Assembly: GCA_029866025.1 (NCBI GenBank)
Contig: JARXAD010000011.1
Location: 24,306-88,305, forward strand
DNA: 64,000 nt
Direction: 5' to 3'
DNA from: Vampirovibrionales bacterium
Lineage (GTDB): Bacteria; Cyanobacteriota; Vampirovibrionia; Vampirovibrionales; Vampirovibrionaceae
In this document: in pieces, positions 1-64,000 of the stretch
How positions within the stretch are numbered: position 1 is the stretch's first letter
Layout of the letters: every line of letters starts with the position of its first letter
The notes under the pieces: model-generated
Seen by the model: the letters and a program-made list of their open reading frames with translations, nothing else
The model's database searches: none
Told to the model about the DNA's origin: nothing
Program-made: the position numbers and the translations under genes

Positions 1-1179
1 AGACATGAACGTAGCCAAAATCATTGGCACCATGGTTGTCCATGTTTTGGCATGCAACAGGTTCCGGAAAAAACCAGCCTTCGGACCGGGAGACAATAAT
101 CGTTGCACTAAGCGTGTAGGCCTGACATACGTGGCCTCTCCAAACAGGCGCTGGGTGGCTGATTGAATAAAGGCCGGCGTTAGGGTTTTGTTGGTGCCTA
201 ACAAGTGGGCCTGAGTGGGATCTTTAAACAGGACCGGCTCCATCACATGATCCCAGAAGGTCGTCAGATGCCCCACAAACTCACGGGTAAGCCTATCCGA
301 CATGAGTGGCCCACGGGGTCCTTCTCCAATGTGAATGCGTTTGCTCAACAGGCCGGGTAGGTTCTCAGGGTTGCTTAGGCGTTTGGCCATAGTGTTTGTT
401 TTGGCAATGGTGCCGGTTAACTCGTTTAGCAATGCCTCATAAGCGTGGGTGTTTTTTGGATCGTGCAATTTGGCCCGGGCGGCCTCTATTAATCGCTGAG
501 CAACCACATCGGGTTGCTTTAGGCGTCCTTCCATCACCTTTAAATTGAAGCCATGCTCCAAGCTGCTCTGTTTAATTTCTTCGGCAAACCCACTGCCCAC
601 CAAATTGGATTGCACAGTGTTAAACACATGGGTGTAGAACGCATGTTGCAACTCTTGTACGGTTTTGCCGGTGTTTTTTGGAAGCACTTTGCCAAAAGTA
701 TTGGCTAGGTAGGTCAATTCTTGAGCAGGTATGTGGTGCTTCAGCAAATCAACACGCGGGTTATTGGGAAATAAACTATTTTGGAAGGACAATTGGGGTA
801 AGGTACGATTCACCACCTTGCCAACGGCCAAACCCAACCATCCGGACAAGAAGACCAAACTAACCAAGCCCGTAAATTCGCGGATCGCCGTTTCAATGGC
901 CATTTGAGGGCCACGTTCTTTCCACTCCAATGCCGTACGCGGCAGGCACATCCCTAAAAAATCGGTTAAAAACAACTCCCGCATCATGTCTGCTTTGGCC
1001 CACGGGCCGGCGTTGGCAATGGTGTTAATAACGCTTCCCACAAAGCCAAACTGAGGGGCAAGACTTACTCTCACAGCCCTATTGAGCGGGGCTTTTTTAT
1101 CAGCAGCGGAAGACAAAGGGTGTCGACCATACAATGGACCCACAGGGACAGATGCAGCAATGGTTTGAATGAAAACCAC
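1..1179 (-). CDS. Hypothetical membrane-associated protein, partial (open through the window edge, at least 393 aa); not in the ORF track
   Basis: Hand translation: GTG at 1179 directly after an in-frame TAA, no stop down to position 1. VVFIQTIAASVPVG...SLAPQFGFVGSVINTIANAG...TDFLGMCLPRTALEWKERGPQMAIETAIREFTGLVSLVFLSGWLG. Resembles the N-terminal block of 57121..59265. Confidence 0.8.
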   Translation of the reverse strand, partial: MVFIQTIAASVPVGPLYGRHPLSSAADKKAPLNRAVRVSLAPQFGFVGSVINTIANAGPWAKADMMRELFLTDFLGMCLPRTALEWKERGPQMAIETAIREFTGLVSLVFLSGWLGLAVGKVVNRTLPQLSFQNSLFPNNPRVDLLKHHIPAQELTYLANTFGKVLPKNTGKTVQELQHAFYTHVFNTVQSNLVGSGFAEEIKQSSLEHGFNLKVMEGRLKQPDVVAQRLIEAARAKLHDPKNTHAYEALLNELTGTIAKTNTMAKRLSNPENLPGLLSKRIHIGEGPRGPLMSDRLTREFVGHLTTFWDHVMEPVLFKDPTQAHLLGTNKTLTPAFIQSATQRLFGEATYVRPTRLVQRLLSPGPKAGFFRNLLHAKTWTTMVPMILATFMS

Positions 1180-1315
1180 TTAAAAAACGTAAGCCTTTAC
1201 GACGTTGTACGGACGTTATAAGAGAGTGCGGAGATAGCGCCCAAAAAACAAAGGGGGCTAGTAGGTAGATAAACCCCCGTCAAGGTGGGTTTATGCTAAG
1301 GGTGCCGGTTTAGGC

Positions 1316-1333
1316 GTTACAGAGTGTTACAAA
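1316..1333. promoter_or_regulatory. OmpR-type (HLR1/RpaB-like) direct repeat GTTACAGA-GT-GTTACAAA
   Basis: 10-bp-period direct repeat in intergenic DNA ~140 bp upstream of the 1..1179 gene; one mismatch to (G/T)TTACA(T/A)(T/A)-N2-(G/T)TTACA(T/A)(T/A). Confidence 0.45.
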
Positions 1334-1349
1334 AAGCTGCTTACGCAGC
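1331..1349 (-). terminator. Intrinsic terminator downstream of leuA-comEA
   Basis: Minus strand reads GCTGC-GTAA-GCAGC-TTTTT: 5-bp stem, GNRA loop, U-tract. Confidence 0.55.
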
Positions 1350-1620
1350 AGACCCTGTAGAACACGAATAATTGCGACAGGAAGAAGCGTAACAGGAGCG
1401 GGAGCCAAAGCTAGATACTTGGCTGCAAAATGCTAATAATTGAGAGCGATAAGAGAATGCTGTTAGCATAAGGAACGCCTGTCAGGGAATCTCGCAAACA
1501 ACCAAGTATTAACGCAAGGGGAAAACCCAGCGGTTGAACCTTGATAGTGGCCATAGCTTGCCTCAAACACATGATACTTTCAAGTGGTTAGTGTTTCGCT
1601 ACAGTTATTATTTGACACCA

Positions 1621-2142
1621 TTATTGGGCAGGAATGGGCTTGAAGTAAGGCTGGAGAAGGCTTAGTAACTTAGGGCCAACGCCCTTCACCTCATCCAAGG
1701 CTTCAACCGTTTTAAACGCCCCGTGCTGCTTGCGAAAGACCACAATACGCTGAGCCAGCTTAGGGCCAATGTGGGGTAACACTTCCAATTGATGAGCAGA
1801 AGCACGATTAAGATCCACGGACGCCAAAGGCGGTAGAGCCTTTTGGGCAAATTGACCCAACCCTTTTGAATGGTGAGCCCCCTTAAGAAGCTTTTGGGGC
1901 GCTTGAGTGGCTATTGCTTTGGCATACACCGCAGGCGGTATTTCATCTTCTTTAGGCGCCGCGGGTAACCATAATTGTCGTCGACTAATCACCGGTGTCA
2001 CATCCACCACCAGGTCCGGGGTTGGCTGATTGATCCACACCATCACACCTACCAGCAGCAGCACAACCCCTCCCAATAGCCACTCATCCCGCCCAAAGGG
2101 CGGTTTTATTAATGGGTGAACGGGTTTATCACGCGCTGTCAT
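1621..2142 (-). CDS. comEA: ComEA-family helix-hairpin-helix DNA-binding protein
   Basis: N-terminal TM segment, then VDLNRASAHQLEVLPHIGPKLAQRIVVFR..HGAFKTVEALDEVKGVGPK (two HhH motifs). Confidence 0.85.
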   Translation of the reverse strand: MTARDKPVHPLIKPPFGRDEWLLGGVVLLLVGVMVWINQPTPDLVVDVTPVISRRQLWLPAAPKEDEIPPAVYAKAIATQAPQKLLKGAHHSKGLGQFAQKALPPLASVDLNRASAHQLEVLPHIGPKLAQRIVVFRKQHGAFKTVEALDEVKGVGPKLLSLLQPYFKPIPAQ

Positions 2143-2167
2143 TGACTGGCTTTTTAAAATTGAGGAG

Positions 2168-3388
2168 CTACAAACCTACTTGAACGAGGAGTTTTTTGAG
2201 GTCTTCGTCCTCAATGCGCTTTTGGTGGTCAGCCAAGGTCTTAAAGGCCTCAAAAAAAGCCACCATGCCATCATCATTAGGGGTAACACCCAGTTGCAAC
2301 AAGCGAGAGCGCACTGCTGCCCGACCCGAACGAGGGCCTAAGGGTAGTTTACTGCCATTTAAGCCAATCCATTCGGGCTTCATAATTTCATAGGTGTCGC
2401 GGCCCTTTAAAAACCCGTCCTGATGGATACCCGACTCATGGGCAAAGGCGTTGCTACCCACCACGGCTTTGTTGTGTTGCACCGTCATGCTGGTTAAATC
2501 GCTTACCATCTGGCTGGTTTCATAAAAGGCCTCCGTGTGGATTTGGGTCCACAAGTTGCCCAAATACTCGCGACGCACTTTCATGGCCATCACCACTTCC
2601 TCCATGGCAGCGTTGCCAGCGCGTTCGCCAATGCCATTAATGGTGCATTCAATTTGGCGGGCCCCATTTTGAGCCCCCGCCAGACTGTTGGCGGTGGCTA
2701 AGCCTAAATCGTTATGGCAGTGGGTACTAATAATGGCCTGATCGATGTTGGGCACGTTGTTGACGATGCCTTTAATCAAACGACCAAACTCATCGGGAAT
2801 GGTATACCCCACCGTATCGGGGATGTTTACCACGCGGGCACCAGCGTCAATCACGGCCTCTAGCACCTTGTACAGGTAGTAGGGGTCTGTGCGACCTGCG
2901 TCTTCGGCACTAAATTCAATGTCGGCATCGCCATGGCCCACGGTTTTGGCTTTAGCGTACGCCACCATGTCTCGAGCCAAGGTGAGCACTTCATCCCGCG
3001 TTTTTTTAAATTTGGCGGCTATGTGAATATCACTGGTGGCCACAAAGGTGTGAATGCGAGCCTTTTTGGCTACTTTGACGGCATCCCATGCGGCGTCAAT
3101 ATCACGCTCAATGGTACGGCATAAGCCCGTAATACGGGGGGCATTGTCTTGGCCGCCCACTTCGCGGGCAATTTGTTGCACGCTATCAAAATCACCCGCA
3201 CTACTGGCTGGAAAACCCGCTTCCATCACATCCACATTGAGCAACGCCAACTGACGGGCTATGAGAATTTTCTCAGAGGGCTTTAGGGAAGCCCCAGCCG
3301 ATTGCTCCCCATCGCGCAGCGTGGTATCAAAAATTTGGACCTGATTATCAGGCGTTCCCTGGAAGTGATGAGTCGAAGTGGAAGCCAT
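2168..3388 (-). CDS. leuA: 2-isopropylmalate synthase, short form without the C-terminal regulatory domain (~406 aa)
   Basis: [43 protein letters not shown] motifs. Start moved to ATG 3388. Confidence 0.85.
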
Positions 3389-3584
3389 ACGGTAAGTACC
3401 TTCTGTTTGGATTGCTAAGAGAAGCGCTCCCAATGAGGAGCCCCATGGGTATACTGTATCTTAATGGAGACCGGGACCCGATGCGAGAACTCAACGTCAT
3501 TTGCCTCATGATACTTTCGAGAACGTTTGTTAGAGACAAAATTTGTTAGAGAATAAGTGTAACCGTGTTCAGTATGGTGTGGTT

Positions 3585-4091
3585 ATGAGCCCTTGGCGCA
3601 CTTTAGTATTGAGTAACCCTTTTAAGGACCTGTTTGCATTGCTGTGGGTACTCATGTGGGCACTAATAACCCTAACGGCTGGCTCCTTGGCGTGGGCCCA
3701 AGATACCCCCACCAAAGATCTAAAGACCTTACCGCGGTCCATGCGGGATCCTACTCACCCCACTGTTTTGGTGTTTCATGCGCCTTGGTGTGGCACCTGT
3801 AAAAAAATGGCACCCCTGGAAAAAAAACTAGAAAAGCGAACCCATCCAACAGTTCAATGGCGTTGGTTTAACACCGAAGATCCCGCATCGGACAAAATGA
3901 TGAAACGGTTTAACATTCATGTAACCCCCACCTATTTGCTGTTTAATGCCGACGGAAAAGGGGTGTATCGGATGGAAGCCATGATTCGACCAGCAATCCT
4001 TCGACAGGAAGTGCTTCAGCTTCAAGCCAAAGCCATGCCGTCAGGCAGCCCCCCTCTGTCCTCTAAGCAAGGAGGCTCTCGCAAACCATGA
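3585..4091 (+). CDS. Exported or membrane-anchored thioredoxin-like protein
   Basis: Hydrophobic N-terminus, FHAPWCGTC (CxxC), cis-Pro motif VTPTYLLF. Stop overlaps the next start (ATGA). Confidence 0.85.
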   Translation: MSPWRTLVLSNPFKDLFALLWVLMWALITLTAGSLAWAQDTPTKDLKTLPRSMRDPTHPTVLVFHAPWCGTCKKMAPLEKKLEKRTHPTVQWRWFNTEDPASDKMMKRFNIHVTPTYLLFNADGKGVYRMEAMIRPAILRQEVLQLQAKAMPSGSPPLSSKQGGSRKP

Positions 4092-5371
4092 GCCTCTCTT
4101 GGCCCTTTGGCCTTTCTCAAAATCGCTCCTCTTCTACCCTCTATTGCTGGGTTGAAGCTCTACCCACAGCCATTGTGCCTGAAGTTAAAGACGTAGCCAT
4201 TTGGCTGTGGTGTTCAGATCATGCGTCCCTCTACTCGGCTGTGGCCCCGTTGTTATCTTACCAGGCAGACTTAGAAACCCAACTTTTAGAAGGTTTGCAA
4301 CCGCTTGTTGCACAATGGCAAAGCGCCCATGCAAGCAATCATTCGCCGCCTTCCTTTGTCTGGTTGGTTCCGGCTGCTGTGGACCAAACCATGGTGCTAG
4401 CCAAAGGGCTGTTGCCTGAAGAAAAGCTGCTAGCGCTTCAAGCCCAATTGGAAGAACGCTGGGTGTTTCAAAAGGATGCGCCCGCCATTGCCTACCAACC
4501 TGGAAACGATGAAACCACCGCCTTTGAAAAGCCCCTTGTGGCAGCATTGGGAACACGTAGTGTTGCTTTTCTTACCCAAACGGCCGAACAACTGGGGTTT
4601 TCACAATCGCGTATGGTGTGGCAAACGCCGGTGCTATGGCAAGGCCTGCACCAGGTTACAGGCAACGTAAAACGCGGCGTGTGGCTTAGCCGGTTTCAAT
4701 TTGTGGAAATGGGGTGGATGGACGATACCCTTCGTCTTTGGAAGTGTGTGGGACACCCCTACCCCCGGGGCGAAGAGTCGTTGGAAACAGCCGTTGCATC
4801 CTATTGTCAACCCAACCCTGCTTGGGTTTTAAACCAGCACCCCGATATCGACACAGCCCGTTTGTTAGCGGCATTAACCAACGCCACGCCCGAAAGCCCT
4901 TCCGTCGAAACGACCCGCGTACTTACCCCCCAGGGGGACACAGGGATACATTGGGTCCAGAAAGCCGTTGCCAGCCATCCACAGGTGTTAACCCAATGGG
5001 CTTTTAAAATACCCACCTTGCTTGGGTCGCCATCCGCCACACCTAAACAAGGGCTTAGGGTTACCTGGCAATCTCTCTTGGGTAGCGTTTCTGTTATTTC
5101 GTTAGTCTTGGTGTTACTCACAGGCCTAACACTGGCCTGGCAAACCCAACAGCTGGCCCAGCGCCGCCAGGCCATTTCTTCCAAACAATTACTGTTAGCA
5201 CAAGCCGTGACAAGGCATCATCGTCTGCTCAACAATCGCATTATATTAACTTTAAGCAATGGTCCTTTCACACCAACCAAACCATCCACCTCTTTTGCAT
5301 GGCAAGGGCAAGCCTTAAGGCCACAACCGCGTTTGCGACCGTTTTCCAAAACAAAAGGCGGCCACCCATGA
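4088..5371 (+). CDS. Hypothetical bitopic protein, possibly PilM/PilN- or GspL-like
   Basis: 427 aa: large soluble N-terminal part, one TM near the C-terminus (SVSVISLVLVLLTGLTLAW), then a Q-rich helix. ATGA overlaps on both sides. Family call is architectural only. Confidence 0.5.
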   Translation: MSLSWPFGLSQNRSSSTLYCWVEALPTAIVPEVKDVAIWLWCSDHASLYSAVAPLLSYQADLETQLLEGLQPLVAQWQSAHASNHSPPSFVWLVPAAVDQTMVLAKGLLPEEKLLALQAQLEERWVFQKDAPAIAYQPGNDETTAFEKPLVAALGTRSVAFLTQTAEQLGFSQSRMVWQTPVLWQGLHQVTGNVKRGVWLSRFQFVEMGWMDDTLRLWKCVGHPYPRGEESLETAVASYCQPNPAWVLNQHPDIDTARLLAALTNATPESPSVETTRVLTPQGDTGIHWVQKAVASHPQVLTQWAFKIPTLLGSPSATPKQGLRVTWQSLLGSVSVISLVLVLLTGLTLAWQTQQLAQRRQAISSKQLLLAQAVTRHHRLLNNRIILTLSNGPFTPTKPSTSFAWQGQALRPQPRLRPFSKTKGGHP

Positions 5372-5904
5372 GTCAGGGCTTCTCGTTGTTTTTTACGGCT
5401 TTAAAGTCTTCTTTTTCGCGATGGCGAGATGCATTGGCACTAACCACCTTATGGGTATTGGCTTTGGGGGTTGTGTTTTTAACGTGGTTACAACCGTTGT
5501 GGCACAGCTACCAACACATGGCACAGCAACAACAAAAGGACCAACAGCAGTACCAGGAATTGCAATTATTAACAGCCTTTTTACCCCCCGAGCCCCAAGG
5601 AGTTAAAAGCACGTTTCCCACATTGGCACCCAAGCATCCTGATCCACCCGTGTTGGCTGCCATTAACAGTACAACCCACCGTTTTACAAAGGTATCCGGT
5701 GGGTGTGGGGCCCTTCATCATGGATTTACCCTGGGTTGGCAAGAGTGTCAGTGGGCCTTTACAGGCAATAAGGTTACCACTGCAACCTTCATGAACCAAT
5801 TGGCCCAACAACCGGCGTGGATTATGACCCAAGCGCGAGTGATGCCACAAGGCAAAGAATGGAAGCTTTCCATTGCAGGCATCGCCCTATCCACCTTGCC
5901 ATGA
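5368..5904 (+). CDS. Hypothetical bitopic protein, possibly PilO/GspM-like
   Basis: Start moved to ATG 5368 (ATGA overlap). N-terminal TM, Q-rich coiled coil, C-terminal AFTGNKVTTATFMNQLAQQP segment similar to the PilO/GspM fold. Confidence 0.5.
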   Translation: MSQGFSLFFTALKSSFSRWRDALALTTLWVLALGVVFLTWLQPLWHSYQHMAQQQQKDQQQYQELQLLTAFLPPEPQGVKSTFPTLAPKHPDPPVLAAINSTTHRFTKVSGGCGALHHGFTLGWQECQWAFTGNKVTTATFMNQLAQQPAWIMTQARVMPQGKEWKLSIAGIALSTLP

Positions 5905-6986
5905 GAGAGCTACAACCCAACGCCTATCGTAAACGCCCATTGCGCATCGTGCTATTGGGCTTTGGCCCGTTGGCATTCAGTGTTCTAAAAGGCTTGTTGG
6001 CTGGCCCCGAAAACGCGACGGTGGTGGGCGTGGTGGCATGGTCTCAGGTAAAGGATTCTGAGTATAACGATGAGGGCGATACGGCGTTTCTTTCGCTAGC
6101 CCGTAGCAAAGGCCTTTTGCTCAATGGTTCTTTAACAGAATTAGAGAATGAGGCGTGGTCGGCCAACCATCCAAATTTTCATGATTGGGTGCAGCAAAAC
6201 GCCATTGATGTGGTGTGGGTCGCCTCATGGGGTCAAAAGCTTTCAGGGCAAACACTGGCTTTGTCTACACAGCCAGCTGGACCGGTGTTTTTAAACACTC
6301 ATCCGTCGCTGCTACCGATGCATAAAGGCCCTAACCCTTATGTGGCCGCCATTATGGCTTGCAAAAGCGAGTCTGGTGTCACTTTTCATCTGATGGATGA
6401 AGACTATGACACGGGGGCCGTTGTGTTTCAAAGCCGCGTCCCCATATTGCTTAGTGATAGTGGGGGGACGTTGCGCGATCGGATTGCTGAAGCCACTGAA
6501 ACCATGATCCCTAAGGTACTAACGGCATTGCAAACCAAGGTTGCCCAACCCCAACAAGGAAAAGGCTCCTACGAGTCGTCTATTCAACTATCCGATGCCG
6601 CCATTCGTTGGGAATCCGAAGCCTCCGATGCCATTGTAAGGCGTGCCAGAGCCTATACGCCCTGGATTACCCCTTACTGTGTGGGAATTGTAAAGCCCTT
6701 TGGCATGAGTGTACTGCTGGTATTTAAAGCGATTATCAGCCTGCCAAACCATGTGGGGGCGTCGTCATTACCGGTGCAAGGCGGAAAGATCGAAGCGGTG
6801 GCTCAACCCCATGTGATTATTCAAGCCAGTGATGGGGTCTGGCTTCATTGTTCCCTTAGCTATTGGTATTGGGGCCCGTGGCGCCTGCCTCGCGTGTTGC
6901 TTCCCATGCTAATGCCATTGGTATTGCCCGTGGGCGCCTTGGTACACAGTGGGTTGACCCCGAAAGAAGACATTACTTCTGAATAA
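5901..6986 (+). CDS. Formyltransferase (Fmt/ArnA/PurN superfamily)
   Basis: FLNTHPSLLPMHKGPNP and SGVTFHLMDEDYDTGAVV catalytic motifs. Start moved to ATG 5901 (ATGA overlap). Confidence 0.85.
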   Translation: MRELQPNAYRKRPLRIVLLGFGPLAFSVLKGLLAGPENATVVGVVAWSQVKDSEYNDEGDTAFLSLARSKGLLLNGSLTELENEAWSANHPNFHDWVQQNAIDVVWVASWGQKLSGQTLALSTQPAGPVFLNTHPSLLPMHKGPNPYVAAIMACKSESGVTFHLMDEDYDTGAVVFQSRVPILLSDSGGTLRDRIAEATETMIPKVLTALQTKVAQPQQGKGSYESSIQLSDAAIRWESEASDAIVRRARAYTPWITPYCVGIVKPFGMSVLLVFKAIISLPNHVGASSLPVQGGKIEAVAQPHVIIQASDGVWLHCSLSYWYWGPWRLPRVLLPMLMPLVLPVGALVHSGLTPKEDITSE

Positions 6987-9375
6987 TATCCAGTTCTGGC
7001 AGCAAATGGCGCGACACGTTCTCATCGCGCTCGGCTTTGTTTTCGTCCAGCGTGGTTTCCAACTTGCTACGGATTGGAGCCCATTCACCATCGGCCACCA
7101 CATCGGATGGGGTTTTGCTAATCACTTCCGGTTGAATAATCACAATCATTTCATTTTTGTTGTTGTTACGATTTTGATTGCGGAAAAAGGCTCCCAACAC
7201 CGGCACGTTGCCCAATCCAGGGAAACGACTATTCACGCGAATATCTTCATTGTTAAACAGCCCCGCCAATACCAAGCGCTCTTTATTAGCCATTTCCAGT
7301 GTGGTTTGCATACGGCGGGTACGGAAGCCAGGAATATTGAGTCCTCCCGCATCCACAAACAGGGTGGTATCCACGGTGCTCACTTCGGGGGCTACTTGCA
7401 GGTGAATCCGATCCCCTTCCAACACGGTGGGTACTAGGTTGAGGCGAATCCCAAACTCTTTAAATTCCACGCTAATCTGGCCATTCAGTAAGCTTACGGG
7501 CACAGGCACTTCACCCCCTGCCAAAAAGCTGGCCTTTTCACCACTCAGCATAGTTAAAGTGGGTTCGGCTAAGGACCGCACCTGGCGTTTTTCCACCAAA
7601 GCGCTGATGTAAGCGCTAGCCTTATCTCCCAGTGTAAAGAACTGGGTTGCGCCCGTTCCTAATGTCTGGCTTAGGCCTTGACTGTTGGTTATGGCGTTAC
7701 CGGCAGCCACGGCTAAACTAGAGGTTCCACTGGCGGTAGAGACGGCTCTGCTAGCCCCTTGGCGACCACTGAGATTACCAAAGCCTGTGTTACCAACCAC
7801 GCCTTGTAGGGTAGCCCCCAGTTGGTTAAGATCGTTACGACTAATTTCCAAAAACTGGATGGTGCAGCGCACCTGAGGACGATCGCTCACCACTAGCATA
7901 CTCACCACATTGCCACTGGCGTCCGTCACAATAGACCCTTGCAAAATGTTGGCCGCCATATTGGAAGAAAATTCGGTGCCGCTTTGAAATGCGGTGCTGG
8001 TTTCGCCCACCACGCCATTACCACCGGGGCCCGTAATAACCTTTAGCCCTGGCTGGCCATAAAAAATGCTGGCCGTATTAATGGCACGAGAGACCAACTC
8101 TGCCGAGGGAACATTCCCGGTAAGAATGGCTTTTTCACTGCTGTTTAGCCCAGGTACAAGATCCAAATGAATGTTGGCATGGAGATCGTGAAGCTTTTGG
8201 CGCACTTGCGAGAGCTTTGTGGATGGCATTCCCAAAACCCGAATGAGGTTAATAACGTGAGGCCCTTGCTGTGTAGACGACCCACTAGTGGATGGGGGTG
8301 CGCTGCCCGTTGTTGAATCGGACGATGAAGGCGTTGCAGGGGAACTAGCCCCTGCTTGTTGTTGAGTGCCCATAAAGGATTGAGCCAGTTCCACGGCCAG
8401 CTGGGCGGCTTCGGGGGCGGCCACATCACCCGTAAGTACCAGTGATTGGGGGCTGAGGGCGTTGACTTGCACCTTTAAACTGGGGGCAATGCGCTCCAGC
8501 TGGTGCTGCAAAATGCTAACGTCAGGCTGAACAACGATATCCACCAGTTGTTGTGTGTTACCGCCACCACCTTTTGAGACGGGCCATAAAATAAGGTTGG
8601 CCGACCCCAGTGATTTACCAATGAGTTGAATTTGTTGGGGGGTAATCACCACCGCTTGGGCAATATGAGAAGCGCTAATGCTAACGCGCGAAACGGGCTC
8701 TGTCAGATTAAGAATAAGGGATTTCCCCAAGGTAAGCTCTACTTGCGTGTTGGTGGCCGATACAATGGATCGTAACAACGGGTTGTACCCTGTGGAAGGT
8801 TGAATAGCCAACGCTGGCTTAAAAGAAGGGGGAAAAGCTGGGCTTAAAGAGAGTGGGGGTGACGTAAAGGATGAAGGCATGGCCATGTACGAAGATCCAT
8901 GTGACACTTCATCGCTTAAAAAAGGATGCGGCGCTGCGGGCGATGTTACAGACAGCGCAGGAGACACCAAACTTTTAACCACAGCCTCCGCCGGTGGTGT
9001 CTCAATAACCGTGGTGCTTGTTACAGTGGTTTTGGACTCCCTTACGGCCTCTGCAACTTCCGGAGTCTTTGAAGTGAAAAAATCCAAAATAGAGCCGGTT
9101 TTATCGGGCAAAACAAAGGGGGTGCCTACTGGAGGGGCAGTTTTTAAGACGGTGGTAGAGACAACCTGGGTTTCTTTCACCGTGGTTTTTAGGGTAGCGG
9201 CTGCTTTGGGTGCTGTTTTTAGCTTTGCAGGCAACATCTTACCACTGGCTACCGTCGTTTTTTTAGCAGGCGCTGGTGTTTTAGGAGGAGTGGCTGCCAT
9301 ACCCATTGCTATTGTGCCTAGCAAAACGAGTACCGTTAAAGCAGTGCTGGTGTGATGAGTGAATCGCATGGACAC
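6973..9375 (-). CDS. cpaC: Flp/Tad pilus secretin, CpaC/RcpA family
   Basis: Signal peptide, long P/T/K/S-rich linker, pil_N domain (LTLGKSLILNL...IGKSLGSANLILW), secretin motifs SGEKASFLAGGEVPVP, FKEFGIRL, PGLGNVPVLGAFFR. Confidence 0.9.
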   Translation of the reverse strand: MSMRFTHHTSTALTVLVLLGTIAMGMAATPPKTPAPAKKTTVASGKMLPAKLKTAPKAAATLKTTVKETQVVSTTVLKTAPPVGTPFVLPDKTGSILDFFTSKTPEVAEAVRESKTTVTSTTVIETPPAEAVVKSLVSPALSVTSPAAPHPFLSDEVSHGSSYMAMPSSFTSPPLSLSPAFPPSFKPALAIQPSTGYNPLLRSIVSATNTQVELTLGKSLILNLTEPVSRVSISASHIAQAVVITPQQIQLIGKSLGSANLILWPVSKGGGGNTQQLVDIVVQPDVSILQHQLERIAPSLKVQVNALSPQSLVLTGDVAAPEAAQLAVELAQSFMGTQQQAGASSPATPSSSDSTTGSAPPSTSGSSTQQGPHVINLIRVLGMPSTKLSQVRQKLHDLHANIHLDLVPGLNSSEKAILTGNVPSAELVSRAINTASIFYGQPGLKVITGPGGNGVVGETSTAFQSGTEFSSNMAANILQGSIVTDASGNVVSMLVVSDRPQVRCTIQFLEISRNDLNQLGATLQGVVGNTGFGNLSGRQGASRAVSTASGTSSLAVAAGNAITNSQGLSQTLGTGATQFFTLGDKASAYISALVEKRQVRSLAEPTLTMLSGEKASFLAGGEVPVPVSLLNGQISVEFKEFGIRLNLVPTVLEGDRIHLQVAPEVSTVDTTLFVDAGGLNIPGFRTRRMQTTLEMANKERLVLAGLFNNEDIRVNSRFPGLGNVPVLGAFFRNQNRNNNKNEMIVIIQPEVISKTPSDVVADGEWAPIRSKLETTLDENKAERDENVSRHLLPELDIIQK

Positions 9376-9406
9376 GAGGATTCCTTTTTATAACGCGTGG
9401 TAGCGC

Positions 9407-10462
9407 CTAAAAACTAACGGTACTGCGCTTGCCGCCATCCCAAAATTCCACACCTCCGGCCGGTGCAACAGGCTTGGAAGCAGGCTTGGAATAAGAAGGA
9501 GAGGCCGAGGGACGACGATGACCCAGCGTATTGGAAGCGCCCGGCTGACCCAGTAGTTGGCTAATGCTCACCCCATTCGTCTTCACCGGTTCGATAAGAC
9601 GGTTGTTAAGCCCTTCTTCAGGGCGCAGTGACAGTCGTAACGACCCCGCTTCATCGGCAAGGGTCAACGTCTCTACCTGTGCTGGCTTAAGCGACAGAGT
9701 GACGGAGGTGACAATTTTGGCCGTAGTGAGGGGTGGAGGATCATCGCCATCCATGCCAAGCAAGCCCCCGTTATCAGACTTGGCTTCCTTAGAGGCTGAG
9801 GATGCTTCTTGGGTTGTTTCACCTTTCTCAGTAGAGGCGGGCTTGTCCTCTTTTTTAGCCGCTTCCGCTACTGATTCATCGGCTTCCGCAGGTTTGGCGG
9901 GAGTCAAACTAGAGTCTTGGGCAATTGCCAGCACCTGTACCCGCTGCAACACCGTACGCGTAATACGCTGGGCTTTATCCCCTTCGCCTTGTTCAAAGGT
10001 GGCCAATACATCCACCCAATCGCCGGGTTTTACAAAGCCAGCAACGCCCACAATTTCACTAACAGCCACAGTAACAGCCCGCATGCCAGGGGGAATTAAA
10101 ACTGGAAGACCGCCCTTAGAGGTGGCCGACGCCAGTCGGTCGAGAGTCACAGGCTCGTTAGGATGAATGGGCTGGCTAACCACTCGGCCCACCAAGGATT
10201 GGGCATCGCTAAATAGATTGTGGGCATTCATGGCAGTGGCGCGGGGCCAATCCATCACCACAATGTCTTTGGCAGTAATGGCCACACCCGGCAGCAATTC
10301 GTTTTGAGCCACCACCACAGGTAAGGTATCCATGGCCACTGGTGCCGTGGGTTGTTGTTGCTTGTTTTCCAGCACACGGCCCAGCATTAAAGCCGTAATA
10401 ACCGCTAAAATACCGGCAACACCTAAAAATAATACGTTGGCTTTCAGTGGCAAACGAGCCAT
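9407..10462 (-). CDS. cpaB: Flp pilus assembly protein CpaB/RcpC
   Basis: N-terminal TM, SAF domain (VVVAQNELLPGVAIT), GMRAVTVAVSEIVGVAGFVKPGDWVDVL, VLQRVQVLA. Start moved to ATG 10462. Confidence 0.9.
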   Translation of the reverse strand: MARLPLKANVLFLGVAGILAVITALMLGRVLENKQQQPTAPVAMDTLPVVVAQNELLPGVAITAKDIVVMDWPRATAMNAHNLFSDAQSLVGRVVSQPIHPNEPVTLDRLASATSKGGLPVLIPPGMRAVTVAVSEIVGVAGFVKPGDWVDVLATFEQGEGDKAQRITRTVLQRVQVLAIAQDSSLTPAKPAEADESVAEAAKKEDKPASTEKGETTQEASSASKEAKSDNGGLLGMDGDDPPPLTTAKIVTSVTLSLKPAQVETLTLADEAGSLRLSLRPEEGLNNRLIEPVKTNGVSISQLLGQPGASNTLGHRRPSASPSYSKPASKPVAPAGGVEFWDGGKRSTVSF

Positions 10463-10577
10463 ACACCCACCCTGTCCACAAGAAATCAAAAATGGTCACA
10501 CACCACACACAAGCGCGCAAACAATCCGGGGGTATAGAATAACCCAAGCAAGCTAATTATAAAGCCGACTGTGGCGG

Positions 10578-11045
10578 TTATTCTTCGTAACGCATGGTGG
10601 CTGTGGCGGCACAATCAAAGCTGTCAATATCGGCAGCGGTGGTGGCGTTTACCCCCAGGGTTTGTAAAAAAGCCCCCACGGGGATGCCATCGGTAACGGT
10701 GTAGGTCACTCTTACGGTGACGGTTCTGGCACCGACCGTGCCGGTGGGCCCCGTTAAGGTAATGTTACCGCTAGGAATGGTACGCCCACCCGTAACCCCA
10801 CTAAAATACGATTGCACCCCACTGCGAACCGTGGTGGTGACAGAAGCAGGGTTTGTAGCCATCAGCGAGCTGACTGCAGCCAACCGAACCCCATGACGTG
10901 CCGCCATAAACACCGTGGTTTGCAGGTACAAAAACACGCACAACGCCGCAATAAACATAAAGAGTATGACGGTAATAAGGATGCTAAAGACAGACTCAAT
11001 AATGGCCTGCCCTTGCTGTGTTTGACGAATCAACTCTAAAGCCAT
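10578..11045 (-). CDS. tadE: TadE/TadF-like pseudopilin (~155 aa)
   Basis: From ATG 11045: RQTQQG|QAIIESVFSILITVILFMFI...AARHGVRLA, C-terminal VTVRVTY. The upstream ORF-track extension overlaps the flp2 gene and is not used. Confidence 0.85.
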   Translation of the reverse strand: MALELIRQTQQGQAIIESVFSILITVILFMFIAALCVFLYLQTTVFMAARHGVRLAAVSSLMATNPASVTTTVRSGVQSYFSGVTGGRTIPSGNITLTGPTGTVGARTVTVRVTYTVTDGIPVGAFLQTLGVNATTAADIDSFDCAATATMRYEE

Positions 11046-11299
11046 TGTTGCACCGAGGTACTCACTGCTTCCAACAGAGAAATAAACCATGGCCCAAGGC
11101 TCGGGTTCACCTGGGAAATAATCGCCACAGCTAAAATACCCGCCACTACCAAGGCCCCGCTGTATTCTACAATGCCTTGGGCTTTTGGGGCCGATGCTAC
11201 CTGATAGACGATGACTCTGTTTTTTAAAGTTTGCGCTTGTTGACCCAGCTGCTGCCGTTGCAGTAGCAAGCTGCGAAGGAGCATCCAAAAGACGTTCAT
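11036..11299 (-). CDS. Second Flp-type pilin (minor or paralogous)
   Basis: KA|QGIVEYSGALVVAGILAVAII, nearly the same core as the adjacent pilin. Overlaps the tadE start by 10 nt. True start uncertain. Confidence 0.7.
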   Translation of the reverse strand: MNVFWMLLRSLLLQRQQLGQQAQTLKNRVIVYQVASAPKAQGIVEYSGALVVAGILAVAIISQVNPSLGPWFISLLEAVSTSVQQWL

Positions 11300-11349
11300 A
11301 GGGCCTGCTTTGTTATGCGCAATGGGGTAAAACAGGGTAAAGAAGGCAA

Positions 11350-11376
11350 CAGCCGGAGAGGAAAACCCTCCGGCTG
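11350..11376 (-). terminator. GC-rich stem-loop after the major pilin (terminator or mRNA-stabilising hairpin)
   Basis: CAGCCGGAG / CTCCGGCTG 9-bp stem ~35 nt past the flp stop, followed on the minus strand by a pyrimidine-rich tract. Confidence 0.55.
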
Positions 11377-11411
11377 AGACCTTGTACGAGTTGGGGTCGA
11401 ACGACTTAAAT

Positions 11412-11588
11412 TTAGAGCAGGCCCGTAATGCTAGTCTCTACCGAAGAAATAACCGAGTTGAACATACTGGCCAAATTACTTGGACCTGCGGTAACCACGG
11501 CACCCACAATCAGTGCAGCCACAACCAAAGCACCGGCATATTCCACAATGCCTTGACCTTTTTTCGATTGACGATTTAATAAGCGCAT
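11412..11588 (-). CDS. flp: Flp family type IVc major pilin (58 aa)
   Basis: MRLLNRQSKKG|QGIVEYAGALVVAALIVGAVV: basic leader, G at -1, E5-Y6 Flp motif. GGGGGA RBS upstream of ATG 11588. Confidence 0.9.
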   Translation of the reverse strand: MRLLNRQSKKGQGIVEYAGALVVAALIVGAVVTAGPSNLASMFNSVISSVETSITGLL

Positions 11589-11741
11589 TTGATTAATCCC
11601 CCTGAAATTTTTTGTAAACAAAACCACTAAAAACCACGTTGATTTGTTTGAAAAGGGGGATCCAATACGCGCCCCCAAGGGGCACGATCCAATCAAGGGA
11701 AGGGCAAAATGGTCGAGGCGGTGATTGAATCCGTAGATCAG

Positions 11742-11769
11742 TTATCGGCTTTTATTAATTGTTATTTTA
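11742..11769 (-). promoter_or_regulatory. Putative sigma-28 (FliA/SigD) promoter for flp
   Basis: Minus strand TAAA-N16-GCCGATAA, about 150 nt upstream of the flp ATG. The -10 box is a perfect consensus; the spacer is 1 nt longer than the canonical N15. Confidence 0.6.
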
Positions 11770-11807
11770 GGGTTTGAAACCAAACTGTTACACAAGTCTG
11801 GATAACG

Positions 11808-12977
11808 TTACCGCACCAGCCGGATTTTAAAGTTGCCACCCCCGTTTGTGCCCGTAGCGGTACCCGTTGTGCAGTTATTAGAACAGACTGATTGGGTAAA
11901 GTGGCCTTCAATATAGCGGCTACTGGCACTACCCGTGGCACGATAATCCGTAATCTCAAACCCCGTCAGCTGGCTAATACGGTACGACGCATTGGAACCG
12001 CTACCCGATGTGCTATCAATCAATGGAATGGTAATAATGGTGGCAGGGGTGCTGTTGCCACAGCCTTGGCCGCCGATTAGGCTATCTAAAGCGGTACGCA
12101 CCCCATTGCTACTTATGGCATTACCGGGTTGGGTGCTGTAGTTTTGGCCCACCACCACAGGGTTTTCTCCAGTAGCGGTGCCGTAACCGTCTTCAATCCA
12201 GCGGGCAATGGTGGTATTGCCGGGCGCACCCGAGCGATTGTCTCGAAAATCGGCAAAGCCCCAATTGCCTGCAGGGTTGCTGGGGCAACCACTCACGGTA
12301 GCGCCATCCACGGTGTGGTTATTGCCATAAATACGCACCGTATTGTTACTGGGGTTACCGTCTGTCATGGTGCGGTTCCATTGGGCTTGGCAGGCGTAAA
12401 AAGGGCGCAGGCCACTGGTTACGTTAGAAACGCGGTTATCTGCCAAGGCAATGGCTGAGGCTTGAGTACTAAGCAAATTAACACCAAAGAGCTTGGCCAT
12501 AATGGAAGGAATCGTTCCCCCAGGGCTACCCGCCGTGCGCCGAACCCTGACTCGTACTGCATTATATCCGCCTGTAAAACTGTAACTGGTACTGTTATTA
12601 GTAGTGCTAAAAGTACCGGCATTGTAAGTGGGATCGGCTGGATTGAGGTAACCAAAGGTAATATCCACGTTTTGATCAATGCGCACTGGGTTTTGGGTGC
12701 CTTGACTGTTACTGGTGGCTGTGGAAGATGCCGCACCGCGGGCTGCGGTTCGAATGGCGCTAGCACTGGTACCGCTGTTGCGCACCAACTCATGGGTGGC
12801 CGCCAAGGCAGCGCTATCGGCGGCCGATTGCAACAAGGTGTTTTCAGCATACAGGTAGCTCATATCCACCGCCACAGCGCTGGTCATCAGGCCTGTAATG
12901 AGGGTTCCCACCATTAGTACCACCGCGTTACCCGCGTGTCGTTTCCGTTGGTTGCGCTGCGCAGTGTCTGTTGCCAT
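11808..12977 (-). CDS. TadG-like pilus assembly protein / minor pilin-adhesin (~389 aa)
   Basis: RKRHAG|NAVVLMVGTLITGLMTSAVAVDMSYLY...LQSAADSAALAA Tad N-terminal motif; T/S/N/G-rich, Cys-containing C-terminal domain. Start moved to ATG 12977. Confidence 0.85.
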   Translation of the reverse strand: MATDTAQRNQRKRHAGNAVVLMVGTLITGLMTSAVAVDMSYLYAENTLLQSAADSAALAATHELVRNSGTSASAIRTAARGAASSTATSNSQGTQNPVRIDQNVDITFGYLNPADPTYNAGTFSTTNNSTSYSFTGGYNAVRVRVRRTAGSPGGTIPSIMAKLFGVNLLSTQASAIALADNRVSNVTSGLRPFYACQAQWNRTMTDGNPSNNTVRIYGNNHTVDGATVSGCPSNPAGNWGFADFRDNRSGAPGNTTIARWIEDGYGTATGENPVVVGQNYSTQPGNAISSNGVRTALDSLIGGQGCGNSTPATIITIPLIDSTSGSGSNASYRISQLTGFEITDYRATGSASSRYIEGHFTQSVCSNNCTTGTATGTNGGGNFKIRLVR

Positions 12978-13085
12978 TTGCAAAATACCCCCGGATTGTT
13001 TGCGCCTGTCATTTTGGCTTGCAGTACCCACCCTAGTGGATTAAGTATATCTTATGTATTTATTTTGCCTACCCCCCTCCGTACT

Positions 13086-13751
13086 TTATTGCCTCGCGAT
13101 TACGGTAATGGGTTCATCCAGCACCACGGTCATCATCTCGCCCAAGGTTTTTTTTACGGCGGCGCCTTCGGCCCGCTTGCCGCCTTTTACCACTTGGTTG
13201 TACTCGCCAATGCCCATTACGTTATGGATGGAAATTTTATTTTCTGTACCTGGTGTCAATTCGCCGCCCCACACAAAGTTGGGCAGGCCCGTTTTAACAT
13301 GAGCACTAATGGGAATGGTTTCTCCAGTTTGGCGCTGTAGGTTGAAAAAAAGCACTTTAACGATGGCGTTACGGCCCGTAATGGGGGGGTACAACTCTGT
13401 AATTTGCCCAAGCAACACATCGCCTTTTTCAAACAGCCGAACAGTTTTTACAAACACATCGGTGGCTAAGGTGGCAGTAACAGGTTCTCCCACGCGTTGG
13501 CTTTCAGAATCAATGGGAGTATTGAGCCATACATTCCACGCGCTATTGGCGGGCAACGTCACCGAATCTTCCGAATACTCCGCCACGGGGCGCTTGCTCA
13601 CAATGGGGTCGGGGATGGCTTCCCACACCGGCTGAGGCAAGGACGAAGGAAGCAAGTTCTTGGCATGGGCTAAGCCACTCAGTTCAGTAACAACCCAAAG
13701 CCCAACAACCATGCAGGCAACAAAACATCGGCAACGGTAGCTGGGAAGCAT
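13086..13751 (-). CDS. Exported hypothetical protein with a TrbI/VirB10-like beta domain
   Basis: Signal-like N-terminus; LNTPIDSESQRVGEPVTATL...KGDVLLGQITE...GRNAIVKVLF pattern. Co-oriented upstream of the Tad genes. Confidence 0.6.
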   Translation of the reverse strand: MLPSYRCRCFVACMVVGLWVVTELSGLAHAKNLLPSSLPQPVWEAIPDPIVSKRPVAEYSEDSVTLPANSAWNVWLNTPIDSESQRVGEPVTATLATDVFVKTVRLFEKGDVLLGQITELYPPITGRNAIVKVLFFNLQRQTGETIPISAHVKTGLPNFVWGGELTPGTENKISIHNVMGIGEYNQVVKGGKRAEGAAVKKTLGEMMTVVLDEPITVIARQ

Positions 13752-13805
13752 AGGGAAAGGCTCAGTATGGTTTTAGAGAGGGCGTAGCCCGTTTTGCGGG
13801 CTGTT

Positions 13806-13823
13806 GTTACAATAAGTTACACT
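13806..13823. promoter_or_regulatory. OmpR-type (HLR1/RpaB-like) direct repeat GTTACAAT-AA-GTTACACT
   Basis: Lies in the divergent intergenic region between the Tad-leading gene and the 13891 gene; one mismatch to the HLR1 consensus. Confidence 0.5.
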
Positions 13824-13890
13824 TGGGGTTCTTTGCGCTTGTGTGCGTCAAAGAACTGCTATCGTATCAGGGTAAGGATGGTTTCGGCGA

Positions 13891-14412
13891 ATGACGGCCT
13901 CAACTTCAGACGGATGGCAAAACACCTTTCAGCAGTGGGAATCCCCCACGCCCGATGCTCAGAATCCTTCTGGGCAAGCCACGCAGTCTCTCTCTCAACG
14001 TGCCTCTCAGCCAGATTCGCCATCGGCGCCTCTATCCAACACTCCTTCTGTTGCTAATACGCCAACCTCGGGGTTTACCTCGCCCCCGCCAGCACCCGAT
14101 CGCCGCATGAGCCTAACCCCCAATACGGTGGTGGAGTCGGGCAGCGTTGCTATGCCGGGGTTTCCGCCAGCGGTAATGGATGCCGCCGTGCAGCGTATTG
14201 CCAGCGGTGTGCTGCAACAACTCAGCGACGGCCCTTTTATTGAGCGCTTTTTAAAATCTCAAGAGCTGACCAATGACAATCGGGTGTTGGCCACCCAAGT
14301 GCAGCAACTCATGCGAGACGGCGCCCAACTGCAGCAAGAGGTGCAAGCCGCCCAACAGTATGCTGCCAGTTTTAAGCGCATTGTGGGCAACATTTTTTTA
14401 AAGTTAGACTAG
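13891..14412 (+). CDS. Hypothetical protein, P/S-rich N-terminus and C-terminal coiled coil
   Basis: 173-aa ORF followed by a hairpin at about 14421-14443. Confidence 0.7.
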   Translation: MTASTSDGWQNTFQQWESPTPDAQNPSGQATQSLSQRASQPDSPSAPLSNTPSVANTPTSGFTSPPPAPDRRMSLTPNTVVESGSVAMPGFPPAVMDAAVQRIASGVLQQLSDGPFIERFLKSQELTNDNRVLATQVQQLMRDGAQLQQEVQAAQQYAASFKRIVGNIFLKLD

Positions 14413-14718
14413 ACTTGACCTAGCCCCCCCGAATGGAGGGCTAATTAAAAATAAAGGGGTACGGTTGTTGGGATTGCTAATTAGTAGGGTCTACTAATCC
14501 TTTTCGTGCGGACAGGATTAGAAAGGTTAAACGCACTGTATGCCCTCGCTGTTCGTAAAATAACTTTACTAAGCAGCATCGAAATTACTTTAGCTGTTTT
14601 TATACCTATATGAACATTCTTGACTAAATTCAAAAACCCCTCTGCACAAAAAAATGCTGAGCGGGGTGACATGTAAAACTATCAAAAGGTCATTTTAATC
14701 ATTTTTGTTACTAAATCA

Positions 14719-15090
14719 ATGGGGACTATATATATGACTATCCAACTAAACTCCAAAGCTTTTCAAAGCTACTTGCTCCAAAAGTACGACCAAAAATGTG
14801 AAGAAAAGAAGGCAGAACATAAGAGTAATTACGGCTGGTTCTGGTCACAAATTATACCTATGGATACACGTTACGATGCACGATTTAATTTTGACGGTTT
14901 TAAGCAATGTTGGAAAGACTTTTGCAACCAAAATAATGTCTGCCAAACGATCTCAGATGCTGATTTAGGGAAGGCATTCACATGCATTGATTCACCTGAT
15001 AAAAAAATATTCCATAAGCCAGACGGCCATTTTAAAGATAACTTTCTTTCACGAAAAGAGATCGAGGATATGGATACAGATGAATCATAG
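14719..15090 (+). CDS. Hypothetical protein, AT-rich, possible degenerate EF-hand
   Basis: 123 aa, fills an AT-rich gap; AFTCIDSPD...DNFLSRKEIE segment. Confidence 0.6.
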   Translation: MGTIYMTIQLNSKAFQSYLLQKYDQKCEEKKAEHKSNYGWFWSQIIPMDTRYDARFNFDGFKQCWKDFCNQNNVCQTISDADLGKAFTCIDSPDKKIFHKPDGHFKDNFLSRKEIEDMDTDES

Positions 15091-15239
15091 TGCCCTAGCT
15101 TCCATACCGCTCTCTTAGCTTATCTAAGGCTATATCATTGATAAAATCTTTTTGAACGTGAATACAATTAAGGTAACGACGCCTGTGTAAAAAGCTGGGG
15201 ATGGGAAAAGAACTAAGGTAGAAACGGGGAATTGAAAGA

Positions 15240-15590
15240 CTAACGCTGGGTAAGTACCTGCCCAAGGCTTAAATTGGCGGCAGCAATAGTGCCTGTTGGC
15301 ACCTCTAACACGCTGTGGGCCTTAAAAATAACGGGGCTTAGGTGCCACGGCTTTAGATTTTGTTGCAGGTGCACAATGGTGCCATCCTTGGTAATGAATA
15401 CCGCATCCAAGGCAAAACGCATCCAAAACATGTGCACACTGTTGCATGGCGTAATCCACAAGCCATGGCCGTCGGGTAGTTCTTTGGTAAACATCAACCC
15501 TTTTAGGCGTAGTAAGGGGTTGTTGGCCAAGCCCACGTGGCTAGCCACCGTGGATTGGGTGGTTTCGTTCAACACGCTTACTATTTTCAT
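15240..15590 (-). CDS. DUF192 family protein
   Basis: LANNPLLRLKGLMF...GLWITPCNSVHMFWMRFALDAVF...VLEVPTG. Start moved to ATG 15590. Confidence 0.9.
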   Translation of the reverse strand: MKIVSVLNETTQSTVASHVGLANNPLLRLKGLMFTKELPDGHGLWITPCNSVHMFWMRFALDAVFITKDGTIVHLQQNLKPWHLSPVIFKAHSVLEVPTGTIAAANLSLGQVLTQR

Positions 15591-16051
15591 ACGCAATCCT
15601 TTGCCTGCCTGCATTGCATTTTAAAACGCTTATCAACGGTTAGTCTAAGTTATAAAGCCGAGAGAAGAGCCCTGCACCTGTGGGATGTGGCTATCATCCG
15701 TTCAACAATTCCTCCCCTGCCTGTGCTAAGCCACCCAGCGGGGCCAGTACGTTGGCCTTCTCATCTACATAACCTAAGCGTTAAAACTATTGGTATTGGC
15801 AAAAAGCCATTGTTTAAAGGCCCTTGGGCCTTGGTATTAACCCAAAGGTGTATAAAACCCTACACCGACCGGTGGAGACAAACCTTGAGGAATATCCACC
15901 GCAACGACGATGAGAAACCCCAGTGCGCCCCCCTACAATAACAGTATCAACACTCATTGAAACAAAGCAGTTACAACGCAGTCGCAACACACCCGCAGTT
16001 CCCCATTTAATCCCAGTTTTACAATTCACTCAGCACTTTGGAGGCAACCCC

Positions 16052-16774
16052 GTGATCCGTCGCATGAACACCGGCTTTGGTAACTCGTCCGAACTTCGCA
16101 TTTTTATTGTGGATGACAACGCCAACCACAGCACCGGCATTAAACAGTTGCTGGAAATTCAAAGCGGTTACAGCGTGGTGGGCATTGCTACCAACGGAGA
16201 CGAAGCCCTGAAGCGCCTAGAGCACACCGAGTGCGATGTGGTACTGATGGATATGAACATGCCGGAACTTGACGGCGTTGCCACCATCCAGCAGCTCATT
16301 TCCAAAAATCCTCGCGTTAAAATTCTAACCCTCACCGGTTATGATGACCCCGACCTCATCTTTCGTGCTATGCGCAGCGGTGCCAAGGGCTACATCCTCA
16401 AAACCATGATTACATCGCAACTGATTAACGCCATTGAAGAAGTGATGGCGGGCAAAGTGTACCTGCCGCCTGCTTTGGCCACCAAGTTCTTTGACGAATT
16501 CACCATCAAAGTGGGTGCCACCAACAAGCCGGACGCTGCCAAGCAAGCGCTTCTCAACTACCTTACCCAGCGTGAGAAAGAAGTGCTAAAGCTACTGACG
16601 GAAGGCATTACCTACCGCGGTGTCGCCGATCACTTAGTCATTAGCGAAACCACCGTCAAAACCCACGTCAACAACATTTTCCAAAAGCTTCAGGTCAACG
16701 ATCGCACCCAAGCCGTCCTCTACGCCATCAAGCATGGCCTCGTCGACGCCACTCCCATCCCCCTTGCCGTCTGA
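16052..16774 (+). CDS. NarL/LuxR-family response regulator (orphan)
   Basis: Receiver domain (IVDD, VLMDMNMP, GAKGYILK) plus LuxR HTH (LTQREKEVL...ISETTVKTHVNNIFQKL). GGAGG RBS 7-8 nt before GTG 16052. Confidence 0.92.
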   Translation: MIRRMNTGFGNSSELRIFIVDDNANHSTGIKQLLEIQSGYSVVGIATNGDEALKRLEHTECDVVLMDMNMPELDGVATIQQLISKNPRVKILTLTGYDDPDLIFRAMRSGAKGYILKTMITSQLINAIEEVMAGKVYLPPALATKFFDEFTIKVGATNKPDAAKQALLNYLTQREKEVLKLLTEGITYRGVADHLVISETTVKTHVNNIFQKLQVNDRTQAVLYAIKHGLVDATPIPLAV

Positions 16775-16863
16775 GGCCAACGGCCTCTTTATTAAAGAGC
16801 ATTTGGCGTAACCCTCTACGGTCCTTGGACTTTAGGAAGCACACAATAATCTCTTTATGAAAA

Positions 16864-17160
16864 ATGCCCTTGGGCATCACTCCCCCCTTAAATAACGGCC
16901 CGTTCGGGCCTTAAACACCCTTCTTCTAGCGAATCGACTCGGTTACTCTGCCGGCGTTTCGGGTTCTCATGGCCCTCCGGTCTTGCTCCCCCTTTGCAAG
17001 CCCACTGGTTATGAACACCAACCCGACACCCACTGTCTCCCTTCCTTTTGGGCCCTAAAAGCGCCCGCCACAACAGGGAAGTAACGACAGCCCCAAGCAG
17101 TTCAACCCCATGGTCGGTTCGCTTTTCCTTTGGCGCCAATGGCGCCCAGCAAGCTGGGTT
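16864..17160. ncRNA. Candidate structured non-coding RNA of unassigned class
   Basis: Occupies a 510-bp gap between convergent genes. Closing helix 16928-16938/17113-17123 (11 bp with one G-U on +) encloses two long hairpins (16953-17030, 17033-17090), with small flanking hairpins. Confidence 0.5.
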
Positions 17161-17233
17161 TATAAAAGCGCATAGGGCGTAATCTTCTACTACTTAAGGA
17201 ATAGACTCAGTATTTCTATAAAGGGCAGCATTC

Positions 17234-17257
17234 AAGGTTGACGTTAACGTCAACCTT
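17234..17257. repeat. Perfect 24-bp palindrome AAGGTTGACGTTAACGTCAACCTT (copy 1)
   Basis: Exact self reverse complement; a 22/24 match occurs at 49442. Confidence 0.85.
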
Positions 17258-17283
17258 AGAGACAAAAGCATGAGCCAAAAGTA

Positions 17284-18672
17284 CTATTTTTGAGTGGTGG
17301 GTTGGGCAGATAGATACTGAGAGTTTTTGGTAATCACGTTGGCCACGGTTTGAGCAAAATTCTGGTAGCGCTCAATGATGTCTTCTGCTTTTTCATTGCC
17401 TTTTCGATTTCCTTCAGATTTCCATTTTTCCACCATTAGACGGATCAATGAATCCACCTCAAAGCGCTTCCTGTGTGGGAATTGATGCGTTACAACGACC
17501 AGTTCCTGTTGCTCCAAGGGCCGATCCAAATGGCCCGCATTCATATCGATATAACGTTTGTAGTCATATACCGGGTCATATTTATTGTCTAAAAACAACG
17601 CTGCGGAAGTGCGTGGCTCTTTTAGTTCGTCTTCTGTGGCCAGTACCGCATGCCACGTGGCACTAATAGGATTTGCCATCCGCTTGGTGGCTAAATCCAT
17701 TTGCCGCCCCAGCTGAATGAGCAATTCTCCGGGCTGGGCTTGGACTTTAATCCACTTGTCTAAGGGAACACTCCGTGCGCCGACTTCCGTTTCCACCTTG
17801 TAGTTAGTGGCAACCGAATGCGGCAACACATACAAGCCTTCTTTTTCACTGGCAGGCAGTACCGTAATGTAGCCGTAGTCCAGATGTGGCTCTAAACGCA
17901 CGTATTGGTCGCCCTCGGTACTGGATAATGTATCCGTAATTGTGGCATTATCTTTTTTTAATTGGTTGGCATCGGGGTAGTAAATTTGTCGCATGGATGC
18001 GCTCGCCGCAACGGGTTTTGTCCCGTATTCCAGAGTGTCGCCAAAAATTTGTTTGGCCAACAATCCATCGGTTTTGCCTTCATAGATGAGGCTAATCACC
18101 TCTATCATATCTTTGGCAGTGGGTTGTAGGGCATCAAACAGGGCAATGCCATTGTTGGTTAGGGCCTCATGACCCTTCATCCACACATTGCTTTCGTGTC
18201 CAACCAAAAATAAGCGTTTCGGGTCGCCCTGTTTTAATTGAAGCCCCCTGAACTGGTTAATGTCCGGCGTATTGTAGGGCCAAAGTTGGTCTAACTCCTG
18301 CTTTAGCACGTTGGCTGTTGTTGCAAAAGAGCGATTGACCAGTTTCTGATCAACCCCATGGTTTATAACCCGAATATAACCGTTTTCTTTTAAGGCCTGT
18401 AGAAATGGGGCCGCTAATTCCATACGCTCTTCGGCTGAGTTGGCAAGAATTAGCTGTGTTTTGAGGTGCTTTAAATCAAATACATTATTGGGCTCACTCA
18501 CATACCCAAAACGAACGGCCTGTAGACGCTGACTGCCGTAAAAGGAAGGTCCCATCTGGTGCAAGCCCAACACCGAAGAAGGGTTAGGAGCAGCCATAGT
18601 TGCTGCTGGATGTAACGCAGGTGTGCGTGATTGCATTTGAAAAACGCTTGGCAGACCCTGAATAACCGTCAT
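17284..18672 (-). CDS. 2-oxoglutarate/Fe(II)-dependent oxygenase (IPNS/2OG-FeII family) with N-terminal extension
   Basis: HLDYGYITVL (HxD), distal WHAV, RTS (RxS), DIOX_N-like GYIRVINHGVD. Confidence 0.85.
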   Translation of the reverse strand: MTVIQGLPSVFQMQSRTPALHPAATMAAPNPSSVLGLHQMGPSFYGSQRLQAVRFGYVSEPNNVFDLKHLKTQLILANSAEERMELAAPFLQALKENGYIRVINHGVDQKLVNRSFATTANVLKQELDQLWPYNTPDINQFRGLQLKQGDPKRLFLVGHESNVWMKGHEALTNNGIALFDALQPTAKDMIEVISLIYEGKTDGLLAKQIFGDTLEYGTKPVAASASMRQIYYPDANQLKKDNATITDTLSSTEGDQYVRLEPHLDYGYITVLPASEKEGLYVLPHSVATNYKVETEVGARSVPLDKWIKVQAQPGELLIQLGRQMDLATKRMANPISATWHAVLATEDELKEPRTSAALFLDNKYDPVYDYKRYIDMNAGHLDRPLEQQELVVVTHQFPHRKRFEVDSLIRLMVEKWKSEGNRKGNEKAEDIIERYQNFAQTVANVITKNSQYLSAQPTTQK

Positions 18673-18855
18673 GATGGATTTCCCCAGTAAGTTCCAATGA
18701 AGTTCCCTTTATGGGACAGATCATGCCGGTAACATGGCAATCGTTCAAGAGAGAGGCAAGAGCCTTGGCTTGCATGTGATGCTTATTATTGCAATACTAT
18801 TTCATTATCGATCATTTTGGCCGCAATTACCCTGCTTTACAGCCTTTATAAACCC

Positions 18856-20451
18856 ATGCCGTCTGTTACCGCTCAACTCAATCATTGGATTGCCCGCCAA
18901 GAAAGTAAGGTGGGCACCTATCAGGTATTCAAGTCCAAGGCCTTTGTACCGTGGCTGGCACCCTTGGGTATTGGGCTGGGTGTAGCAGCCACAGCGTATG
19001 ATGTGGCCCATGCCCCCACCTACGAGCAAAAACACAAGGTGATGGTGCGCGATACCTTAACCATGTTGGGCACGGTGTTGGGTAGCTGGCTGGCCTTTAA
19101 AATAAACACCCCACGCGAATCATCGGCTGCCATTAGTGACAAACGCCTGCCCACGGGCTGGGGATGGGCCGATGCGTGGTACAAAAAAATCACCAAAAGC
19201 GACGGTGTGGACCATGCCCACAGCATTGCCGATAATTTTTTGGAAGCCACCCACAAAGTACGCAGCCCTCTTAATCGCCTAAAAGCTCTGTTTGAATCGC
19301 CCATGCATTCCCACATGGGCAAAGCACTACTCAAGTTGGGGGTGTTGTCGTTTGTACCCATCTTTCTGGGGGGCATTCCTTTTGGGGCACTAGCCGATAA
19401 AATCAACGGCGAAAACTTGGGCCAAACCGTGCCTATGAAGCTAAAAGAAGGCATTTTTCAGTGGGTGGGCAACATTATGTTTTGCACCCTCAGTATTTGG
19501 GCCATGGCCAAGGGCAGCCGTGCGGCTGTTACCAAACTATGGGAAGCATCGCCCAAGTTTCAGCGGTGGATCGAAACCCGTGTCACTTCTCGTTTGGCCC
19601 GTATGGCCGAGGCTTTTAAAGCCTCTAACATAGACTCTCCTCCTTTGGGAGGCATCCCCACAGGCTTAACCACCCCATTGGCGTATCGCATCCGTAATTT
19701 TAAGCACCAACCGGCTTCTAAGCTTATTGAGAGTCTGGAAAATCACTTCTTCAACGATCGGCACCACATGGAAAACGGCAAGCTGATTGATATTCATTAC
19801 TCGTTGTTTGATGGCAAAACAGAGCGACCCTTGATTGAGAAAGAGTGGAGTGCGCTGAAACAGTGGTTAACAGACAACCACACCACTGCCAAAGACACGG
19901 AAAAGCTCAAGCGCCTTCAGCATTTTTACGGGCTGCTAGCGGAAAAGGACTTAACAGGCTTGATGCTTAATAAAGCCAACACCGTGGCAAATTTATCGTT
20001 AACCGCACGGGACGCATTGGGCGATGTGATTGGGGCCGTGAGCGGTGTGGCAGTGGGTATTTTTGGTGGAGCCGTCGTGTCTAATACCCTTAATAGTGTT
20101 ATGAGCAATGTGTTTGGCCTACCCAAAACCCATGAAATGACGGGCTTGTTTAGCAAAGTGCACAATCACCACGGCCAACCGAAAGACGGCGATGGGATTG
20201 GGGCGGGCGCTTTGGGTACTCGAGGCATCCATTGGTGGGATGCGGGCATGCACTTGGATGACTTACCCACCGCGTTGTACATGGCAGGCATGCATGTGAT
20301 TGAATCCGCCATTCAGCTGCTGTATGGGATGAGTGGCTTTATGGCAGGTAATGCGGGTACAAATTACACCGTGCCCCAGTCTCATAACCATCCCCCAGCC
20401 TTAACGCCCCAGCAAATTGCCGCACGATTTAAGCGACTAAGCCAACAATAG
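18856..20451 (+). CDS. Hypothetical multi-pass membrane protein
   Basis: About 531 aa from ATG 18856, with several Gly-rich hydrophobic helices and His-rich patches. Confidence 0.75.
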   Translation: MPSVTAQLNHWIARQESKVGTYQVFKSKAFVPWLAPLGIGLGVAATAYDVAHAPTYEQKHKVMVRDTLTMLGTVLGSWLAFKINTPRESSAAISDKRLPTGWGWADAWYKKITKSDGVDHAHSIADNFLEATHKVRSPLNRLKALFESPMHSHMGKALLKLGVLSFVPIFLGGIPFGALADKINGENLGQTVPMKLKEGIFQWVGNIMFCTLSIWAMAKGSRAAVTKLWEASPKFQRWIETRVTSRLARMAEAFKASNIDSPPLGGIPTGLTTPLAYRIRNFKHQPASKLIESLENHFFNDRHHMENGKLIDIHYSLFDGKTERPLIEKEWSALKQWLTDNHTTAKDTEKLKRLQHFYGLLAEKDLTGLMLNKANTVANLSLTARDALGDVIGAVSGVAVGIFGGAVVSNTLNSVMSNVFGLPKTHEMTGLFSKVHNHHGQPKDGDGIGAGALGTRGIHWWDAGMHLDDLPTALYMAGMHVIESAIQLLYGMSGFMAGNAGTNYTVPQSHNHPPALTPQQIAARFKRLSQQ

Positions 20452-20482
20452 AGCGTTAACCAAAAAAGTAGGCTGTGCCTAT

Positions 20483-22126
20483 CTACCCGAGTCGTTGGTT
20501 AGGGGGTGTTTCGTAGAGACTGAGATCGGGTTGGGTTTGCAGCGCATGATTCAGAGCCCATTCTCCCTTAAACAACAGCATAGGACGGTTCTCACTGTCT
20601 CGAGCAGGTTTGGCGTTGTGGAGTCCTTTGACCTTGGCCAACACTTCGTCATCATCGTCCAACCAACGGGCGTGGGTAAATTCTGGCATAGGGGTAAGGC
20701 GAGTGATCACGCCGTACTCATGCTCCAAGCGGTGTTGCACCACTTCAAATTGCAGTTGGCCCATAGCCGCTAAAATTTGGTTTTCGTAGCCGCCACCAAA
20801 GTCGCCGCTTTCTTGCAGGGTGATGATTTGAATAGCCCCCTCACGGCCCAGTTGCTCAAGGCCCTTGGTAAATTGCTTGTATTTGGCGGTGTTGGGGTTG
20901 TAAATACCGGCAAACACTTTGGGAGAAAAGGTGGGCACGCCGCCAAATTGCACCGGCTTTTTGGGATTGCCACTGTAAATGGTATCTCCAATGGAAAACA
21001 CGCCTTGGTTGCTGGTAAGGCCGATGACATCGCCGGCAAAGCCTTCGGTGTGGGTGTCGCGGTCTTGCCCAAACAACTTGTGGGCGTGGGTCAATCGTAC
21101 TGATTTACCCGTGGGCGTGTGTTGCACCACCATGTCTTTTTCAAACTGGCCGCTGCAAATGCGCACAAAGGTCATGCAGTCGCGGTGGCTGGGGTTCATG
21201 TTGGCCTGAATTTTAAAGACGTAGGCGGAAAAATCATCACTCTCGGGGGCAATCAGCCCGTTGTTTTCACAATCGCGGGGGCGGGGCGCAGGGGCCAACG
21301 GTAAAAAGGTATCCAAAAACAGTTGGACCCCAAAGTTATTGGCAGCACTGCCAAAAAACACGGGGGTTAGCTGACCGTTTAAGTATTCTTCGTGGGAATA
21401 CTCGTGGCCGACGCCATCCAAAATATCAATCTCGTCTTCAAATTCTTTAATAACGGCAAGGTCTGCCCCTTGGCTGGCCAAAAAGGCTTCAAATTCGGCA
21501 TCATGACGGGCCATCACATCCACCGGTGCTTTATAAGCCCCGTGGGCGGTGCGTTCAAAGGTGTGTAGCTGATGCTTGCGACGATCGTATACCCCTTTAA
21601 AGCGTTCTCCACTGCCCAAGGGCCAGTTAAAGGCGCAGGGCTTGATGTTAAAGATGCTTTCCACTTCGTCCAGCAGTTCCAACGGGCCCCTACCTTCTCT
21701 GTCCATTTTGTTGATGAAGGTGACCACTGGAATGTTGCGCAGGCGGCAGACTTTAAACAGTTCCTTGGTTTGGGCTTCCACGCCTTTGGCGTTGTCGATT
21801 AGCATAATCACGCTATCGGCGGCCATCAGGGTGCGATAGGTGTCTTCAGCAAAGTCTTTGTGGCCAGGGGTATCCAGCAGGTTAATCTGGTAACCACCGT
21901 ATTCAAAGTTCAACACCGTGGAGCTAATGGAGATGCCGCGCTGTTTTTCAATGGCCATCCAATCCGATGACGTTTGACGTTGCTGTTTTTTGGCTGTGAC
22001 GGAACCGGCCAAATTGACGGCACCGCCGTAGAGCAATAGTTTTTCCGTCAGGGTGGTCTTCCCCGCATCGGGGTGAGAAATAATGGCAAAGGTGCGGCGG
22101 CAGGCCACTTCGGTAGCGTAAGTCAC
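20483..22126 (-). CDS. prfC: Peptide chain release factor 3
   Basis: RRTFAIISHPDAGKTTLTEKLLLYGGA, SDWMAIEKQRGISISS, LLDTPGHKDFAEDTYR, GQLQFEV. Start moved to GTG 22126. Confidence 0.97.
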   Translation of the reverse strand: MTYATEVACRRTFAIISHPDAGKTTLTEKLLLYGGAVNLAGSVTAKKQQRQTSSDWMAIEKQRGISISSTVLNFEYGGYQINLLDTPGHKDFAEDTYRTLMAADSVIMLIDNAKGVEAQTKELFKVCRLRNIPVVTFINKMDREGRGPLELLDEVESIFNIKPCAFNWPLGSGERFKGVYDRRKHQLHTFERTAHGAYKAPVDVMARHDAEFEAFLASQGADLAVIKEFEDEIDILDGVGHEYSHEEYLNGQLTPVFFGSAANNFGVQLFLDTFLPLAPAPRPRDCENNGLIAPESDDFSAYVFKIQANMNPSHRDCMTFVRICSGQFEKDMVVQHTPTGKSVRLTHAHKLFGQDRDTHTEGFAGDVIGLTSNQGVFSIGDTIYSGNPKKPVQFGGVPTFSPKVFAGIYNPNTAKYKQFTKGLEQLGREGAIQIITLQESGDFGGGYENQILAAMGQLQFEVVQHRLEHEYGVITRLTPMPEFTHARWLDDDDEVLAKVKGLHNAKPARDSENRPMLLFKGEWALNHALQTQPDLSLYETPPNQRLG

Positions 22127-22251
22127 GAGGTTAAGAACCTTAATGGGGCAATAAACAGTCCGCAATAAAACGTGACTCTAGGGTACCGTAAAGATATGAA
22201 TACTGATTCGTTACGGGTATCGCCTGAAAGGACATTCACACAATCCATTGA

Positions 22252-23316
22252 TTAGGCGATCGCTTTTGAATTCACTGTGGCTTTCTGCTGCCTTCCTCTA
22301 GCCAAGGACTTTACCGTATTTAAAATTTCACGGTATAAGTGTATTCTCGCATGATGAAACGCAGGAAATGCGTCGTATAACATGCTTGGGGTTGGGTTAA
22401 CCTCTAATACATAAATCTCGCCGTTAACCGATCGCCCAATATCTACCCCTGCCCATTTAAGCCCAATGCGGTTAACAGCCTCTTCAGCAATAGCTGCCAT
22501 TTCCATATTAATTTCAGCAGTCTCTCGGCCACCGCCCTTTTTAATGTTTGTAGCAAGCTCACCTGGGGCCGAGATATTTTTTGCAACCATTCGAGTTTTT
22601 CCGTTAATTACAAAATAGCGGTAGTCTACTACCCTTTTTTCCCCAGTGGCTGGGTTCATTTCGGTTTCAAGTGCTATCTGCTCTTGAACCAAGCGATTGG
22701 GAGCTATGTGATTTGAGAGTTCCGATTTTTTCACAAACCAAACACCATCCCCCCCTGAAGATCCTTGGGCCTGCTTTACAACAACATCCTCGGGTAATTG
22801 ATCGAGCTCTTTTTGGCTAAGCTCTTTTGATAAATCAAAGGTTAGGGGTAAGTTGGCGAATCCGTGTTCTTTTAAAAACTGATAACACTTTAATTTATCG
22901 TCGGACTTTTTAATGGCTTCTGCTGAGTTAAGTACAGAAATATTTGCGTCTTGCAATTTTTGAAGAATACTTAGCGTAAATGGTGTTTGTTGCTTTGCTC
23001 CAATAACGGGTAACACAGAAAAAAATGGAAGATGAGTTAACGAATAAATTTTACCTGCAATGGTTAATACCCAACCCTTTGGACCCTTTTTAAAGGATTC
23101 TGGATAAATAACAATGGGTTTTGACCCAGTTTGCTTCGCTAATCGAATTAAATACTTGGCATTGGGTGCATACCGCCCCTTAATTTTCGTGGTGAGAATG
23201 GCATAATGTGCTGGTTTTAGCTCAGTAGCATGAATCTTATGAGGGGATTTACGACCAAAGTGTACAAGCATCTTGGTTTCTCTTGTTGTAGCTGTAGTTG
23301 CTTTCCTTTCAAACAA
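22252..23316 (-). CDS. RimK-family ATP-grasp ligase with N-terminal extension
   Basis: DDKLKCY, VVVKQAQGSSGGDGV, LVQEQI, DYRYFVINGK, ATNIKKGG, AGVDI, VLEVNPTP. DNA visibly AT-richer than its neighbours. Confidence 0.85.
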   Translation of the reverse strand: MFERKATTATTRETKMLVHFGRKSPHKIHATELKPAHYAILTTKIKGRYAPNAKYLIRLAKQTGSKPIVIYPESFKKGPKGWVLTIAGKIYSLTHLPFFSVLPVIGAKQQTPFTLSILQKLQDANISVLNSAEAIKKSDDKLKCYQFLKEHGFANLPLTFDLSKELSQKELDQLPEDVVVKQAQGSSGGDGVWFVKKSELSNHIAPNRLVQEQIALETEMNPATGEKRVVDYRYFVINGKTRMVAKNISAPGELATNIKKGGGRETAEINMEMAAIAEEAVNRIGLKWAGVDIGRSVNGEIYVLEVNPTPSMLYDAFPAFHHARIHLYREILNTVKSLARGRQQKATVNSKAIA

Positions 23317-23449
23317 TAGGGGTCATTTAAGGGGTAGCAACTAAAACTTTAAAAAGTGCACTATTTTTAGCTACTATTTGTGCAGGGCACAAGCTAAACT
23401 TTATCAAGTCTTATGAATGTATAAAATTGCTCTTTAAATTGTCGTGAAA

Positions 23450-25318
23450 TTATCGTGCACTAACCGGCAAGCTGGGGCGGTGAAAAAAGCGGTTGAGCTC
23501 ATCGGCTTTAATGGTGTGGGCAATGGGGCGACCATGAGGGCAGGTCCACGGCAGGGTGCAGGCCAGCCAATCCGCCACCACATGCTCCATATCGCTGTGG
23601 CTTAGTACATCACCGGCCCGAACCGCTCTGTGGCACGACATCGTCGCTAAGCAGTCGTCCAAAGGCAGCTCGGTGGCATCACCTTGGGCAAACTGATTGA
23701 GGACATGGGCAAACCATGTTTGGGGAGATTCGTGACTCCCAGCGCTTTCCCCATACACGGCAGGAATGGCCGATAAAGTCAGCGTATTCTCGGCCACGGC
23801 CAGTGAAAACTGAAACCCTAAGGCTTCAAAGGATGACTGGTGTTCGGCAGCAATGGCGGTCTCTTTAGGTGTGAGTATTATGGGCGTGCTGGCGAGCAAA
23901 GGTTGAGAAATAGGCGCTTCGATTTCTTCGGCACACTTAAAACGTTCAAACCACGCGCGCTCGCTGGCAATGTGTTGATCCACCACCATCAGGCCTTGTG
24001 GGGTTTCTAGCAAAATGTAGGTATTGAATAACTGACCAATCACTTTCACATTCGGACGACCGTTGGGTGCCGTGGCTGTCGGGGCTTCCGTCGATACGTT
24101 GGCAGGCTGATACAACCCAATGCTGGCTTGAATATGCTGAGTTGACGAGCGAGGTTCAGGATACGAGTGAAATAGCGAGGGTGCCGAATAGCCAGTGGGG
24201 CTTGAAAAATGGCTAGCGGACAAAACACCAGGCACAAACGATTCCGACAGTGCTGCGACCGGTGGCGCAAAATACGTATTGGCACCGGCGGCTTCCAACG
24301 CACGACGCACCGCCGACTTGACCAGGCCAAACACCACATTGGGCTGGGCGTAGCGAACCTCTTTTTTGGTAGGATGCACGTTTACATCAACTTCACTAAG
24401 GGGTAAGGTCAAAAATAAAGCGCTAAAGGGGTATTTACCGGGTGGAAGCAACGATTGATACGCCGCCTCCATGGCTTTGCTCATGACGCTGCACTTTACC
24501 GCGCGCTGATTGACAAAGGTCAGCATGTGGTTCCGTTGCGATTTCATGACGGCTGGGGTGCTGGTAAGCCCTGAGACGCCGTAGTTTAGACCATCATCCA
24601 TTAAAGTGACGTTGATAAAATCACCACCGGGATTTTTGATATGAAACACTTCCCCAAAGGTGGCCGACAGAGACCCGCCGCCACTGGTTTTCACCGCCAC
24701 CCGTTCATCAATGGTTAGCGTAAGTTGCACATTGGGATGAGACAGTGCCAAGCGCTGCACCAGCTCTTCCACGTGGCCTAACTCGGTGGCGGCTTTTTTG
24801 AGGAACTTTAAGCGGGCAGGCACGGTGCTAAACAGGTTGGCAATGGTCATCACCGTGCCCACAGCACAGCCGGTGGGGGTAATGGCAGGCTCACCTGTAG
24901 CGGAGAGAGTAATTTGGGTGCCATGGTCGCAATCTGCAGTGCGGGTTTGGCAGGTCAGCTCACTGACGGCGCCTATACTGGCCAAAGCTTCGCCCCGAAA
25001 ACCAAAAGTGCCGATGGTGTCTAGGTCGGCATCCACCATAATTTTGCTGGTGGCATGGTTAAGAAAGGCCCGCTGGGCGTTTTCTGCCGTCATACCATGG
25101 CCGTTATCAGCAATGCGGAGCCAACGGCCCCCTTGCTGCACTTGAATGTCTACCTTGGTGGCGCCAGCGTCCAAGGCGTTTTCCACCAGCTCTTTTACCA
25201 CACTGGCGGGGCGTTCCACCACTTCGCCCGCCGCTATTTTATTGACCAATGCGGAGGGTAACACCCGAATGGTAGGGCTGGTAGTGGTTTTGCTGGTAGA
25301 GGGAGCTGCGGATGACAT
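23450..25318 (-). CDS. mutL: DNA mismatch repair endonuclease MutL
   Basis: KIAAGEVVERPASVVKELVENALDAGA, GFRGEAL, VDVNVHPTKKEVR, DQHIASER, SCHRA, CPHGRP. Confidence 0.97.
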   Translation of the reverse strand: MSSAAPSTSKTTTSPTIRVLPSALVNKIAAGEVVERPASVVKELVENALDAGATKVDIQVQQGGRWLRIADNGHGMTAENAQRAFLNHATSKIMVDADLDTIGTFGFRGEALASIGAVSELTCQTRTADCDHGTQITLSATGEPAITPTGCAVGTVMTIANLFSTVPARLKFLKKAATELGHVEELVQRLALSHPNVQLTLTIDERVAVKTSGGGSLSATFGEVFHIKNPGGDFINVTLMDDGLNYGVSGLTSTPAVMKSQRNHMLTFVNQRAVKCSVMSKAMEAAYQSLLPPGKYPFSALFLTLPLSEVDVNVHPTKKEVRYAQPNVVFGLVKSAVRRALEAAGANTYFAPPVAALSESFVPGVLSASHFSSPTGYSAPSLFHSYPEPRSSTQHIQASIGLYQPANVSTEAPTATAPNGRPNVKVIGQLFNTYILLETPQGLMVVDQHIASERAWFERFKCAEEIEAPISQPLLASTPIILTPKETAIAAEHQSSFEALGFQFSLAVAENTLTLSAIPAVYGESAGSHESPQTWFAHVLNQFAQGDATELPLDDCLATMSCHRAVRAGDVLSHSDMEHVVADWLACTLPWTCPHGRPIAHTIKADELNRFFHRPSLPVSAR

Positions 25319-25481
25319 GGCGTGGGGAACCGCTAAACGGACCTCTACAGTCTAGCCAAAGTGGAAGCAATCCTCACGTGCCGTGTCGCAACTGTAACAA
25401 ATAGTATGATGAAAAATTCGGAAACAATGATTATGCTTGTCATAAGATAAAATAGTATTTTCTTTGCTGATGTGATCCGAC

Positions 25482-26216
25482 ATGCTGGAAATTATTGACT
25501 ATGGCGGCGGCAACCTGGGCAGTATGACCCGCTGCCTCGAACGCCTCGACATTCCCTACAAACGCGTGGGCGGCAGCGGCCGTTCATCCGTCAGCGCCCA
25601 ACCCAGTGGCAATTACCCGCTGCTGTTTCCCGGCGTGGGAGCCTTTGGTGCCGCCATGCAACACCTCCACGACCGGGCCCTTACCGACCGCATCCGTGGC
25701 CTCGTCAACGACGGTGTCCCCTACCTTGGCGTCTGCATCGGTCTTCAAGTCCTCTTTGAGTCCAGCGAAGAAGCCCCCGACGTCCCCGGATTGGGGTTGT
25801 TGCCAGGCGTCATCAAGCACTACCGCCGTGGCAAAGTTCCCCAAATTGGCTGGAACGCCCTCAAAGAGGGCCCTATTAAATTAAATTCGGCGTTAACCAC
25901 GAATGATCCCTTAAATAAGGCGTCAACAGAGGAAAATCTGGCAACGTTATCGCCGTTAGAAGCGAAACGCCAAGCACTTCGCGTTTTTGTAGCCCAGCAA
26001 GGCGAATCTGCCACCGCCTACTTTGTAAACAGCTATTACCCGGTGCCAGATGCCCCCGAACTGACCCTGTTTACCGCCGATTATTACGGCGATTTTTGCG
26101 CCGCCGCCCAACTGATAGACAGCCAGCGCAACATCACCGCCTTTCAATTTCACCCGGAAAAAAGCGGCCCCTTTGGCCACCAACTCATACAGGAATGGAT
26201 GACCCATGTTGTGTAA
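25482..26216 (+). CDS. hisH: Imidazole glycerol phosphate synthase, glutamine amidotransferase subunit
   Basis: IIDYGGGNLGS, FPGVGAF, LGVCIGLQ, VPQIGWN, FQFHPEKSG; carries an internal insertion. Confidence 0.95.
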   Translation: MLEIIDYGGGNLGSMTRCLERLDIPYKRVGGSGRSSVSAQPSGNYPLLFPGVGAFGAAMQHLHDRALTDRIRGLVNDGVPYLGVCIGLQVLFESSEEAPDVPGLGLLPGVIKHYRRGKVPQIGWNALKEGPIKLNSALTTNDPLNKASTEENLATLSPLEAKRQALRVFVAQQGESATAYFVNSYYPVPDAPELTLFTADYYGDFCAAAQLIDSQRNITAFQFHPEKSGPFGHQLIQEWMTHVV

Positions 26217-26997
26217 ACGCATCATCCCCTGCTTGGATGTCGCCAATGGCCGAACTGTGAAAGGCGTCAACTTTGAACACCTGCGTGACATGGGCGACCC
26301 CGTGGCCATGGCCCTCGCCTACCAAAATCAAGGCGCCGATGAACTGGTGTTTCTCGACATCACCGCCAGTGTGGAGGACCGTGGCACCACCATCCAACTG
26401 GTGCAGCGCGTCGCCCGAGAATTGATGATTCCCTTTACGGTAGGAGGCGGCATTCGCACCGTGGATGACGCCTACCGCTTGTTGGAAGCCGGTGCCGACA
26501 AGGTGTCCGTCAATACGGCCGCTGTCACAAACCCTCAACTCATGACCGACATTGCCACCGCCTTTGGCAACCAATGCTGCGTCCTGGCTATCGATGCCCG
26601 CCAAATGGCGGTTAATGCAACGCACTCCTCGACCACACCCAATGATCATCGGTGGGCAGTGCTAACCCACGGAGGACGAAAGGTAGCCGAGTTGGATGCC
26701 CTAAGTTGGGCCCAGCAGGCGGTAACACTTGGAGCGGGAGAGATTTTACTCACCTCGTGGGACAAAGATGGCACCCGCAGCGGCTTTGATATTGCCCTCA
26801 CTCAAACCTTGGCCACCCAGCTTTCGGTGCCGGTGATTGCTAGTGGCGGGGCCCACAACGCCCAAAGCTTTGTGGATGTATTTACCGATGGCTGCGCCGA
26901 TGCCGCTTTGGCCGCCAGCCTCTTCCACGATGGGGACACGACGGTGCAGTTGCTTAAGCAAACCTTGGCCGCCGAAGGCATTGCCGTACGTTTGTAA
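26206..26997 (+). CDS. hisF: Imidazole glycerol phosphate synthase, cyclase subunit
   Basis: [52 protein letters not shown]. Confidence 0.97.
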
Positions 26998-27111
26998 CGA
27001 TATTACCGAGACATACCCTATTAGTATCAACAATGCAGTGATTTTTTGTTACTGTTTCCTCGCCACCTCATAATCTGGGGCTGTATTCAAACGTGAGGCA
27101 ACGACGGGAGA

Positions 27112-27588
27112 TTGTTGGTTATGAATTTAAAGACAACCTTACGCTGTTTAATGTTCCCTCTTCTTCTGGGCACCGTAGGCGTGTATGGCCAAACTACGAC
27201 GAAGGGCGATGAAGGAAAATCAGCCGTTTCGTTGACGGCTCAAGACACGTTTCATCGAGCAACGCCTATAAATCAATCCATGTCAGATGAGCAGCGTGCT
27301 GCTATTCTAGAACAAGTGTATACCATTTATGCTAAGCCCTATGGCATGATTCAACATCCCGCCAAAACTAATGACGGAGTCCGCTCAATGAGAGTGGATA
27401 TAAAGAGTACAAAATCCCCAGTTTCGTCTTGTGTTATTTACGAATGGCCGGGCATGAGAATTGCTGAAGAATTTGACCAAAAAAATCGTTATATGGGCAC
27501 ATGGCAAGCAGACTCCACAGGTAAGTGTATTTGCCTGATCGACTCCAGCGGTAAAATCCTTAAAACATTGTCGGCTGTTGCTAAATAA
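27112..27588 (+). CDS. Hypothetical exported protein
   Basis: 158 aa, signal-peptide-like N-terminus, AT-richer DNA. Confidence 0.65.
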   Translation: MLVMNLKTTLRCLMFPLLLGTVGVYGQTTTKGDEGKSAVSLTAQDTFHRATPINQSMSDEQRAAILEQVYTIYAKPYGMIQHPAKTNDGVRSMRVDIKSTKSPVSSCVIYEWPGMRIAEEFDQKNRYMGTWQADSTGKCICLIDSSGKILKTLSAVAK

Positions 27589-27769
27589 TGTAAAACAACG
27601 GACGAGAACCTCGATAATAACTTCATGAGTTTTCTTACATTATAGTTCTATCCATTAAAAGCAATTTGCCCCTCCATCAATACACAACGGCTGTTATTAA
27701 CAAAAGGAATACCCAAAAAGATTGGCTTTAGTCATATCATCTCCCCCGCCTCTTTAAAAATTTTCGGCA

Positions 27770-27964
27770 GTGGCTATTGAAACCGACCAATCCGATGTTG
27801 ACGTTCAAGATGCTATTTTAGATGCAAAAGTGGGACCTTTGGTAAAAGGGGTCAATAGGCTTGGGCACGATCAGCCCGTTATGGTTGAGACTAATAAACC
27901 TGATACACAAGACCAGACTGTAGCCGAGGCCTTAGCGAACCTAGGTTTTACTGTGTTGGCTTAG
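27770..27964 (+). CDS. Small hypothetical protein, HMA-like C-terminal pattern without CxxC
   Basis: 64 aa ending TVAEALANLGFTV; no clear RBS. Confidence 0.35.
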   Translation: MAIETDQSDVDVQDAILDAKVGPLVKGVNRLGHDQPVMVETNKPDTQDQTVAEALANLGFTVLA

Positions 27965-27974
27965 TCAAACATTA

Positions 27975-28721
27975 CTAATTAGCGCTGCCCACACCATCCA
28001 CACGCTTTATAAAGCTGTTACGGTCCAGCATGGTGTTGCCACGTGTACCGTCATCCACCAAGTCCTTCATACGGTCGCCACCCGTGCTTACATCGCGCAA
28101 GGTGCCCAATTGTCTGGCCATACCAGCCCCAATACCCGGCAGGCCCGGCATAATCATGGCACCGCCACTGTTAGCCAAGGTTTCCATCATCACTTCATTG
28201 CGCTGGGTCGCTCGTCCCATGGGGTCTACCCACGCCAGACTTTCTACCGTGGTGCCATTGGGAGCCACCGTGTAACCATCCAACACCATCACCTGGCCCG
28301 CCAGCTGGGGAGCATCTGGGACAGTAATAGGAAACACCACCACACCTTTGTCATTGGCCACCATTTCCAAGGTTTGGCAATCGCTGCCTACCTTCATGGG
28401 TTGGCCATCGGGCCGAAGCGCATAAGGACTGGAAGACTGTGAAAGCTTACCCAACGCCTCGGTTGTGAGGGTCTCAGCAGGGGGCACGGCATGGACTGGC
28501 GGGCTAAAGGCCACCACTACGGTGTAGCCTACCGGTGCTTTTACTATCACTTTTCCTGTTTCTCCCACTAACAGACGGGCAGGTAAATACAGGGTGGGCG
28601 GCTCTTTAATCAACTCACTAAGGCGAGACGCCGATGCAAAGGGCATCATAGCGGTTATTGCCGTTAAAAGCCCCATTGCCATAAAGCCAATGCATAACGA
28701 GAAGTGATGACGTTGGCGCAT
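27975..28721 (-). CDS. Hypothetical exported protein
   Basis: 248 aa with signal peptide (…MMPFASA) and a beta-rich body. Confidence 0.75.
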   Translation of the reverse strand: MRQRHHFSLCIGFMAMGLLTAITAMMPFASASRLSELIKEPPTLYLPARLLVGETGKVIVKAPVGYTVVVAFSPPVHAVPPAETLTTEALGKLSQSSSPYALRPDGQPMKVGSDCQTLEMVANDKGVVVFPITVPDAPQLAGQVMVLDGYTVAPNGTTVESLAWVDPMGRATQRNEVMMETLANSGGAMIMPGLPGIGAGMARQLGTLRDVSTGGDRMKDLVDDGTRGNTMLDRNSFIKRVDGVGSAN

Positions 28722-28811
28722 ACCTTACTCCTGTACTGGTGGCAGTCCTGTCTGTGTGGTTGAATAATAGCATTCCCCTCCATTGTTTTCCTAGTTGCGA
28801 GACTTTTTCTT

Positions 28812-29045
28812 ATGCTACCAATGTGGCTTAAATGGATTTTGATTGTGGCCCAAACCCTAAGCGCCCTTGTGCTGGTGGTACTGGTGCTTATCCACTCTCC
28901 CAAAGGCGATGGCTTGGGAGGCATTGGCGGCGCAGCCCAAGTGTTTACCAGCCAAAAAGGTGCCGATAGTGCCTTAATTAACACCACAAGCTGGGCTGCC
29001 ACCGTGTTTTTAACCACCTCGTTTTTGTTGGGCTACTACTGGTAA
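28812..29045 (+). CDS. secG: Preprotein translocase subunit SecG
   Basis: Two TM helices around LIHSPKGDGLGGIGG...F; followed by tRNA-Leu as in the common secG-tRNA-Leu arrangement. Confidence 0.92.
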   Translation: MLPMWLKWILIVAQTLSALVLVVLVLIHSPKGDGLGGIGGAAQVFTSQKGADSALINTTSWAATVFLTTSFLLGYYW

Positions 29046-29128
29046 GGCTTTAACCTTATTTTAAAAGAGCCCTTGAGCCCACGCTCCCTCGGTGTTACAG
29101 TAATCAACCCTTAACCGCTAACCTGTAT

Positions 29129-29208
29129 GCCGGTATGGCGGAATTGGTAGACGCATGCGACTCAAAATCGCACGGGAAACCTTGTCGGTTCGAGTCCGAC
29201 TACCGGCA
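29129..29208 (+). tRNA. tRNA-Leu(CAA)
   Basis: GCCGGTA/TACCGGC acceptor, GCGGAATTGGTAGACGC D-arm, TGCGA-CTCAAAA-TCGCA anticodon arm, variable arm, GTCGG-TTCGAGT-CCGAC T-arm; CCA not encoded. Confidence 0.96.
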
Positions 29209-29255
29209 TATTTTTAACATCTTTAACCGCTCGCAAGTCACAGCGTCCCAACCCC

Positions 29256-29345
29256 GCCACGGCGGAATGGGTAGACAATTATTAACCGCTCTGGCAACTC
29301 AACATCCCACGAGAAATCGTTTCGGTTCGAGTCCGACTACAGGCA
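29256..29345 (+). pseudogene. Degenerate tandem copy of tRNA-Leu
   Basis: GGCGGAATGGGTAGAC (D-arm copy), 16-nt insertion, decayed anticodon arm GGCAACTCAACATCCCA, then TCGGTTCGAGTCCGACTACAGGCA matching the 3' end of the tRNA. Confidence 0.75.
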
Positions 29346-29587
29346 TATTTTTTATTTTCTCTATTTTTAATTATTTCAAAAACGATACAACAAGAGCGAA
29401 TATAGACAATTTGGTTGGCTTTATACTAGAGTTTAAGTTAAAAGAGTTCAAAAGGATCCTGGCAACCAAAGGGATAAATAATTTAGAAGATCCTGACAAT
29501 TTTATTTATGCCATTGTGCCTATTAAGCGAAAAAACGTTGCGAAATTACTAAAGATAAACGTAAAACAAGGACTAATTGACAAATTC

Positions 29588-32883
<3,296 letters not shown>

Positions 32884-32889
32884 TACAGT

Positions 32890-33522
32890 TTAACCTCTGT
32901 CAATTTTATGGGCTGTTATCAAGTAGGTGGTATCTGGCGATTTTTTAGAGGGTATGGTTAAAACGCTTTCTTGGTGATACGCCGCTGTGACAGGCACTTC
33001 ATTCCATTGCAAGGTGTCTTGCAGCAGTTTTCGCCCCATATCCACAACGGAATACCGCCACGTCGGCCACGCTGTAATAAGCTGATTATTGGCCTTAACG
33101 GTATCTTGTGCGTCGGATTGGTTCGTATGTTTCCAGGCCCGAACAGTAACCATTGGCTTATCGAATTGAGGAGAAAAGGCGTTTTTAAATTTTTGATGGA
33201 GTGTGATTCGGTCTTCATACGACTCAAACAGATGGATAACCTTGTTAATCAAGCCATTGAGTGCAGGAAAGAAAGATAAAAAGACCTTGTCTTCGTACTT
33301 AGCAATGTGGGGCGCTTGTAACTGTTTTTCGTTAGTAAAATCAACTTTTTTAAAAAACTCATATTTTTCTGGGCTCAGAGAAGATTTTTCCGTACGCAAA
33401 TAAAGGTCGAGAGATTCTTTTAAATCCTTACGTGTCTCACCCGTTTCCTTTGTGTTTGCCTCTAGCAAACGACCAAAGTGAGGGAAAGCTTGAGGAGAAA
33501 AAGTCATGCTGGTCATGGGCAA
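32890..33522 (-). CDS. Hypothetical protein (N-terminal PHFG motif)
   Basis: 210 aa, AT-richer DNA, fills the gap between recognisable genes. Confidence 0.7.
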   Translation of the reverse strand: MPMTSMTFSPQAFPHFGRLLEANTKETGETRKDLKESLDLYLRTEKSSLSPEKYEFFKKVDFTNEKQLQAPHIAKYEDKVFLSFFPALNGLINKVIHLFESYEDRITLHQKFKNAFSPQFDKPMVTVRAWKHTNQSDAQDTVKANNQLITAWPTWRYSVVDMGRKLLQDTLQWNEVPVTAAYHQESVLTIPSKKSPDTTYLITAHKIDRG

Positions 33523-33588
33523 CCATCCTAAACAACGGGCAAATAAATTGAATTGTACCTATTAAACACCCATCCAAGGTGCCAATTG

Positions 33589-34197
33589 CTATGTGGGCGT
33601 ATTTTCAGACACCAATTGTAACGATTCTGTTACTAAATCCTGATGAGCGTCTGGGTTTAGGTGCTCTAGCCCAATGGCCCACTCGGTTTGGGCACCTTCA
33701 AAGCGGGTGTTGGCGAGAGTGGCATCGGTAAAGGTGGCGTCATTCAAGTGGGCTTCTGTAAACACGGCATCGGTTAGGTCCGCATCGCAAAAGTTGGCTT
33801 CATTGGCCACCACCTTGGTAAAGTTGGATTCCGCCAAACTGGCCCCTTGCAGCACTGCCAGGGTAAACGTGCTGCCCGTAAAATCCGCCTCTTCGGCCTT
33901 GGCCATACACAAGCTGGCTTCCGTAAAATCGGCATTGTGGGCGTCGGCCAAAATCAGGCTGGCCTCCACTAAAAAGGCGTGGGCAAAATCGCAGTTGCTA
34001 ATGTCGGCGTTGCTGAGGTTAATACCCGTTAAATCCATGAGGGCAAAGCTAACGCCGCTTAAGTCCAGTTCGCCATAACCCGTCTCTCGCCGGGCGGCAT
34101 TAAAGGCGTCTACGCCATATTCATTAAGCAAAGCCACCCAGTCGGCTTTACTGCGGGGAGTTTTGGAGAGATTGGGAGAAGGGGTAGCGTCAGTCAT
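33589..34197 (-). CDS. Pentapeptide repeat protein
   Basis: Continuous A(D/N)(L/F)xx repeats: ANFCD ADLTD AVFTE AHLND ATFTD ATLAN. Confidence 0.95.
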   Translation of the reverse strand: MTDATPSPNLSKTPRSKADWVALLNEYGVDAFNAARRETGYGELDLSGVSFALMDLTGINLSNADISNCDFAHAFLVEASLILADAHNADFTEASLCMAKAEEADFTGSTFTLAVLQGASLAESNFTKVVANEANFCDADLTDAVFTEAHLNDATFTDATLANTRFEGAQTEWAIGLEHLNPDAHQDLVTESLQLVSENTPT

Positions 34198-34456
34198 GAC
34201 CTTAGTCTACAAGGACTCGGGCTATATTCCAACCGTTCTTTAATAAAAACCCAGCTTGCTGGGAGCGTTATACCTTTCCAATAGGAAAAGGCGTCTCAAC
34301 CGAACCTTTATCAATGGCCCCGTTGGGGCCTGGGAAGAATTACCTAGGGAGCAGGACGAGAAGATGGGTAGTTGTCCTCACGAAGAGCGGCGGAAAAATC
34401 GGTATCTTAATAACATCAACCCACACACCTTCCCACAGCATCAAGGAGATAACCCC

Positions 34457-34888
34457 ATGCACGTTCAGTTTGCTAATAACCCTCATAGCAAAAAACCCTT
34501 TGGCTATGATTCGCCCGACGTAATGCTCGACCAATTTTTAGCTCACCTATTGGGAGATGCCCCCTTGGATACCTACACCCAAACGAGTAATAACGACGTT
34601 AAAAACACTGCCCCATCGGCTCCCAAAGCGGATAGCAAAGCCGGTACTGTGGAAACCGTGCAGCGGGTGTTTAACCCAGCAAAAAACTCTCCCAAAATCC
34701 CAAGTATTGGTTCAGCGGTAAAAATCGGCATCGGATCCTTCATTAAAGCCGCCCTGGTTACACCCTTTTACTTTGTGTGCCGGTTACTGGGCATGCCCAA
34801 GCTAAGTTTTATGCAGCGTGCGGCTGTGATTGGCGGTAACAGCGTGTACCAAGGCTATGTGAAACCCGCTTTTTCCCTAAATGCCTAA
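34457..34888 (+). CDS. Hypothetical protein (N-terminal KPFG motif, C-terminal hydrophobic helices)
   Basis: AAGGAG RBS before ATG 34457; 143 aa. Confidence 0.7.
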   Translation: MHVQFANNPHSKKPFGYDSPDVMLDQFLAHLLGDAPLDTYTQTSNNDVKNTAPSAPKADSKAGTVETVQRVFNPAKNSPKIPSIGSAVKIGIGSFIKAALVTPFYFVCRLLGMPKLSFMQRAAVIGGNSVYQGYVKPAFSLNA

Positions 34889-35048
34889 CCATCGTTTTAC
34901 AGAGAGAGCCCGTGTGTGAACGGGATGTTGCCAAATTCTCCGCCCCCGATGTTAACGCCCTGCCCGGTGCCAACCCCGCAGTAGGCGATTCGGGGATTTC
35001 TTTTTGGGTTTGACGCAAGGCCGGACAGCGCGCTACTCTAGCGTTATT

Positions 35049-36227
35049 ATGTCGACTACTTTTACCAACTACCTGCCCACCAAGCCCACCAAAATTGCGG
35101 TGGCCATGAGCGGCGGCGTGGACAGCAACACCACCGCTTGGCTACTCAAACAAGCGGGCCACGAGCTGGTAGGCTTTACGGCGTGGACCTTGGACGGGCC
35201 CGGCAAATGCTGCAACGATGCCCTCATCCATGCGGGGCGCATGTGCGATCGGTTGGGCATTCCGTACGACACGGTGGACTTACGCGCCGAGTTTAAGCAC
35301 TTTGTGATGGACTACTACGAAAATAACTACGCCGCAGGCCTAACCCCCAACCCGTGTGTGGAGTGCAACGAACACGTAAAGTGGGAACGCCTCGTGGGCT
35401 ACGCCCGAGAAACATGGGGCGTGGAATACGTAGCCACGGGTCACTATGCTCAAGTGCACCACCACACCGACGGCCCTCGCAAGGGTGACGTCAGCATTTT
35501 TCGCAGCGTCGATGAGCGCAAAGACCAAACTTACATGATGGCCCATGTGCGCCCTGATGACTTTAAGCACGCCTTGTTTCCGCTGGGTCACATGACCAAG
35601 CCCGACGTGGTAAACATCGCCAAAGAAGCGGAAATTCCAGAAGCCGACGGCAAGGAAAGCCAAGACGTGTGCTTTGTGATGGACGGCCATGCCAACTACA
35701 TGGCAGGCCTGCTGGGCAAAAAAACCGGCCCCATTGTGGATATTGACGAAAATCGGGTGCTGGGCACCCACGATGGCTTTTACGGCTTTACCATCGGGCA
35801 GCGTAAGGGTATCAATGTATCGGCCAACCGGCCCGTGTATGTGATTAAGCTGGATGCCAAAACCAACACGGTGTATGTGGGCAACCCGCAACACTTAGAG
35901 ACCAGCCATTTTACGGTACTCAAGCCTCACTGGTTATCGCCCCGATTTTCAGAGCCCTTGGCCGAGGGTAAAACCCTGACCACCATGGCGAAAATTCGCT
36001 ATGGGTCGGCGCCAGCGCTGGCAACCGTTACCGTGGGAGAGGTGCCCAATACCCTGTCGGTAAGTTTAAAAACCCCACTCAGTGCGGTAACCCCTGGGCA
36101 AATTTGTGCCTTTTACGACCCTGATTTTGTGGAGTTGTATGGCGGTGGCTACATTGAGGCCTACCTGCCCCAAGCCCCCACCCATGATTTCCCAGCCATG
36201 GCACCGCTGGCCGCCTGTGAATTGTAA
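35049..36227 (+). CDS. mnmA: tRNA-specific 2-thiouridylase MnmA
   Basis: VAMSGGVDS, TPNPCVECN, ATGHYA, KDQTY, ESQDVCF, FTIGQRKG, VTPGQ. Start moved to ATG 35049. Confidence 0.96.
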   Translation: MSTTFTNYLPTKPTKIAVAMSGGVDSNTTAWLLKQAGHELVGFTAWTLDGPGKCCNDALIHAGRMCDRLGIPYDTVDLRAEFKHFVMDYYENNYAAGLTPNPCVECNEHVKWERLVGYARETWGVEYVATGHYAQVHHHTDGPRKGDVSIFRSVDERKDQTYMMAHVRPDDFKHALFPLGHMTKPDVVNIAKEAEIPEADGKESQDVCFVMDGHANYMAGLLGKKTGPIVDIDENRVLGTHDGFYGFTIGQRKGINVSANRPVYVIKLDAKTNTVYVGNPQHLETSHFTVLKPHWLSPRFSEPLAEGKTLTTMAKIRYGSAPALATVTVGEVPNTLSVSLKTPLSAVTPGQICAFYDPDFVELYGGGYIEAYLPQAPTHDFPAMAPLAACEL

Positions 36228-36316
36228 TAATCGTTAACTAATATCATCGTGGCCTAGCAACATTTTATCTTCAGGGGGCTTTATGTGGGTATTCGCCCTT
36301 GTTACGGTAAGTTGTT

Positions 36317-37393
36317 ATGCAAGCAGCCCATTTTTCGTCTTATCCGGCTTATCCCATTAGAGGGATTGGACTTGCATCAAATGCTTTAAGTTGTCCGGCC
36401 TTAAGGCCATTGTTTACCACTCAATTTAGTAGTGATATCAATACGACTGGAAAGTCAAACACACAGACGCTGCAACAGCACGTGGAAGCCTTAGCCAAAT
36501 TGGATCGTTCCTTTGAGAACGTAACGGGGTTGAACCAAGCAGCCGATTACATCAAACGTCAGTGGATTGCCCAAGGGTTTGAGGTGACTGAGCAGCCGTT
36601 TAAAGTTGACGGCAAAATCTATAAAAATTTGATGGTTTCTCTGGGCCCACAAACAAAGGAGCGGCTTATTGTGGGGGCTCATTACGATGTGTGTGCCCAC
36701 GAACCCAGTACCTCCCAGTTTGAAACCGCAACAATCATGGATGCCATTCGATTCCATCGCACAAAAAAGCCGATTCGCTATAAGGAACGGCATGATATGC
36801 CGGGGGCCGATGATAATGCCAGTGGCGTTGCAGGACTTTTGGAAATGTCTCGTCTACTCAAGGCCAAAGAGAGCACTTTAACAAAGCGGATGGATTTAAT
36901 TGCCTTTACCACGGAAGAACCTCCAAATTTTGACACCGATGATATGGGAAGTGCCCGTCATGCCGCATCTATTAAAGGAGAGTCGCACCATGTAAAAGGC
37001 ATGATTTCTCTGGATATGATTGGTTATTTTCGGGATGAGAGCAACACTCAAAAATACCCGATTCCCTTCTTAAATTGGATTATGGGAAACAAAGGAAACT
37101 ACATTAGTGTATTGGGTGATTTAAAAGCGTGGCGTTTGGTCAAAACTTTGAAAAACGCTATCAAGCAAAACACAACGTTGCCGGTTCATTGGCTTAGTTT
37201 GCCTTCCTTCTTTCCGGGTGTGCATTTGTCCGATCATTTAAACTATGCTCGACAAGGTATTCCTTCTGTAATTGTGACGGATACAGCCTATTTTAGAAAT
37301 CCCCACTACCACCAACACACCGATACCCCAGAAACACTGGACTACACAAGGATGGGGAAAGTAGTTGATGGCGTGCTGGGAAGCCTAACTTAA
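36317..37393 (+). CDS. M28 family metallopeptidase
   Basis: VGAHYD, GADDNASGVAGLLE, FTTEE, SLDMIG, SDH, YHQHTDT. Confidence 0.9.
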   Translation: MQAAHFSSYPAYPIRGIGLASNALSCPALRPLFTTQFSSDINTTGKSNTQTLQQHVEALAKLDRSFENVTGLNQAADYIKRQWIAQGFEVTEQPFKVDGKIYKNLMVSLGPQTKERLIVGAHYDVCAHEPSTSQFETATIMDAIRFHRTKKPIRYKERHDMPGADDNASGVAGLLEMSRLLKAKESTLTKRMDLIAFTTEEPPNFDTDDMGSARHAASIKGESHHVKGMISLDMIGYFRDESNTQKYPIPFLNWIMGNKGNYISVLGDLKAWRLVKTLKNAIKQNTTLPVHWLSLPSFFPGVHLSDHLNYARQGIPSVIVTDTAYFRNPHYHQHTDTPETLDYTRMGKVVDGVLGSLT

Positions 37394-37575
37394 GCGCTGG
37401 GTTGCAACCACGCCAAATAGCCTTTTAAAAAGGTCTTGCAGTCATCCCCCAAAATGGTGGCGCTACCAGCCATCAAAGTGACTTCCAACCGATCCGGCGG
37501 GTGTTTAAACACCGCCGTTACTTGGTGGTAGGGCACAATCATCTCACTGTTATGAAAAAATCCGGCGTCGCTCAT
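37390..37575 (-). CDS. Small hypothetical protein (61 aa)
   Basis: GGAG before ATG 37575; protein-like composition; fills the gap between the M28 and M48 genes. Confidence 0.5.
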   Translation of the reverse strand: MSDAGFFHNSEMIVPYHQVTAVFKHPPDRLEVTLMAGSATILGDDCKTFLKGYLAWLQPSA

Positions 37576-37706
37576 GGGACGTTCTCCTAGGGGGGGTAGG
37601 GGCACCCCGCACATTGTACGGCATCTTCCTATTATACTGTTAGAATTTCAAGCAGTACCGCTAGATGTTGGTTTGCGTGTTGGTTTACGGTGTGCAGGTG
37701 GTTTCT

Positions 37707-38432
37707 ATGAGTCATTTTTACTTAGGGTTGGCGTTACTGGCGGTCATGACCGTGACATGGGAAGCCCCATCCAGCTGGGCACAGGGGGCAACCCAGCCCT
37801 ACCAAGCCAGTACCCAAATGTACGTGCCGTACACAACCACTACTCAAACCCTAGCGGGTACACCGCAGCAGCAAGGAGAAGCCATTTTAAAGCGGCTATT
37901 GTCTGCCAATGGCATTGACCCCTTAAAAGCCCCGCCCTTTAAAATCACCCCTGAAAACAGCCTAAACGCTGCCACGGATGGAAAATCCATTATTTTTACG
38001 GAAAAACTATGGAACACCCTTACCACTACGGATCAGCGGGCCTTTGTTATCGGCCATGAGCTGGCTCACATTCAGCGCAATCACATTCCTAAAACCGTGG
38101 GGCGACAGGTGGGGTTGTCACTTCTTAGCCGTGCTGTGGGTAGTTGGTTGTCTAAAAGCCCAGCCACGGTTGGCACGGCGCTGGCCAGTCAAGTAACTCA
38201 GGCCAGTTTAGCCTTGGCCGACATTCGTTTCTCTCGCAGCAATGAGTATGACGCCGATAGAGCAGGGTTGGTTTTGGTTCGTCAGGCTGGGTTTAACCCA
38301 CAAGGCGCACTAGAAACCCTAACCATTTTAGAAAGAAACAATTCCAGCACACAGCCTGGCTTTTTACGCAGCCATCCTCTTAGCCGCCAGCGCATGGAGG
38401 CCTTGGTTCGGGAAATGCAAGGGCTCACTTAG
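37707..38432 (+). CDS. M48 family zinc metallopeptidase, exported
   Basis: Signal peptide, NAATDG, AFVIGHELAH (HExxH), FSRSNEYDADRAG, FLRSHP. Confidence 0.92.
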   Translation: MSHFYLGLALLAVMTVTWEAPSSWAQGATQPYQASTQMYVPYTTTTQTLAGTPQQQGEAILKRLLSANGIDPLKAPPFKITPENSLNAATDGKSIIFTEKLWNTLTTTDQRAFVIGHELAHIQRNHIPKTVGRQVGLSLLSRAVGSWLSKSPATVGTALASQVTQASLALADIRFSRSNEYDADRAGLVLVRQAGFNPQGALETLTILERNNSSTQPGFLRSHPLSRQRMEALVREMQGLT

Positions 38433-38441
38433 ATCTATTGT

Positions 38442-38843
38442 TTACATCCTGTTGGTGTAACGGTACCAGTCCGAACTGGAGATGTTTTGGCTATTACCAT
38501 CATATTTAGAAATTTGATCGATGGCATTGATAAAAAACACCTCCCTTTTGAGAGGGGTGCCAGAGCTATAGTCTATTTTTTTCGCTTCCCGCGCAGCTTC
38601 TAAGTAGTGTCCAAATGCAGCCAGAAAGTTTTCGGGTACTGCTTTGTGCTGTTGTTGGTACCACTTTTTTTGGCTGGCAGACAATTTCATATTGCCCAAG
38701 CGCTCTCGGCCCTTATCCAACTCTGTATCCACCAATTTACCATCACGGTTGGTATCGGCCCATTTGGCAATCGATTTCATGGTTTTTGTTGAAAAATTTC
38801 CGACAAAAGGATCAACGGGGGGCATATCAGCTCTTTCTCTCAT
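38442..38843 (-). CDS. EF-hand-like hypothetical protein, paralog A
   Basis: WADTNRDGKLVDTEL fits the EF-hand loop pattern; clearly paralogous to 38988..39392. Confidence 0.75.
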   Translation of the reverse strand: MRERADMPPVDPFVGNFSTKTMKSIAKWADTNRDGKLVDTELDKGRERLGNMKLSASQKKWYQQQHKAVPENFLAAFGHYLEAAREAKKIDYSSGTPLKREVFFINAIDQISKYDGNSQNISSSDWYRYTNRM

Positions 38844-38987
38844 GTGATGTCAAAAACACTTATAATAATAAAAACGATAATTAAGATAAAATTGCGTTCG
38901 GTTATAGATGGATATTGGTTGTGTCCGGACTGTCACCCGCTGAATCGTCAACGGATGGAGGCGTTGGTAAAAGAGATGGGTTAACGA

Positions 38988-39392
38988 CTACATCATTCCA
39001 GAGTAACGGTACCAATCTTGGCTTGAAATAGTGTTATTAATGCCATCATGCTGCGCAATGCTATCAATGGCGTTGATAAAGAAAGCAGACCCTGTAGGAG
39101 GGGAGCCAGAGCTATAGTCTAATTTTTTTGCTTCCCGCGCGGCTTCAAGATAATGCCCGTAACGATAGCCTAAATGTTCATAAGAAACACCAAACTGCTT
39201 CTGCTGTTGTGCCTGCTGCTGAGGGGTGTATTTCATTTGAACGAGCCGTTTCTTGGCCCGATCAATTTCAGAGGTGGTTAGTTTATTATCTTTGTTTCTA
39301 TCGGCCCATCTGCAAATAGACTTCATGGTTTTGGTGGACAATGTTATATCCAAAGGGCCTTTAAGGTTAAAGGATGGAAATGGATCAGCCAT
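38988..39392 (-). CDS. EF-hand-like hypothetical protein, paralog B
   Basis: WADRNKDNKLTTSEI; shares STKTMKSI, GHYLEAAREAKK, FFINAID and ISSxDWYRY with paralog A; GAGGAG RBS. Confidence 0.78.
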   Translation of the reverse strand: MADPFPSFNLKGPLDITLSTKTMKSICRWADRNKDNKLTTSEIDRAKKRLVQMKYTPQQQAQQQKQFGVSYEHLGYRYGHYLEAAREAKKLDYSSGSPPTGSAFFINAIDSIAQHDGINNTISSQDWYRYSGMM

Positions 39393-39632
39393 AAAATCGG
39401 TGAACTCCTCTTGATATGATATTTATAATAATAAAAACAATTATTTGGATAAAATTGCCCCCTATCCACTAATTGGTGGATTTATTCAGCAACTCAGCCG
39501 TTTGTATCAGGTGATGGGCGGGGCATTCTCTATAATAAGCCCACGCCATTGGCTTGCCGTGCCATTGCTATCCATGCAATCAGGCTTTGCTGCAACCCTA
39601 TTTAGGCCCGCTGTCAGGAGTTTTCGTTCCCT

Positions 39633-40547
39633 ATGGGATCCTCTGAAACATCACCGCTGCTTGCCCCCACTCAGGCCGAAGACGCCTTGGTCCCGTCCGT
39701 GGATGAGGCGGAAGCCACAGCGGAAGCGGCCACCAAACCGCGTCGCGATCCGCTAATTTTGGCGCCTGCCATGGACAAAGCCATGAGCAAGCCCCCCAAG
39801 GCCGATGTGACCCACTTGTGGCAAGCCTACAAGGCCGACCCTGATAACCGTCAGCTGCGTGAAAAACTGATTTTGCACTACCTGCATTTGGTGCGTTATG
39901 TGGTGAGTCGTTTGCCCATGACCTTACCCGTGAGTATTACCCAGGATGACTTGGTAAGCTACGGCACCTTGGGCCTCATGGAAAGTGTGGAACGCTTTGA
40001 CGTGACCCGCGGCCTAAAATTTGAAACCTATGCCATTACCCGCATTCGCGGCTCGATTATTGACCAGTTGCGCAGCCAAGATTGGATTCCGCGCGGTGTG
40101 CGGAAACGCACCAAATTGCTGCAAGAAGCCATGGTGGGCCTGCAACAACAGCTCAATCGCCCTCCCACAGAAGAAGAGCTGGCCAAGGCCATGGGGGTGG
40201 AAATTCCCAAGCTGCGCAGCATGCTGTCAGAAAGCAACAACCTCATGTTGTCGCTGGATGAGCACCGCAGCAGTGATGACGACAGCAACAGCCTCATTGA
40301 CACCATTCAAGACAACAACAGCCCGGATCCCCAAGGGGAACTGGAAGCCGTTGAGTTAAAAGATCGGTTGGCCAAGGCCATTAACGCCTTGCCCGAGCGA
40401 GAACGATTGTTGATTGCCTTGTATTACCACGAGAACATGACCCTGCGTGAAATCGGCCAAGTGCTGTCGGTGTCCGAATCTCGCGTGTGCCAGTTGCATG
40501 CCCAAGCGGTGATGCGCCTGAAAAACAAACTGGCCGAGTTTAAATAG
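39633..40547 (+). CDS. fliA: RNA polymerase sigma-28 factor (FliA/WhiG/SigD family)
   Basis: DDLVSYGTLGLMESVERFD, FETYAITRIRGSIIDQLRSQDWIPR, LSVSESRVCQLH. Confidence 0.93.
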   Translation: MGSSETSPLLAPTQAEDALVPSVDEAEATAEAATKPRRDPLILAPAMDKAMSKPPKADVTHLWQAYKADPDNRQLREKLILHYLHLVRYVVSRLPMTLPVSITQDDLVSYGTLGLMESVERFDVTRGLKFETYAITRIRGSIIDQLRSQDWIPRGVRKRTKLLQEAMVGLQQQLNRPPTEEELAKAMGVEIPKLRSMLSESNNLMLSLDEHRSSDDDSNSLIDTIQDNNSPDPQGELEAVELKDRLAKAINALPERERLLIALYYHENMTLREIGQVLSVSESRVCQLHAQAVMRLKNKLAEFK

Positions 40548-40551
40548 CACC

Positions 40552-41232
40552 ATGGCAATCCCCCTCGAACAGCTAAGACTAGGCTACTTGCTAATGAGTA
40601 TGCCCCTGCCCAACACCTATGTGGGCGGCTTGATGGTGACGGATTACCGAGGATTGCCGGTGGCCTTCCAGTACACCGAGCCCATTCAGCCCAACAGCAT
40701 TCAACAAATTTTGTACGGGCAGGTGCTTAGCCGTTACATCAAGCAAGAAGTGATTTTGGACACCCTGATGGGTAGCCTGCAAGAGGATGTGCATTGCTTG
40801 CTGGTAAGTGATGATCAGTTATTAGGGGCGACCTTGCCTGCCAAATCGGCTAACAAAATCGGTGGCAAAACGCGTGTATTACCACCCATCGTTCGCATCA
40901 GCGAGCCCTCCAGTGCCAACCGTCTCAGCAGCGCCGGAGCCGTGTCGCTTCAGGCCCCCGGCGATTGTTTATTACAACCCACGGCAGAGGCCAACCCTGT
41001 TCGGTTGCAGTGGGCCGTCGCTAGCAGTGGAGAAGGCGGAAAAGAGGCCGTCGCCTTACTTCCTTCCAACAGCAGTGCCAGTGGTGGAAATACTTCTGAA
41101 AGCAACGCCTTACCTCCGGTGATTAACGACGTGCTCTTACTGGCGTGCGCCACCATGGATTTGGTCGAACCACTGCGCCGCATTGAAAAAGCGCTGGAAT
41201 CCATTTGCGCCGAAGCAGGCATTAAAGGGTAA
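40552..41232 (+). CDS. Conserved-looking hypothetical protein
   Basis: 226 aa starting 4 nt after fliA; GGLMVTDYRGLPVAFQYTEPIQP...ILYG block. Confidence 0.75.
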   Translation: MAIPLEQLRLGYLLMSMPLPNTYVGGLMVTDYRGLPVAFQYTEPIQPNSIQQILYGQVLSRYIKQEVILDTLMGSLQEDVHCLLVSDDQLLGATLPAKSANKIGGKTRVLPPIVRISEPSSANRLSSAGAVSLQAPGDCLLQPTAEANPVRLQWAVASSGEGGKEAVALLPSNSSASGGNTSESNALPPVINDVLLLACATMDLVEPLRRIEKALESICAEAGIKG

Positions 41233-41239
41233 CCCCGCA

Positions 41240-42205
41240 ATGATGCCTTCTGGCTTTTGGGACCCACTTATTTCTCCATGGTGGCGAAGCTGGGGCATTT
41301 TGTACCGGGCTACCTGCCAGGTGTTTTCAACGCCGGTGGACATTGCATTGAGCTATCAATCGGTAACTCCTTGCATTCAAGCGGTGGTACCGCCAGCGTT
41401 GCCCATGGGCTTTACTCGCGTTCGGGTCCGAATCGTTCCCGCATCGTGGCCGAAACTTCGGGTATTGGGGGGGGCTGCTTCCCCATCGTTGAATGATTCC
41501 AACATTCACCGACTGAGCATGGCCATTCCAACACCGAGACTCTTAAATGGGGTTGGAGCTTCATCATTTTCTGTTCAAGCGCTCTCCGTTCCTTTGGGAG
41601 AAGCGTTGTTACTCTCATTAAAAACCATTCCGTGTGGAGAGAGCTGGCGTTACGCGCCTCTATCAGCACCCTTACTGGTGCACCCTCAAAATCATCCAAT
41701 ACCAATGGTAGTATTAAAAACAACGGGCAAGGCGTTGGGAGTTCCCGCATTTAAAGCTCCCAAAGCCTTGGGCTTAAGCATCCCTAAAAGCGCCCGTGCT
41801 CGTCTGGCATCGGCGTCCCTTGCGTTTAAAAGACGTGCCACCGACAATCTAAAGCACGTGTTGCGATTGGCAGTAATCCGCTCCCCCCTGCCGGCTCACC
41901 GGTTTAAGGTGGAGCAACGCCATGAATTTCGCAATCAGCTGGCGTTACGGGTAGCAGAGGTGCCGCCGGAAAAGATTTTGATTCGTTACGTGGTGGATCG
42001 GATTCCAACCGATGGCGTGGCGCGTTTTACCCCTCGTGAGGATGGAACTTTGTCATGGACGTGGGCAGAGTCGCAACCCTCACACCCAAAGAATCCCCGC
42101 AATAGTCAAGATCCACTGATAAAAGCCGCCTGTGGCGGCTGGGTAGTGGTGGGACAACGGCTGGATACGCGATCGCCGGTGATGACAGTGGTCATGCCTT
42201 CGTAA
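41240..42205 (+). CDS. Hypothetical protein
   Basis: Long ORF continuing the fliA operon. Start moved to ATG 41240 to avoid overlap. No recognisable motif. Confidence 0.55.
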   Translation: MMPSGFWDPLISPWWRSWGILYRATCQVFSTPVDIALSYQSVTPCIQAVVPPALPMGFTRVRVRIVPASWPKLRVLGGAASPSLNDSNIHRLSMAIPTPRLLNGVGASSFSVQALSVPLGEALLLSLKTIPCGESWRYAPLSAPLLVHPQNHPIPMVVLKTTGKALGVPAFKAPKALGLSIPKSARARLASASLAFKRRATDNLKHVLRLAVIRSPLPAHRFKVEQRHEFRNQLALRVAEVPPEKILIRYVVDRIPTDGVARFTPREDGTLSWTWAESQPSHPKNPRNSQDPLIKAACGGWVVVGQRLDTRSPVMTVVMPS

Positions 42206-42231
42206 AGACACTTAGGGAAGAGGCGAAAACT

Positions 42232-43005
42232 TTACAAGGGTTTTAAGCGAGGCTTGTTTTGGGGGCGTGGGTATTTATCGCTGCAGGTGGCATTGCTTTG
42301 GATGCGCACCACACAAAAGCCAGCCAACTCAGGAATCGTAGATTCTTCTACCTCGACCACACGGGCATGCAAGGCACGTAAGGCATGCTTGGCTGTTTTC
42401 AGTTCTTCCTCAGCCCCTTGGGTACTTTTCATGGCCAACAAGGTGCCGCCGGGCTTTAAAAAAGGCAAGGTCAGCTCCAGCAAAGTGTTCAATGCCGCTA
42501 CCCCACGGGCTGTAACCACATCAAATTGGTGACGATACTCTGGCTTATGGGCCAATTCATCGCAGCGGCCATGCAACAGGGTAACGCGTGGAGAGATGGC
42601 TAATTTTTTAGCAGCACTGGCCACGTAGTCGCATTTTTTACCCACACTGTCCATCCCCACAAAGGTACAATCGGGCCGTGCTAAGGCCAAGGGCAGTAAG
42701 GGAAACCCCGCTCCCGTCCCCACATCCAGCACAGCAGCATCGGCAGGTATAAAGGGTAACAGGGTCAAACTATCCACCCCATGGCGCCACACAAACCCCG
42801 TGGGATCCGTAATGCGGGTTAGGTTCATGCGCTGATTGCCTTGCCATAACATGGCATACAAGGCTTCCATGCTAGCCGCCAAGGCCTCGGTATTGGCTTT
42901 TTCAGGCAATACCGATTGTAAGGCTGGAATGGCCTGTGCCCACGCCTGTTGCAAGGCCGTCATATCAGGAACTGATTCAGTAAGCGAAGTGGGCGAAGCC
43001 GTCAT
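42232..43005 (-). CDS. rsmG: 16S rRNA m7G527 methyltransferase RsmG (GidB)
   Basis: NQRMNLTRIT, HGVDSL, LDVGTGAGFP, VTARGVA, RPQNKPRLKPL. Confidence 0.95.
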   Translation of the reverse strand: MTASPTSLTESVPDMTALQQAWAQAIPALQSVLPEKANTEALAASMEALYAMLWQGNQRMNLTRITDPTGFVWRHGVDSLTLLPFIPADAAVLDVGTGAGFPLLPLALARPDCTFVGMDSVGKKCDYVASAAKKLAISPRVTLLHGRCDELAHKPEYRHQFDVVTARGVAALNTLLELTLPFLKPGGTLLAMKSTQGAEEELKTAKHALRALHARVVEVEESTIPELAGFCVVRIQSNATCSDKYPRPQNKPRLKPL

Positions 43006-43104
43006 GATCCATTGCCTGTGGGAGTTTTACTAACATCCCTCCTATTCAATCACGAAACACGGCTACAATGAGAGGTATTTTCCAGCCCTATTGTTGAAGA
43101 CACC

Positions 43105-45789
43105 GTGCCCCAACCTAATCATCAACAGCCCTCATCTCCACAATCCAGGCCGTTTATTAGCGCCAATGTGCTGGAACGCTTAGCCAACGGGCAATTTGTG
43201 GCGCAGCGACGCAGCCAACCCAGCCTGGCCCAAATGACCGACAGTGCTGCCAATCGCCGAGATGACCTCTCCCCCCTTGCGGTGGCAAAGCGTTGCATTC
43301 CTTACGAGCCCAAGGTCTTTACAGATCGCCGAGACATTGTTCTGTCGTTGGCCCATGCCCTCAATGATCCTTCCATTGAAGTTGTATTGATAGAAGGTAA
43401 CGAAGGCAGCGGTACCACCAGCGTGGCCCGTGGCGTGGTAGAGCTTATGGGCGGCGGCCCGGAGCAGGTGTTGTGGGTGGATGTGGAACCCACCCTCAGC
43501 GACGGGGATTTGGTAAGCTTTTTGATTGGCTACCTCAATCGCATTGCCGCCTCGGTAGTTAAAAACCAAGCCAATTCTGCCTTCGGAACCCTTATCGACA
43601 CCGAAGACAACCCAGACATCCCAGGCGATGCCATGGCTCAATTGCGGCGTCAATTGGGGGCACTTTCAGAAAAACCCGTCCTTATTGTAATGGACCATCT
43701 GGGCAGCCGTGTGAATGACGGTGGGTTTTGGAACACCACCTTACTCCAAGAACTGCTTCATTTTTTGCTGGCCGTCCCTTCGGTTAAAGTCATGCTGGTG
43801 GGAGAACACTTACCCACAGGGGATATGGCCAGCCTCGGCTCTCGTCTGTTTTCAGTGAACCTCACACCACCGTCATCATCCACCCCGCCCAGCACCTTTT
43901 TGTGGCACCACTTGGCCCAACGGATACATGCCAGCCAATGGGAGCACGCCCCCAGCCAGGTGTTGGGAGGATTACTAGCCCAACAACTTAGCCGAGAAGA
44001 CCAGCGTATTGCCGCTCTATTAGCCTGTGTGCGCCACAGTTTAAACCAAAGCGATTTAAGCCAATGGAGTGAAGATTTTAAGCACACCGATCCCAAAGAA
44101 AAAAAAGCCACCGCCCTCTCAACGCCCCTCAACGCCTCAACTCTTCAGCACCACTTAAAGGCGTCTCCCTTAAGGCCCCTCATTCGTCGCTCCTTACTGC
44201 CGCAGCAGCTGCTCTCCGTGCTAGCGTTACCCCCCGAGCAACGGCCCACCCACGTTGACGAATGGTCCCACTATCGGTTCTCGTTTTACGAGTTCGGCTC
44301 AGCCATGCTGGCAGCTCATCTGCCGCCGTTGCTGGTCTCCAAAACCCATGAATTTTTATCGCAACAGTATTTGGCGCAACGAAAAGTGCCGATGGAGCAG
44401 CGTGTCTTGCCCGTGGCCAATTCTATTTTGGTGCAAGAAGCCCGCTACCACGAAGAGCAAGCTCAACAAGCACGCCTTCGATTGGCCCAGCAAAAAACCC
44501 TCCAACACCTCTCCGCAGAACCCCAGACTGCGCATGTCAATGACGCCCATGCCTTTTCGGAAGCTGATCTCCATGAAATAGCACGCCACCAAGAACGCCT
44601 CACTCAATCAATGCCCCTAGACCCGGTAACGCAGACACAGCCCACCGTCATCGTCGTATCTTCACCCGACGTAGACGCCTCACTCAATCCATCGATAAAC
44701 GTGACATCCCCACATAGCACACCCATCCCAGAACCCACCATGGCATTGTTTCACGCAAAGCTACAACCCGCCCTGTCTCATGTCACCTCGGCGCACCATG
44801 CATTTGCTCAACAACAGTGGGATGTTTCTCAAGCCAGTTTGGAGTTAGCCCTCCAGCAGCTCAACCATGTGGCGCAACAAAGCCAGCAACTGCAAGCCGT
44901 TCTTCATAGCCGCTTGGCCTATGTGGCGGCCATTAACCAACACTGGGAAACCGCTCAGTCTTATTACCAGCACGCCCAGCAGTATCTAAACAACATGCCA
45001 GAGAATGACACCCCATCCCTTGGACCATGGCTTGTGGCGCAACAATGCCTGACAGAAACCCTGTTGCCAGAACGCTACAAGCCAACCAAACCAGAAACAC
45101 TATGCCAGCGTCTCTTGTTGTCCCTACACACCTGTGAAGCAGAAACCGCAACAGCCTCAAGCATTGAAAACGACCCGTACGTGTCTTTTTGGCAAGCCGT
45201 ATTGCCCCAAGCTCCTTTGTTAGCTGAACTGACCTTTCGAGCCGCTACGTTGCTGGATGCAGAAAAATCAGAAGGCTCTTCCGTGGCTTATTCTGCCCCG
45301 CAGTTATACGAGCTGGCTTACACCCGTCTGTTAGAAACCCATCAACCTTTTGCTGCGGCATCGGCGGCAGCCAATCGGGCCGCTTTGTTTTCAGAAGCCA
45401 AAGCCTACAACCAAGCCATTCCTTGGTTACAACGCGCCTTAAACCTAGAAGAAGCAAACGATTGGACCGATGAAGCCGCCGAATCTCACCAGCGTTTGGC
45501 CAAAGCGTATGCTAAAACCCAACAGTGGCAATCGGCCCTACACCATGGCGATTGCGTGTTACGGTGGCTGGAAACCGAAGACAACAAAAGTCTACACGCT
45601 GAAACGTTGGCCCGTTGGCAACAACGCCTGGGCCAATGGGCCAAAACCGGCGGATTCCCCAATCAAGCCAAAGTGTACTGGCTAAGCGCCTTAGAAACGC
45701 TCTATGGCATGAGCCGCGTTGCCCCCCTTACCCCCCAGCAACAGGCCCAGCAGCACGAACTGGAAACCGCCATTCGCCAACAGGCCTAG
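43105..45789 (+). CDS. Large protein with a degenerate P-loop NTPase region and C-terminal TPR-like repeats
   Basis: 894 aa; IEGNEGSGTTSVA (Walker A-like, no Lys), VLIVMDH (Walker B-like), TPR-like helices such as AYNQAIPWLQRALNL. Confidence 0.7.
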   Translation: MPQPNHQQPSSPQSRPFISANVLERLANGQFVAQRRSQPSLAQMTDSAANRRDDLSPLAVAKRCIPYEPKVFTDRRDIVLSLAHALNDPSIEVVLIEGNEGSGTTSVARGVVELMGGGPEQVLWVDVEPTLSDGDLVSFLIGYLNRIAASVVKNQANSAFGTLIDTEDNPDIPGDAMAQLRRQLGALSEKPVLIVMDHLGSRVNDGGFWNTTLLQELLHFLLAVPSVKVMLVGEHLPTGDMASLGSRLFSVNLTPPSSSTPPSTFLWHHLAQRIHASQWEHAPSQVLGGLLAQQLSREDQRIAALLACVRHSLNQSDLSQWSEDFKHTDPKEKKATALSTPLNASTLQHHLKASPLRPLIRRSLLPQQLLSVLALPPEQRPTHVDEWSHYRFSFYEFGSAMLAAHLPPLLVSKTHEFLSQQYLAQRKVPMEQRVLPVANSILVQEARYHEEQAQQARLRLAQQKTLQHLSAEPQTAHVNDAHAFSEADLHEIARHQERLTQSMPLDPVTQTQPTVIVVSSPDVDASLNPSINVTSPHSTPIPEPTMALFHAKLQPALSHVTSAHHAFAQQQWDVSQASLELALQQLNHVAQQSQQLQAVLHSRLAYVAAINQHWETAQSYYQHAQQYLNNMPENDTPSLGPWLVAQQCLTETLLPERYKPTKPETLCQRLLLSLHTCEAETATASSIENDPYVSFWQAVLPQAPLLAELTFRAATLLDAEKSEGSSVAYSAPQLYELAYTRLLETHQPFAAASAAANRAALFSEAKAYNQAIPWLQRALNLEEANDWTDEAAESHQRLAKAYAKTQQWQSALHHGDCVLRWLETEDNKSLHAETLARWQQRLGQWAKTGGFPNQAKVYWLSALETLYGMSRVAPLTPQQQAQQHELETAIRQQA

Positions 45790-45862
45790 GCAACGTTGGG
45801 ATATTTCTCTGTGTTCAGCCTAAACTAGTGGCAGCTTATTCCAGTATTCAAAGGTTTTCACC

Positions 45863-46495
45863 ATGACCGCTACACTAACGCCCCCTTCACCCACCCTTTT
45901 AAAAGGGCAACCCAGCACGAGTCCCTTTGCCACCATTCCCAGCAACGACACAGAGCGCTTGCGGTTGTTGCAGCTGATTCAGCAACACGCCCTCAAATTC
46001 GGTACGTTCACCTTGGCCAGTGGCAAGCAATCTAGCTACTATTTGGATTGCCGTTTGGTGACCCTTCTTAGCGAAGGCGCTGACTTGATTGGCCGTTTGA
46101 TGGCCCGCCAACTGTTACCCACCCAAGCCGATGCCGTGGGGGGGGTGGTGATTGGTGCGGCTCCTATGGTGACGGCCACAGGCTTGGCAGCCACCGCCCA
46201 AGGCTTGCCCCTCAATGGCTTTCTCATTCGCAAAGCCACCAAAGGCCATGGCACCCAAAAACTGGTGGAAGGTCACATTGCCGCGTGGATGCGCGTGGTG
46301 CTGGTGGAAGACGTGGTGACCACGGCTGGTTCTTTGGTGGAAGGCATTCAAGCGCTAAAAGCCGAATACCCCAGCGTGGTGGTCAGTGGGGTGTTGTCTC
46401 TGGTGGACCGTAACGCCGGTGGAGATCAAGTCTTTCAGCAACTAGGCATTCCGTATCAGGCCTTGTTTAACGTAAACGAGGTGATTCAAAAATAA
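45863..46495 (+). CDS. pyrE: Orotate phosphoribosyltransferase
   Basis: KFGTFTLASGKQSSYYLDCR, IRKATKGHGT, VVLVEDVVTTAGS. Confidence 0.96.
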   Translation: MTATLTPPSPTLLKGQPSTSPFATIPSNDTERLRLLQLIQQHALKFGTFTLASGKQSSYYLDCRLVTLLSEGADLIGRLMARQLLPTQADAVGGVVIGAAPMVTATGLAATAQGLPLNGFLIRKATKGHGTQKLVEGHIAAWMRVVLVEDVVTTAGSLVEGIQALKAEYPSVVVSGVLSLVDRNAGGDQVFQQLGIPYQALFNVNEVIQK

Positions 46496-46501
46496 TACGA
46501 T

Positions 46502-46735
46502 TTACCACGTTGTAGAATCGTAAAAACGATACGCCCGCTTTTTGCCTCTTGCGATTTTTTCTTTCTGCAATTTAGTAGGTTCACCCTCTTCCCTAGCTGC
46601 TTTACCAACTAAGAAAGGTAGCTTTTTAAAAGGAATCTTGGCGGCTTTTTTATTTGCTGTTTGGCTGGTTGCTTGGTTTCCTAGTGTTGTATTTTTTAAA
46701 CCAAAGGGAATAGGAGTCATCGAAGAAATAAACAT
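46502..46735 (-). CDS. Small basic hypothetical protein (N-terminal IPFG motif)
   Basis: 77 aa, Lys-rich, AT-rich DNA. Confidence 0.5.
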   Translation of the reverse strand: MFISSMTPIPFGLKNTTLGNQATSQTANKKAAKIPFKKLPFLVGKAAREEGEPTKLQKEKIARGKKRAYRFYDSTTW

Positions 46736-46842
46736 GCGGCAACTTTCTTATAATGAAGTATTCAGCCGCATGATATATCAAATGATTGAATCACCAATAA
46801 AACTCTATACAGTCTTTACATAACGTTGTAAAGCAATGCCTA

Positions 46843-47313
46843 TTAGCTAGGCTGGATGTTATCCGTTTCTTCTAACACAACGGATGAACGCAACTCTTCG
46901 GGAATCCATTGCATCCAGCCACTGTCCAACTTTTGGATAAATTCGTGGGCTTCCAAAACATCGTTGTCTTGAATGGTGTCTTTTAAGGCAAAGCGCTCAA
47001 AATCCTTGGGGGTCAGCTCAGGGTCTTCCACGGCAAAACGGCGGGCCATGGCTTCAATCAAGTCATCCAAACTCAAGGCTTCGCTATCAAATTGTTGGGC
47101 CAGCTGTTCGGCAGCGGCATCAGTAGCATTCATGTGCTCCACACCCACGGCGGCATCGCCATTGTGCTTGCCACAGCTATGGCAATGAATGGCCACCACA
47201 AAATAATTGCTGCCACGCCCAATCAGGTGCACATCGTCGGTATGAAAGCTTTCGTTGCAAAAGCGGCAACTCATACGGGTAAAAAAGTGGCGAATCACGC
47301 TAAAAGTATCCAT
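46843..47313 (-). CDS. Hypothetical zinc-ribbon protein
   Basis: CRFC...CHSC pairs, acidic C-terminus with IQDNDVLEAHEF. Start moved to ATG 47313. Confidence 0.75.
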   Translation of the reverse strand: MDTFSVIRHFFTRMSCRFCNESFHTDDVHLIGRGSNYFVVAIHCHSCGKHNGDAAVGVEHMNATDAAAEQLAQQFDSEALSLDDLIEAMARRFAVEDPELTPKDFERFALKDTIQDNDVLEAHEFIQKLDSGWMQWIPEELRSSVVLEETDNIQPS

Positions 47314-47560
47314 AAGGGCGGAAATCTCTCCTCGCTCTAGAAAAGCTGAAAATAAGGGTGACAGCGACTTACACTGCAGAAACAAAACTCATACTATTAT
47401 TATAATGAGGTGCCGCAAGATGGGCGAGGTTTGGCGGTTTTTTTTAAGATTTGGGGGCTCAGCCCCCTTACTATCAATGAGTATATAAGGTGAGAAAACA
47501 GCCGGTTTTTTTAGGGGTTGTGCATGTAGCCGTGTTTGTTGGCACCGTCATTCGGTAGGG

Positions 47561-47893
47561 TCAGGTTGTTTTCTTGTGTAAAAATGAATCCATTTTTTGT
47601 TTTTCTTGCCTCCGTAGGCCCTCCGCTACAGATCCGCCCACAAGAGCACCCAATAAAGAGTAAAAGCTACGTTTACTTTTAACCAATCCCCGAACCAAGT
47701 CGCCTAAAAGGATACCACCCAGGGTATAGGGAAGATCGGTAACAAAATTTTCTGAAAAAACAGTGCCAAGTTGCCGAAGGGTTTGTGGCTTATTGGTCGA
47801 CGTTTGTTTTCGACTCTGAGCGATGGCCTGTTGTGCGGCAGGAGACGAAAGGCCAAAAGCGGGTTGAAACGATACGGGCATAAGATAAAACAT
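47561..47893 (-). CDS. Small membrane protein with glycine-zipper-like helices (N-terminal PAFG motif)
   Basis: Start moved to ATG 47893; LGGILLG and LLGALVGG helices. Confidence 0.6.
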   Translation of the reverse strand: MFYLMPVSFQPAFGLSSPAAQQAIAQSRKQTSTNKPQTLRQLGTVFSENFVTDLPYTLGGILLGDLVRGLVKSKRSFYSLLGALVGGSVAEGLRRQEKQKMDSFLHKKTT

Positions 47894-47963
47894 GTTACAC
47901 ACCCAAAAAAATTTGGAATGTTGTAATACTATACTAAATGTTTCAAATCTTCGAGCAATGAGA

Positions 47964-48350
47964 TTATGGCTTGTAACCGTACAAAGCATCCACATAGGCA
48001 GGGTAAGGGCGCGTGGATTTATCACGCATGGCGGCGTACAGCCGTTTGCTTTCTGGCCAATGAGCAATACCTGCAACCGCTTGGCCCAAAATCATCCCTA
48101 AAATGGGCAACAATACTTTGCCAAACCCCTTGTTAAGAAATCTTGCCCCCAATAAACCCAAGCCCAATCCACCCAAAGCGCAGGGAATCATGGTGGTGTA
48201 ATAGCGTTTGATAAAGGCATCGCTCTGTTTAATCAGTGCCACCGAATCGTTAGCCGAAAGACCATACTGGGCTTGCATCATGGCCTGACGGGCAGCAAGG
48301 GACAGAAACCCAAAGTGCAACTGAGAGAGATGAATTGTAGGTGACTGCAC
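47964..48350 (-). CDS. Small membrane protein with glycine-zipper-like helices (N-terminal LHFG motif)
   Basis: 128 aa; ALGGLGLGLLG and ILGMILGQAVAG helices. Confidence 0.7.
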   Translation of the reverse strand: MQSPTIHLSQLHFGFLSLAARQAMMQAQYGLSANDSVALIKQSDAFIKRYYTTMIPCALGGLGLGLLGARFLNKGFGKVLLPILGMILGQAVAGIAHWPESKRLYAAMRDKSTRPYPAYVDALYGYKP

Positions 48351-48450
48351 GACAATACTCCAAAGAAGCTGGGCTATTGTAATACTATACTAAACCCCTC
48401 AATTTTTCGTATTGAGTAAAAATACCCAATTGTTGAAAAGTCTTTACAGT

Positions 48451-48870
48451 ATGCAACCTTTCATCACCCAAGTGGCCATACCCGATACCGACTGCTACGG
48501 GGTGGCGTGGCACGGCAGCTACACCCGCTGGCTAGAGGCGGGTCGTGTGGACTGGTTTGCCCAGCAAGGCTACACGCTTCCGGGCCCACCCCACACCTTG
48601 GCCGAAGGCGAAGAACCCTTGGTCTTTCCGGTGATAGAGCAACACCTGCGGTTTAAAGCCCCAGCCCGCTTGTGGGATGAGCTCACCATCGTCACGCAGG
48701 TTCAGGTAGAGGGTCGCCGTCTTATTTTTCCTCAGAAAGTGCTAAAAGGAGGTACCCCCTTGATGGAAGCCACCACCACGTGCGTGGTCATCCATGGCAC
48801 CACGTGGAAACCCTACCGCAGCCTGCCTGACACCATTGCCCACCTCTTACCGCAACCCCTCCACAGCTAA
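48451..48870 (+). CDS. Acyl-CoA thioesterase (YbgC/4HBT family)
   Basis: DTDCYGVAWHGSYTRWLEAGR, LRFKAPARLWDEL. Start moved to ATG 48451. Confidence 0.9.
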   Translation: MQPFITQVAIPDTDCYGVAWHGSYTRWLEAGRVDWFAQQGYTLPGPPHTLAEGEEPLVFPVIEQHLRFKAPARLWDELTIVTQVQVEGRRLIFPQKVLKGGTPLMEATTTCVVIHGTTWKPYRSLPDTIAHLLPQPLHS

Positions 48871-49430
48871 TGCCCCACGCTCTTCTTTCTCCCCAGTGGC
48901 TCTTGCAGGATACCGTCACATTGGCCCAGCAGTTGTTGGGTAAAACACTGGCCGTCAAAGAAGATTCTGGCGACTTTAGCACCTATACCCTTATTGAAAC
49001 CGAAGCCTACACCGCCGATGACCCTGCCTGCCACGCTTACGGAACCACCGCCCAAACCGTGGGCACCAAACGCAGCGCCAGTCTGTACAAATCTCCAGGA
49101 ACCGCCTATGTGTATCTCATTTACGGCATGCATCATTGCCTGAATGTGGTAACGGAAGCCGAACACACCGCCGGAGCCGTGTTATTCCGTGGAATTCGAT
49201 CCGATGAAGACGGCTCAGTGATTTTAGGGCCAGGACGACTGTGCAAAACACTGGGCGTAACGAAGGCCACCCATAATCACTTGGATTTATGCAGCCCTCA
49301 CAGCCCAATACAGCTTTGGGAGGCGCAAAGCGTCCCTAAAGAAAAGATCTTGGCAACCCCACGCATTGGTATTAGCCAAGCCACGGAACGCTTGTGGCGA
49401 TTTATCGATACCCGGTACATCCAAAAATAG
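48870..49430 (+). CDS. mpg: DNA-3-methyladenine glycosylase (MPG/AAG family)
   Basis: LAQQLLG, IETEAY, PGTAYVYLIYGMHHCLNVV, GAVLFR, GPGRLC, TPRIGIS. Confidence 0.95.
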   Translation: MPHALLSPQWLLQDTVTLAQQLLGKTLAVKEDSGDFSTYTLIETEAYTADDPACHAYGTTAQTVGTKRSASLYKSPGTAYVYLIYGMHHCLNVVTEAEHTAGAVLFRGIRSDEDGSVILGPGRLCKTLGVTKATHNHLDLCSPHSPIQLWEAQSVPKEKILATPRIGISQATERLWRFIDTRYIQK

Positions 49431-49441
49431 ATCTTGCCCTC

Positions 49442-49465
49442 AAGGTTGACATTAACGTCAACCAT
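49442..49465. repeat. Near-perfect palindrome AAGGTTGACATTAACGTCAACCAT (copy 2)
   Basis: 22/24 identical to 17234..17257; sits in the 47-bp gap between convergent mpg and nnr. Confidence 0.75.
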
Positions 49466-49477
49466 CGTTAAGACGGT

Positions 49478-51133
49478 TTAGGATATCTCCATGGCTTTTT
49501 TAAGCGCAGCGTGCAGCCCCGTAATGAGGGTGGATGCAGGCACTCCTACCAAGGTTCGCTCTTCTGAGAGGTGTTCAGCGGTGGCGCCATGCCACCACAC
49601 CGCCAACCGCGCCGCAATAGCCGATCGTTCCGCATAGTGTTCAACGCGCGTGGCCAATTGGGCTGCCAAACTCCCCATAAGGCCTGCCAACACGTCTCCC
49701 GAACCGGCACGGGCCAAGGCAGCATTGCCCACACAGCTAATCCAGCAGTGGCCTTGGGTTTCTCCAATACAGTTTGGCAATACCACAATAGGTGTCGCTG
49801 TTTTTATCACCACGGTTAGATGGCCACCCCAACGGGCTTGAATGGCTTTTGCGGCGCCGTAGGCATCGTCGATTACAGACTGAGAAGACTCCCACCCTGC
49901 GATACCGGCCAACAATCGTGCCGCTTCACCGGGGTGGGGGGTGAGGATCGTTCCATCGGGAATCATGGAAGACAGAGTGGTATCGGAAGCCAAGGCGTTC
50001 AGGGCATCCGCATCGAGTATGAGCAAAGGTTTTTGAGTGTTCAAGCCCTTATGCCATTCCAATAGACTGGTTAAAACGATATGGGCGGCACTTCCTAAGC
50101 CAGGCCCAACCACAATGGCTTGCACAGAGCGCTGTTTTGCAGCCTTAGACCATGTACCCGCCGTTACCTCTGCCCAGCGCAACTGTTGGCGTAGGCAGTC
50201 GGGGGGAATGATTACCTGAGGCCACACGGTCTCATCGGTAATCAGCGTGGTTAAGCCAGCACCACCTGCCAAACAGGCTTCCGTGGCCAATTGGGCTGCC
50301 CCAGGCATCGCCTCACTACCCGCTATTACCCAACAATGGCCTCGGGTCACTTTGTAGTCGGTGGATTTGGGCCACGGCCAGTGGGCCATAGCAAAAGCCT
50401 CGGTTAACAACTGATATGGCGTGGGATAGGTGGCCAATAGCTCCGACGGAAAGCCAATATCCGCCACGGTTAGCTGACCACAAACCTGCTTACCCTGCCC
50501 CAACCAATGACCTGGCTTAGCCGTGCCAAACGTAACAGTACAGGTTGCCTGAACAAAGGCCCCCAGCGCATTGCCTGTAATCGCATCAATCCCAGAAGGA
50601 ATATCCACGGATAGGACTGGTGTATTGCAGACATTCACTGCCTCTATCCAATGTTTATAAGGTGCCCTTGGCACCCGAGACAACCCCACCCCAAATAGTG
50701 CATCCACCACCAGACAAGCTTGGCTAATCACTAAATTTAAGGCTTCTATCGAAGGGTTTTCCAACCATTGGATGGGCAAATCCTTTAAGCGTGCTTCATT
50801 GGTGGCCGCATCCGATGACGCATCCATCGGGTCTCGGCGTTGCGCCACACACACCGTAACGGCGCTTTGGGGCAACTGTTGGCATAACAGGCGCGCCAGC
50901 ACAAAGCCATCGCCTCCATTGTTACCGGGGCCACACAGCACTAAGATGCGGTGCTGGGACAACTTGGCACAACACTTCATCAAAGCTTTGTGAGTCAACA
51001 CTTTGTGAACACAGGCCACTAGTGCCTCGCCGGCCCGCTCCATCAGCGTTAGGCTAGGTATGCCGTACTCTCTTATCGCAGCCGCATCCAGCCCCGCAGT
51101 ATCGGCAATCAAAGGAGAAAAACAGTCCATCAT
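49478..51133 (-). CDS. nnr: Bifunctional NAD(P)HX epimerase/dehydratase (YjeF family)
   Basis: LMERAG, CGPGNNGGDG, VDALFGVG, VDIPSG, VVGPGLG, LILDADAL, LTPHPGEAARL, GSGDVLAG. Start moved to ATG 51133. Confidence 0.93.
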   Translation of the reverse strand: MMDCFSPLIADTAGLDAAAIREYGIPSLTLMERAGEALVACVHKVLTHKALMKCCAKLSQHRILVLCGPGNNGGDGFVLARLLCQQLPQSAVTVCVAQRRDPMDASSDAATNEARLKDLPIQWLENPSIEALNLVISQACLVVDALFGVGLSRVPRAPYKHWIEAVNVCNTPVLSVDIPSGIDAITGNALGAFVQATCTVTFGTAKPGHWLGQGKQVCGQLTVADIGFPSELLATYPTPYQLLTEAFAMAHWPWPKSTDYKVTRGHCWVIAGSEAMPGAAQLATEACLAGGAGLTTLITDETVWPQVIIPPDCLRQQLRWAEVTAGTWSKAAKQRSVQAIVVGPGLGSAAHIVLTSLLEWHKGLNTQKPLLILDADALNALASDTTLSSMIPDGTILTPHPGEAARLLAGIAGWESSQSVIDDAYGAAKAIQARWGGHLTVVIKTATPIVVLPNCIGETQGHCWISCVGNAALARAGSGDVLAGLMGSLAAQLATRVEHYAERSAIAARLAVWWHGATAEHLSEERTLVGVPASTLITGLHAALKKAMEIS

Positions 51134-51258
51134 GGCGCCTAACAATCCAACAACATTCCGGTATTTTTTAAAATCACACCGATCCTTGTGGGATAATAGC
51201 AGGATTAAGCACGACACAATGCCCCCAGTAACAGGATGTTCCCTAGCGGGCCAGCCCC

Positions 51259-53568
51259 ATGATTTTTGCCTTCAGTACTGCCCCTCGCATTCGTCACGCC
51301 CTGGTGTGGGGCTTTGGCTTGGCCTGTCTTAGCATGATACCGGTTCAAGCGGCTTTGGTAGTGCCACAAACGCCACCAGCTGCCTCAACCCAATGGCTAC
51401 AACCCCTCCAACACTGGTGGGAGACGGTGGTAGCCACAGCCTTATCGGCGGTTCCTCTTCCCAACAGCGCCCCCAATAGTGCTGTAGGCGTTCCGGATAA
51501 ATCCAGTACTCTGGCCACAGGGTGGAATCCAACGTGGCTCGCTAAAAACGATCTGATTCGGGTGGGCTTAAGCGATGACGCCATGGAAGCCCTGGAATAC
51601 CCCACCACACGAGTGGGAGCCACCATACCGTGGCAGTTGTGGGACGCCAATAACCCCATGCCTGTTATGGCAGGCACAGCCACGGATGTGATCACCCTAA
51701 GGGTAACAGCGCAAGGCTTTTTGGTCACGGCAGTGCCTCTGGTAAAACCCGTCAATGCCACCAGCAACGCCGCCATCCCCAAAGAGGTAGGCCCGTTTGT
51801 GGGGCCACTCCGGCTCATCCCAGTTAATGAAACGGGTCGGGTGACGGTTCCCAGCATTACGCGGCGAGGCCAAGTGCCCCAATTTAAAGGCGTGTTGGAA
51901 GTGGTACGCGGGTATTCGGCCCCCAACAAACTTACCACCGTCAACGTCGTGGGGCTGCAAGATTACCTAAAAGCCGTGGTACCCAACGAGTTGCCTCCTC
52001 GCTACGGGTTTGAAGCCGTCAAAGCTCAATCCATTGCCGCCCGCAATTACGCCATACGTCCACGAGAAAAGCCCTGGCCCAGCTTTGATATTTGCGATTC
52101 TCAGTACTGCCAAGTGTATTTTGGAGCCCAAACCGAACATCCCACCAGCAATCGGGCCGTGGATGAAACCGAAGGTCTGGTGGCCCTGTATGAAGGTCGC
52201 CCCATTTTGGCCTTGTTTAGTTCATCCCATGGCGGCCACAGCGAAAGCTACGAAAACGCCTTTGCCGATGGCAAGACCTTCCCCGCCGAGCCCATTCCTT
52301 ATTTGCGCGGGCGTCCCGATACGATGGCCGTAGCCCAGCTGGGCGATCTCAGTATTGAAGCCAATGCCCAACGCTTTTGGGGTCAAGCGTTTACTGGCGA
52401 TTACGACGTAAAAACCGCTTACCACCGGTGGGAACGGGTGTGGACGGTGGGTGAATTCTCGCAGGCCCTAAAAACCCAGTGGCCTAAAGTGTGGAAAGAC
52501 ACCAGCACGCGATCCTTTTTAAAGGTGGTGGCGTACACTCCTCCGCCCAGTGGGTCTATTTTGGGTTCAGCCTTTCCCATCACGACTGCCCCGATGGATA
52601 TCACCACGTTGGATGGAGCCACCGTGGATACGGGCAGCGTGCAACGCGTGGACGTGGTGCGCCGGGGTGTCTCTGGCAAGGCCATGACAGTGCTGTTTAC
52701 CACCACCACCGGCCAATTTCAGGCCTCGCGAGAATTTGTGATTCGCAAATTGCTGACTCACCAAGGCAAAATGCTACCCAGCGCCAACGTGGTAGCGGAT
52801 TACGGCCACCAGCCCGATGGAAAACTGGCCACGATTCGTGTACGGGGCGGTGGCTTTGGCCATGGTGTTGGGCTTAGCCAAATTGGGGCCAGCACCCTCA
52901 GTGATGAAGGCTACACCTTTGATCGCATTGTGCAGCATTACTACACAGGGGTGTCCTTGGGCTCTATGCCCGTGGCCATAGGGCTAGCCCCCAACAAAGC
53001 CTTAGAAGCCGCCCAACAACCTGTGACCCACATTAAAGTGCCCTTAGGCACTAGCCAAGCAAGGTTGGTGGTGTCTTCTCCCACAGCAGGGCCGGTGGTG
53101 GTAAGCATTGATGGCCAACATTGGACGATTCCACTGGGGGCCACCGCTTCCGACGTTTCCAACAGTACCCCCGCATTGATTGCTAGCAACAACGCGCCAG
53201 TTTCCTACCTTCAGCAGCAAGGGAACAACACGGGATTTCAACCGGCCACTGTCACGGCCTCGTTGTTTGATTGGATCCGTGGCGGCAACCCCAAACCAAC
53301 ACCCAGCTCAGAAACCACCCTGCCCTCTCCAACGTTCCAGCAGCCTTTCTTACCCAGCATTAAACCGGTTGTCCCCTTTCAACCCAAAACCACTGGCGCC
53401 ATTTTAGCCACGTGGCTAACAGCCAGCGCCCCATTGCCTCCATCCTTGGTGGTGTCCGGTAGCCGTCATAGCATTGCTTTGGTGCCCGATGCCAACCATC
53501 CTCAACGGCCCGTTCGGGCATGGTTAGAGCTCATTCCACCGCGTGCCCAACCGCTAAAGCGACCATAG
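51259..53568 (+). CDS. SpoIID/LytB-domain lytic transglycosylase-like protein with a long C-terminal extension
   Basis: DYLKAVVPNELP, EAVKAQSIAARNYA, FDICDSQYCQVY, GGGFGHGVGLSQIGA, IVQHYYTG. Confidence 0.9.
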   Translation: MIFAFSTAPRIRHALVWGFGLACLSMIPVQAALVVPQTPPAASTQWLQPLQHWWETVVATALSAVPLPNSAPNSAVGVPDKSSTLATGWNPTWLAKNDLIRVGLSDDAMEALEYPTTRVGATIPWQLWDANNPMPVMAGTATDVITLRVTAQGFLVTAVPLVKPVNATSNAAIPKEVGPFVGPLRLIPVNETGRVTVPSITRRGQVPQFKGVLEVVRGYSAPNKLTTVNVVGLQDYLKAVVPNELPPRYGFEAVKAQSIAARNYAIRPREKPWPSFDICDSQYCQVYFGAQTEHPTSNRAVDETEGLVALYEGRPILALFSSSHGGHSESYENAFADGKTFPAEPIPYLRGRPDTMAVAQLGDLSIEANAQRFWGQAFTGDYDVKTAYHRWERVWTVGEFSQALKTQWPKVWKDTSTRSFLKVVAYTPPPSGSILGSAFPITTAPMDITTLDGATVDTGSVQRVDVVRRGVSGKAMTVLFTTTTGQFQASREFVIRKLLTHQGKMLPSANVVADYGHQPDGKLATIRVRGGGFGHGVGLSQIGASTLSDEGYTFDRIVQHYYTGVSLGSMPVAIGLAPNKALEAAQQPVTHIKVPLGTSQARLVVSSPTAGPVVVSIDGQHWTIPLGATASDVSNSTPALIASNNAPVSYLQQQGNNTGFQPATVTASLFDWIRGGNPKPTPSSETTLPSPTFQQPFLPSIKPVVPFQPKTTGAILATWLTASAPLPPSLVVSGSRHSIALVPDANHPQRPVRAWLELIPPRAQPLKRP

Positions 53569-53585
53569 AGACCAAGCGCGGGCTT

Positions 53586-54275
53586 TTACCAGCCACTTTC
53601 TCTGCTGCGGCGTTCACGGTCTTTTTCAAACCCAAACTGCACCAAGCGAGATTCATCTTGAGGGCGAATGGCCTGGCAGTAAATGGCCACCACATGGCGC
53701 TCTGCCATGGGCACACCCCGGTGGGGATTATCAAACCCGTACACCACCACGCCCGTTGCCGTAACAAAATGCCCCCCCAGTGCAATGGTTACCCGCACCT
53801 GAGTGTTTGGGGCAATCGCCTGATCACAGGCCACCCGAAAGCCATTGCCACTAATATTGTGGGTCATACCCTTTAATTCCAAAACGCTTTCACCCATCTC
53901 GTCTAAAAGTGCAAGAGTGACAGGTTCGCGCGCAGGTACCCGAACAAAACGGCGTTGCTGCACATGTTCAATGGGCAGGCCTTTGGCCACCGAAAGCCAA
54001 ATACCCGGCAATGGGGTGAACACCAATCGCTCCACCCCAGGGCGGCAATGAATACGCCCTTGAGGTAAGACGGCATGCACCACCACCGGCGTTTCTACTT
54101 TTAGTTCGCTTCGCCAATCGCACACGTGGGGGTCCGGCGGATCCAGCATCAGGGCTGTTCCATCAGGGGACCAATCTTTGACGTAACTGGCCCATTGGTA
54201 CCCACTAGGCACAGTGGCCCACAGGCGTTGCCCAAGGGGTAAATAACGTGGCAGCTCTTGGGTACTTAAGGACAT
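53586..54275 (-). CDS. YcgR/flagellar-brake-like protein with a C-terminal PilZ domain
   Basis: QQRRFVR (RxxxR) and HNISGNG (D/NxSxxG) c-di-GMP motifs after a YcgR_N-like region. Confidence 0.88.
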   Translation of the reverse strand: MSLSTQELPRYLPLGQRLWATVPSGYQWASYVKDWSPDGTALMLDPPDPHVCDWRSELKVETPVVVHAVLPQGRIHCRPGVERLVFTPLPGIWLSVAKGLPIEHVQQRRFVRVPAREPVTLALLDEMGESVLELKGMTHNISGNGFRVACDQAIAPNTQVRVTIALGGHFVTATGVVVYGFDNPHRGVPMAERHVVAIYCQAIRPQDESRLVQFGFEKDRERRSRESGW

Positions 54276-54372
54276 ACAGCCATTATACAGAAGTCCTCCA
54301 AAGACTTCTTCTTCTCACCAACCCAGACCAACCAAAGCCCCATTTCACAGTACAATTCACTCTACAAAAAGC

Positions 54373-54564
54373 TTACAAGCTGAGAATATCCTCTATGGCT
54401 TCCGCATCACTCAGGTAGCGAGAAGAACGAGTGGTACCGGATCGTCTCATGTACGTCCGCAACGCTTCGCGAATGAGTTCACTACGAGAGCGCTGCTCTT
54501 GCTCCGCCATTGTATCCACTTGCTCCAAAAAGTCATCTTTCATTGAAATTAGTACCCGTGCCAT
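54373..54564 (-). CDS. CopG/ribbon-helix-helix transcriptional regulator
   Basis: RVLISMKDDFLEQVDTMAEQEQRSRSELIREALRTYM; GAGG RBS. Confidence 0.88.
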   Translation of the reverse strand: MARVLISMKDDFLEQVDTMAEQEQRSRSELIREALRTYMRRSGTTRSSRYLSDAEAIEDILSL

Positions 54565-54986
54565 ACAATCTCCGTTGCCTCCTCAGTTCCCAATAGGGCC
54601 ATGCCCAGCTCAAAATAATGTTTTGGTTCTTCTGTTCCCTATTCCGACAACCCCATCTTTTACCTTACGCAGACAGACGTGTTGTTAATCCTCAACGGAT
54701 CCCTTTACAAGGATAGATTATATGGGTCCGACATATGAACTGTCGATGCTTTGGTGACGTAATACGACGTTTTTGTAACAACTTGGTTACCCCCTTGACG
54801 CTTTACGAAAGCCAGCATTACAGTATTTCTTATCTTTTCTAAGATATCCAACTACGACGAGGAACTTATCCTGAGAAGCGGGCGTCTTTAGGAATGGTAC
54901 TACGGGAAAGCCGAGTACGTGAGAACAACGTCCACCAAGGCGGTGCTCTCAACGCAACAACCAATGTGGGTGTAGGAGTCAAAATC

Positions 54987-55388
54987 ATGGGGATTGCTGG
55001 ATTAGCCGGTATGTACAGCGCCATTGCCATGCGTTTTGGTGCTGAATCAACCCTGTTTAACGCCAACCAAGCCCGCATGGGGTTGGCCAACGGGGCCGCT
55101 TCACAAGTGGCTTTTATGGGCGATGCCGCTTATTTTGGTAGCGCAACCGGCGCTGCTCCTGTTTTTGGCAGTGGTGCCGCTGGTGGAAATCCCTTTGCCG
55201 CCTTGGGCCCCAGTTTTGGTGCCGCAGATAGCCCTATGATGCAACTGTATCAACAAGATCGCATGCAGGAGCTTCAGTCGGTTCGAGCCAGTGTGCAATT
55301 AGCTTACGCTGACGCGATGCAAAAATATTATGCAAAATCAGTCGAAGATTGGGGCAAATCCTTCAACACCTTTAACGCCAAGGCCTAG
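54987..55388 (+). CDS. Hypothetical low-complexity G/A-rich protein with repeated FG motifs
   Basis: AGGAG RBS before ATG 54987; RFG, AFMG, YFG, VFG, SFG, then an amphipathic C-terminal helix. Confidence 0.75.
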   Translation: MGIAGLAGMYSAIAMRFGAESTLFNANQARMGLANGAASQVAFMGDAAYFGSATGAAPVFGSGAAGGNPFAALGPSFGAADSPMMQLYQQDRMQELQSVRASVQLAYADAMQKYYAKSVEDWGKSFNTFNAKA

Positions 55389-55422
55389 ACTGTAAGCCGC
55401 CTTTTCAAGGCTCTAAATCCTG

Positions 55423-55613
55423 TGGGTAAGGGTGGGTTGTTGGGTTTACAATGCGCGAGAATGAACCCAACAACGCCTCTCAGCGGGCAAGCAAAGCGCA
55501 GCCGCTGCAAGGCGACACCCGAAAGCCCACAGAGGTACGTTGCTTAGATCCATTTGCGGGATACACAAGGGACGCAGTCCCTGTGCGGGGAGCGTTGAGG
55601 GGCCGGCCCCTCA
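55423..55613 (-). repeat. ~192-bp palindromic interspersed repeat, copy A (inverted relative to B and C)
   Basis: Reverse complement aligns to 56394..56585, including GAGGGGCCGGCCCCTC, CACAGGGACTGCGTCCCTTGTG and GTTGTTGGGTT...AACCCAACAAC. Confidence 0.92.
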
Positions 55614-55716
55614 ACATAACACATTGAGCTCTAACCGAGATCCAACATTAAAACCAAATAACACCACAGGAATAACCAAAAGAAAATTGGACGACACACG
55701 ACAAAGCGTGTAGCCT

Positions 55717-56298
55717 ATGAGTATGAAATTTGCCCCCGCCCACTTCCTCATTTCGTCTCCCACGTTGGCCTTGTGCCCACCCAGCTTAGGCTTGCCCGAA
55801 TTTGCCATGGTGGGACGCAGCAACGTGGGAAAATCATCTTTTATTAACGCCCTGCTAGCACGCAAGGGCTTGGCCAAAACCAGCAACACGCCGGGTAAAA
55901 CTCGGCTGATTAACTTTTATCACGTGGCGGATGCCCTACGACTGGTGGATTTGCCCGGCTACGGCTACGCCAAAGTAAGCAAAACCTTGCAACAAGAGTG
56001 GCAAGGCCACATGGAGCAATACCTGCTGGCACGTCCCAACATGGTGCTGATGCTCATTGATTCTCGCCACCCGCCCAAAGAGAGCGACCTGCAAATGTTG
56101 AACTGGCTGCAGCATCATGCGCGGCCCACTCAGCTGATTTTGACTAAAATGGACAAGCTGAAAGCCCAAGAGCAGCGCGAATCACTGAAAATTGCCTCAG
56201 ACGTGTTGGGCCTGCCCCCCGACGCCTTTATTCCCTTTTCTGCCGAAAAAGGCTTAGGTGTGGATGTGGTGCGCCAGCGCATGGTCAGCTGGCTATAA
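55717..56298 (+). CDS. engB: Ribosome biogenesis GTPase EngB (YihA/YsxC)
   Basis: EFAMVGRSNVGKSSFINAL, AKTSNTPGKTRLINF, LVDLPGYGYAKV, LTKMDK. Confidence 0.96.
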   Translation: MSMKFAPAHFLISSPTLALCPPSLGLPEFAMVGRSNVGKSSFINALLARKGLAKTSNTPGKTRLINFYHVADALRLVDLPGYGYAKVSKTLQQEWQGHMEQYLLARPNMVLMLIDSRHPPKESDLQMLNWLQHHARPTQLILTKMDKLKAQEQRESLKIASDVLGLPPDAFIPFSAEKGLGVDVVRQRMVSWL

Positions 56299-56393
56299 CT
56301 GCGCCCCCAGCAAGCTGGTTTTATAAATAGCATTATGCGTAATCTTCCAATATTTGGGGGGGTTACGCTTTTTAGTGAATAACACCCTTGGGG

Positions 56394-56585
56394 TGCCGAG
56401 GGGCCAGCCCCTCAGCGCTCCCCGCACAGGGACTGCGTCCCTTGTGTATCCCGCAACGGATCTGGGCGACTACTCTCGCGGTTTTCGGGCGTCGCCAGAA
56501 CTGCGGCTACGCTTTGCTTGCCCGCAGACAGGCGTTGTTGGGTTAATGCTAGCGCATTGTAAACCCAACAACCCGCCCTTAACCA
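56394..56585 (+). repeat. ~192-bp palindromic interspersed repeat, copy B
   Basis: Colinear and ungapped with copy C; about 21 mismatches in 192 bp counted by eye. Confidence 0.92.
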
Positions 56586-56663
56586 CGGCAATTAGATAGT
56601 GGAAAGCCCTAAGGGTTTTAAGCATTTACGCACTATGCAAACTATATAAACGCACTTCGTGCG

Positions 56664-56760
56664 AAAAAAAGCTGCCGATTGGAGAACCGGCAGCGCCATC
56701 ATTTGGGGAGGAGGTTGAGGATGTTAGTGGGTTATAACGCCACCAACAAGATAGGTATCG
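56664..56760 (-). ncRNA. Candidate small RNA: hairpin, C-rich anti-SD linker, intrinsic terminator
   Basis: Minus strand: TTGTAT-N16-TATAAG upstream, 9-bp hairpin TGTTGGTGG/CCACTAACA (G-U only on this strand), TCCTCAACCTCCTCCCC linker, GCTGCCG/CGGCAGC stem plus T7. Confidence 0.5.
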
Positions 56761-57120
56761 GAAAGACTTATATATTATTTATATAATAATACAATTCATT
56801 TACACTCCTCCAATCGGCTGACATGAGAAAGAAGGCTGGAACCTAATATGTAACAATTTATTTACAAAGGCGGGTTACAAGGGCTGTAATTGCACGTTGG
56901 GATCTTGAGGTGCTTTAATACACATGACAGACGTGAGTTTACTTATGTTTGTTGGTTCAAGCCATTGAACCGGTGTGAATTAGAGGCGCAGCCTTCAACA
57001 GTATTTGTGGCCAAGACGGTGGAACGTCGATTGCAGGCCACGAAGAAAGGGGACAGGCTGCCGAAACGGTTTTGATGATTGCGGTAACGCAAGCACTCGC
57101 GGGTTTCCACACCCAAGCCG

Positions 57121-59265
57121 TTGGTGATACGGGTTAAATTCCCTGTCACTGTCCAGCACTTGCCTGCTGGGTGCGCTAGTCACTCAATCCCTATCTGGAG
57201 CATTGTTATTCTTACCCGTTTGCCCTTAACGTCTGCTTTTCAGGCAACGGGGGACCCCCAGTTTTTGGGTTCCTCCCCGCATGCCTTGGTTGCGTCGCCC
57301 CCAGCGAAAGCCAAGCCGCTTTCGGCTGCTCATTCAAATAGCCGTGCAACCCAATTTGCAGGTAGTGGGATAATGCAGCAGGTGGGCAACGCCATTCAGG
57401 CCATTCCCCGTTTTTTAGATCACCACATTTACAGCGATCCGGGTATTCGTTACGCCACCGAGCAAACCGTGTGCTTTACGTTGCCGCGCACCGTGGTTCA
57501 GGTAAACCGCAACATTCACGAAACAGGCCTAAAAAATGTGTTGGCCGGTTGGGAACGCTTTCTCAACGATTTTTCGGCGGATATTTTAGACACCTTTGCC
57601 CCCGGCGCTATTGCGTATTTGGGCATTAGCCGCTGGCTGGATAAACGCAAGGGAACCATCACCCACGCCATGATGGGGCAGCAGGCCATGGGGCTGTACA
57701 GCCATATTGGTGCCGAGGCCACCAGCCAAGCCGATTTTTACCACCGCCTGGAAAGCTATTTGCACACCCATGGTTCGGCCACACCCACTGCAGCCAAGCC
57801 CGCGCTTAATCTGCAAGCCACTATTCAGGAATTAATGGAAAAAGAGGCGGCACGCGCGAAGGTACCCTTACTAAAGCGTTGGTTTAGTAACAACCCCATC
57901 AAGACGTTTAAAACCCAGAAAGCCCAGCAGTTGGCCAGCCAGCTAGGCCACACCCAGTTGGAATTAACCCTACCTTATGCTGACGCTTTTGGCCACGAAG
58001 CCACTCGGCTTAAGCGCCAGGCCAGCATTGCCATTCCCGATCTTCTCTCTGACCTTAAAATCATTCAGCGGCATTTAAGCAACGCGGCCCCCCATGCAAA
58101 CCAGCTAAAAACCACGGAAGCCTTTGGCAAGCGTCTGGTTCACTTAATGGATACCACTCACACCGCAGCCAAGCACCACATGTGGGCCAATGCCATGGCC
58201 TTGGTAGCCAGTTTAGCCATGCCCTTTATCAGCCGATTGATTACCAAAGCCGTTGCTGGAGATGACCGGAACCCAGCCACCCAAGCGCTGCAAGAGCATT
58301 ACGGCACGGATAGCTTACTGAAAAAAGCCGTCCCTCACCCGCATCGCGCCACGGCAACTTTTGGCCAGCAAGCTGGTGATGAAAAAGAAATTAAACAACC
58401 GTGGTGGCACTTTGGGATGGGCAGATCCGCAACCAACTCGTCCACTAAAAAGGCGTCCGTTGGACGCTTTGTGTGGTTTCCGTATTTGTCTGAGTGCTGG
58501 AAGGAAGGGAAAATCACCCCGATGGCCATTACCGCGGCCTTTTTTGGGGCCTTGGGCTTTATGGTCAACCGGCGCTTTAGCAAACAGGGCCTTAGTTTTT
58601 TTAAACCCAAAGATTTGCTCAAAGTGTACGAATTTCAACGTGGCTTTCCGTGGACCACCGTGGCCCAAATGGAACTAACCTACGGGTTGCTGTGTGGCTT
58701 CCGTCTGTTGTCGGCTCGCGACCAAGGCGACTGGCAGGAAGCCGCCCTGCGGGATGCCTTCCTTGGTTGGCCCACCCTCACCTACGGCTTTGAGGCCATT
58801 CGTAAAGGCCTCATGCGCGGCGGCAACACCCTGCTGAAGAAGGTGGTTCAGCGGGGCTCCCAAGATGCTGCCAGTAAATTTCACAATCTAACAATACCTG
58901 AGACCGCCCAATGGATGAGTCACGGCGTTGAAAAGAACGCTAAATTTTGGCAACCCGAATTTTGGGGCACCCCTCGTGCCCGCGATGAAATAACCCAAGA
59001 GTTGCTGACCCATACTGTTCCTGCCAGCTGGAGCCTTGAGGCCGTAGGGAAACTAACCCAGTACACTCAACGTGTGCAGGAGTGGATTACGTTAGCGTCT
59101 GCGGCCATGTCCGTGACGTTATTGTCGTATTTAGAGCCCAAGTGGGGCATTCAAATGACCACTGCACTGGAAACCAAGCGGTATCATACCAAGTTGGGTC
59201 ATGTTATCCGGCGGTTAACTGCACAAAACAGCAATCCAAGCCCCAGCATGAATGTTAATTTTTAG
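57121..59265 (+). CDS. Large hypothetical membrane protein
   Basis: Up to 714 aa with several hydrophobic helices; N-terminal block similar to the 1..1179 protein. True start uncertain. Confidence 0.75.
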   Translation: MVIRVKFPVTVQHLPAGCASHSIPIWSIVILTRLPLTSAFQATGDPQFLGSSPHALVASPPAKAKPLSAAHSNSRATQFAGSGIMQQVGNAIQAIPRFLDHHIYSDPGIRYATEQTVCFTLPRTVVQVNRNIHETGLKNVLAGWERFLNDFSADILDTFAPGAIAYLGISRWLDKRKGTITHAMMGQQAMGLYSHIGAEATSQADFYHRLESYLHTHGSATPTAAKPALNLQATIQELMEKEAARAKVPLLKRWFSNNPIKTFKTQKAQQLASQLGHTQLELTLPYADAFGHEATRLKRQASIAIPDLLSDLKIIQRHLSNAAPHANQLKTTEAFGKRLVHLMDTTHTAAKHHMWANAMALVASLAMPFISRLITKAVAGDDRNPATQALQEHYGTDSLLKKAVPHPHRATATFGQQAGDEKEIKQPWWHFGMGRSATNSSTKKASVGRFVWFPYLSECWKEGKITPMAITAAFFGALGFMVNRRFSKQGLSFFKPKDLLKVYEFQRGFPWTTVAQMELTYGLLCGFRLLSARDQGDWQEAALRDAFLGWPTLTYGFEAIRKGLMRGGNTLLKKVVQRGSQDAASKFHNLTIPETAQWMSHGVEKNAKFWQPEFWGTPRARDEITQELLTHTVPASWSLEAVGKLTQYTQRVQEWITLASAAMSVTLLSYLEPKWGIQMTTALETKRYHTKLGHVIRRLTAQNSNPSPSMNVNF

Positions 59266-59650
59266 CTTGGCTTATTTGTAAGGCTTGCCTAATTTTTTTG
59301 CATAAGGTGGCAGCGTCAATAGGTTTTAGCAAATAATTATTGGCCCCTGCACGAATCACATCCACAATATCTGACTTTTCCCGATCAATGGTAATCATCA
59401 TAATAGGGGTTAGGTTGCCATGAGCCCTAATTTCTCGAATGCATTCTAAGCCGTTCATTTCAGGCATGTTCCAGTCCATCAAAATAATATCGGCAGGAGG
59501 GTTCATCCTCACCCAAAATAATGCCTCTTTCCCGTTGTCTCGCTCAATAAAATCTACGGGGCTCATACCTAATTCTTGCTCAATGGCTTGCTTCGCTAAG
59601 CGCCTAAATACGGCTGAATCATCCACCAATAATATTTTTATCGCTGTCAC
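59255..59650 (-). CDS. Single-domain CheY-like response regulator
   Basis: ILLVDDS, IILMDWNMPEMNG, PIMMIT, GANNYLLKP. Confidence 0.92.
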   Translation of the reverse strand: MTAIKILLVDDSAVFRRLAKQAIEQELGMSPVDFIERDNGKEALFWVRMNPPADIILMDWNMPEMNGLECIREIRAHGNLTPIMMITIDREKSDIVDVIRAGANNYLLKPIDAATLCKKIRQALQISQAKN

Positions 59651-59816
59651 AACCTAAACCCCTAAGCGTTATGGATGTTAGGGAACTTCATCCCCATAAC
59701 AGTATCTATCGCCCCATTAATGTATGGCCTTTAGCCTACAAAAACAGAACCAGCAAAGGCGTTTAGGCTGAAAGTACCAAGCCAATCAGCCCATACGGTT
59801 GCAAACAAAGCGATCG

Positions 59817-61232
59817 TTATTTTTTATTAGTAATGGCTTGCCAAATTAAAAACACGGGCAACCCTAACAGCGTAAAGCCGGCACCAATCAGGCTGGTTTG
59901 CTGGGTTTGAGGAGCCACCAACAAATAAGCGCTGAGGACACTGGCACCAACAATGTAGCCAATAGGAATGAGGTAATCCGTCCAACGCGTCATACGCACT
60001 TGCTGGGGAATGGTTTGGGCCAGTTTTAGCAAGCCGCCAATGGTGAGCACGTAAAACACCAAGGCCGTAAAGATAATGAAGGCCAGCAGGGTGCTGTAGC
60101 TGCCACTCATGGCAAGCAACACACCCCAACCAAATTGCGCCCACAAACTCACATTGGGGGTTTTGGTCACAGGGTGAAGCTGGGCAAAGGGTTTGAATAA
60201 CAAGCCATCGCAGGCCATGGCGTAAAACACCCGCGCACCTGACATGATCATGCCATTGAGGCAACCAAAGGTAGACACCAAAATCATGATGGCAATGAGG
60301 GTGCCGCCCAAGGGCCCAAACAAGGTGGTCATCATGGTGGCGGCCACTTTGTCATCGGGGGCGTGGGCAATCACATCCATGGGCAGTACGTTGAGGTAGG
60401 CCAGGTTCGCCAACACATACAAAACAACCACGGCACCGGCACCCAACACCAAGGCTTTGGGCAAGGTCACGCTAGGATTTTTCACTTCACCGCCAATAAA
60501 GGTAACGTAGCACCACGCATCCGATGAGAACAACGGCCCCACAGCTGCCACCGCCAAGATGGGCATGAGGCCATAGGTGCCAATATCCCCCGTGGTGGGA
60601 ACGGTAAAGTTAAACAAGTTCACATGACCGGCCCACAGGTGATGGCCCAGCGCAAAGCCAATGACAATGAGCACCAGCAAGGCCAACACCTTGAGGGTGG
60701 TAAAAATGTTTTGCAGCTTACTAGCGCTTTCCACGCCTTGGGTGTTAAACCACGTGAGGAACAGCAAACAGGTGGCAGCCAATAGTTTTTCAGTAGTGAG
60801 AGACAAGCCAAAGGGCAGGGCCGCAATGGCTTGGGTGTTAATAGCAGGCCACAGCACCCCCACATAGCGGGCAAAGGCCACCGCCACCGCTGCCATAGAA
60901 CCCGTTTGAATCACCCAAAAGAAGACCCAACCGTATAAAAACGCCGGGATTTTTCCCCAACATTCGCGCAAAAACACATATTGGCCACCGGCTTCCGGCA
61001 TGTGGGCGGCCAATTTTCCGTAGCTGGCGGCACCAAACAGGGTAATCACGCCCGTCAGCACCCATAGCCAAATCATGCCGGTTTCCGTACCCATGTAGCG
61101 GGCGGTTTCGGGAGACACCAAGAAAATCCCCGAGCCCACCATGCTGCCAATGACGATGGCGGTGGCGCTAAACAAGCCCAGCGTGCGGTTCATGTCGCTA
61201 GCAGGGGCGGTTTCTGATGGGTTCGTAGTCAT
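59817..61232 (-). CDS. APC-superfamily amino acid permease
   Basis: LGLFSATAIVIGSMVGSGIF, PEAGGQYVFL, GGEVKNP, SGARVFYAMACDG, KTPNVSL; about 12 TM segments. Confidence 0.95.
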   Translation of the reverse strand: MTTNPSETAPASDMNRTLGLFSATAIVIGSMVGSGIFLVSPETARYMGTETGMIWLWVLTGVITLFGAASYGKLAAHMPEAGGQYVFLRECWGKIPAFLYGWVFFWVIQTGSMAAVAVAFARYVGVLWPAINTQAIAALPFGLSLTTEKLLAATCLLFLTWFNTQGVESASKLQNIFTTLKVLALLVLIVIGFALGHHLWAGHVNLFNFTVPTTGDIGTYGLMPILAVAAVGPLFSSDAWCYVTFIGGEVKNPSVTLPKALVLGAGAVVVLYVLANLAYLNVLPMDVIAHAPDDKVAATMMTTLFGPLGGTLIAIMILVSTFGCLNGMIMSGARVFYAMACDGLLFKPFAQLHPVTKTPNVSLWAQFGWGVLLAMSGSYSTLLAFIIFTALVFYVLTIGGLLKLAQTIPQQVRMTRWTDYLIPIGYIVGASVLSAYLLVAPQTQQTSLIGAGFTLLGLPVFLIWQAITNKK

Positions 61233-61337
61233 CGAAGCATCACTTTCTCTAATTGGATGTAAAAACAGTGCTTCTATCCTAAAGAGAAAACTGCATTGTG
61301 GGAATGCTTACCCCATACCTAACGTTAGAATGCTCTC

Positions 61338-61529
61338 TGCCGAGGGGCCAGCCCATCAGCGCTTCCTGCACAGGGACTGCGTCCCTTGTGTATCCTGCAA
61401 CGGGTGTGAGCGATTACTCTCGTGGTTTTCAGGCGTCGCCAGAATTGCGGCTGCGCTTCGCTTGCTGGCAAGCAGGCGTTATTGGGTTAATACTAGCGCA
61501 TTGCAAACCCAACAACCCTCCCTTAACCA
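61338..61529 (+). repeat. ~192-bp palindromic interspersed repeat, copy C
   Basis: Same modules as copy B; lies about 75 bp past the 3' end of tRNA-Ser. Confidence 0.92.
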
Positions 61530-61603
61530 GGGGTTATAGGTAATAAACAAGCACTTTAAAAAGGGTAACAAGATGATAGTTTATAAGCCCATCTTGCTGG
61601 GGG

Positions 61604-61688
61604 TGGCGGAAGTGACAGGAGTCGAACCTGCAACCCCTCGCGGGGCGACCGCTTTCGAGGCGGCTCCCTAACCATTCGGATCACTTCC
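61604..61688 (-). tRNA. tRNA-Ser(CGA) with non-canonical acceptor and D-arm junction
   Basis: GGAAGTGA TCCGAATGGTTAGGGA GCCGC-CTCGAAA-GCGGT, long variable arm, CAGG-TTCGACT-CCTG TCACTTCC G CCA; discriminator G and encoded CCA. Confidence 0.88.
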
Positions 61689-61781
61689 AAACGCCACGGT
61701 GCACAGACAAGGCCTGCTTCAGGAGATCTAAAAAATAGCACTCTCACACGACAAGGTCTAGCCCTATAGGCTTAATAGGTG

Positions 61782-62585
61782 CTAACGCGAAAAAGTTAAA
61801 GCCTTGTGAACGGTAGGATTGTTCAGAACGGCTTCATGAGTCAAATCAAAATGAATGGGTGTGGCCGACACATAGTTGTGTTGTACCGCCCAACTGTCCG
61901 TGTCTTTAATTTCTTCATTGCCCAAAACGACTTCACCCGCCAACCAGTAGTACACATTGCCGCGCGGGTCCAAACGTCGGTCATAGTCATCGCTGTAGGT
62001 ACGAGTACCCAGCTTGCATAGGCGAACCCCTTTTATGTCCTCGTAGCTGGCCGTAGGGGTATTCAGATTCAGCACCGTGCGGGTGGGCAGCTTGGCCGCC
62101 AAAATAGTGGGGAGATACTCGCACAAGAACTGAGCGCTGGGGTTAAAATCGGCCCCTTTAGTGCTGCCATTAAATAAAGAAATAGCCACACTGGGCAAGC
62201 CATGAATGGCACCTTCTAAGGCCGCGCTGACGGTGCCCGAATACAGCACATCATTACCCAAGTTGGGCCCGTGATTAATGCCCGAAATCACCACATCGGG
62301 GCGTTGGTCCAAAATGGCGTTGAGCGCCAGCTTAATGCAATCGCTGGGGGTGCCGGTAACGGAATACGCTGCCTGCACCGGAAACTCACTGCTGGTTTCA
62401 AAGGGCACTTCATCCACACGCAACGGCTTGTGTAAGGTTAAGGCATGGCCCATGGCCGATCGCTCCCGATCGGGAGCCACCACAATGACGTTGTGGTACT
62501 TGCTTAGCCACGTGACGAGGGTACGAATACCAGCAGCTTGAATGCCATCATCGTTGGAAACCAGAATGGTGAGTTTGGAGGTCAT
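61782..62585 (-). CDS. surE: 5'/3'-nucleotidase SurE
   Basis: ILVSNDDG, VAPDRERSAMGHALT, GTPSDC, SGINHGPNLG, YSGTVSAALEG. Start moved to ATG 62585. Confidence 0.97.
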   Translation of the reverse strand: MTSKLTILVSNDDGIQAAGIRTLVTWLSKYHNVIVVAPDRERSAMGHALTLHKPLRVDEVPFETSSEFPVQAAYSVTGTPSDCIKLALNAILDQRPDVVISGINHGPNLGNDVLYSGTVSAALEGAIHGLPSVAISLFNGSTKGADFNPSAQFLCEYLPTILAAKLPTRTVLNLNTPTASYEDIKGVRLCKLGTRTYSDDYDRRLDPRGNVYYWLAGEVVLGNEEIKDTDSWAVQHNYVSATPIHFDLTHEAVLNNPTVHKALTFSR

Positions 62586-62736
62586 GGGCGTCTTCTTTGT
62601 GCCATACAATGCATCTTTTTATTCTAAGGGGTGATGGATAAATGGGGGGCCTTGGCCTGGGGGATTCAATGGTATAGTGGAGGCGAAATAACCCCTCAAA
62701 GCCCCACCATGCTGCAAAAGATAAGGATAGAGACCC

Positions 62737-63048
62737 ATGGAGCGCGTAATACTGGCCTACGATGGCACCGATGAACAAGCCTTGGAACGCCGCATGGCCC
62801 ACCGCGAGGCCCACTTGGCATTGATTAAAGAAATGCGGCCGTATTTGGTGCACGGTGGAGCGTTACTGAGCGATGAGGGCACCATGATTGGGTCAATGAT
62901 CATCACTAATTTCCCCTCTCAGCAAGCGTTTGAGGACTGGATGACCCGAGAACCCTTTATAACTCATAACGTGTGGAGCGATATTAAAATTTTGCCCTTT
63001 GCCACGGCTCCCAGCTTTGTGGGCAATATCCCACAGCCAGTGGCTTAA
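62737..63048 (+). CDS. YciI-family protein
   Basis: RRMAHREAHL...GGALLSDEGTMIGSMII...EPF. Confidence 0.9.
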   Translation: MERVILAYDGTDEQALERRMAHREAHLALIKEMRPYLVHGGALLSDEGTMIGSMIITNFPSQQAFEDWMTREPFITHNVWSDIKILPFATAPSFVGNIPQPVA

Positions 63049-63052
63049 GACC

Positions 63053-63454
63053 TTATTTAAGCAATTCCGCGGCTTTCAATGCAGTTTTAATGTAATCAGG
63101 GCCAAAACTAGAGCCGTCTACATTGACTGGAACTCGTAAAACATCACCAGGCTGACTTTTCGAAGGGGCTACTGCCTTTGTACTGTGGTAAAGGCTAAAA
63201 AACTGGCCACCACAATTACCATTTGCAACGATTTCATTTTCTTCTACATTCAAAGTGGCATTCTCAGGCCTAACTTTTGATGGTGTTAAAACAATGCTTT
63301 CATCCTTAAAACTGTTTACTGCAGTCTCTATAACAGCATTTACGTCTCCACGTGTTGCATCCCCAAAGCCAACACGGGTTAGCACCGTCTTGGGTAAGGC
63401 CTTTGTGCCATAAGAAGTTCGGGACAACGATGAGGCAAACAAAATCATAATCAA
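63053..63454 (-). CDS. Hypothetical protein (N-terminal VGFG motif)
   Basis: 133 aa, AT-richer DNA. Confidence 0.65.
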   Translation of the reverse strand: MIMILFASSLSRTSYGTKALPKTVLTRVGFGDATRGDVNAVIETAVNSFKDESIVLTPSKVRPENATLNVEENEIVANGNCGGQFFSLYHSTKAVAPSKSQPGDVLRVPVNVDGSSFGPDYIKTALKAAELLK

Positions 63455-63513
63455 TCAACCCTTATTTAATAACCCAACCAGCCAAAGCGTTTCTTATCAC
63501 ATTACATAACATA

Positions 63514-63933
63514 CTAAAAGAAGCGACTAAGCCACCCCCCCCTCTCCCCTACCTCGTCAAGAAGATCCAACGGATTTTTTAGATCTCCATTTTCATCATT
63601 AGCATTAATAACGTCGGTATCGTAACGTCGTTCATGCTCCCTCACACCTCTTTTCGAGGTTTTTAGGTCAAACGCGAGAACGCCTCTGTTGCTTCCATCC
63701 GTAGATTGTCCATCCACCAAGAAATCTATTCCTGTGTTGTCATACTCCGGATCGCGGCCCACCCAAGCGTGATCATTCAAAGTCCACCCATGATCCGAAC
63801 CACTGTCTTTTGCCGCCTCAAACACATTATTTAAGTAAGCCTCTGCATTATAGCCGTTTTCTCTATTCTTCTTCACGCTTCTAAACGTACAATTGGGATA
63901 AAACCCCAATGCCGTTGCAGCCCTTACCTGCAT
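63514..63933 (-). CDS. Hypothetical protein with PD-(D/E)xK nuclease-like motifs
   Basis: GYNAE, YDNTGIDFLV and AFDLKTS arranged as in the PD-(D/E)xK fold. Confidence 0.65.
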   Translation of the reverse strand: MQVRAATALGFYPNCTFRSVKKNRENGYNAEAYLNNVFEAAKDSGSDHGWTLNDHAWVGRDPEYDNTGIDFLVDGQSTDGSNRGVLAFDLKTSKRGVREHERRYDTDVINANDENGDLKNPLDLLDEVGERGGWLSRFF

Positions 63934-64000
63934 AGAACCTATCCCGTTAAGCGTCGTAGATTAATGAGCGCACAACCCAGCTTAAACAAGGCTTCGTAGT

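Follow-up and report, generated by a model that had tools for sequence, protein, structure and literature searches.

In the window, the 64,000-nucleotide stretch of DNA that we analyzed, the proteins with an N-terminal x-F-G motif probably do not form one class. At about even odds (roughly 50%), the set is a composite of chance matches, over-extended reading frames, one paralog pair, and a 2OG-Fe(II) oxygenase leader with two motifs that may act as a docking site. The window is chromosomal DNA of a Melainabacteria-like bacterium from a sparsely sampled group (the best match of its LigA is 55%), and it carries a Tad pilus cluster together with a tRNA and a riboswitch. The sequence-only reading had proposed a common secretion or processing signal on unrelated, effector-like proteins. 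All of the F-G dipeptides it listed were located in the frame and open reading frame (ORF) claimed, and by codon usage the called frame was the top-scoring frame for every ORF. The motif genes are indeed AT-richer (mean GC 45.7% vs 52.0%; Mann-Whitney P 3e-4), none of the motif proteins has a hydrophobic Sec-like stretch, and the catalytic domains start downstream of the motif (first Pfam-matched residue 67 for DIOX_N, 139 for RimK, and 104 for M28). BLAST detected no similarity among the motif proteins; Smith-Waterman alignment relates the 47561/47964 pair.

The ORF at 17284..18672 (minus strand; QAVRFG) encodes an IPNS/T7H-like 2OG-Fe(II) oxygenase (Pfam DIOX_N and 2OG-FeII_Oxy) with a disordered leader of ~60 residues. 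Foldseek matched its structure to T7H, IPNS, and EFE, and in the public gene call for this ORF (P0005) M26 is the start, at window coordinate 18597. The AlphaFold pLDDT is ~40 over residues 1-61 and above 90 in the domain, and the leader has just a four-residue predicted helix, located at motif A. Two members of the homolog set (P0001-P0030), P0006 and P0007, are without the leader. The 2OG fold does not require the leader, for which disorder is predicted. The proposal that the leaders are add-ons is borne out for one listed protein, this oxygenase.

Family alignments delineate two short motifs in the leader, both on the minus strand. Motif A is P-S-F-Y-G-S-Q-R-L (residues 42-50; 18523..18549), with the family consensus [H/Y]-F-[G/S/A]-x-Q-L. 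Motif B is A-V-R-F-G-Y (residues 52-57; 18502..18519), with the consensus hydrophobic-[Q/R/H/E]-F-[G/S/A], and lies 10-25 residues ahead of the catalytic domain. The distance from motif A to motif B is 8-15 residues in the 2OG leaders. This bipartite motif is kept in 14 of the 15 leader-bearing members at identities down to ~20%, whereas the remainder of the leader cannot be aligned among family members; the two motifs are the only parts of the leader under selection. Motif A of 17284..18672 scores 12.4 with the position-specific scoring matrix (PSSM) A, a value equalled by no control ORF. The leaders contain 3.6% Asp plus Glu, compared with 9.4% in control N-termini, and 16% Ser plus Thr, and are net basic. 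The F-A and F-S variants included in the sequence-only reading fit the degenerate third position of the 2OG motif.

The M28 peptidase at 36317..37393 (plus strand; Pfam M28) has a leader of ~45 residues with two half-motifs, AAHFSS (36323-36340) and TTQFSS (36416-36433), whose order and spacing logic are those of the 2OG leader. The leader scores 13.2 with PSSM A and 9.4 with PSSM B, a sum attained by none of 1238 control ORFs. The first ~30 codons have a low codon score, leaving the start uncertain. This peptidase is possibly a second enzyme with the conserved Phe-based motif.

The remaining examples are mostly ORFans. The ORF at 1..1179 (minus strand) is the 5' part of a large gene for a membrane protein with no homolog; it reads ...SLAPQFGFVGS (QFG 1045-1053), its first ~35 codons score near zero, and its start may be an ATG (codon 65) or one of two GTGs (codons 36 and 47). 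The ORF at 22252..23316 (minus strand) encodes a RimK-family ATP-grasp ligase (Pfam RimK; NCBIfam rimK_fam under the cut-off). Its likely start, ATG 23271, gives M-L-V-H-F-G (HFG 23254-23262), and its PSSM B result (P 0.06) is compatible with chance. The 210-aa product of 32890..33522 (minus strand), MTSMTFSPQAFPHFGRLLEA (AFPHFG; HFG 33472-33480), is coding by codon score, and Pfam, NCBIfam, and homolog searches gave no match. The 143-aa ORFan product of 34457..34888 (plus strand), MHVQFANNPHSKKPFGYD (KKPFG; PFG 34496-34504), has a hydrophobic C-terminal segment, and the 77-aa ORFan product of 46502..46735 (minus strand), MFISSMTPIPFGLKNTT (TPIPFG; PFG 46700-46708), has a weak codon score (0.07). 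The 133-aa ORFan product of 63053..63454 (minus strand), ...TVLTRVGFGDATRG (TRVGFG; GFG 63362-63370), scores 8.9 with PSSM B (P 0.007) and matches IniB_NTERM weakly (17 bits; cut-off 40). Two further F-G genes had already been set aside as chance matches in the sequence-only reading: the ComEA-like helix-hairpin-helix protein at 1621..2142 (minus strand; Pfam HHH_3; KPPFG at residues 13-17) and the 427-aa ORFan at 4088..5371 (plus strand; MSLSWPFG), which has an AAGGAGG site upstream.

Reading frames extended too far would account for several other cases. A lysine riboswitch aptamer at 56973..57186 (plus strand; Rfam RF00168, 73.5 bits, gathering score 30) covers codons 1-22 of the ORF from 57121, whose codon score, negative up to codon ~75, is positive from codon ~80 on. 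The 57121 leader would thus not be protein but the riboswitch and a downstream untranslated region with negative codon scores; the likely true coding sequence, 3' of the riboswitch, is a 630-aa ORFan at 57373..59265 (plus strand) by codon score. ATQFAG (57349-57366) likely lies in the 5' untranslated region, unless TTG 57286 is the start. The ORF from 34256 is likewise over-extended: its codon score is negative 5' of the true start, ATG 34457, which has AAGGAG 8 nucleotides before it. The response regulator at 15923 is another such case: its HFGG sits on GGAGG, which serves as the ribosome-binding site for a start further downstream. Common descent would explain a further pair, the two small tandem paralogs at 47561-47893 (FQPAFG) and 47964-48350 (SQLHFG) on the minus strand (47561..48350; Smith-Waterman z 10.9). 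Their homology runs from the F-G (AFG 47852-47860 and HFG 48309-48317) to a glycine-zipper-like hydrophobic segment, so the two count as one independent F-G occurrence.

A further part of the set would be ordinary chance occurrences of FG. The plain x-F-G class as such is mostly chance, and it does not pass the refuting check that the sequence-only reading had set for it. Per 1000 positions, the FG dipeptide is found 4.1 times within the first 60 residues and 3.5 times elsewhere, and dividing its N-terminal by its interior frequency gives 1.08 for the window and 0.94 for 1238 control ORFs; the expected N-terminal excess of FG over controls was thus not found. FG ranked 13-64 among 400 dipeptides in N-terminal enrichment and only 158-319 in a permutation-controlled discriminative scan of ~1000 gapped pairs (P 0.17-0.33). 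These proteins have one FG per ~280 residues, so roughly one in five would have it within the first 60 residues. S/T/P-rich N-termini are found across this genome, also in housekeeping proteins.

A tentative and rather doubtful alternative is a lineage-wide signal, hydrophobic-x-F-[G/S/A], read by one machinery in the Melainabacteria-like clade. It would often sit either within the first 5-20 residues or where a disordered extension ends, and its carriers would be many unrelated proteins, ORFans and some housekeeping enzymes alike, with no effector label. Refined patterns such as [QHR]FG, a partly post hoc choice with single-digit counts, are enriched 4-8-fold at N-termini in the window and relatives, and not in about 1,240-1,400 control ORFs, a number that varies with the ORF length cut-off. 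Counts of [QHR]FG in the first 80 residues vs the interior were 7 vs 4 for the window (P 0.014), 5 vs 3 for close relatives (P 0.011), and 3 vs 1 for L001 (P 0.056), while the control ratio was 0.86. The residue set of the sequence-only reading, [QRHPAG]FG, was enriched 2.6-fold in relatives with 2OG homologs excluded (P 0.028). Phe was followed by Gly, Ser, or Ala in 37.7% of cases in the first 40 residues vs 23.3% in the interior (P 0.002; controls 25.1% vs 25.2%). This enrichment was seen in the window and distant relatives but was not replicated in close relatives (24% vs 26%). For the regular expression [VILT][QRHE]F[GSA], taken from the 2OG family, the counts were 4 vs 2 among close relatives (P 0.03); the window had 6 vs 5 (P 0.07) and the controls a ratio of 0.76, and the test did not replicate in L001 or distant relatives. 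Phe at positions 5-8 is 1.5-1.8-fold up in the window and relatives and not in controls. The M28 leader with both half-motifs also favors such a signal, as do examples in relatives (MLTAVQFGH, MSSIQFGQ, ..ALRFGH, MGSYKTTFGF, and enolase ..TPTFGAK). However, PSSMs and a hidden Markov model built on the 2OG leaders found no excess when scanned over other proteins, FG was not picked in the unbiased pair scan, and start codons are uncertain in a genome with weak Shine-Dalgarno sites. Nor is plain FG enriched, and a common x-F-G signal on a set of unrelated effector-like proteins is not supported.

The same N-terminal excess could arise from composition or initiation bias, an improbable explanation in which the first codons of genes are biased toward those that are rich in U or encode small residues (TTT, Ser, Thr, Pro, Gly, Ala), for example so that structure does not form in the initiation region of genes with a weak Shine-Dalgarno site, and F-[G/S/A] and S/T/P runs have no targeting role. 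In both the window and relatives, S/T/P pairs indeed lead the N-terminal enrichments, also in housekeeping proteins, the Phe excess is restricted to positions 5-8, few genes of this genome have a good Shine-Dalgarno site, and TTT makes up 87% of Phe codons. Such a bias leaves unexplained the two conserved motifs 40-70 residues into the 2OG leaders, and the GC content of codons 5-8 in the window is 0.525, not lowered. The pattern C[AG]NTTYGG at 5' ends is enriched in frame 0 (7 vs 4) and not in the other frames (1 vs 15), and enrichment in frame only indicates action at the protein level. The frame test also largely refutes a DNA or RNA element of sequence TTTGG or CAYTTTGG close to gene starts whose in-frame reading merely happens to be F-G, an explanation that we consider scarcely credible. 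TTT-GGN is present at all 14 inspected N-terminal F-G sites, often preceded by C, but it is expected from the predominance of TTT, and extended nucleotide conservation was not found.

Known targeting systems resemble these leaders only in part. The proposed secretion or processing signal is not supported. The sole secretion-related system found in the window is the Tad/Flp pilus cluster (6973-13751), which uses a different signal. Its Flp-like gene (11412-11696) has a short N-terminal recognition site of the prepilin type (G/XXXXEY), ...KGQG-IVEYAG followed by a hydrophobic helix, whereas the x-F-G proteins have neither. Tat signals (S/T-R-R-x-F-L-K) are also N-terminal with Phe two residues past a basic position, but the motif proteins lack the twin arginine, the hydrophobic h-region, and the A-x-A site. 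Type III and flagellar substrates share disordered N-termini on unrelated proteins with no Sec-type hydrophobic core; these signals, however, are without sequence consensus, and no type III or flagellar export apparatus was found in the window, which has just a FliA-like sigma factor and a PilZ protein. RiPP leaders carry recognition motifs such as the PFFARFL leader helix of microviridins. In the relative L082, a 67-aa ORF (MSSIQFGQMFQSLL...) adjoins an MvdD-like ATP-grasp gene. A Phe-rich leader read by a ligase would fit the L082 case alone, a likeness that concerns a relative, whereas the window ATP-grasp protein is RimK-like and no small precursor ORF is adjacent.

Plastid transit peptides are also unstructured, hydroxylated, acid-poor N-terminal extensions on ordinary enzymes, in which only short motifs of an aromatic and Gly or a small residue, there receptor-binding sites, are recognizable (PMC5571161, PMC7463930). 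Mimicry of them by a Vampirovibrio-like algal predator or parasite, whose injected enzymes would enter the host plastid, is very unlikely. It draws on the leader composition given above and a literal FGLK in 46502, along with the binding of the FGLK motif to Toc34 (PMC5571161), the conserved Phe that begins rhodophyte and glaucophyte transit peptides (PMC7463930), and predatory Vampirovibrio, which belongs to the lineage and has a type IV secretion system (PMC4451040). But transit peptides belong to nucleus-encoded eukaryotic proteins read by TOC/TIC, whereas these are bacterial chromosome genes, and the motif here is [H/Y]F[GSA]xQL ... hydrophobic-[QRH]F[GSA], not FGLK. The likeness is in composition only, secretion genes of types III, IV, and VI were absent from the window and from the gene tables and ORF N-termini inspected at other loci, and leader-bearing homologs lie on contigs of 41-59% GC from diverse sample sources. 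In relatives, short extensions with T-F-G or Y-F-G occur on enolase, pyruvate kinase, and PepA, which argues against the effector-like label and points weakly to something broader than the 2OG family; the enolase and pyruvate kinase cases also count against plastid mimicry.

Microcompartment encapsulation and encapsulin cargo-loading peptides likewise pair a short conserved peptide with a variable linker, dock unrelated enzymes to one partner, and are absent from some family members. These peptides are amphipathic helices or C-terminal, whereas the helix predicted here is the four-residue one at motif A, and a Pfam scan of the window ORFs found no shell or encapsulin gene. Under the composite reading, the disordered, acid-poor, S/T/P/Q-rich 2OG leader with its two selected motifs would offer a putative short linear docking site to a partner protein, which may be a receptor, a chaperone, or a processing enzyme. 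We regard docking as the most probable mechanism in the case of the 2OG leader, and as a possible one for the M28 leader, which is similar.

The N-terminal x-F-G that the sequence-only reading had taken for an export or targeting signal of an effector-like protein set is present in the window, and every F-G dipeptide was located where that reading had placed it. The motif ORFs are all coding according to codon statistics, and their genes are AT-richer as claimed (GC 45.7% vs 52.0%, P 3e-4). By BLAST there is no similarity between the motif proteins, in line with their description as mutually unrelated, but two of them (47561-47893 and 47964-48350) are tandem paralogs with a z of 10.9, and their alignment begins at F-G. 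The part that did not stand is the excess over chance. Among 19,290 residues there are 70 FG pairs, a slight excess that extends throughout the window, with a density per 1000 of 4.1 in the first 60 residues and 3.5 afterwards. When dipeptides were ranked by N-terminal enrichment under two start conventions, with hypothetical and core genes taken separately, FG was at rank 13-64 among 400. The control ORFs came from 79 unrelated loci which a LigA genome-contig scan had returned together with one Melainabacteria locus (L001). The N-terminal/interior ratio of FG is 1.08 in the window, 1.33 in the relatives, and 0.94 in the control ORFs (n=1238). The discriminative scan that the sequence-only reading had proposed, covering all residue pairs with gaps of 0-2 against random interior windows of the same proteins, put FG at rank 158-319 among ~1000 (P 0.17-0.33). 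FG is not above chance in N-termini, the outcome which that reading had itself named as refuting, and x-F-G as written, not enriched over interiors or controls, is therefore given up as a common cross-family N-terminal signal.

The listed set is also mixed in its make-up. The ATQFAG of the ORF opening at 57121 is probably untranslated because a lysine riboswitch (RF00168, 73.5 bits; 56973-57186, +) covers codons 1-22, the codon score is negative up to ~codon 75, and no ATG occurs before 57373. Directly 3' of the riboswitch is a 630-aa ORFan (57373-59265, +) that matched neither a Pfam nor an NCBIfam family and for which the word-indexed search gave no homolog; it may be a new membrane or transport protein under lysine control. 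Near them, on the opposite strand, lies an amino-acid permease gene (59817-61232). A terminator-like string 3' of the riboswitch (G5-A-C5 then T5, 57249-57266) got no call from the scanner, and its fold is not better than shuffles. An AAGGAG site precedes ATG 34457, the start of the ORF opening at 34256, and the HFGG in the response-regulator ORF at 15923 coincides with the GGAGG site of a downstream start. Codon scores are ~0 across most of the 'leaders', a score that disordered composition lowers too, and the raw ORFs overstate the length of some leaders. S/T/P-rich N-termini are general in the window, housekeeping proteins included, and the SP pair is N-terminally enriched in the window plus relatives (family-wise P < 0.005). 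Extensions of this kind (MTA(S/T).., MSS...) open many proteins in the window and the relative loci L081-L091, with MutL, PyrE, RsmG, the sigma factor, and the permease among the housekeeping examples. A suspected paralogy of 1-1179 with the 57121 ORF was not significant (z -0.5), and 1-1179 vs the ORF at 18817 was marginal (z 2.35; 2% of shuffles as high). An IniB_NTERM match on the ORF at 63053 had 17 bits against a cut-off of 40 and was taken as noise. Raw ORFs thus call for caution where they yield long 'leaders', which here take in a riboswitch, Shine-Dalgarno sites, and untranslated sequence.

The idea of an add-on leader with a conserved motif is supported for one family only, that of the 2OG oxygenase (17284-18672, -). 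A homolog search gave four relatives with 36-46% identity, and a full HMMER profile search gave ~17 at E < 1e-10, one of which (P0005) is the window's own protein with a public call starting at M26. The domain matches T7H, IPNS, and EFE-type oxygenases. Fifteen family members have a leader of 38-92 residues, unalignable apart from two places. The first of these, motif A, is [H/Y]-F-[G/S/A]-x-Q-L (YHFGAQL, NHFGSVL, QHFSGQLL, QHFASQL; PSFYGSQRL in the window). Motif B, hydrophobic-[Q/R/H/E]-F-[G/S/A], follows 8-15 residues after motif A (RVQFGE, GIQFGK, QVRFAS, GVRFSG, RIHFGD; AVRFGY in the window) and is separated by 10-25 residues from the first strand (IPVVDL). It is kept in 14 of the 15 leader-bearing members, and the background of the corresponding regex, [VILT][QRHE]F[GSA], is ~0.5 per 1000 residues in the controls. 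The F-A and F-S 'variants' match the degenerate position of this motif, as the sequence-only reading had supposed them to belong with F-G. In the AlphaFold model (17 sequences), pLDDT is ~40 for residues 1-61 and >90 for the domain, and two homologs (P0006 and P0007) are leaderless and begin at the domain. S, T, P, and Q abound in the leaders, which are basic, with D+E at 3.6% vs 9.4% in control N-termini, S+T at 16%, and K+R at 9.9%. A motif conserved amid unalignable flanks, within a stretch that is disordered by prediction and dispensable for the fold, is what is expected of a docking peptide. Judged by the alignment and the model, the leader looks like a disordered add-on that carries a short linear docking motif, in the 2OG family alone. 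Conservation, predicted disorder, and dispensability are observed, and they suggest that the two leader motifs would bind a partner protein, which may serve export, sorting, regulated turnover, or processing. The gene neighbourhoods around the 2OG gene differ in 10/10 loci and none is conserved; context therefore reveals no partner.

The same motif may also reach beyond the 2OG family, as a real Phe-based motif of the whole lineage. We consider this unlikely, though far from negligible, on mixed evidence. With PSSMs trained on the 2OG family, the window left out, the M28 peptidase (36317-37393, +) ranks first in the window for motif A (13.2, MQAAHFSSYPAY) and second for motif B (9.4, LFTTQFSSDI), behind the ORF at 47964 with 10.0. 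The two M28 matches are in the right order, and their summed score is reached by 0/1238 control ORFs. For [QHR]FG, the first 80 residues vs the interior gave 7 vs 4 in the window (P 0.014), 5 vs 3 in the close relatives L081-L084 (P 0.011), and 3 vs 1 in L001 (P 0.056), with a control ratio of 0.86. The residue set of the sequence-only reading, [QRHPAG]FG, is 2.6-fold enriched in relatives after removal of 2OG homologs (P 0.028). G/S/A comes directly after 37.7% of N-terminal vs 23.3% of interior Phe residues in the window (P 0.002), 30.9% vs 21.0% in distant relatives (P 0.025), and 25.1% vs 25.2% in controls, and Phe itself is 1.5-1.8-fold enriched at positions 5-8 only in the window and relatives. 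Similar strings occur on ORFans of the relatives (MLTAVQFGH, MSSIQFGQ, ..ALRFGH) and in N-terminal extensions on their enolase, pyruvate kinase, and PepA (TPTFGAK, DVYFGS, KTTFGF). The nucleotide pattern is enriched in frame 0 alone, and any signal would therefore be at the protein level. However, the patterns were partly tuned post hoc and the counts are single-digit, the F-[GSA] test fails in close relatives, the regex test fails in L001 and the distant relatives, start codons are uncertain, and PSSM and HMM scans gave no overall excess. The family-trained PSSMs and HMM recovered family members only, plus the M28 leader by PSSM, and the HMM built from the 2OG leaders is weak even on the window's own leader (E 1.9). 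A docking motif in the 2OG leader, and possibly in that of the M28 peptidase, remains our preferred reading. A still bolder proposal is a Phe-based sorting signal used across a clade of Melainabacteria-like, non-photosynthetic relatives of cyanobacteria: many unrelated proteins would carry hydrophobic-x-F-[G/S/A] in a disordered, acid-poor extension, to be recognized by a conserved reader of the envelope or chaperone type, perhaps akin in logic or ancestry to plastid Phe/FGLK-Omp85/Toc75 recognition; we regard it as very improbable. A DNA-level motif behind F-G was rejected on Phe codon usage and the frame test.

The extensions in relatives are ~60 aa on pyruvate kinase and ~18 aa on enolase, and PepA starts MGSYKTTFGF; in L090 (631-3437, +) and L083 (4759-6282, -), each extension contains x-F-G or x-F-A. 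The 'effector' label is disfavoured because the relatives carry similar extensions on glycolytic enzymes, and nothing points to secretion.

Comparison with known signals gave no membership for the motif proteins. A Sec-type hydrophobic core (basic n-region plus an h-region of 7-15 hydrophobic residues) is found in none of them, as had been claimed; their 12-residue Kyte-Doolittle mean peaks at 0.2-1.8 within the first 50 aa, whereas the window's signal-peptide-like proteins reach 2.0-2.7. R-R precedes none of the F-G sites, unlike in Tat signals ((S/T)-R-R-x-F-L-K), and no Cys follows the motif in the listed N-termini, unlike in the lipobox L-x-x-C. The x-F-G proteins also differ from type IV prepilin/Flp signals (G, hydrophobic helix, E at +5 or EY), for which G-IVEYAG occurs in the window in 11412-11696 only. 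Closest in character are plastid transit peptides, which are unstructured, hydroxylated, and acid-poor much as the 2OG leaders appear to be, and which have aromatic-Gly receptor motifs (PMC5571161, PMC7463930). FGLK is literally present in the ORF at 46502 and FGRK in that at 22252, as string occurrences only. FGLK-type motifs consist of an aromatic residue, a helix breaker, a small hydrophobic residue, and a basic one; the 2OG consensus, [QRH]F[GSA]x, has no fixed basic residue. The 2OG leader has a likeness to encapsulation peptides as well. Both likenesses are analogies, not memberships.

His-Phe is the most N-terminally enriched pair in the window, found in the first 20 residues of 8/54 proteins (P 1.2e-6; family-wise P < 1/300) and in frame only. 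Its carriers are the ORFs at 2168, 22252, 27975, 32890, 36317, 37665, 46843, and 55717 (and 47964). It was rejected as a true motif, with no enrichment in relatives; in EngB it is presumably family-conserved, judging by E. coli YihA. Tandem paralogs of ~133 aa with 52% identity (38442-38843 and 38988-39392, -) have, by eye, an EF-hand-like loop (D-x-N-x-D-G-K-L-x-x-x-E) and no Pfam match. A ~200-nt repeat with several predicted stems has two copies, ~85-90% identical (~56395-56590 and ~61345-61540, +); one adjoins tRNA-Ser, and both read as spurious 81-aa ORFs. It has no Rfam family, the best being ncS01 with 25 bits vs a gathering score of 58.

The window has a GC of 51% with dense coding on both strands, two tRNAs, and one lysine riboswitch. 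Pfam identified leuA, hisH, prfC, mutL, mnmA, rsmG, a pyrE-like phosphoribosyltransferase, engB, surE, a FliA-like sigma factor, and two response regulators; hisF (26206-26997) was recognized by its N-terminus, while tblastn matches to LigA loci identified ligA (29588-31750). Two ORFans of 226 and 340 aa come after the FliA-like sigma factor, all three within 39633-42205 (+); the second ORFan has a codon score of ~0, and flagellar genes are absent from the window. A Tad/Flp pilus cluster (6973-13751, -), also named by Pfam, has an RcpA-type secretin, CpaB/RcpC, TadE/G-like proteins, and a Flp-like pilin (..KGQG-IVEYAG). Its secretin and CpaB are the sole non-housekeeping proteins common to the window and the relative L082 (44% and 32% identity). 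In L082 (5165-6520, -), a 67-aa ORF (MSSIQFGQMFQSLL.., with a second VQFG) is directly 5' of an MvdD-like ATP-grasp gene, which together look like a graspetide/microviridin-type RiPP pair. The window's own ATP-grasp (22252-23316, -) had no match in the word-indexed homolog search. The nearest LigA among 185,579 species genomes, from a 'Candidatus Melainabacteria' MAG, has just 55% identity. The genome-contig scan with the 2OG protein gave no match, and metagenome scans with the 2OG alignment (A2) and a clade-specific secretin stretch (A5) were empty. Ten ORFan proteins, queried as concatenates of six small motif proteins and four large ones, had no relative at E <= 0.01 among 5.8 billion proteins. 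The lineage is poorly sampled and thus offers little material for comparative tests.

The claim as stated would have meant a new secretion signal and an effector catalogue in an almost unstudied lineage, for which the data are insufficient; its interpretation finds partial support, in one family only. What stays concerns a rare family of 2OG oxygenases from genomes that are kin to the cyanobacterial sister group. Its two short Phe motifs, kept in a freely drifting disordered leader, bear the hallmark of a peptide for docking or targeting. Should the weak enrichments across the lineage also appear in complete proteomes, they would point to a sorting signal not described before, in organisms related to the plastid ancestor.

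Follow-up and report, generated by a model that had tools for sequence, protein, structure and literature searches.

A Tad/Flp pilus locus from a Vampirovibrionales bacterium as the probable outer half of a two-locus system

Canonical type IVc pili, such as Caulobacter crescentus Cpa and Aggregatibacter actinomycetemcomitans Tad, are each encoded by one operon, together with a small prepilin peptidase of their own (CpaA/TadV), and are made from a common set of parts: Flp (G/XXXXEY), TadE, TadG, CpaB/RcpC, CpaC/RcpA, TadZ/CpaE, TadA/CpaF, TadB and TadC. The stretch of DNA analysed here (64,000 nucleotides, hereafter the window) comes from a lineage placed in the Melainabacteria/Vampirovibrionia by the NCBI names of the orthologues, and encodes pilins, a periplasmic ring protein and an outer membrane secretin of this type with no motor to drive them. 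Is it then a relic, a specialized apparatus or part of an otherwise complete machine? Very likely, window positions 6973-13031 (minus strand) hold one half of a complete Tad/Flp (type IVc) system, that for the fibre and the outer envelope. Its component list is that shared by the Caulobacter and Aggregatibacter systems, from which it differs in occupying two loci, in having a PilD-type peptidase and in having Flp proteins that score below the Flp_Fap threshold.

The minus-strand run of tadG, flp1, flp2, tadE-like, cpaB and cpaC genes described in the first-pass annotation is borne out by Pfam and NCBIfam matches for three of them and by motifs for the small pilins (Table 1). The tadG reading frame extends to a GTG at 13031 (span 11808-13031) and that of cpaB up to 10489 (span 9407-10489), the likelier starts being the ATG codons at 12977 and 10462, respectively. 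The lack of motor, platform and peptidase genes in the window, also pointed out by that annotation, is real: the window's contig has no T2SSE ATPase or A24 peptidase by profile search, and no TadB, TadC or TadZ copy by BLAST with the genome's own proteins. No separate tadF was found in the window locus. The label 'TrbI-like' given to a 221-aa protein (13086-13751) had to be abandoned, since this protein has no match to TrbI; it has none in Pfam, NCBIfam or PDB sequences either, and its gene, which shows no link to Tad genes in other genomes, is unrelated to the Tad system.

Table 1. Coordinates of the window locus, of the tad genes on contig C7 and of the CpaC domains
Feature	Position	Strand	Description	Basis
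tadG	11808..12977	-	large minor pilin, candidate pilus-tip subunit	Pfam Tad 28.6 bits (cut-off 22.3), Tad_C 35.4 bits (cut-off 22.1)
flp1	11412..11588	-	probable major Flp pilin, 58 aa	class III signal motif, hydrophobic helix
hairpin	11350..11376	-	GC-rich, 11-bp stem, directly 3' of flp1	fold energy
flp2	11036..11299	-	second, divergent Flp-like pilin, 87 aa	motif, hydrophobic helix
tadE-like pseudopilin	10578..11045	-	155 aa	motif GQAIIES (G/QAIIES), hydrophobic helix
cpaB/rcpC	9407..10462	-	periplasmic ring protein	Pfam RcpC 104 bits, SAF 31.6 bits; NCBIfam TIGR03177 194 bits (cut-off 71)
cpaC/rcpA	6973..9375	-	long-form Tad secretin, 800 aa	Pfam Secretin 132 bits, T2SS-T3SS_pil_N 52.7 bits
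tadZ	C7:15826-17139			AAA_31, CbiA, CBP_BcsQ above cut-offs; TadZ_N sub-threshold (20.7 bits vs 26.4)
tadA	C7:17238-18734			T2SSE 219 bits
tadB	C7:18734-19705			T2SSF 61.9 bits (cut-off 25.2)
tadC	C7:19711-20697			T2SSF 61.9 bits (cut-off 25.2)
CpaC signal peptide	residues 1-27
CpaC disordered region	residues 28-207		predicted
CpaC pil_N	residues 208-283
CpaC BON-like domain	residues 284-341
CpaC linker	residues 342-372		S/P/T/G-rich
CpaC second BON-like domain	residues 373-448
CpaC N3 domain	residues 482-598		with 50-aa disordered insert
CpaC secretin domain	residues 599-754
CpaC C-terminal helix	residues 766-778

Six T2SSE ATPases are encoded in the genome, two of which are of TadA type. One belongs to a tadZ-tadA-tadB-tadC cluster on contig C7 that has no cpaB, cpaC or pilin gene nearby, the other to a self-contained cpaB-cpaC-tadZ-tadA-tadB-tadC locus on contig C13. 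No gene for a TadD-type TPR lipoprotein was seen among the ORFs scanned in the window locus and beside the C7 motor genes. The suspicion that the Tad system is split proved correct, the half on C7 being orthologous to the genes that follow the long cpaC in most relatives. In 20 of the 24 relatives examined, flp-tadE-cpaB-long cpaC-tadZ-tadA-tadB-tadC form one operon; tadZ and tadA directly follow the long cpaC in 20 of 24, as do tadB and tadC except on one contig that ends within tadA. The motor proteins encoded there find their best matches in the C7 proteins and not in the C13 set, their TadA being 61-74% identical to the C7 protein versus 50-58% for the relatives' second, C13-type TadA. It could be argued that the C13 motor serves the window's pilins and secretin while the C7 motor works with something else, as both are of TadA type (58% identity between the two) and sequence alone leaves cross-talk between paralogous Tad systems possible. 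However, the C13 locus already includes a cpaB and a cpaC, the long cpaC is tied by synteny to genes of C7 type in 20 relatives, and minor pilins of a further type, C4, track the C13-type system across families. The C4-type TadG is present in genomes of family f1, which have the C13-type system, and adjoins the C13-type locus in genome G009; a search of f2 and f3 genomes gave no copy, not even in any of the five f2 genomes, all of which have the long-cpaC system only. Service by the C13 motor is therefore very improbable, and the C7 cluster is the preferred partner.

On this comparison of gene order, the two halves descend from one operon, still intact in most relatives, and the split, which only this genome and a few relatives show, is a recent, derived rearrangement of an ancestral contiguous tad operon. 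G001, a closed genome, has the halves 207 kb apart. That the window locus is a decaying relic making no pilus, left behind after its motor genes were lost or moved, might be suspected from the absence of all motor, platform and peptidase genes within 64 kb, from the non-consensus residue preceding the flp2 cleavage site (see below) and from G009, in which flp and tadE are missing upstream of cpaB and the C7-type tadA match is partial. This is scarcely credible, however, when all six window ORFs are intact, an intact orthologous motor set lies on C7 and G001 keeps the same split arrangement at about 50% protein identity. Moreover, wherever the gene of a close relative (contig L128, 83% identical) was available for comparison, dN/dS was 0.047 for tadG, 0.044 for flp1, 0.15 for flp2 and 0.048 for the first 124 codons of tadE. 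These values of 0.04-0.15 indicate that the four sequences are under purifying selection. The window locus is neither incomplete nor a relic: what seemed a partial locus has its partner on C7, and the two together make a complete Tad system. In this genome and a few of its relatives, models that expect a single locus by default would fail to recognize such a system. With the split a derived rearrangement and the ancestral arrangement an ordinary contiguous tad operon, a reading of the locus as something special is not supported; its placement comes close to that of an ordinary adhesion pilus, which the first-pass annotation had named as grounds for refuting its own proposal.

The first-pass annotation had proposed locating tadA, tadB, tadC and tadV in the rest of the genome; the first three are indeed there (within C7:15826-20697), and the last was not found. 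Peptidase_A24 has one match in the genome even at E up to 0.1, a 378-aa protein of PilD/PulO type (C9:303853-304989) with a PilD-type Cys-rich N-terminal region. No dedicated small prepilin peptidase (TadV/CpaA/FppA) was found in the genome, where absences are not proven because it is 94% complete.

Both Flp proteins have a class III signal motif (G/A-QGIVEY). The leader of Flp1 is predicted from its sequence to be MRLLNRQSKKG, cut before QGIVEY, which would leave a mature pilin of ~47 aa with a Glu at +5, and in 22 relatives the operon begins with a gene that keeps the motif K-G/QG(V/I)(I/V)EYAGALV. Flp_Fap scores are sub-threshold (13.8-15.4 bits vs a cut-off of 32.2; E 0.052 for flp1), and the Flp proteins of this system seem too divergent to reach that Pfam threshold. 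Flp2, which is 41% identical to Flp1, has no Pfam match, and the last 10 nt of its gene overlap the start of tadE. It has an unusually long leader (37-42 aa) and an Ala in place of Gly at -1, and may for these reasons be poorly processed. The same 87-aa gene in L128 has a Gly at that position. Flp2 is a candidate for the role of an adapter or minor Flp. The tadE-like protein has no Pfam match, but its syntenic orthologues (31-55% identity in 21 relatives) pass the Pfam TadE cut-off of 22.9 in G003, G002 and G025, with 25-30 bits. Orthologues of TadG (355-397 aa) are named TadG by JGI. Its AF2 model (pLDDT 84, pTM 0.79) shows an N-terminal helix of 50 residues and a globular head of alpha/beta type, and the model has no match below E 0.06 among PDB folds. 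The hairpin after flp1 (-30.1 kcal/mol, z -4.66) has an identical stem in L128, and a different, equally strong hairpin with a T-run occupies the same position in G001. The window's hairpin was not called in a scan for consensus terminators because its T-run is weak. It is probably a terminator or attenuator through which far more pilin than machinery would be made.

The most distinctive component is the secretin, of which the ~800-aa length and the ~180-aa linker before pil_N had been correctly noticed, the latter being P/T/S/A/K-rich and predicted to be disordered. The domain map in Table 1 was drawn from Pfam, an AF2 model of the monomer (mean pLDDT 59.8) and an alignment (A1). The extra length has three parts: the variable disordered N-terminal stretch (180 aa), a conserved module of ~140 aa with the second BON-like domain and a 50-aa loop. 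The best solved relative is RcpA of Pseudomonas aeruginosa (PDB 8odn; E 6.6e-45), which aligns with CpaC residues 501-758, i.e. N3 and the secretin core. A Foldseek search with the CpaC model returned secretins first, then the dual-BON proteins OsmY and DolP, and residues 365-500 have only 35 matches in 1.84 billion representative proteins. The long CpaC is a secretin form restricted to Melainabacteria, and the model predicts one more periplasmic ring-building (BON-like) domain than in canonical CpaC or RcpA. Together with the disordered N-terminal stretch, this domain probably lengthens or tethers the periplasmic conduit in the envelope of this lineage, and it offers a clean target for structural work. 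The P. aeruginosa Tad system, in which RcpA works with the pilotin TadD (PMC10499894) and RcpC (PMC12307814), resembles the present one in its RcpA core and RcpC-family CpaB. It differs in a dedicated FppA/TadV-type peptidase with no counterpart here and in a much shorter RcpA (426 aa for the chain in 8odn, compared with 800 aa), without the N-terminal stretch, the second BON-like domain or the N3 insert.

Taken as one machine, the parts would work as follows. The single peptidase on C9 would cut Flp1 after KKG, TadZ would position the TadB/TadC platform, and TadA acting on that platform would polymerize Flp1 into a fibre that leaves through the CpaB ring and the long CpaC secretin. TadE and TadG would form a priming and tip complex, with the divergent Flp2 as its possible link to the fibre, while the hairpin would keep pilin transcripts more abundant than those for the machinery. 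By analogy with Tad systems in general, the Flp fibres most likely serve in adhesion, whether to a surface or to the cells of a host or prey.

Much of this has a precedent in Vampirovibrio chlorellavorus, whose Tad locus (IMG genes 2600256298-2600256304) reads tadE, cpaB, secretin, cpaE (tadZ), cpaF (tadA), tadB, tadC without interruption, the secretin being annotated 'BON domain / secretin / pil_N' (Soo et al., 2015, PeerJ, Table S3; PMC4451040). A second locus (cpaB-cpaC-cpaE-cpaF-tadB) and a single pulO peptidase are also listed (PMC4451040), so that, compared by gene table alone, the two genomes share gene set and order, a second Tad locus and one pulO. Unlike in V. chlorellavorus, the operon here stops after cpaC, with tadZ on another contig, and flp has acquired tadG as a neighbour. 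In that report, Tad genes are only listed under 'pili', and Tad and Flp are absent from the main text (PMC4451040). The contiguous version of the operon was thus already in the 2015 gene tables, and the present finding, well supported, is fairly ordinary and shows no new mechanism. For studies of Vampirovibrio attachment to algae, it names concrete genes, those of two Tad systems with their pilin sets and of the one peptidase that both share.

Could the system instead be a contact-dependent machine for attacking prey or hosts, comparable to Kil of Myxococcus xanthus or the Bdellovibrio Tad, with TadG as a prey-recognizing tip, and not serve plain adhesion? V. chlorellavorus, an algal predator of the same lineage, has the orthologous operon and shows thick pilus bundles near its flagellum (Soo et al., 2015; PMC4451040). 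Kil is likewise a Tad-type machine in two clusters found in a predator (Seef et al., 2021; Herrou et al., 2025), some of its pilins may depend on a PilD-type peptidase for processing (PMC8460266, PMC12075869), and it combines a major Flp with small adapter Flps and TadE/F/G-like tip complexes (PMC12075869), as which the window's tadG, tadE and flp2 could also be read. The clusters are divided otherwise, however: peptidase, secretin and ATPase in Kil cluster 1 and platform, CpaB and pilins in cluster 2 (PMC8460266), but pilins, CpaB and secretin versus TadZ, TadA, TadB and TadC here, where the split is a recent rearrangement and not a trait of the whole lineage. Kil clusters also carry FHA-domain proteins, a feature of cluster 1, and work with a needleless T3SS (PMC8460266, PMC12075869), neither of which was seen here; the FHA search covered the window and C7 neighbours scanned, a part of the neighbouring ORFs. 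Nothing links the system to killing, and an attack machine of this kind is unlikely. A broader form of the idea, that the long-secretin Tad, conserved across two Vampirovibrionales families, is an organelle for seizing or attacking hosts, convergent with Kil and the Bdellovibrio Tad and responsible for the thick pilus bundles of V. chlorellavorus, is doubtful; were it true, the lineage-restricted second BON-like domain of the secretin would be one of its adaptations, and the TadG/TadE/Flp2 tip set another.

The window carries six tad genes on its minus strand, extending from position 13031 down to 6973 (see table). The first-pass annotation had described this run as devoid of motor, platform and peptidase genes, which proved correct for the whole contig: profile searches detected no Tad ATPase or A24 peptidase on it, and BLAST with the genome's own proteins detected no copy of TadB, TadC or TadZ. 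Its suggestion that this is one part of a split Tad system, with motor genes elsewhere in the genome, was borne out by a tadZ-tadA-tadB-tadC run on contig C7, near which no cpaB, cpaC or pilin genes were found. The same finding disposes of the idea of a relic whose TadA, TadB and TadC would be missing genome-wide. In total, the genome (2.19 Mb in 13 contigs, 94% complete) encodes six T2SSE ATPases (two of them TadA-type), four secretins and one A24 peptidase, the sole prepilin peptidase being a 378-aa PilD/PulO-type enzyme on C9. In Pfam searches the window flp genes match Flp_Fap only below threshold and the tadE-like copy has no match, while its orthologues in syntenic position in three relatives score above the TadE cut-off.

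Features of the window tad locus, of its neighbours and of related loci on other contigs (C4 to C13), with the layout of CpaC
Feature	Position	Strand	Characteristics
tadG	11808-12977/13031	-	Pfam Tad and Tad_C
flp1	11412-11588	-	short pilin gene; class-III signal motif KKG/QGIVEY, then hydrophobic helix
flp2	11036-11299	-	second short pilin gene; class-III signal motif KA/QGIVEY, then hydrophobic helix
tadE-like	10578-11045	-	class-III signal motif QG/QAIIES, then hydrophobic helix
cpaB	9407-10462/10489	-	RcpC, SAF, TIGR03177 (194 bits)
cpaC	6973-9375	-	Secretin and pil_N
X221	13086-13751	-	221-aa protein gene
Overlapping gene pair	4088-5904	+	427 aa and 201 aa, one membrane-spanning stretch each
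Coiled-coil protein gene	13891-14412	+	173 aa; divergent, upstream of tad locus
DUF192 gene and LuxR-type response regulator	15240-16774	- and +	1.5-3 kb upstream of tad locus
tadZ	C7:15826-17139
tadA	C7:17238-18734
tadB	C7:18734-19705
tadC	C7:19711-20697
Tandem secretin genes	C7:71482-75791	+	682 and 754 aa
cpaB-cpaC-tadZ-tadA-tadB-tadC	C13:391916-399378		self-contained; second TadA-type ATPase; cpaC of 464 aa; tadZ with receiver domain
Pilin gene set	C4:130011-133300		three Flp genes with KGQSLVEYAL, 294-aa TadE-like gene, 352-aa TadG-like gene
Lone Flp gene	C10, about 10992-11237	-	flp1 type, KG/QGVIEYAGAIV, 41% identical to Flp1
CpaC signal peptide	residues 1-27
CpaC disordered stretch	residues 28-207		P 14%, T 14%, S 13%, A 12%, K 8%
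CpaC pil_N	residues 208-283		beta-sandwich
CpaC BON-like domain	residues 284-341
CpaC linker	residues 342-372		S/P/T/G-rich
CpaC second BON-like domain	residues 373-448
CpaC N3 domain	residues 482-598		broken by 51-aa disordered insert
CpaC secretin domain	residues 599-754
CpaC C-terminal helix	residues 766-778

Two motors could in principle serve the window locus, that on C7 and that on C13, and the relatives decide between them. The neighbourhood of the long cpaC was inspected in 24 relatives, 20 of which display the order flp-tadE-(flp)-cpaB-cpaC-tadZ-tadA-tadB-tadC (one of the 20 is partial, its contig ending within tadA). In these 20, the motor genes following the long cpaC are all closer to the C7 protein than to the C13 protein, TadA being 61-71% identical to the C7 copy, to which the relatives' second, C13-type TadA is 50-58% identical. 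Moreover, the C4-type TadG is present in the family carrying the C13-type system, is missing from all five genomes having the long-cpaC system only, and in the relative G009 stands beside the C13-type locus. Because of this synteny and co-occurrence, the window locus pairs with the C7 motor, and the C13 motor was rejected as its partner. The genome thus has two Tad systems: system A, formed by the window locus and the C7 motor genes, and system B, formed by the C13 locus and the C4 pilin genes, which are likely its pilin set. The lone flp gene on C10, far from any Tad machinery, probably belongs to system A.

Four genomes have a broken operon, namely the present one and those of G001, G009 and G039. 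Its halves are 207 kb apart in G001, which is a closed genome, and 630 kb apart in G009, while in G039 the break falls after tadZ. An assembly artefact was rejected as the cause of the split because both ends lie well inside contigs (next to cpaC come a convergent formyltransferase gene and another 31 kb of contig, and tadZ sits 15.8 kb inside C7) and because closed G001 is split likewise. System A was split by a recent rearrangement of what had been an ordinary operon. In G009, an 860-aa ORF is found upstream of cpaB-cpaC, where flp and tadE would stand.

An environmental Logan contig (L128) with 83% nucleotide identity has the same X221-tadG-flp1-flp2-tadE arrangement. Comparison with it by the Nei-Gojobori method gave dN/dS values of 0.047 for tadG, 0.044 for flp1, 0.048 for tadE and 0.15 for flp2; judged from these sequences, the window locus is not a relic.

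Long-cpaC orthologues (670-1005 aa) are present in 23 of the 24 relatives from the same family (the one without has a genome that is 78% complete), in all five second-family genomes and in two third-family genomes. To derive its layout, CpaC was aligned with 18 orthologues from Melainabacteria and with three canonical CpaC, and an AlphaFold model (mean pLDDT 59.8, 75-90 in the folded domains) was used alongside. The first-pass annotation had noted a linker of about 180 aa before pil_N in this secretin. The linker is real (residues 28-207); it is the least conserved portion of the protein and accounts for some of the additional length, not all of it. In one orthologue group the disordered stretch at the N-terminus is 109-391 aa long. 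It is almost absent from another group (P0015, P0017, P0018, P0019 and P0020), whose members have low-complexity C-terminal tails of 110-320 aa; the alignment indicates that the disordered appendage has changed ends between lineages. In three of these five proteins a conserved LLSL-type motif closes the tail. The module at residues 342-481 occurs in all aligned Melainabacteria orthologues (113-188 aa) and is lacking in canonical CpaC (0-5 aa). When residues 365-500 were compared with 1.84 billion representative proteins, only 35 matches were obtained, of which 31, at E up to 1e-10, include known long-CpaC orthologues and are mostly 600-1000 aa long. Among solved structures, RcpA, the Tad secretin of P. 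aeruginosa (8odn, E 6.6e-45), comes nearest and covers residues 501-758 only. Foldseek also matched the model weakly to OsmY and DolP, both dual-BON proteins. A public-genome scan with CpaC found no close relatives, only distant proteobacterial and other CpaC with 27-46% identity over the secretin core, and exact look-up found no identical record; orthologues are named "Candidatus Melainabacteria bacterium" or "Cyanobacteria bacterium" at NCBI. By these comparisons, the long secretin is lineage-specific.

The Flp1 family is highly conserved, with the motif K-G/QG(V/I)(I/V)EYAGALV, and its gene is the first of the operon in 22 relatives. A strong hairpin lies 3' of flp1 (-30 kcal/mol, z -4.7); its stem is identical in L128, and the equivalent position in G001 holds a T-run and a hairpin unrelated to it. 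Such a structure behind the major pilin gene would be consistent with a terminator or attenuator. A scan for promoter and terminator consensus sequences yielded sites no commoner than in shuffled sequence. Flp2 is 41% identical to Flp1 and has a leader of 37-42 aa. At position -1 of its prepilin cleavage site (window 11170-11180) the codon specifies Ala, as against the consensus Gly in L128. The 10-nt overlap between the end of flp2 and the start of tadE suggests that the two may be translationally coupled. In the confident TadG model (pLDDT 84), a long helix at the N-terminus precedes a globular head; a Foldseek search with it yielded no PDB match of significance and no sign of a vWA fold. 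In the pilus of Kil, the Tad-type prey-killing system of Myxococcus xanthus, KilK and KilO are adapter Flp proteins and the tips are TadE/F/G-like (PMC12075869); by analogy, Flp2, TadE and TadG may make up a priming and tip complex.

System A is thus a complete Tad pilus system under selection, with a split operon. Its function is most likely adhesion, and it may have a role in host or prey contact. The two-cluster Kil system was described as "a unique situation" (Seef et al., 2021; PMC8460266). System A is a second two-locus Tad, from a different phylum. Its genes are divided otherwise between the loci and its split is evolutionarily recent. In V. chlorellavorus, two Tad loci, tadB-cpaF-cpaE-cpaC-cpaB and tadE-cpaB-[BON/secretin/pil_N]-cpaE-cpaF-tadB-tadC, and one pulO are listed in Table S3 of Soo et al. 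(2015; PMC4451040), whose main text mentions only "type IV pili" and thick pilus bundles near the flagellum. Since that text is silent on Tad, this gene set was catalogued and never analysed. We regard the present finding as a solid annotation of modest novelty.

X221 had been labelled TrbI-like, for which no Pfam, NCBIfam or PDB-sequence match was found. It is a member of a family of exported paralogues, of which each of the 41 genomes of the order that were searched, including some without any TadA, has one to five; copies elsewhere lie far from the Tad operon. It was therefore dropped as a Tad component and is a neighbour of the locus. The 173-aa coiled-coil protein has a homologue with 37% identity in G009 (L105 4351-4782), just upstream of cpaB-cpaC, and the receiver domain of the LuxR-type regulator shows a weak TadZ_N-like match. 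The 427-aa and 201-aa genes are convergent with the tad half-locus. They may encode paired assembly proteins, of GspL/GspM or PilN/PilO type, for a different type IV filament; the 201-aa product matches T2SS GspM weakly, below threshold (E 7.5e-4). The tandem secretin genes on C7, a pair conserved in relatives, are probably part of a type IVa pilus or T2SS.

Follow-up and report, generated by a model that had tools for sequence, protein, structure and literature searches.

The Vampirovibrionales and Melainabacteria are predatory or fermentative bacteria that form a non-photosynthetic sister group of the cyanobacteria. Several well-described bacterial RNAs provide points of reference for the locus presented here. 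The 6S RNA adopts a single rod in which a large central bubble separates the closing stem from the terminal stem; it associates with the RNA polymerase holoenzyme and serves as a template for product RNAs. The CsrA sponges of the CsrB/RsmZ type carry many GGA motifs on the transcribed strand, most of them in hairpin loops. The C-rich base-pairing small RNAs (sRNAs) of the Firmicutes are exemplified by RsaE/RoxS and by the UCCC loops of S. aureus RNAIII. These display exposed C-rich motifs, both in a loop and in single-stranded linkers, with the potential to pair with G-rich Shine-Dalgarno sequences, and they end in an intrinsic terminator. The cyanobacterial C-rich sRNA referred to as Yfr1 is 54-69 nt long and contains two stem-loops separated by 16-20 unpaired nucleotides that include ACUCCUCACAC; its 3' end is formed by a hairpin and a U-tail, and a looser Yfr10 group is described alongside it (PMC2190773; PMC6778093). 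A literature search revealed no regulatory or non-coding RNA described for Vampirovibrio, the Vampirovibrionales or the Melainabacteria.

The RNA considered here is located in a 64,000-nucleotide stretch of DNA, the whole of which is referred to as the window, from a member of the Vampirovibrionales, a non-photosynthetic cyanobacterial relative. It sits in the gap between two converging genes. As given in the first-pass annotation, a response regulator gene ends at 16774 on the + strand (TGA stop codon, 16772-16774) and an oxygenase gene ends at 17284 on the - strand (open reading frame 17284-18672). The intergenic gap measures 509 bp. The same gene order, namely regulator, gap and oxygenase, is observed in L087, a metagenome contig that was reached through cluster member P0127 and that represents the sole close relative. 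The hairpin GAGGCC-AAC-GGCCTC followed by TTTATT (16773-16793, +), identified in a terminator scan, is the terminator of the regulator gene and sets its mRNA apart from the RNA gene. The L087 counterpart, GCGTCC-GAA-GGACGC, differs in sequence and maintains the shape. On the opposite side, the palindrome AAGGTTGACGTTAACGTCAACCTT (17234-17257, -) is maintained in L087, where it was flagged as a - strand terminator, and probably terminates the convergent oxygenase gene. This palindrome forms the right-hand boundary of the RNA locus and lies outside of the RNA itself. A second copy of this palindrome is found at 49441-49463. The RNA element and the oxygenase gene stand where relatives have a kinase gene after that of the regulator.

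No coding potential within the RNA locus was supported when its open reading frames were compared between the window and L087. The only long frame, encoding 83 residues on the - strand, is frameshifted in L087, and the half of it common to both shows non-synonymous changes only. The + strand frames are short and are disrupted in L087 by a 2-nt indel.

Searches against Rfam 15 gave no relevant match at the gathering score across the whole window, no match at E ≤ 10 with relaxed filters on either strand of 16700-17350, and nothing relevant in 27 related loci, and ARAGORN identified neither a tRNA nor a tmRNA at the locus. RNase P RNA, tmRNA and SRP RNA, whose signature sequences were previously reported as absent, likewise gave no match. 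The proposal of a stand-alone structured RNA was also upheld; the cmscan-type search suggested for it was negative. The two affiliations offered at the same time fared differently. A 6S-like RNA found no support in RF00013 and related models, which gave no covariance-model match even at E ≤ 10. The core resembles 6S RNA in its size of about 200 nt and in the long, interrupted closing stem (P1-P2-P3) formed between its 5' and 3' portions, but two arms extend from a tight three-way junction in place of one terminal stem, and there is no large central bubble. For the second, a CsrA sponge on the - strand, GGA occurs 6 times on that strand versus 8.8 ± 2.0 times in shuffled sequences, with just one occurrence in an apical loop, and the terminator evidence points to the + strand. 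The + strand of the locus is C-rich. None of the motifs GGA, CTCCC, TCCC and CCCC is enriched at the locus; the recurrence of CTCCC remarked upon earlier amounts to 3 occurrences versus 1.2 expected (p about 0.11) and is not significant.

The + strand of 16864-17160 folds at -107.9 kcal/mol versus -86.1 ± 4.7 kcal/mol for 200 dinucleotide shuffles, none of which was as good (z-score of -4.66). The P1-to-P1 core has z-scores of -4.9 (window) and -5.9 (L087). All of the helices named in the first-pass annotation are present in the sequence and in the minimum-free-energy (MFE) fold. Both the MFE and the consensus folds show a three-way junction whose linkers measure 1, 1 and 6 nt and from which two long arms extend. 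The boundaries first assigned, 16864 and 17160, are roughly right for the locus as a whole, with the conserved unit running from 16911 to 17133 and the terminator ending near 17163.

Directly past the hairpin of the regulator terminator lies the 32-nt motif TTTATTAAAGAGCATTTGGCGTAACCCTCTAC (16788-16819, +). Three copies are found in the window (16788, 17159 and 56320) versus 0 expected, each positioned immediately after a terminator hairpin. This candidate promoter region contains a -10-like TAAYNY with CG before it. Its CGTAA..TCTA and the subsequent TCCTTGG are preserved in L087, and a -10-like CGTAAYNYTCTA block at 16806-16818 is partly conserved there. A scan for E. coli-type promoters gave no match in this region, and no consensus promoter was found for the RNA. 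Were the motif to function as a promoter, transcription would start near 16820.

The first element of the MFE fold, 5' hairpin 1 (AUGCCC-UU-GGGCAU, 16864-16877, +), is specific to the window and lies within a segment of about 30 nt that is missing from L087. It is followed by an unpaired C-rich stretch, CACUCCCCCCUUAAAUAAC (16878-16896, +), which is candidate seed 1; its L087 counterpart is UCACUCCCCC-UAAAUAA, and the unpaired CACUCCCCCC at 16878-16887 is conserved. The second 5' hairpin, GGCCC-GUUC-GGGCC (16897-16910, +), corresponds to AAGCC-UUUA-GGCUU in L087, a new sequence with the same shape. Read on the - strand, it resembles a weak terminator followed by GUUAUUU. Candidate seed 2, UUAAACACCCUUCUUCU (16911-16927, +), is located directly 5' of P1, is unpaired in the consensus fold, and is identical in L087 at 16 of its 17 nucleotides.

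In both folds, the 5' strands of P1 (AGCGAAUCGAC), P2 (GGUU) and P3 (CUGC) occupy 16928-16951 (+). Every paired position among them is identical in L087, the sole change being at 16946 in an internal loop. In P1, AGCGAATCGAC at 16928-16938 pairs with GTCGGTTCGCT at 17113-17123 over 11 bp, one of which is a U.G pair, and the closing helix continues, as previously described, through GGTT/AACC and CTGC/GCAG. Arm B (16953-17031, +), again common to both folds, is a long hairpin, interrupted by two internal loops and capped by an apical loop, UCCCCCUUU (16986-16994, +), that represents candidate seed 3. The L087 substitutions in this arm, at 16976 and 16978, both fall within one internal loop. Arm A (17033-17090, +) begins with the base helix CUGUC/GACAG, beyond which CUUCCUUUUGGGC is paired with GCC-CAA-CAGGGAAG. 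In L087 the base helix reads CUGUUUC/GAAACAG and is longer by 2 bp, TT having been inserted into its 5' strand and substitutions having altered its 3' strand. The 3' strands of P3 (GCAG), P2 (AACC) and P1 (GUCGGUUCGCU) lie within 17097-17131 (+), where P1 leads into the U-rich tail UUUUCCUUU (17123-17131, +). Both P1 and the tail are identical in L087, and the tail is a possible first termination point. Finally, the hairpins GGCGCC-AAU-GGCGCC and CCCAGC-AA-GCUGGG, followed by UUUAUAA (17132-17165, +), form an intrinsic terminator. The second of these was among the small hairpins listed earlier and is present at 17145-17158, as are those at 16864-16877 and 16897-16910. The sequence CCCAGCAAGCTGGG with its T-run recurs in the same orientation after a GTPase gene (56303) and after a tRNA (61601-61580, -), and the equivalent place in L087 contains GCCCACC-AAA-GGUGGGC and CUUUAUAUU, flagged as a + strand terminator. 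The three candidate seeds (16878-16896, 16911-16927 and the loop at 16986-16994) are conserved in L087, a comparison that involves two sequences only.

The core, 16911-17133, is 93% identical between the window and L087, with 15 of 223 columns differing. In the adjacent regulator gene, which encodes proteins one residue apart, 58 of 237 third codon positions differ (24.5%), and measured against this rate the divergence of the core yields a binomial p of 3e-12. The intergenic flanks over the window's length are 54% (5') and 59% (3') identical and contain many indels. Judged from these alignments, the core is under strong purifying selection. None of the 122 paired columns differs versus 15 of the 101 unpaired ones (Fisher p of 4e-6), as counted on a consensus structure derived from the same two sequences. 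Sequence changes in L087 leave the shape intact in the regulator terminator, in 5' hairpin 2 and in the hairpin of the 3' terminator. Because the comparison comprises just two sequences that are 93% identical, the covariation comes from one helix and these three flanking hairpins. That substitutions avoid paired positions, together with the compensated helix change, indicates selection at the RNA level. We consider it very likely that the locus is a real, selected RNA-level element. Given the nucleotide-level selection, the confinement of substitutions to unpaired positions and the two-sided helix compensation, it represents a well-supported RNA candidate.

Related loci were gathered by synteny via the regulator gene. 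Searches with blastn, nhmmer and the covariance model R1 covered 80 loci from GTDB, 80 from metagenomes and 9 obtained by exact protein look-ups, and found the RNA only in L087. When synteny was followed via the oxygenase, GTDB genomes yielded no close relatives and the protein database just four homologues, all distant; their loci (L001-L003) contained no similar RNA, and the plasmid and viral collections gave no match. By the searches described here, the RNA matches no known family and has so far been found in only two genomes.

An alternative is that the similarity between the two genomes reflects the recent spread of a DNA-level or mobile element, either MITE-like with P1 as its 11-bp terminal inverted repeats or a recombination site. 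P1 is formally an imperfect terminal inverted repeat, 32-nt direct repeats flank the locus in the window (16788 and 17159), and the element and the oxygenase replace the kinase found after the regulator in relatives. The right-hand direct repeat, however, is missing in L087, no duplication flanks P1, and conservation reaches outward past both inverted repeats. The 64-kb window contains the element once, about 0.8 Mb of related loci do not contain it, and the viral and plasmid searches gave no match. The substitutions, moreover, spare paired positions and include one compensated helix change. The element occupies the same position in both genomes between flanks that have diverged and is therefore older than the split of the genomes, yet it is still 93% identical. 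A DNA-level or mobile origin is very improbable.

The functional RNA is probably encoded on the + strand, which is favored because the closing helix enters a U-tract that is then followed by a terminator recurrent in the genome. Inspection of the sequence shows P1 with its trailing UUUUCCUUU on the + strand only, with no U-tract following P1 on the - strand, and the hairpin and T-run at 17145-17163 constitute the recurrent terminator of this genome in the + orientation. The locus is intergenic and non-coding and has a Rho-independent terminator on the proposed + strand, features of trans-acting intergenic sRNAs in general. The oxygenase gene has its own terminator-like palindrome ahead of the core on the - strand. 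Strand assignment from z-scores or G.U counts was rejected as largely an effect of composition, and neither is given weight because the mirrored fold is about as stable. The G-U count put forward earlier as a hint of the strand does not decide it: the + strand fold contains 5 G.U pairs, 4 of them within helices. On the - strand the fold gains 7 G.U pairs, of which 5 lengthen helix ends and 2 occur in refolded parts, and the z-score is -1.1 to -2.2.

A - strand RNA would start near 17155, end at the hairpin 16910-16897 with its GUUAUUU, and be either a G/A-rich sRNA (a sponge of the CsrA/RsmA type) or the distal 3'UTR of the oxygenase gene. Its mirrored structure is nearly as stable (-73.5 versus -74.7 kcal/mol) and has the additional G.U pairs; on that strand a T-rich run comes after the hairpin at 16897-16910 and likewise after the equivalent hairpin of L087, and inspection of both genomes reveals TATAAA-like sequences to the right of the core. 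Against this, the z-score is weak (-1.1 to -2.2), the 4 G.U pairs within the + strand helices turn into C.A mismatches, and GGA is neither frequent (6 versus 8.8 expected) nor, with one exception, in an apical loop. The U-tract after P1 is exclusive to the + strand, and the compensated 3' hairpin with its T-run is a + strand terminator. In L087, a - strand transcript starting after TATAAA would begin within that terminator hairpin, and the conserved CACUCCCCCC would fall past the - strand terminator. The oxygenase gene, in addition, has its own terminator-like palindrome upstream. We regard a - strand RNA as improbable.

The + strand reading may be formulated as an independent non-coding RNA gene that fills the gap. 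Transcription would proceed from a promoter within 16788-16860, read-through from the regulator gene being less likely, and the 3' end would lie either near 17131, at the U-tract that follows P1, or near 17163, at the hairpin and T-run that come next. With transcript ends so placed by inference, the RNA would be about 300-345 nt in length (about 220-345 nt as the broadest estimate), with a 223-nt core, 16911-17133. It would consist of short 5' hairpins and exposed C/U-rich stretches (CACUCCCCCC and UUAAACACCCUUCUUCU), followed by the domain closed by P1-P2-P3 with Arms B and A. The exposed stretches would base-pair with G-rich segments in target mRNAs, Shine-Dalgarno regions for example, and the large P1-closed domain would serve as a stabilizing and terminating scaffold. 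That the RNA is a trans-acting regulator employing these C/U-rich stretches is the leading but tentative reading of its function, plausible though short of probable.

A three-way-junction domain of 200 nt is far more elaborate than base-pairing sRNAs usually need. The junction domain could itself be the functional part, as in a protein-binding or structural RNA (a component of an RNP, a decoy for an RNA-binding protein or a ribozyme-like fold), with the C/U-rich stretches providing protein or tertiary contacts. Consistent with such a role are a size and complexity above those of typical base-pairing sRNAs, the compactness of the junction (linkers of 1, 1 and 6 nt), and the conservation of nearly the whole 223-nt core, loops and linkers included (93% versus about 75% at third positions). 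At such low divergence, however, conserved loops are weak evidence. Neither 6S, SRP, RNase P, tmRNA nor any other large non-coding RNA class was matched in Rfam 15, the known distribution is very narrow at two closely related genomes, and no partner gene is conserved beside the RNA. A structural RNA is, in our estimation, unlikely.

Structured RNAs of different shape are also observed 3' of the orthologous regulator gene in other Vampirovibrionales. There, on the + strand, a hairpin is followed by a 17-23-nt unpaired C-rich stretch and by an element consisting of a stem and a U-tail. The element shared by L007 (GCA_030429585.1) and L170, designated type B, has a z-score of -4.77; its blocks are 100% identical while the third positions of the regulator gene differ at 46%, and it shows compensatory and U-A to U.G changes. 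Further structured RNAs are present in L088 (z-score of -4.2) and L020. All of these share with the window RNA their position and strand relative to the regulator gene, as well as the order of a hairpin, an unpaired C/U-rich stretch, a long domain and a terminal helix entering a U-tract. The closing helices have GCGAAU/UUCGC in common; an inner stem beginning with CUGUC is common to the window, L087, L007 and L170, and CUUUUCAC is common to L087 and type B. Unlike the window RNA, type B forms a rod of 125 nt that lacks Arm B, and it is followed by a histidine kinase gene that is missing from the window. Neither blastn nor nhmmer detected similarity between the two, and R1 scored the L007 element at 9.1 bits (E of 1.3). 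As this score is no better than those of plain terminators, homology is unproven; the layout and the short common words only suggest it. An nhmmer match of the type B profile in L001 (E of 0.003) overlaps a coding start and was judged spurious. Across lineages, ACTCC follows the regulator gene in 14 of 55 loci (versus about 10% expected), an observation that was discarded because the loci are non-independent and some matches lie inside the kinase coding region.

These neighbors bear on whether the window RNA is simply a cis-acting 3' element of the regulator transcript, that is, a 3'UTR or tandem terminator affecting stability or read-through, perhaps with an sRNA derived from it that has no promoter of its own. 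In several lineages, U-tailed structured elements do follow the orthologous gene on its own strand irrespective of what comes next, be it the HisKA gene of L007, L170 and L168 or the convergent oxygenase gene of the window. In L007 the first hairpin is the regulator terminator itself. In L087 read-through is plausible because the hairpin after the regulator stop codon has a poor U-run. The promoter scan gave no consensus match. In the window, however, a good terminator (16773-16793) precedes the conserved RNA by 80-150 nt, and the partly conserved CGTAA..TCTA / TCCTTGG block in between resembles a promoter. Conservation of 223 nucleotides is more than a stability element would require, and in many relatives the kinase gene directly follows that of the regulator with no such element between them. 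We consider this explanation quite unlikely.

Taken as an independent + strand gene, the locus encodes a new RNA of a known general kind. The group would seem to have a recurring habit of placing a structured, C-rich, terminator-ended RNA directly after a highly conserved NarL-type response regulator gene. Should the RNAs prove to be related, they would illustrate the growth of a large structured domain on a small sRNA, and they would offer an entry point to the regulon of that two-component system; if the window RNA is merely a lineage-specific sRNA, it would be one among many and of local interest. More ambitiously, it could represent a new class of large structured non-coding RNA that is confined to one Vampirovibrionales lineage and has a core of at least 220 nt built around a three-way junction. 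Here the terminator stem of a regulator-linked C-rich sRNA family, possibly the counterpart in non-photosynthetic relatives of the cyanobacterial Yfr1 type, would have been elaborated and have acquired a function of its own, for example in binding a protein or ligand. We view this as doubtful.

With respect to the known C-rich sRNAs, the RsaE/RoxS type resembles the window RNA, by its general description, in having several exposed C-rich motifs and an intrinsic terminator. It differs in belonging to another phylum, in showing no sequence or model match and in the much smaller size of its structured domain, and the C-rich motif at the window locus is not statistically enriched. Yfr1 offers a second comparison. 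The window core, at 223 nt with a three-way junction, is far larger than the approximately 60 nt of Yfr1, and no Rfam family is matched at the locus. Stem-loop 1 is missing in L087, and hairpin 2 has no U-tail. The locus contains CACUCCCCCC, which has ACUCC alone in common with the undecamer ACUCCUCACAC; the undecamer itself is absent, the window as a whole containing no exact match and two with one mismatch, both outside the locus. Yet both RNAs derive from the cyanobacterial phylum in the broad sense, and positions 16864-16910 form two stem-loops with 19 unpaired C-rich nucleotides between them that start with CACUCC. The same logic is repeated on a larger scale by hairpin 2, the 17 unpaired nucleotides and the U-tailed P1 domain. 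In L173 the exact undecamer ACUCCUCACAC occurs after the orthologous regulator gene, and in L169 10 of its 11 nucleotides occur there, unpaired in a hairpin loop. The connection to Yfr1 is best regarded as a lead rather than as membership in that family.

The RNA locus occupies the 509 bp between two converging genes. The first, on the + strand, encodes a NarL/LuxR-type response regulator (RR) with receiver and GerE domains; its start is likely at 16064 and its TGA stop codon lies at 16772-16774. The second encodes a 2OG-Fe(II)/isopenicillin-N-synthase-like oxygenase and extends from 18672 to 17284 on the - strand. All of the helices listed in the first-pass annotation were found in the sequence and are likewise present in the minimum-free-energy fold of the + strand. 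Helix P1 (16928-16938/17113-17123) contains 11 base pairs, one of them U.G, and together with P2 (GGUU/AACC) and P3 (CUGC/GCAG) closes a three-way junction. The branches are Arm B (16953-17031), with an apical loop of UCCCCCUUU, and Arm A (17033-17090). Small hairpins are positioned at 16864-16877, 16897-16910, and 17145-17158. The folding energy of 16864-17160 on the + strand is -107.9 kcal/mol versus -86.1 ± 4.7 kcal/mol for dinucleotide shuffles (z = -4.66), and the P1-to-P1 core of the window has a z-score of -4.9.

The sole informative comparison was with L087, a 2268-nt JGI metagenome contig that was reached through the RR cluster member P0127 and that displays the identical arrangement of RR, gap, and oxygenase. 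The two RR proteins differ by one residue and their genes at 58 of 237 third codon positions (24.5%), and thus the neutral divergence between the genomes is substantial. The core of the RNA (16911-17133) is 93% identical, with only 15 of 223 alignment columns differing (p = 3e-12 in a binomial test based on the rate at third positions). Over the window's length the 5' flank (16775-16911) is 54% and the 3' flank (17134-17283) 59% identical, with many indels. When the columns are assigned by a consensus fold, itself derived from these same two sequences, the differences fall at 0 of 122 paired and 15 of 101 unpaired positions (Fisher p = 4e-6); with the fold of the window alone, a single terminal U.G pair drops out. 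At the base of Arm A, the CUGUC/GACAG of the window corresponds to CUGUUUC/GAAACAG in L087, where a TT insertion on one side and matching substitutions on the other lengthen the helix by two pairs. The three flanking hairpins retain their shapes with altered sequences: GAGGCC/GGCCUC in the window versus GCGUCC/GGACGC in L087 for the RR terminator hairpin, GGCCC/GGGCC versus AAGCC/GGCUU for the second 5' hairpin, and GGCGCC/GGCGCC versus GCCCACC/GGUGGGC for the 3' hairpin. A protein-coding reading was rejected: the only sizeable ORF at the locus, 83 aa long on the - strand, carries a frameshift in L087, and the three nucleotide changes in its in-frame remainder are all non-synonymous. Given that the paired columns are spared, the helix change is matched, and the ORF is broken, conservation acts at the level of nucleotides and structure rather than codons. 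The RNA locus is a conserved, structured, non-coding element.

A search of Rfam 15 across the window returned only two tRNAs and a lysine riboswitch, all distant from the locus. The riboswitch (56973-57186, + strand, 73.5 bits) lies upstream of a 714-aa ORF that has no Pfam match. With relaxed filters (E ≤ 10), the region 16700-17350 gave only two meaningless matches to snoRNA models, and ARAGORN found neither a tRNA nor a tmRNA. No known family thus matches the RNA; 6S, SRP, RNase P, tmRNA, riboswitches, the large ncRNA classes, and the cyanobacterial sRNA families present in Rfam are excluded at the model level. These searches agree with the first-pass annotation as to the absence of RNase P, tmRNA, and SRP. 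Its suggestions of a 6S-like or CsrA-sponge RNA are unsupported. Its broader reading of a stand-alone structured RNA is supported by the stability of the fold, the lack of a family match, and the L087 comparison.

The z-scores are -4.7 for the + strand and -1.1 for the - strand, but this preference reflects composition for the most part, since the mirror-image fold of the G-rich - strand is predicted to be almost as stable (-73.5 versus -74.7 kcal/mol). The four G.U pairs within the + strand helices, previously taken to favor that strand, are indeed there; the count is not decisive, however, as the - strand fold gains seven, five of which lengthen helix ends and two of which lie in refolded parts. 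More telling are the ends. Only on the + strand does P1 lead into UUUUCCUUU, a tail that is unchanged in L087. The hairpin at 17145-17163, CCCAGCAAGCUGGG followed by UUUAU, is a recurrent terminator of this genome, with copies oriented the same way behind the GTPase gene (56303) and behind a tRNA (61601-61580). At the equivalent position L087 carries a different hairpin followed by CUUUAUAUU, which is flagged as a + strand terminator. The terminator-like palindrome of the oxygenase (17234-17257; flagged in L087) precedes the core, and conservation extends leftward to CACUCCCCCC (16878-16887), a segment that a - strand terminator would leave outside the transcript. On these grounds the RNA is, with good probability, transcribed from the + strand. 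The T-rich run on the - strand after the hairpin at 16897-16910, which is also seen after its L087 counterpart, speaks against the + strand; a - strand RNA is improbable. The palindrome, a perfect 24-mer (AAGGTTGACGTTAACGTCAACCTT), sits after the oxygenase stop codon; it is kept in L087 and scored there as a - strand terminator. A second copy in the window, at 49441-49463, has one mismatch.

A scan for E. coli-type promoters found none at the locus. A 32-nt motif at 16788-16819 recurs at 17159-17190 and 56320-56350, always directly after a terminator hairpin, and its segment CGTAAYNYTCTA, containing a -10-like TAAYNY, is retained in L087 along with the subsequent TCCTTGG. If the motif is a promoter, the RNA would start near 16820 and measure ~345 nt (~310 nt in L087). 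L087 does not conserve an alternative promoter at 16825-16852 (TTGGAC-N16-TAATCT). That the structure is instead a cis 3' element, or a 3'UTR-derived product, of the RR mRNA is unlikely; the motif at 16788-16819 follows the RR terminator, and the RNA itself lies downstream of both.

The 32-nt motif belongs to a ~54-nt intergenic repeat, in which the terminator hairpin CCCAGCAAGCTGGG is followed by TTTATAAA..GCAT..GCGTAATCTTC. Full copies, 80% identical, occur at 17145-17190 and 56303-56350, whereas 16788-16819 holds the 32-nt part alone; the copy at 17159-17190 is missing from L087. The repeat may be a promoter or regulator-binding site set right behind terminators. Directly after its third copy, and ~350 nt ahead of the lysine riboswitch, is a second structured intergenic stretch (56352-56626, + strand, z = -3.45, no Rfam match), which may be a further non-coding RNA or a long leader. 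The recurrent terminator hairpin with a T-run is also found at 34244-34266 on the - strand, where no ORF of ≥70 aa ends ahead of it; a 210-aa + strand ORF overlapping there (34270-35000) has no Pfam match, and the region may harbor an unannotated small gene or RNA.

The relatives of the RR are from Vampirovibrionales/Melainabacteria MAGs; identity is 85% for GCA_030429585.1 and 74-81% for several assemblies labelled "Vampirovibrionales bacterium" or Vampirovibrio. The gene order among relatives is DUF192(-), RR(+), HisKA kinase(+), and hydrolase(+), the kinase immediately following the RR gene in most Vampirovibrionales. No kinase was found in the window, which instead has the RNA locus along with the oxygenase, a rare protein for which the protein database holds only four distant homologues. 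Compared with L004, L006, L168, and L171, where the RR, HisKA kinase, and alpha/beta hydrolase genes follow one another, the RR (16064-16774) is an orphan, accompanied by the oxygenase and a 544-aa ORF (18817-20451) without a Pfam match. The neighborhood otherwise consists of ordinary chromosomal genes (Tad pilus, DUF192, RF3, MutL, GTPase). A DNA-level or mobile element is a highly improbable explanation for the locus.

Several other lineages carry a structured, U-tailed + strand element after the RR gene. One such RNA of ~150 nt, termed type B, is common to L007 (GCA_030429585.1; 3758-3930, also L004 5767-5939) and L170 (1070-1221), and lies between the RR and kinase genes. It is composed of a hairpin, an invariant 17-nt segment that is unpaired (UCCUUUUCACAACCUUA), and a rod of 125 nt, closed by GGCGAAUUG/CAAUUCGCC with a long U-tail (z = -4.77). 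L007 and L170 are 100% identical over blocks of 13-17 nt although RR third positions differ at 46%, and there are two compensatory pairs and one U-A to U.G change. In L088 (2240-2335), a hairpin, 18 unpaired C-rich nucleotides (ACCCCCAAUUUACCCCCUA), and a terminator are observed (z = -4.2), whereas L020 (3771-3960) has a TATAAAAT box followed by a U-tailed rod of 190 nt (z = -4.55). None of these three elements matches Rfam. The window RNA resembles them in its hairpin, unpaired C/U stretch, and domain closed by a terminal helix with a U-tract, and shares the short words GCGAAU/UUCGC (closing helix), CUGUC (inner stem), and, in L087, CUUUUCAC. Homology with these differently shaped RNAs is possible but unproven, since blastn and nhmmer gave no match and a covariance model based on the window and L087 sequences scored the L007 element at only 9.1 bits (E = 1.3), a level that plain terminators reach as well. 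The ultraconserved Yfr1 undecamer ACUCCUCACAC, as defined in PMC2190773, occurs exactly in L173 (1033-1043) and at 10/11 positions in L169 (2927-2936), unpaired in a hairpin loop 35-45 nt past the RR stop codon; its 10-mer is confined to these two among the 173 loci. Non-photosynthetic relatives of cyanobacteria may thus possess a Yfr1-like sRNA.

Though new, the window RNA is of a general kind already known; its known range is very narrow, namely the window and L087. It would gain in significance if the RR-linked RNAs of Vampirovibrionales turn out to form a single evolving family, or if the large junction domain performs a function by itself. A protein-binding or structural RNA is possible though not likely. 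The most economical reading, put forward tentatively, would be a trans-acting sRNA: a + strand transcript ending at an intrinsic terminator would present three accessible C/U-rich stretches, at 16878-16896 between two hairpins, at 16911-16927 directly 5' of P1, and in the apical loop of Arm B (16986-16994), for pairing with G-rich target sites, e.g., Shine-Dalgarno regions. It is rated modestly because the C/U-rich motif shows no statistical enrichment, only two sequences are at hand, and the junction domain is larger than such pairing needs. Pairing of this sort is how Yfr1, a C-rich sRNA of cyanobacteria, and the C-rich sRNAs of Firmicutes act.
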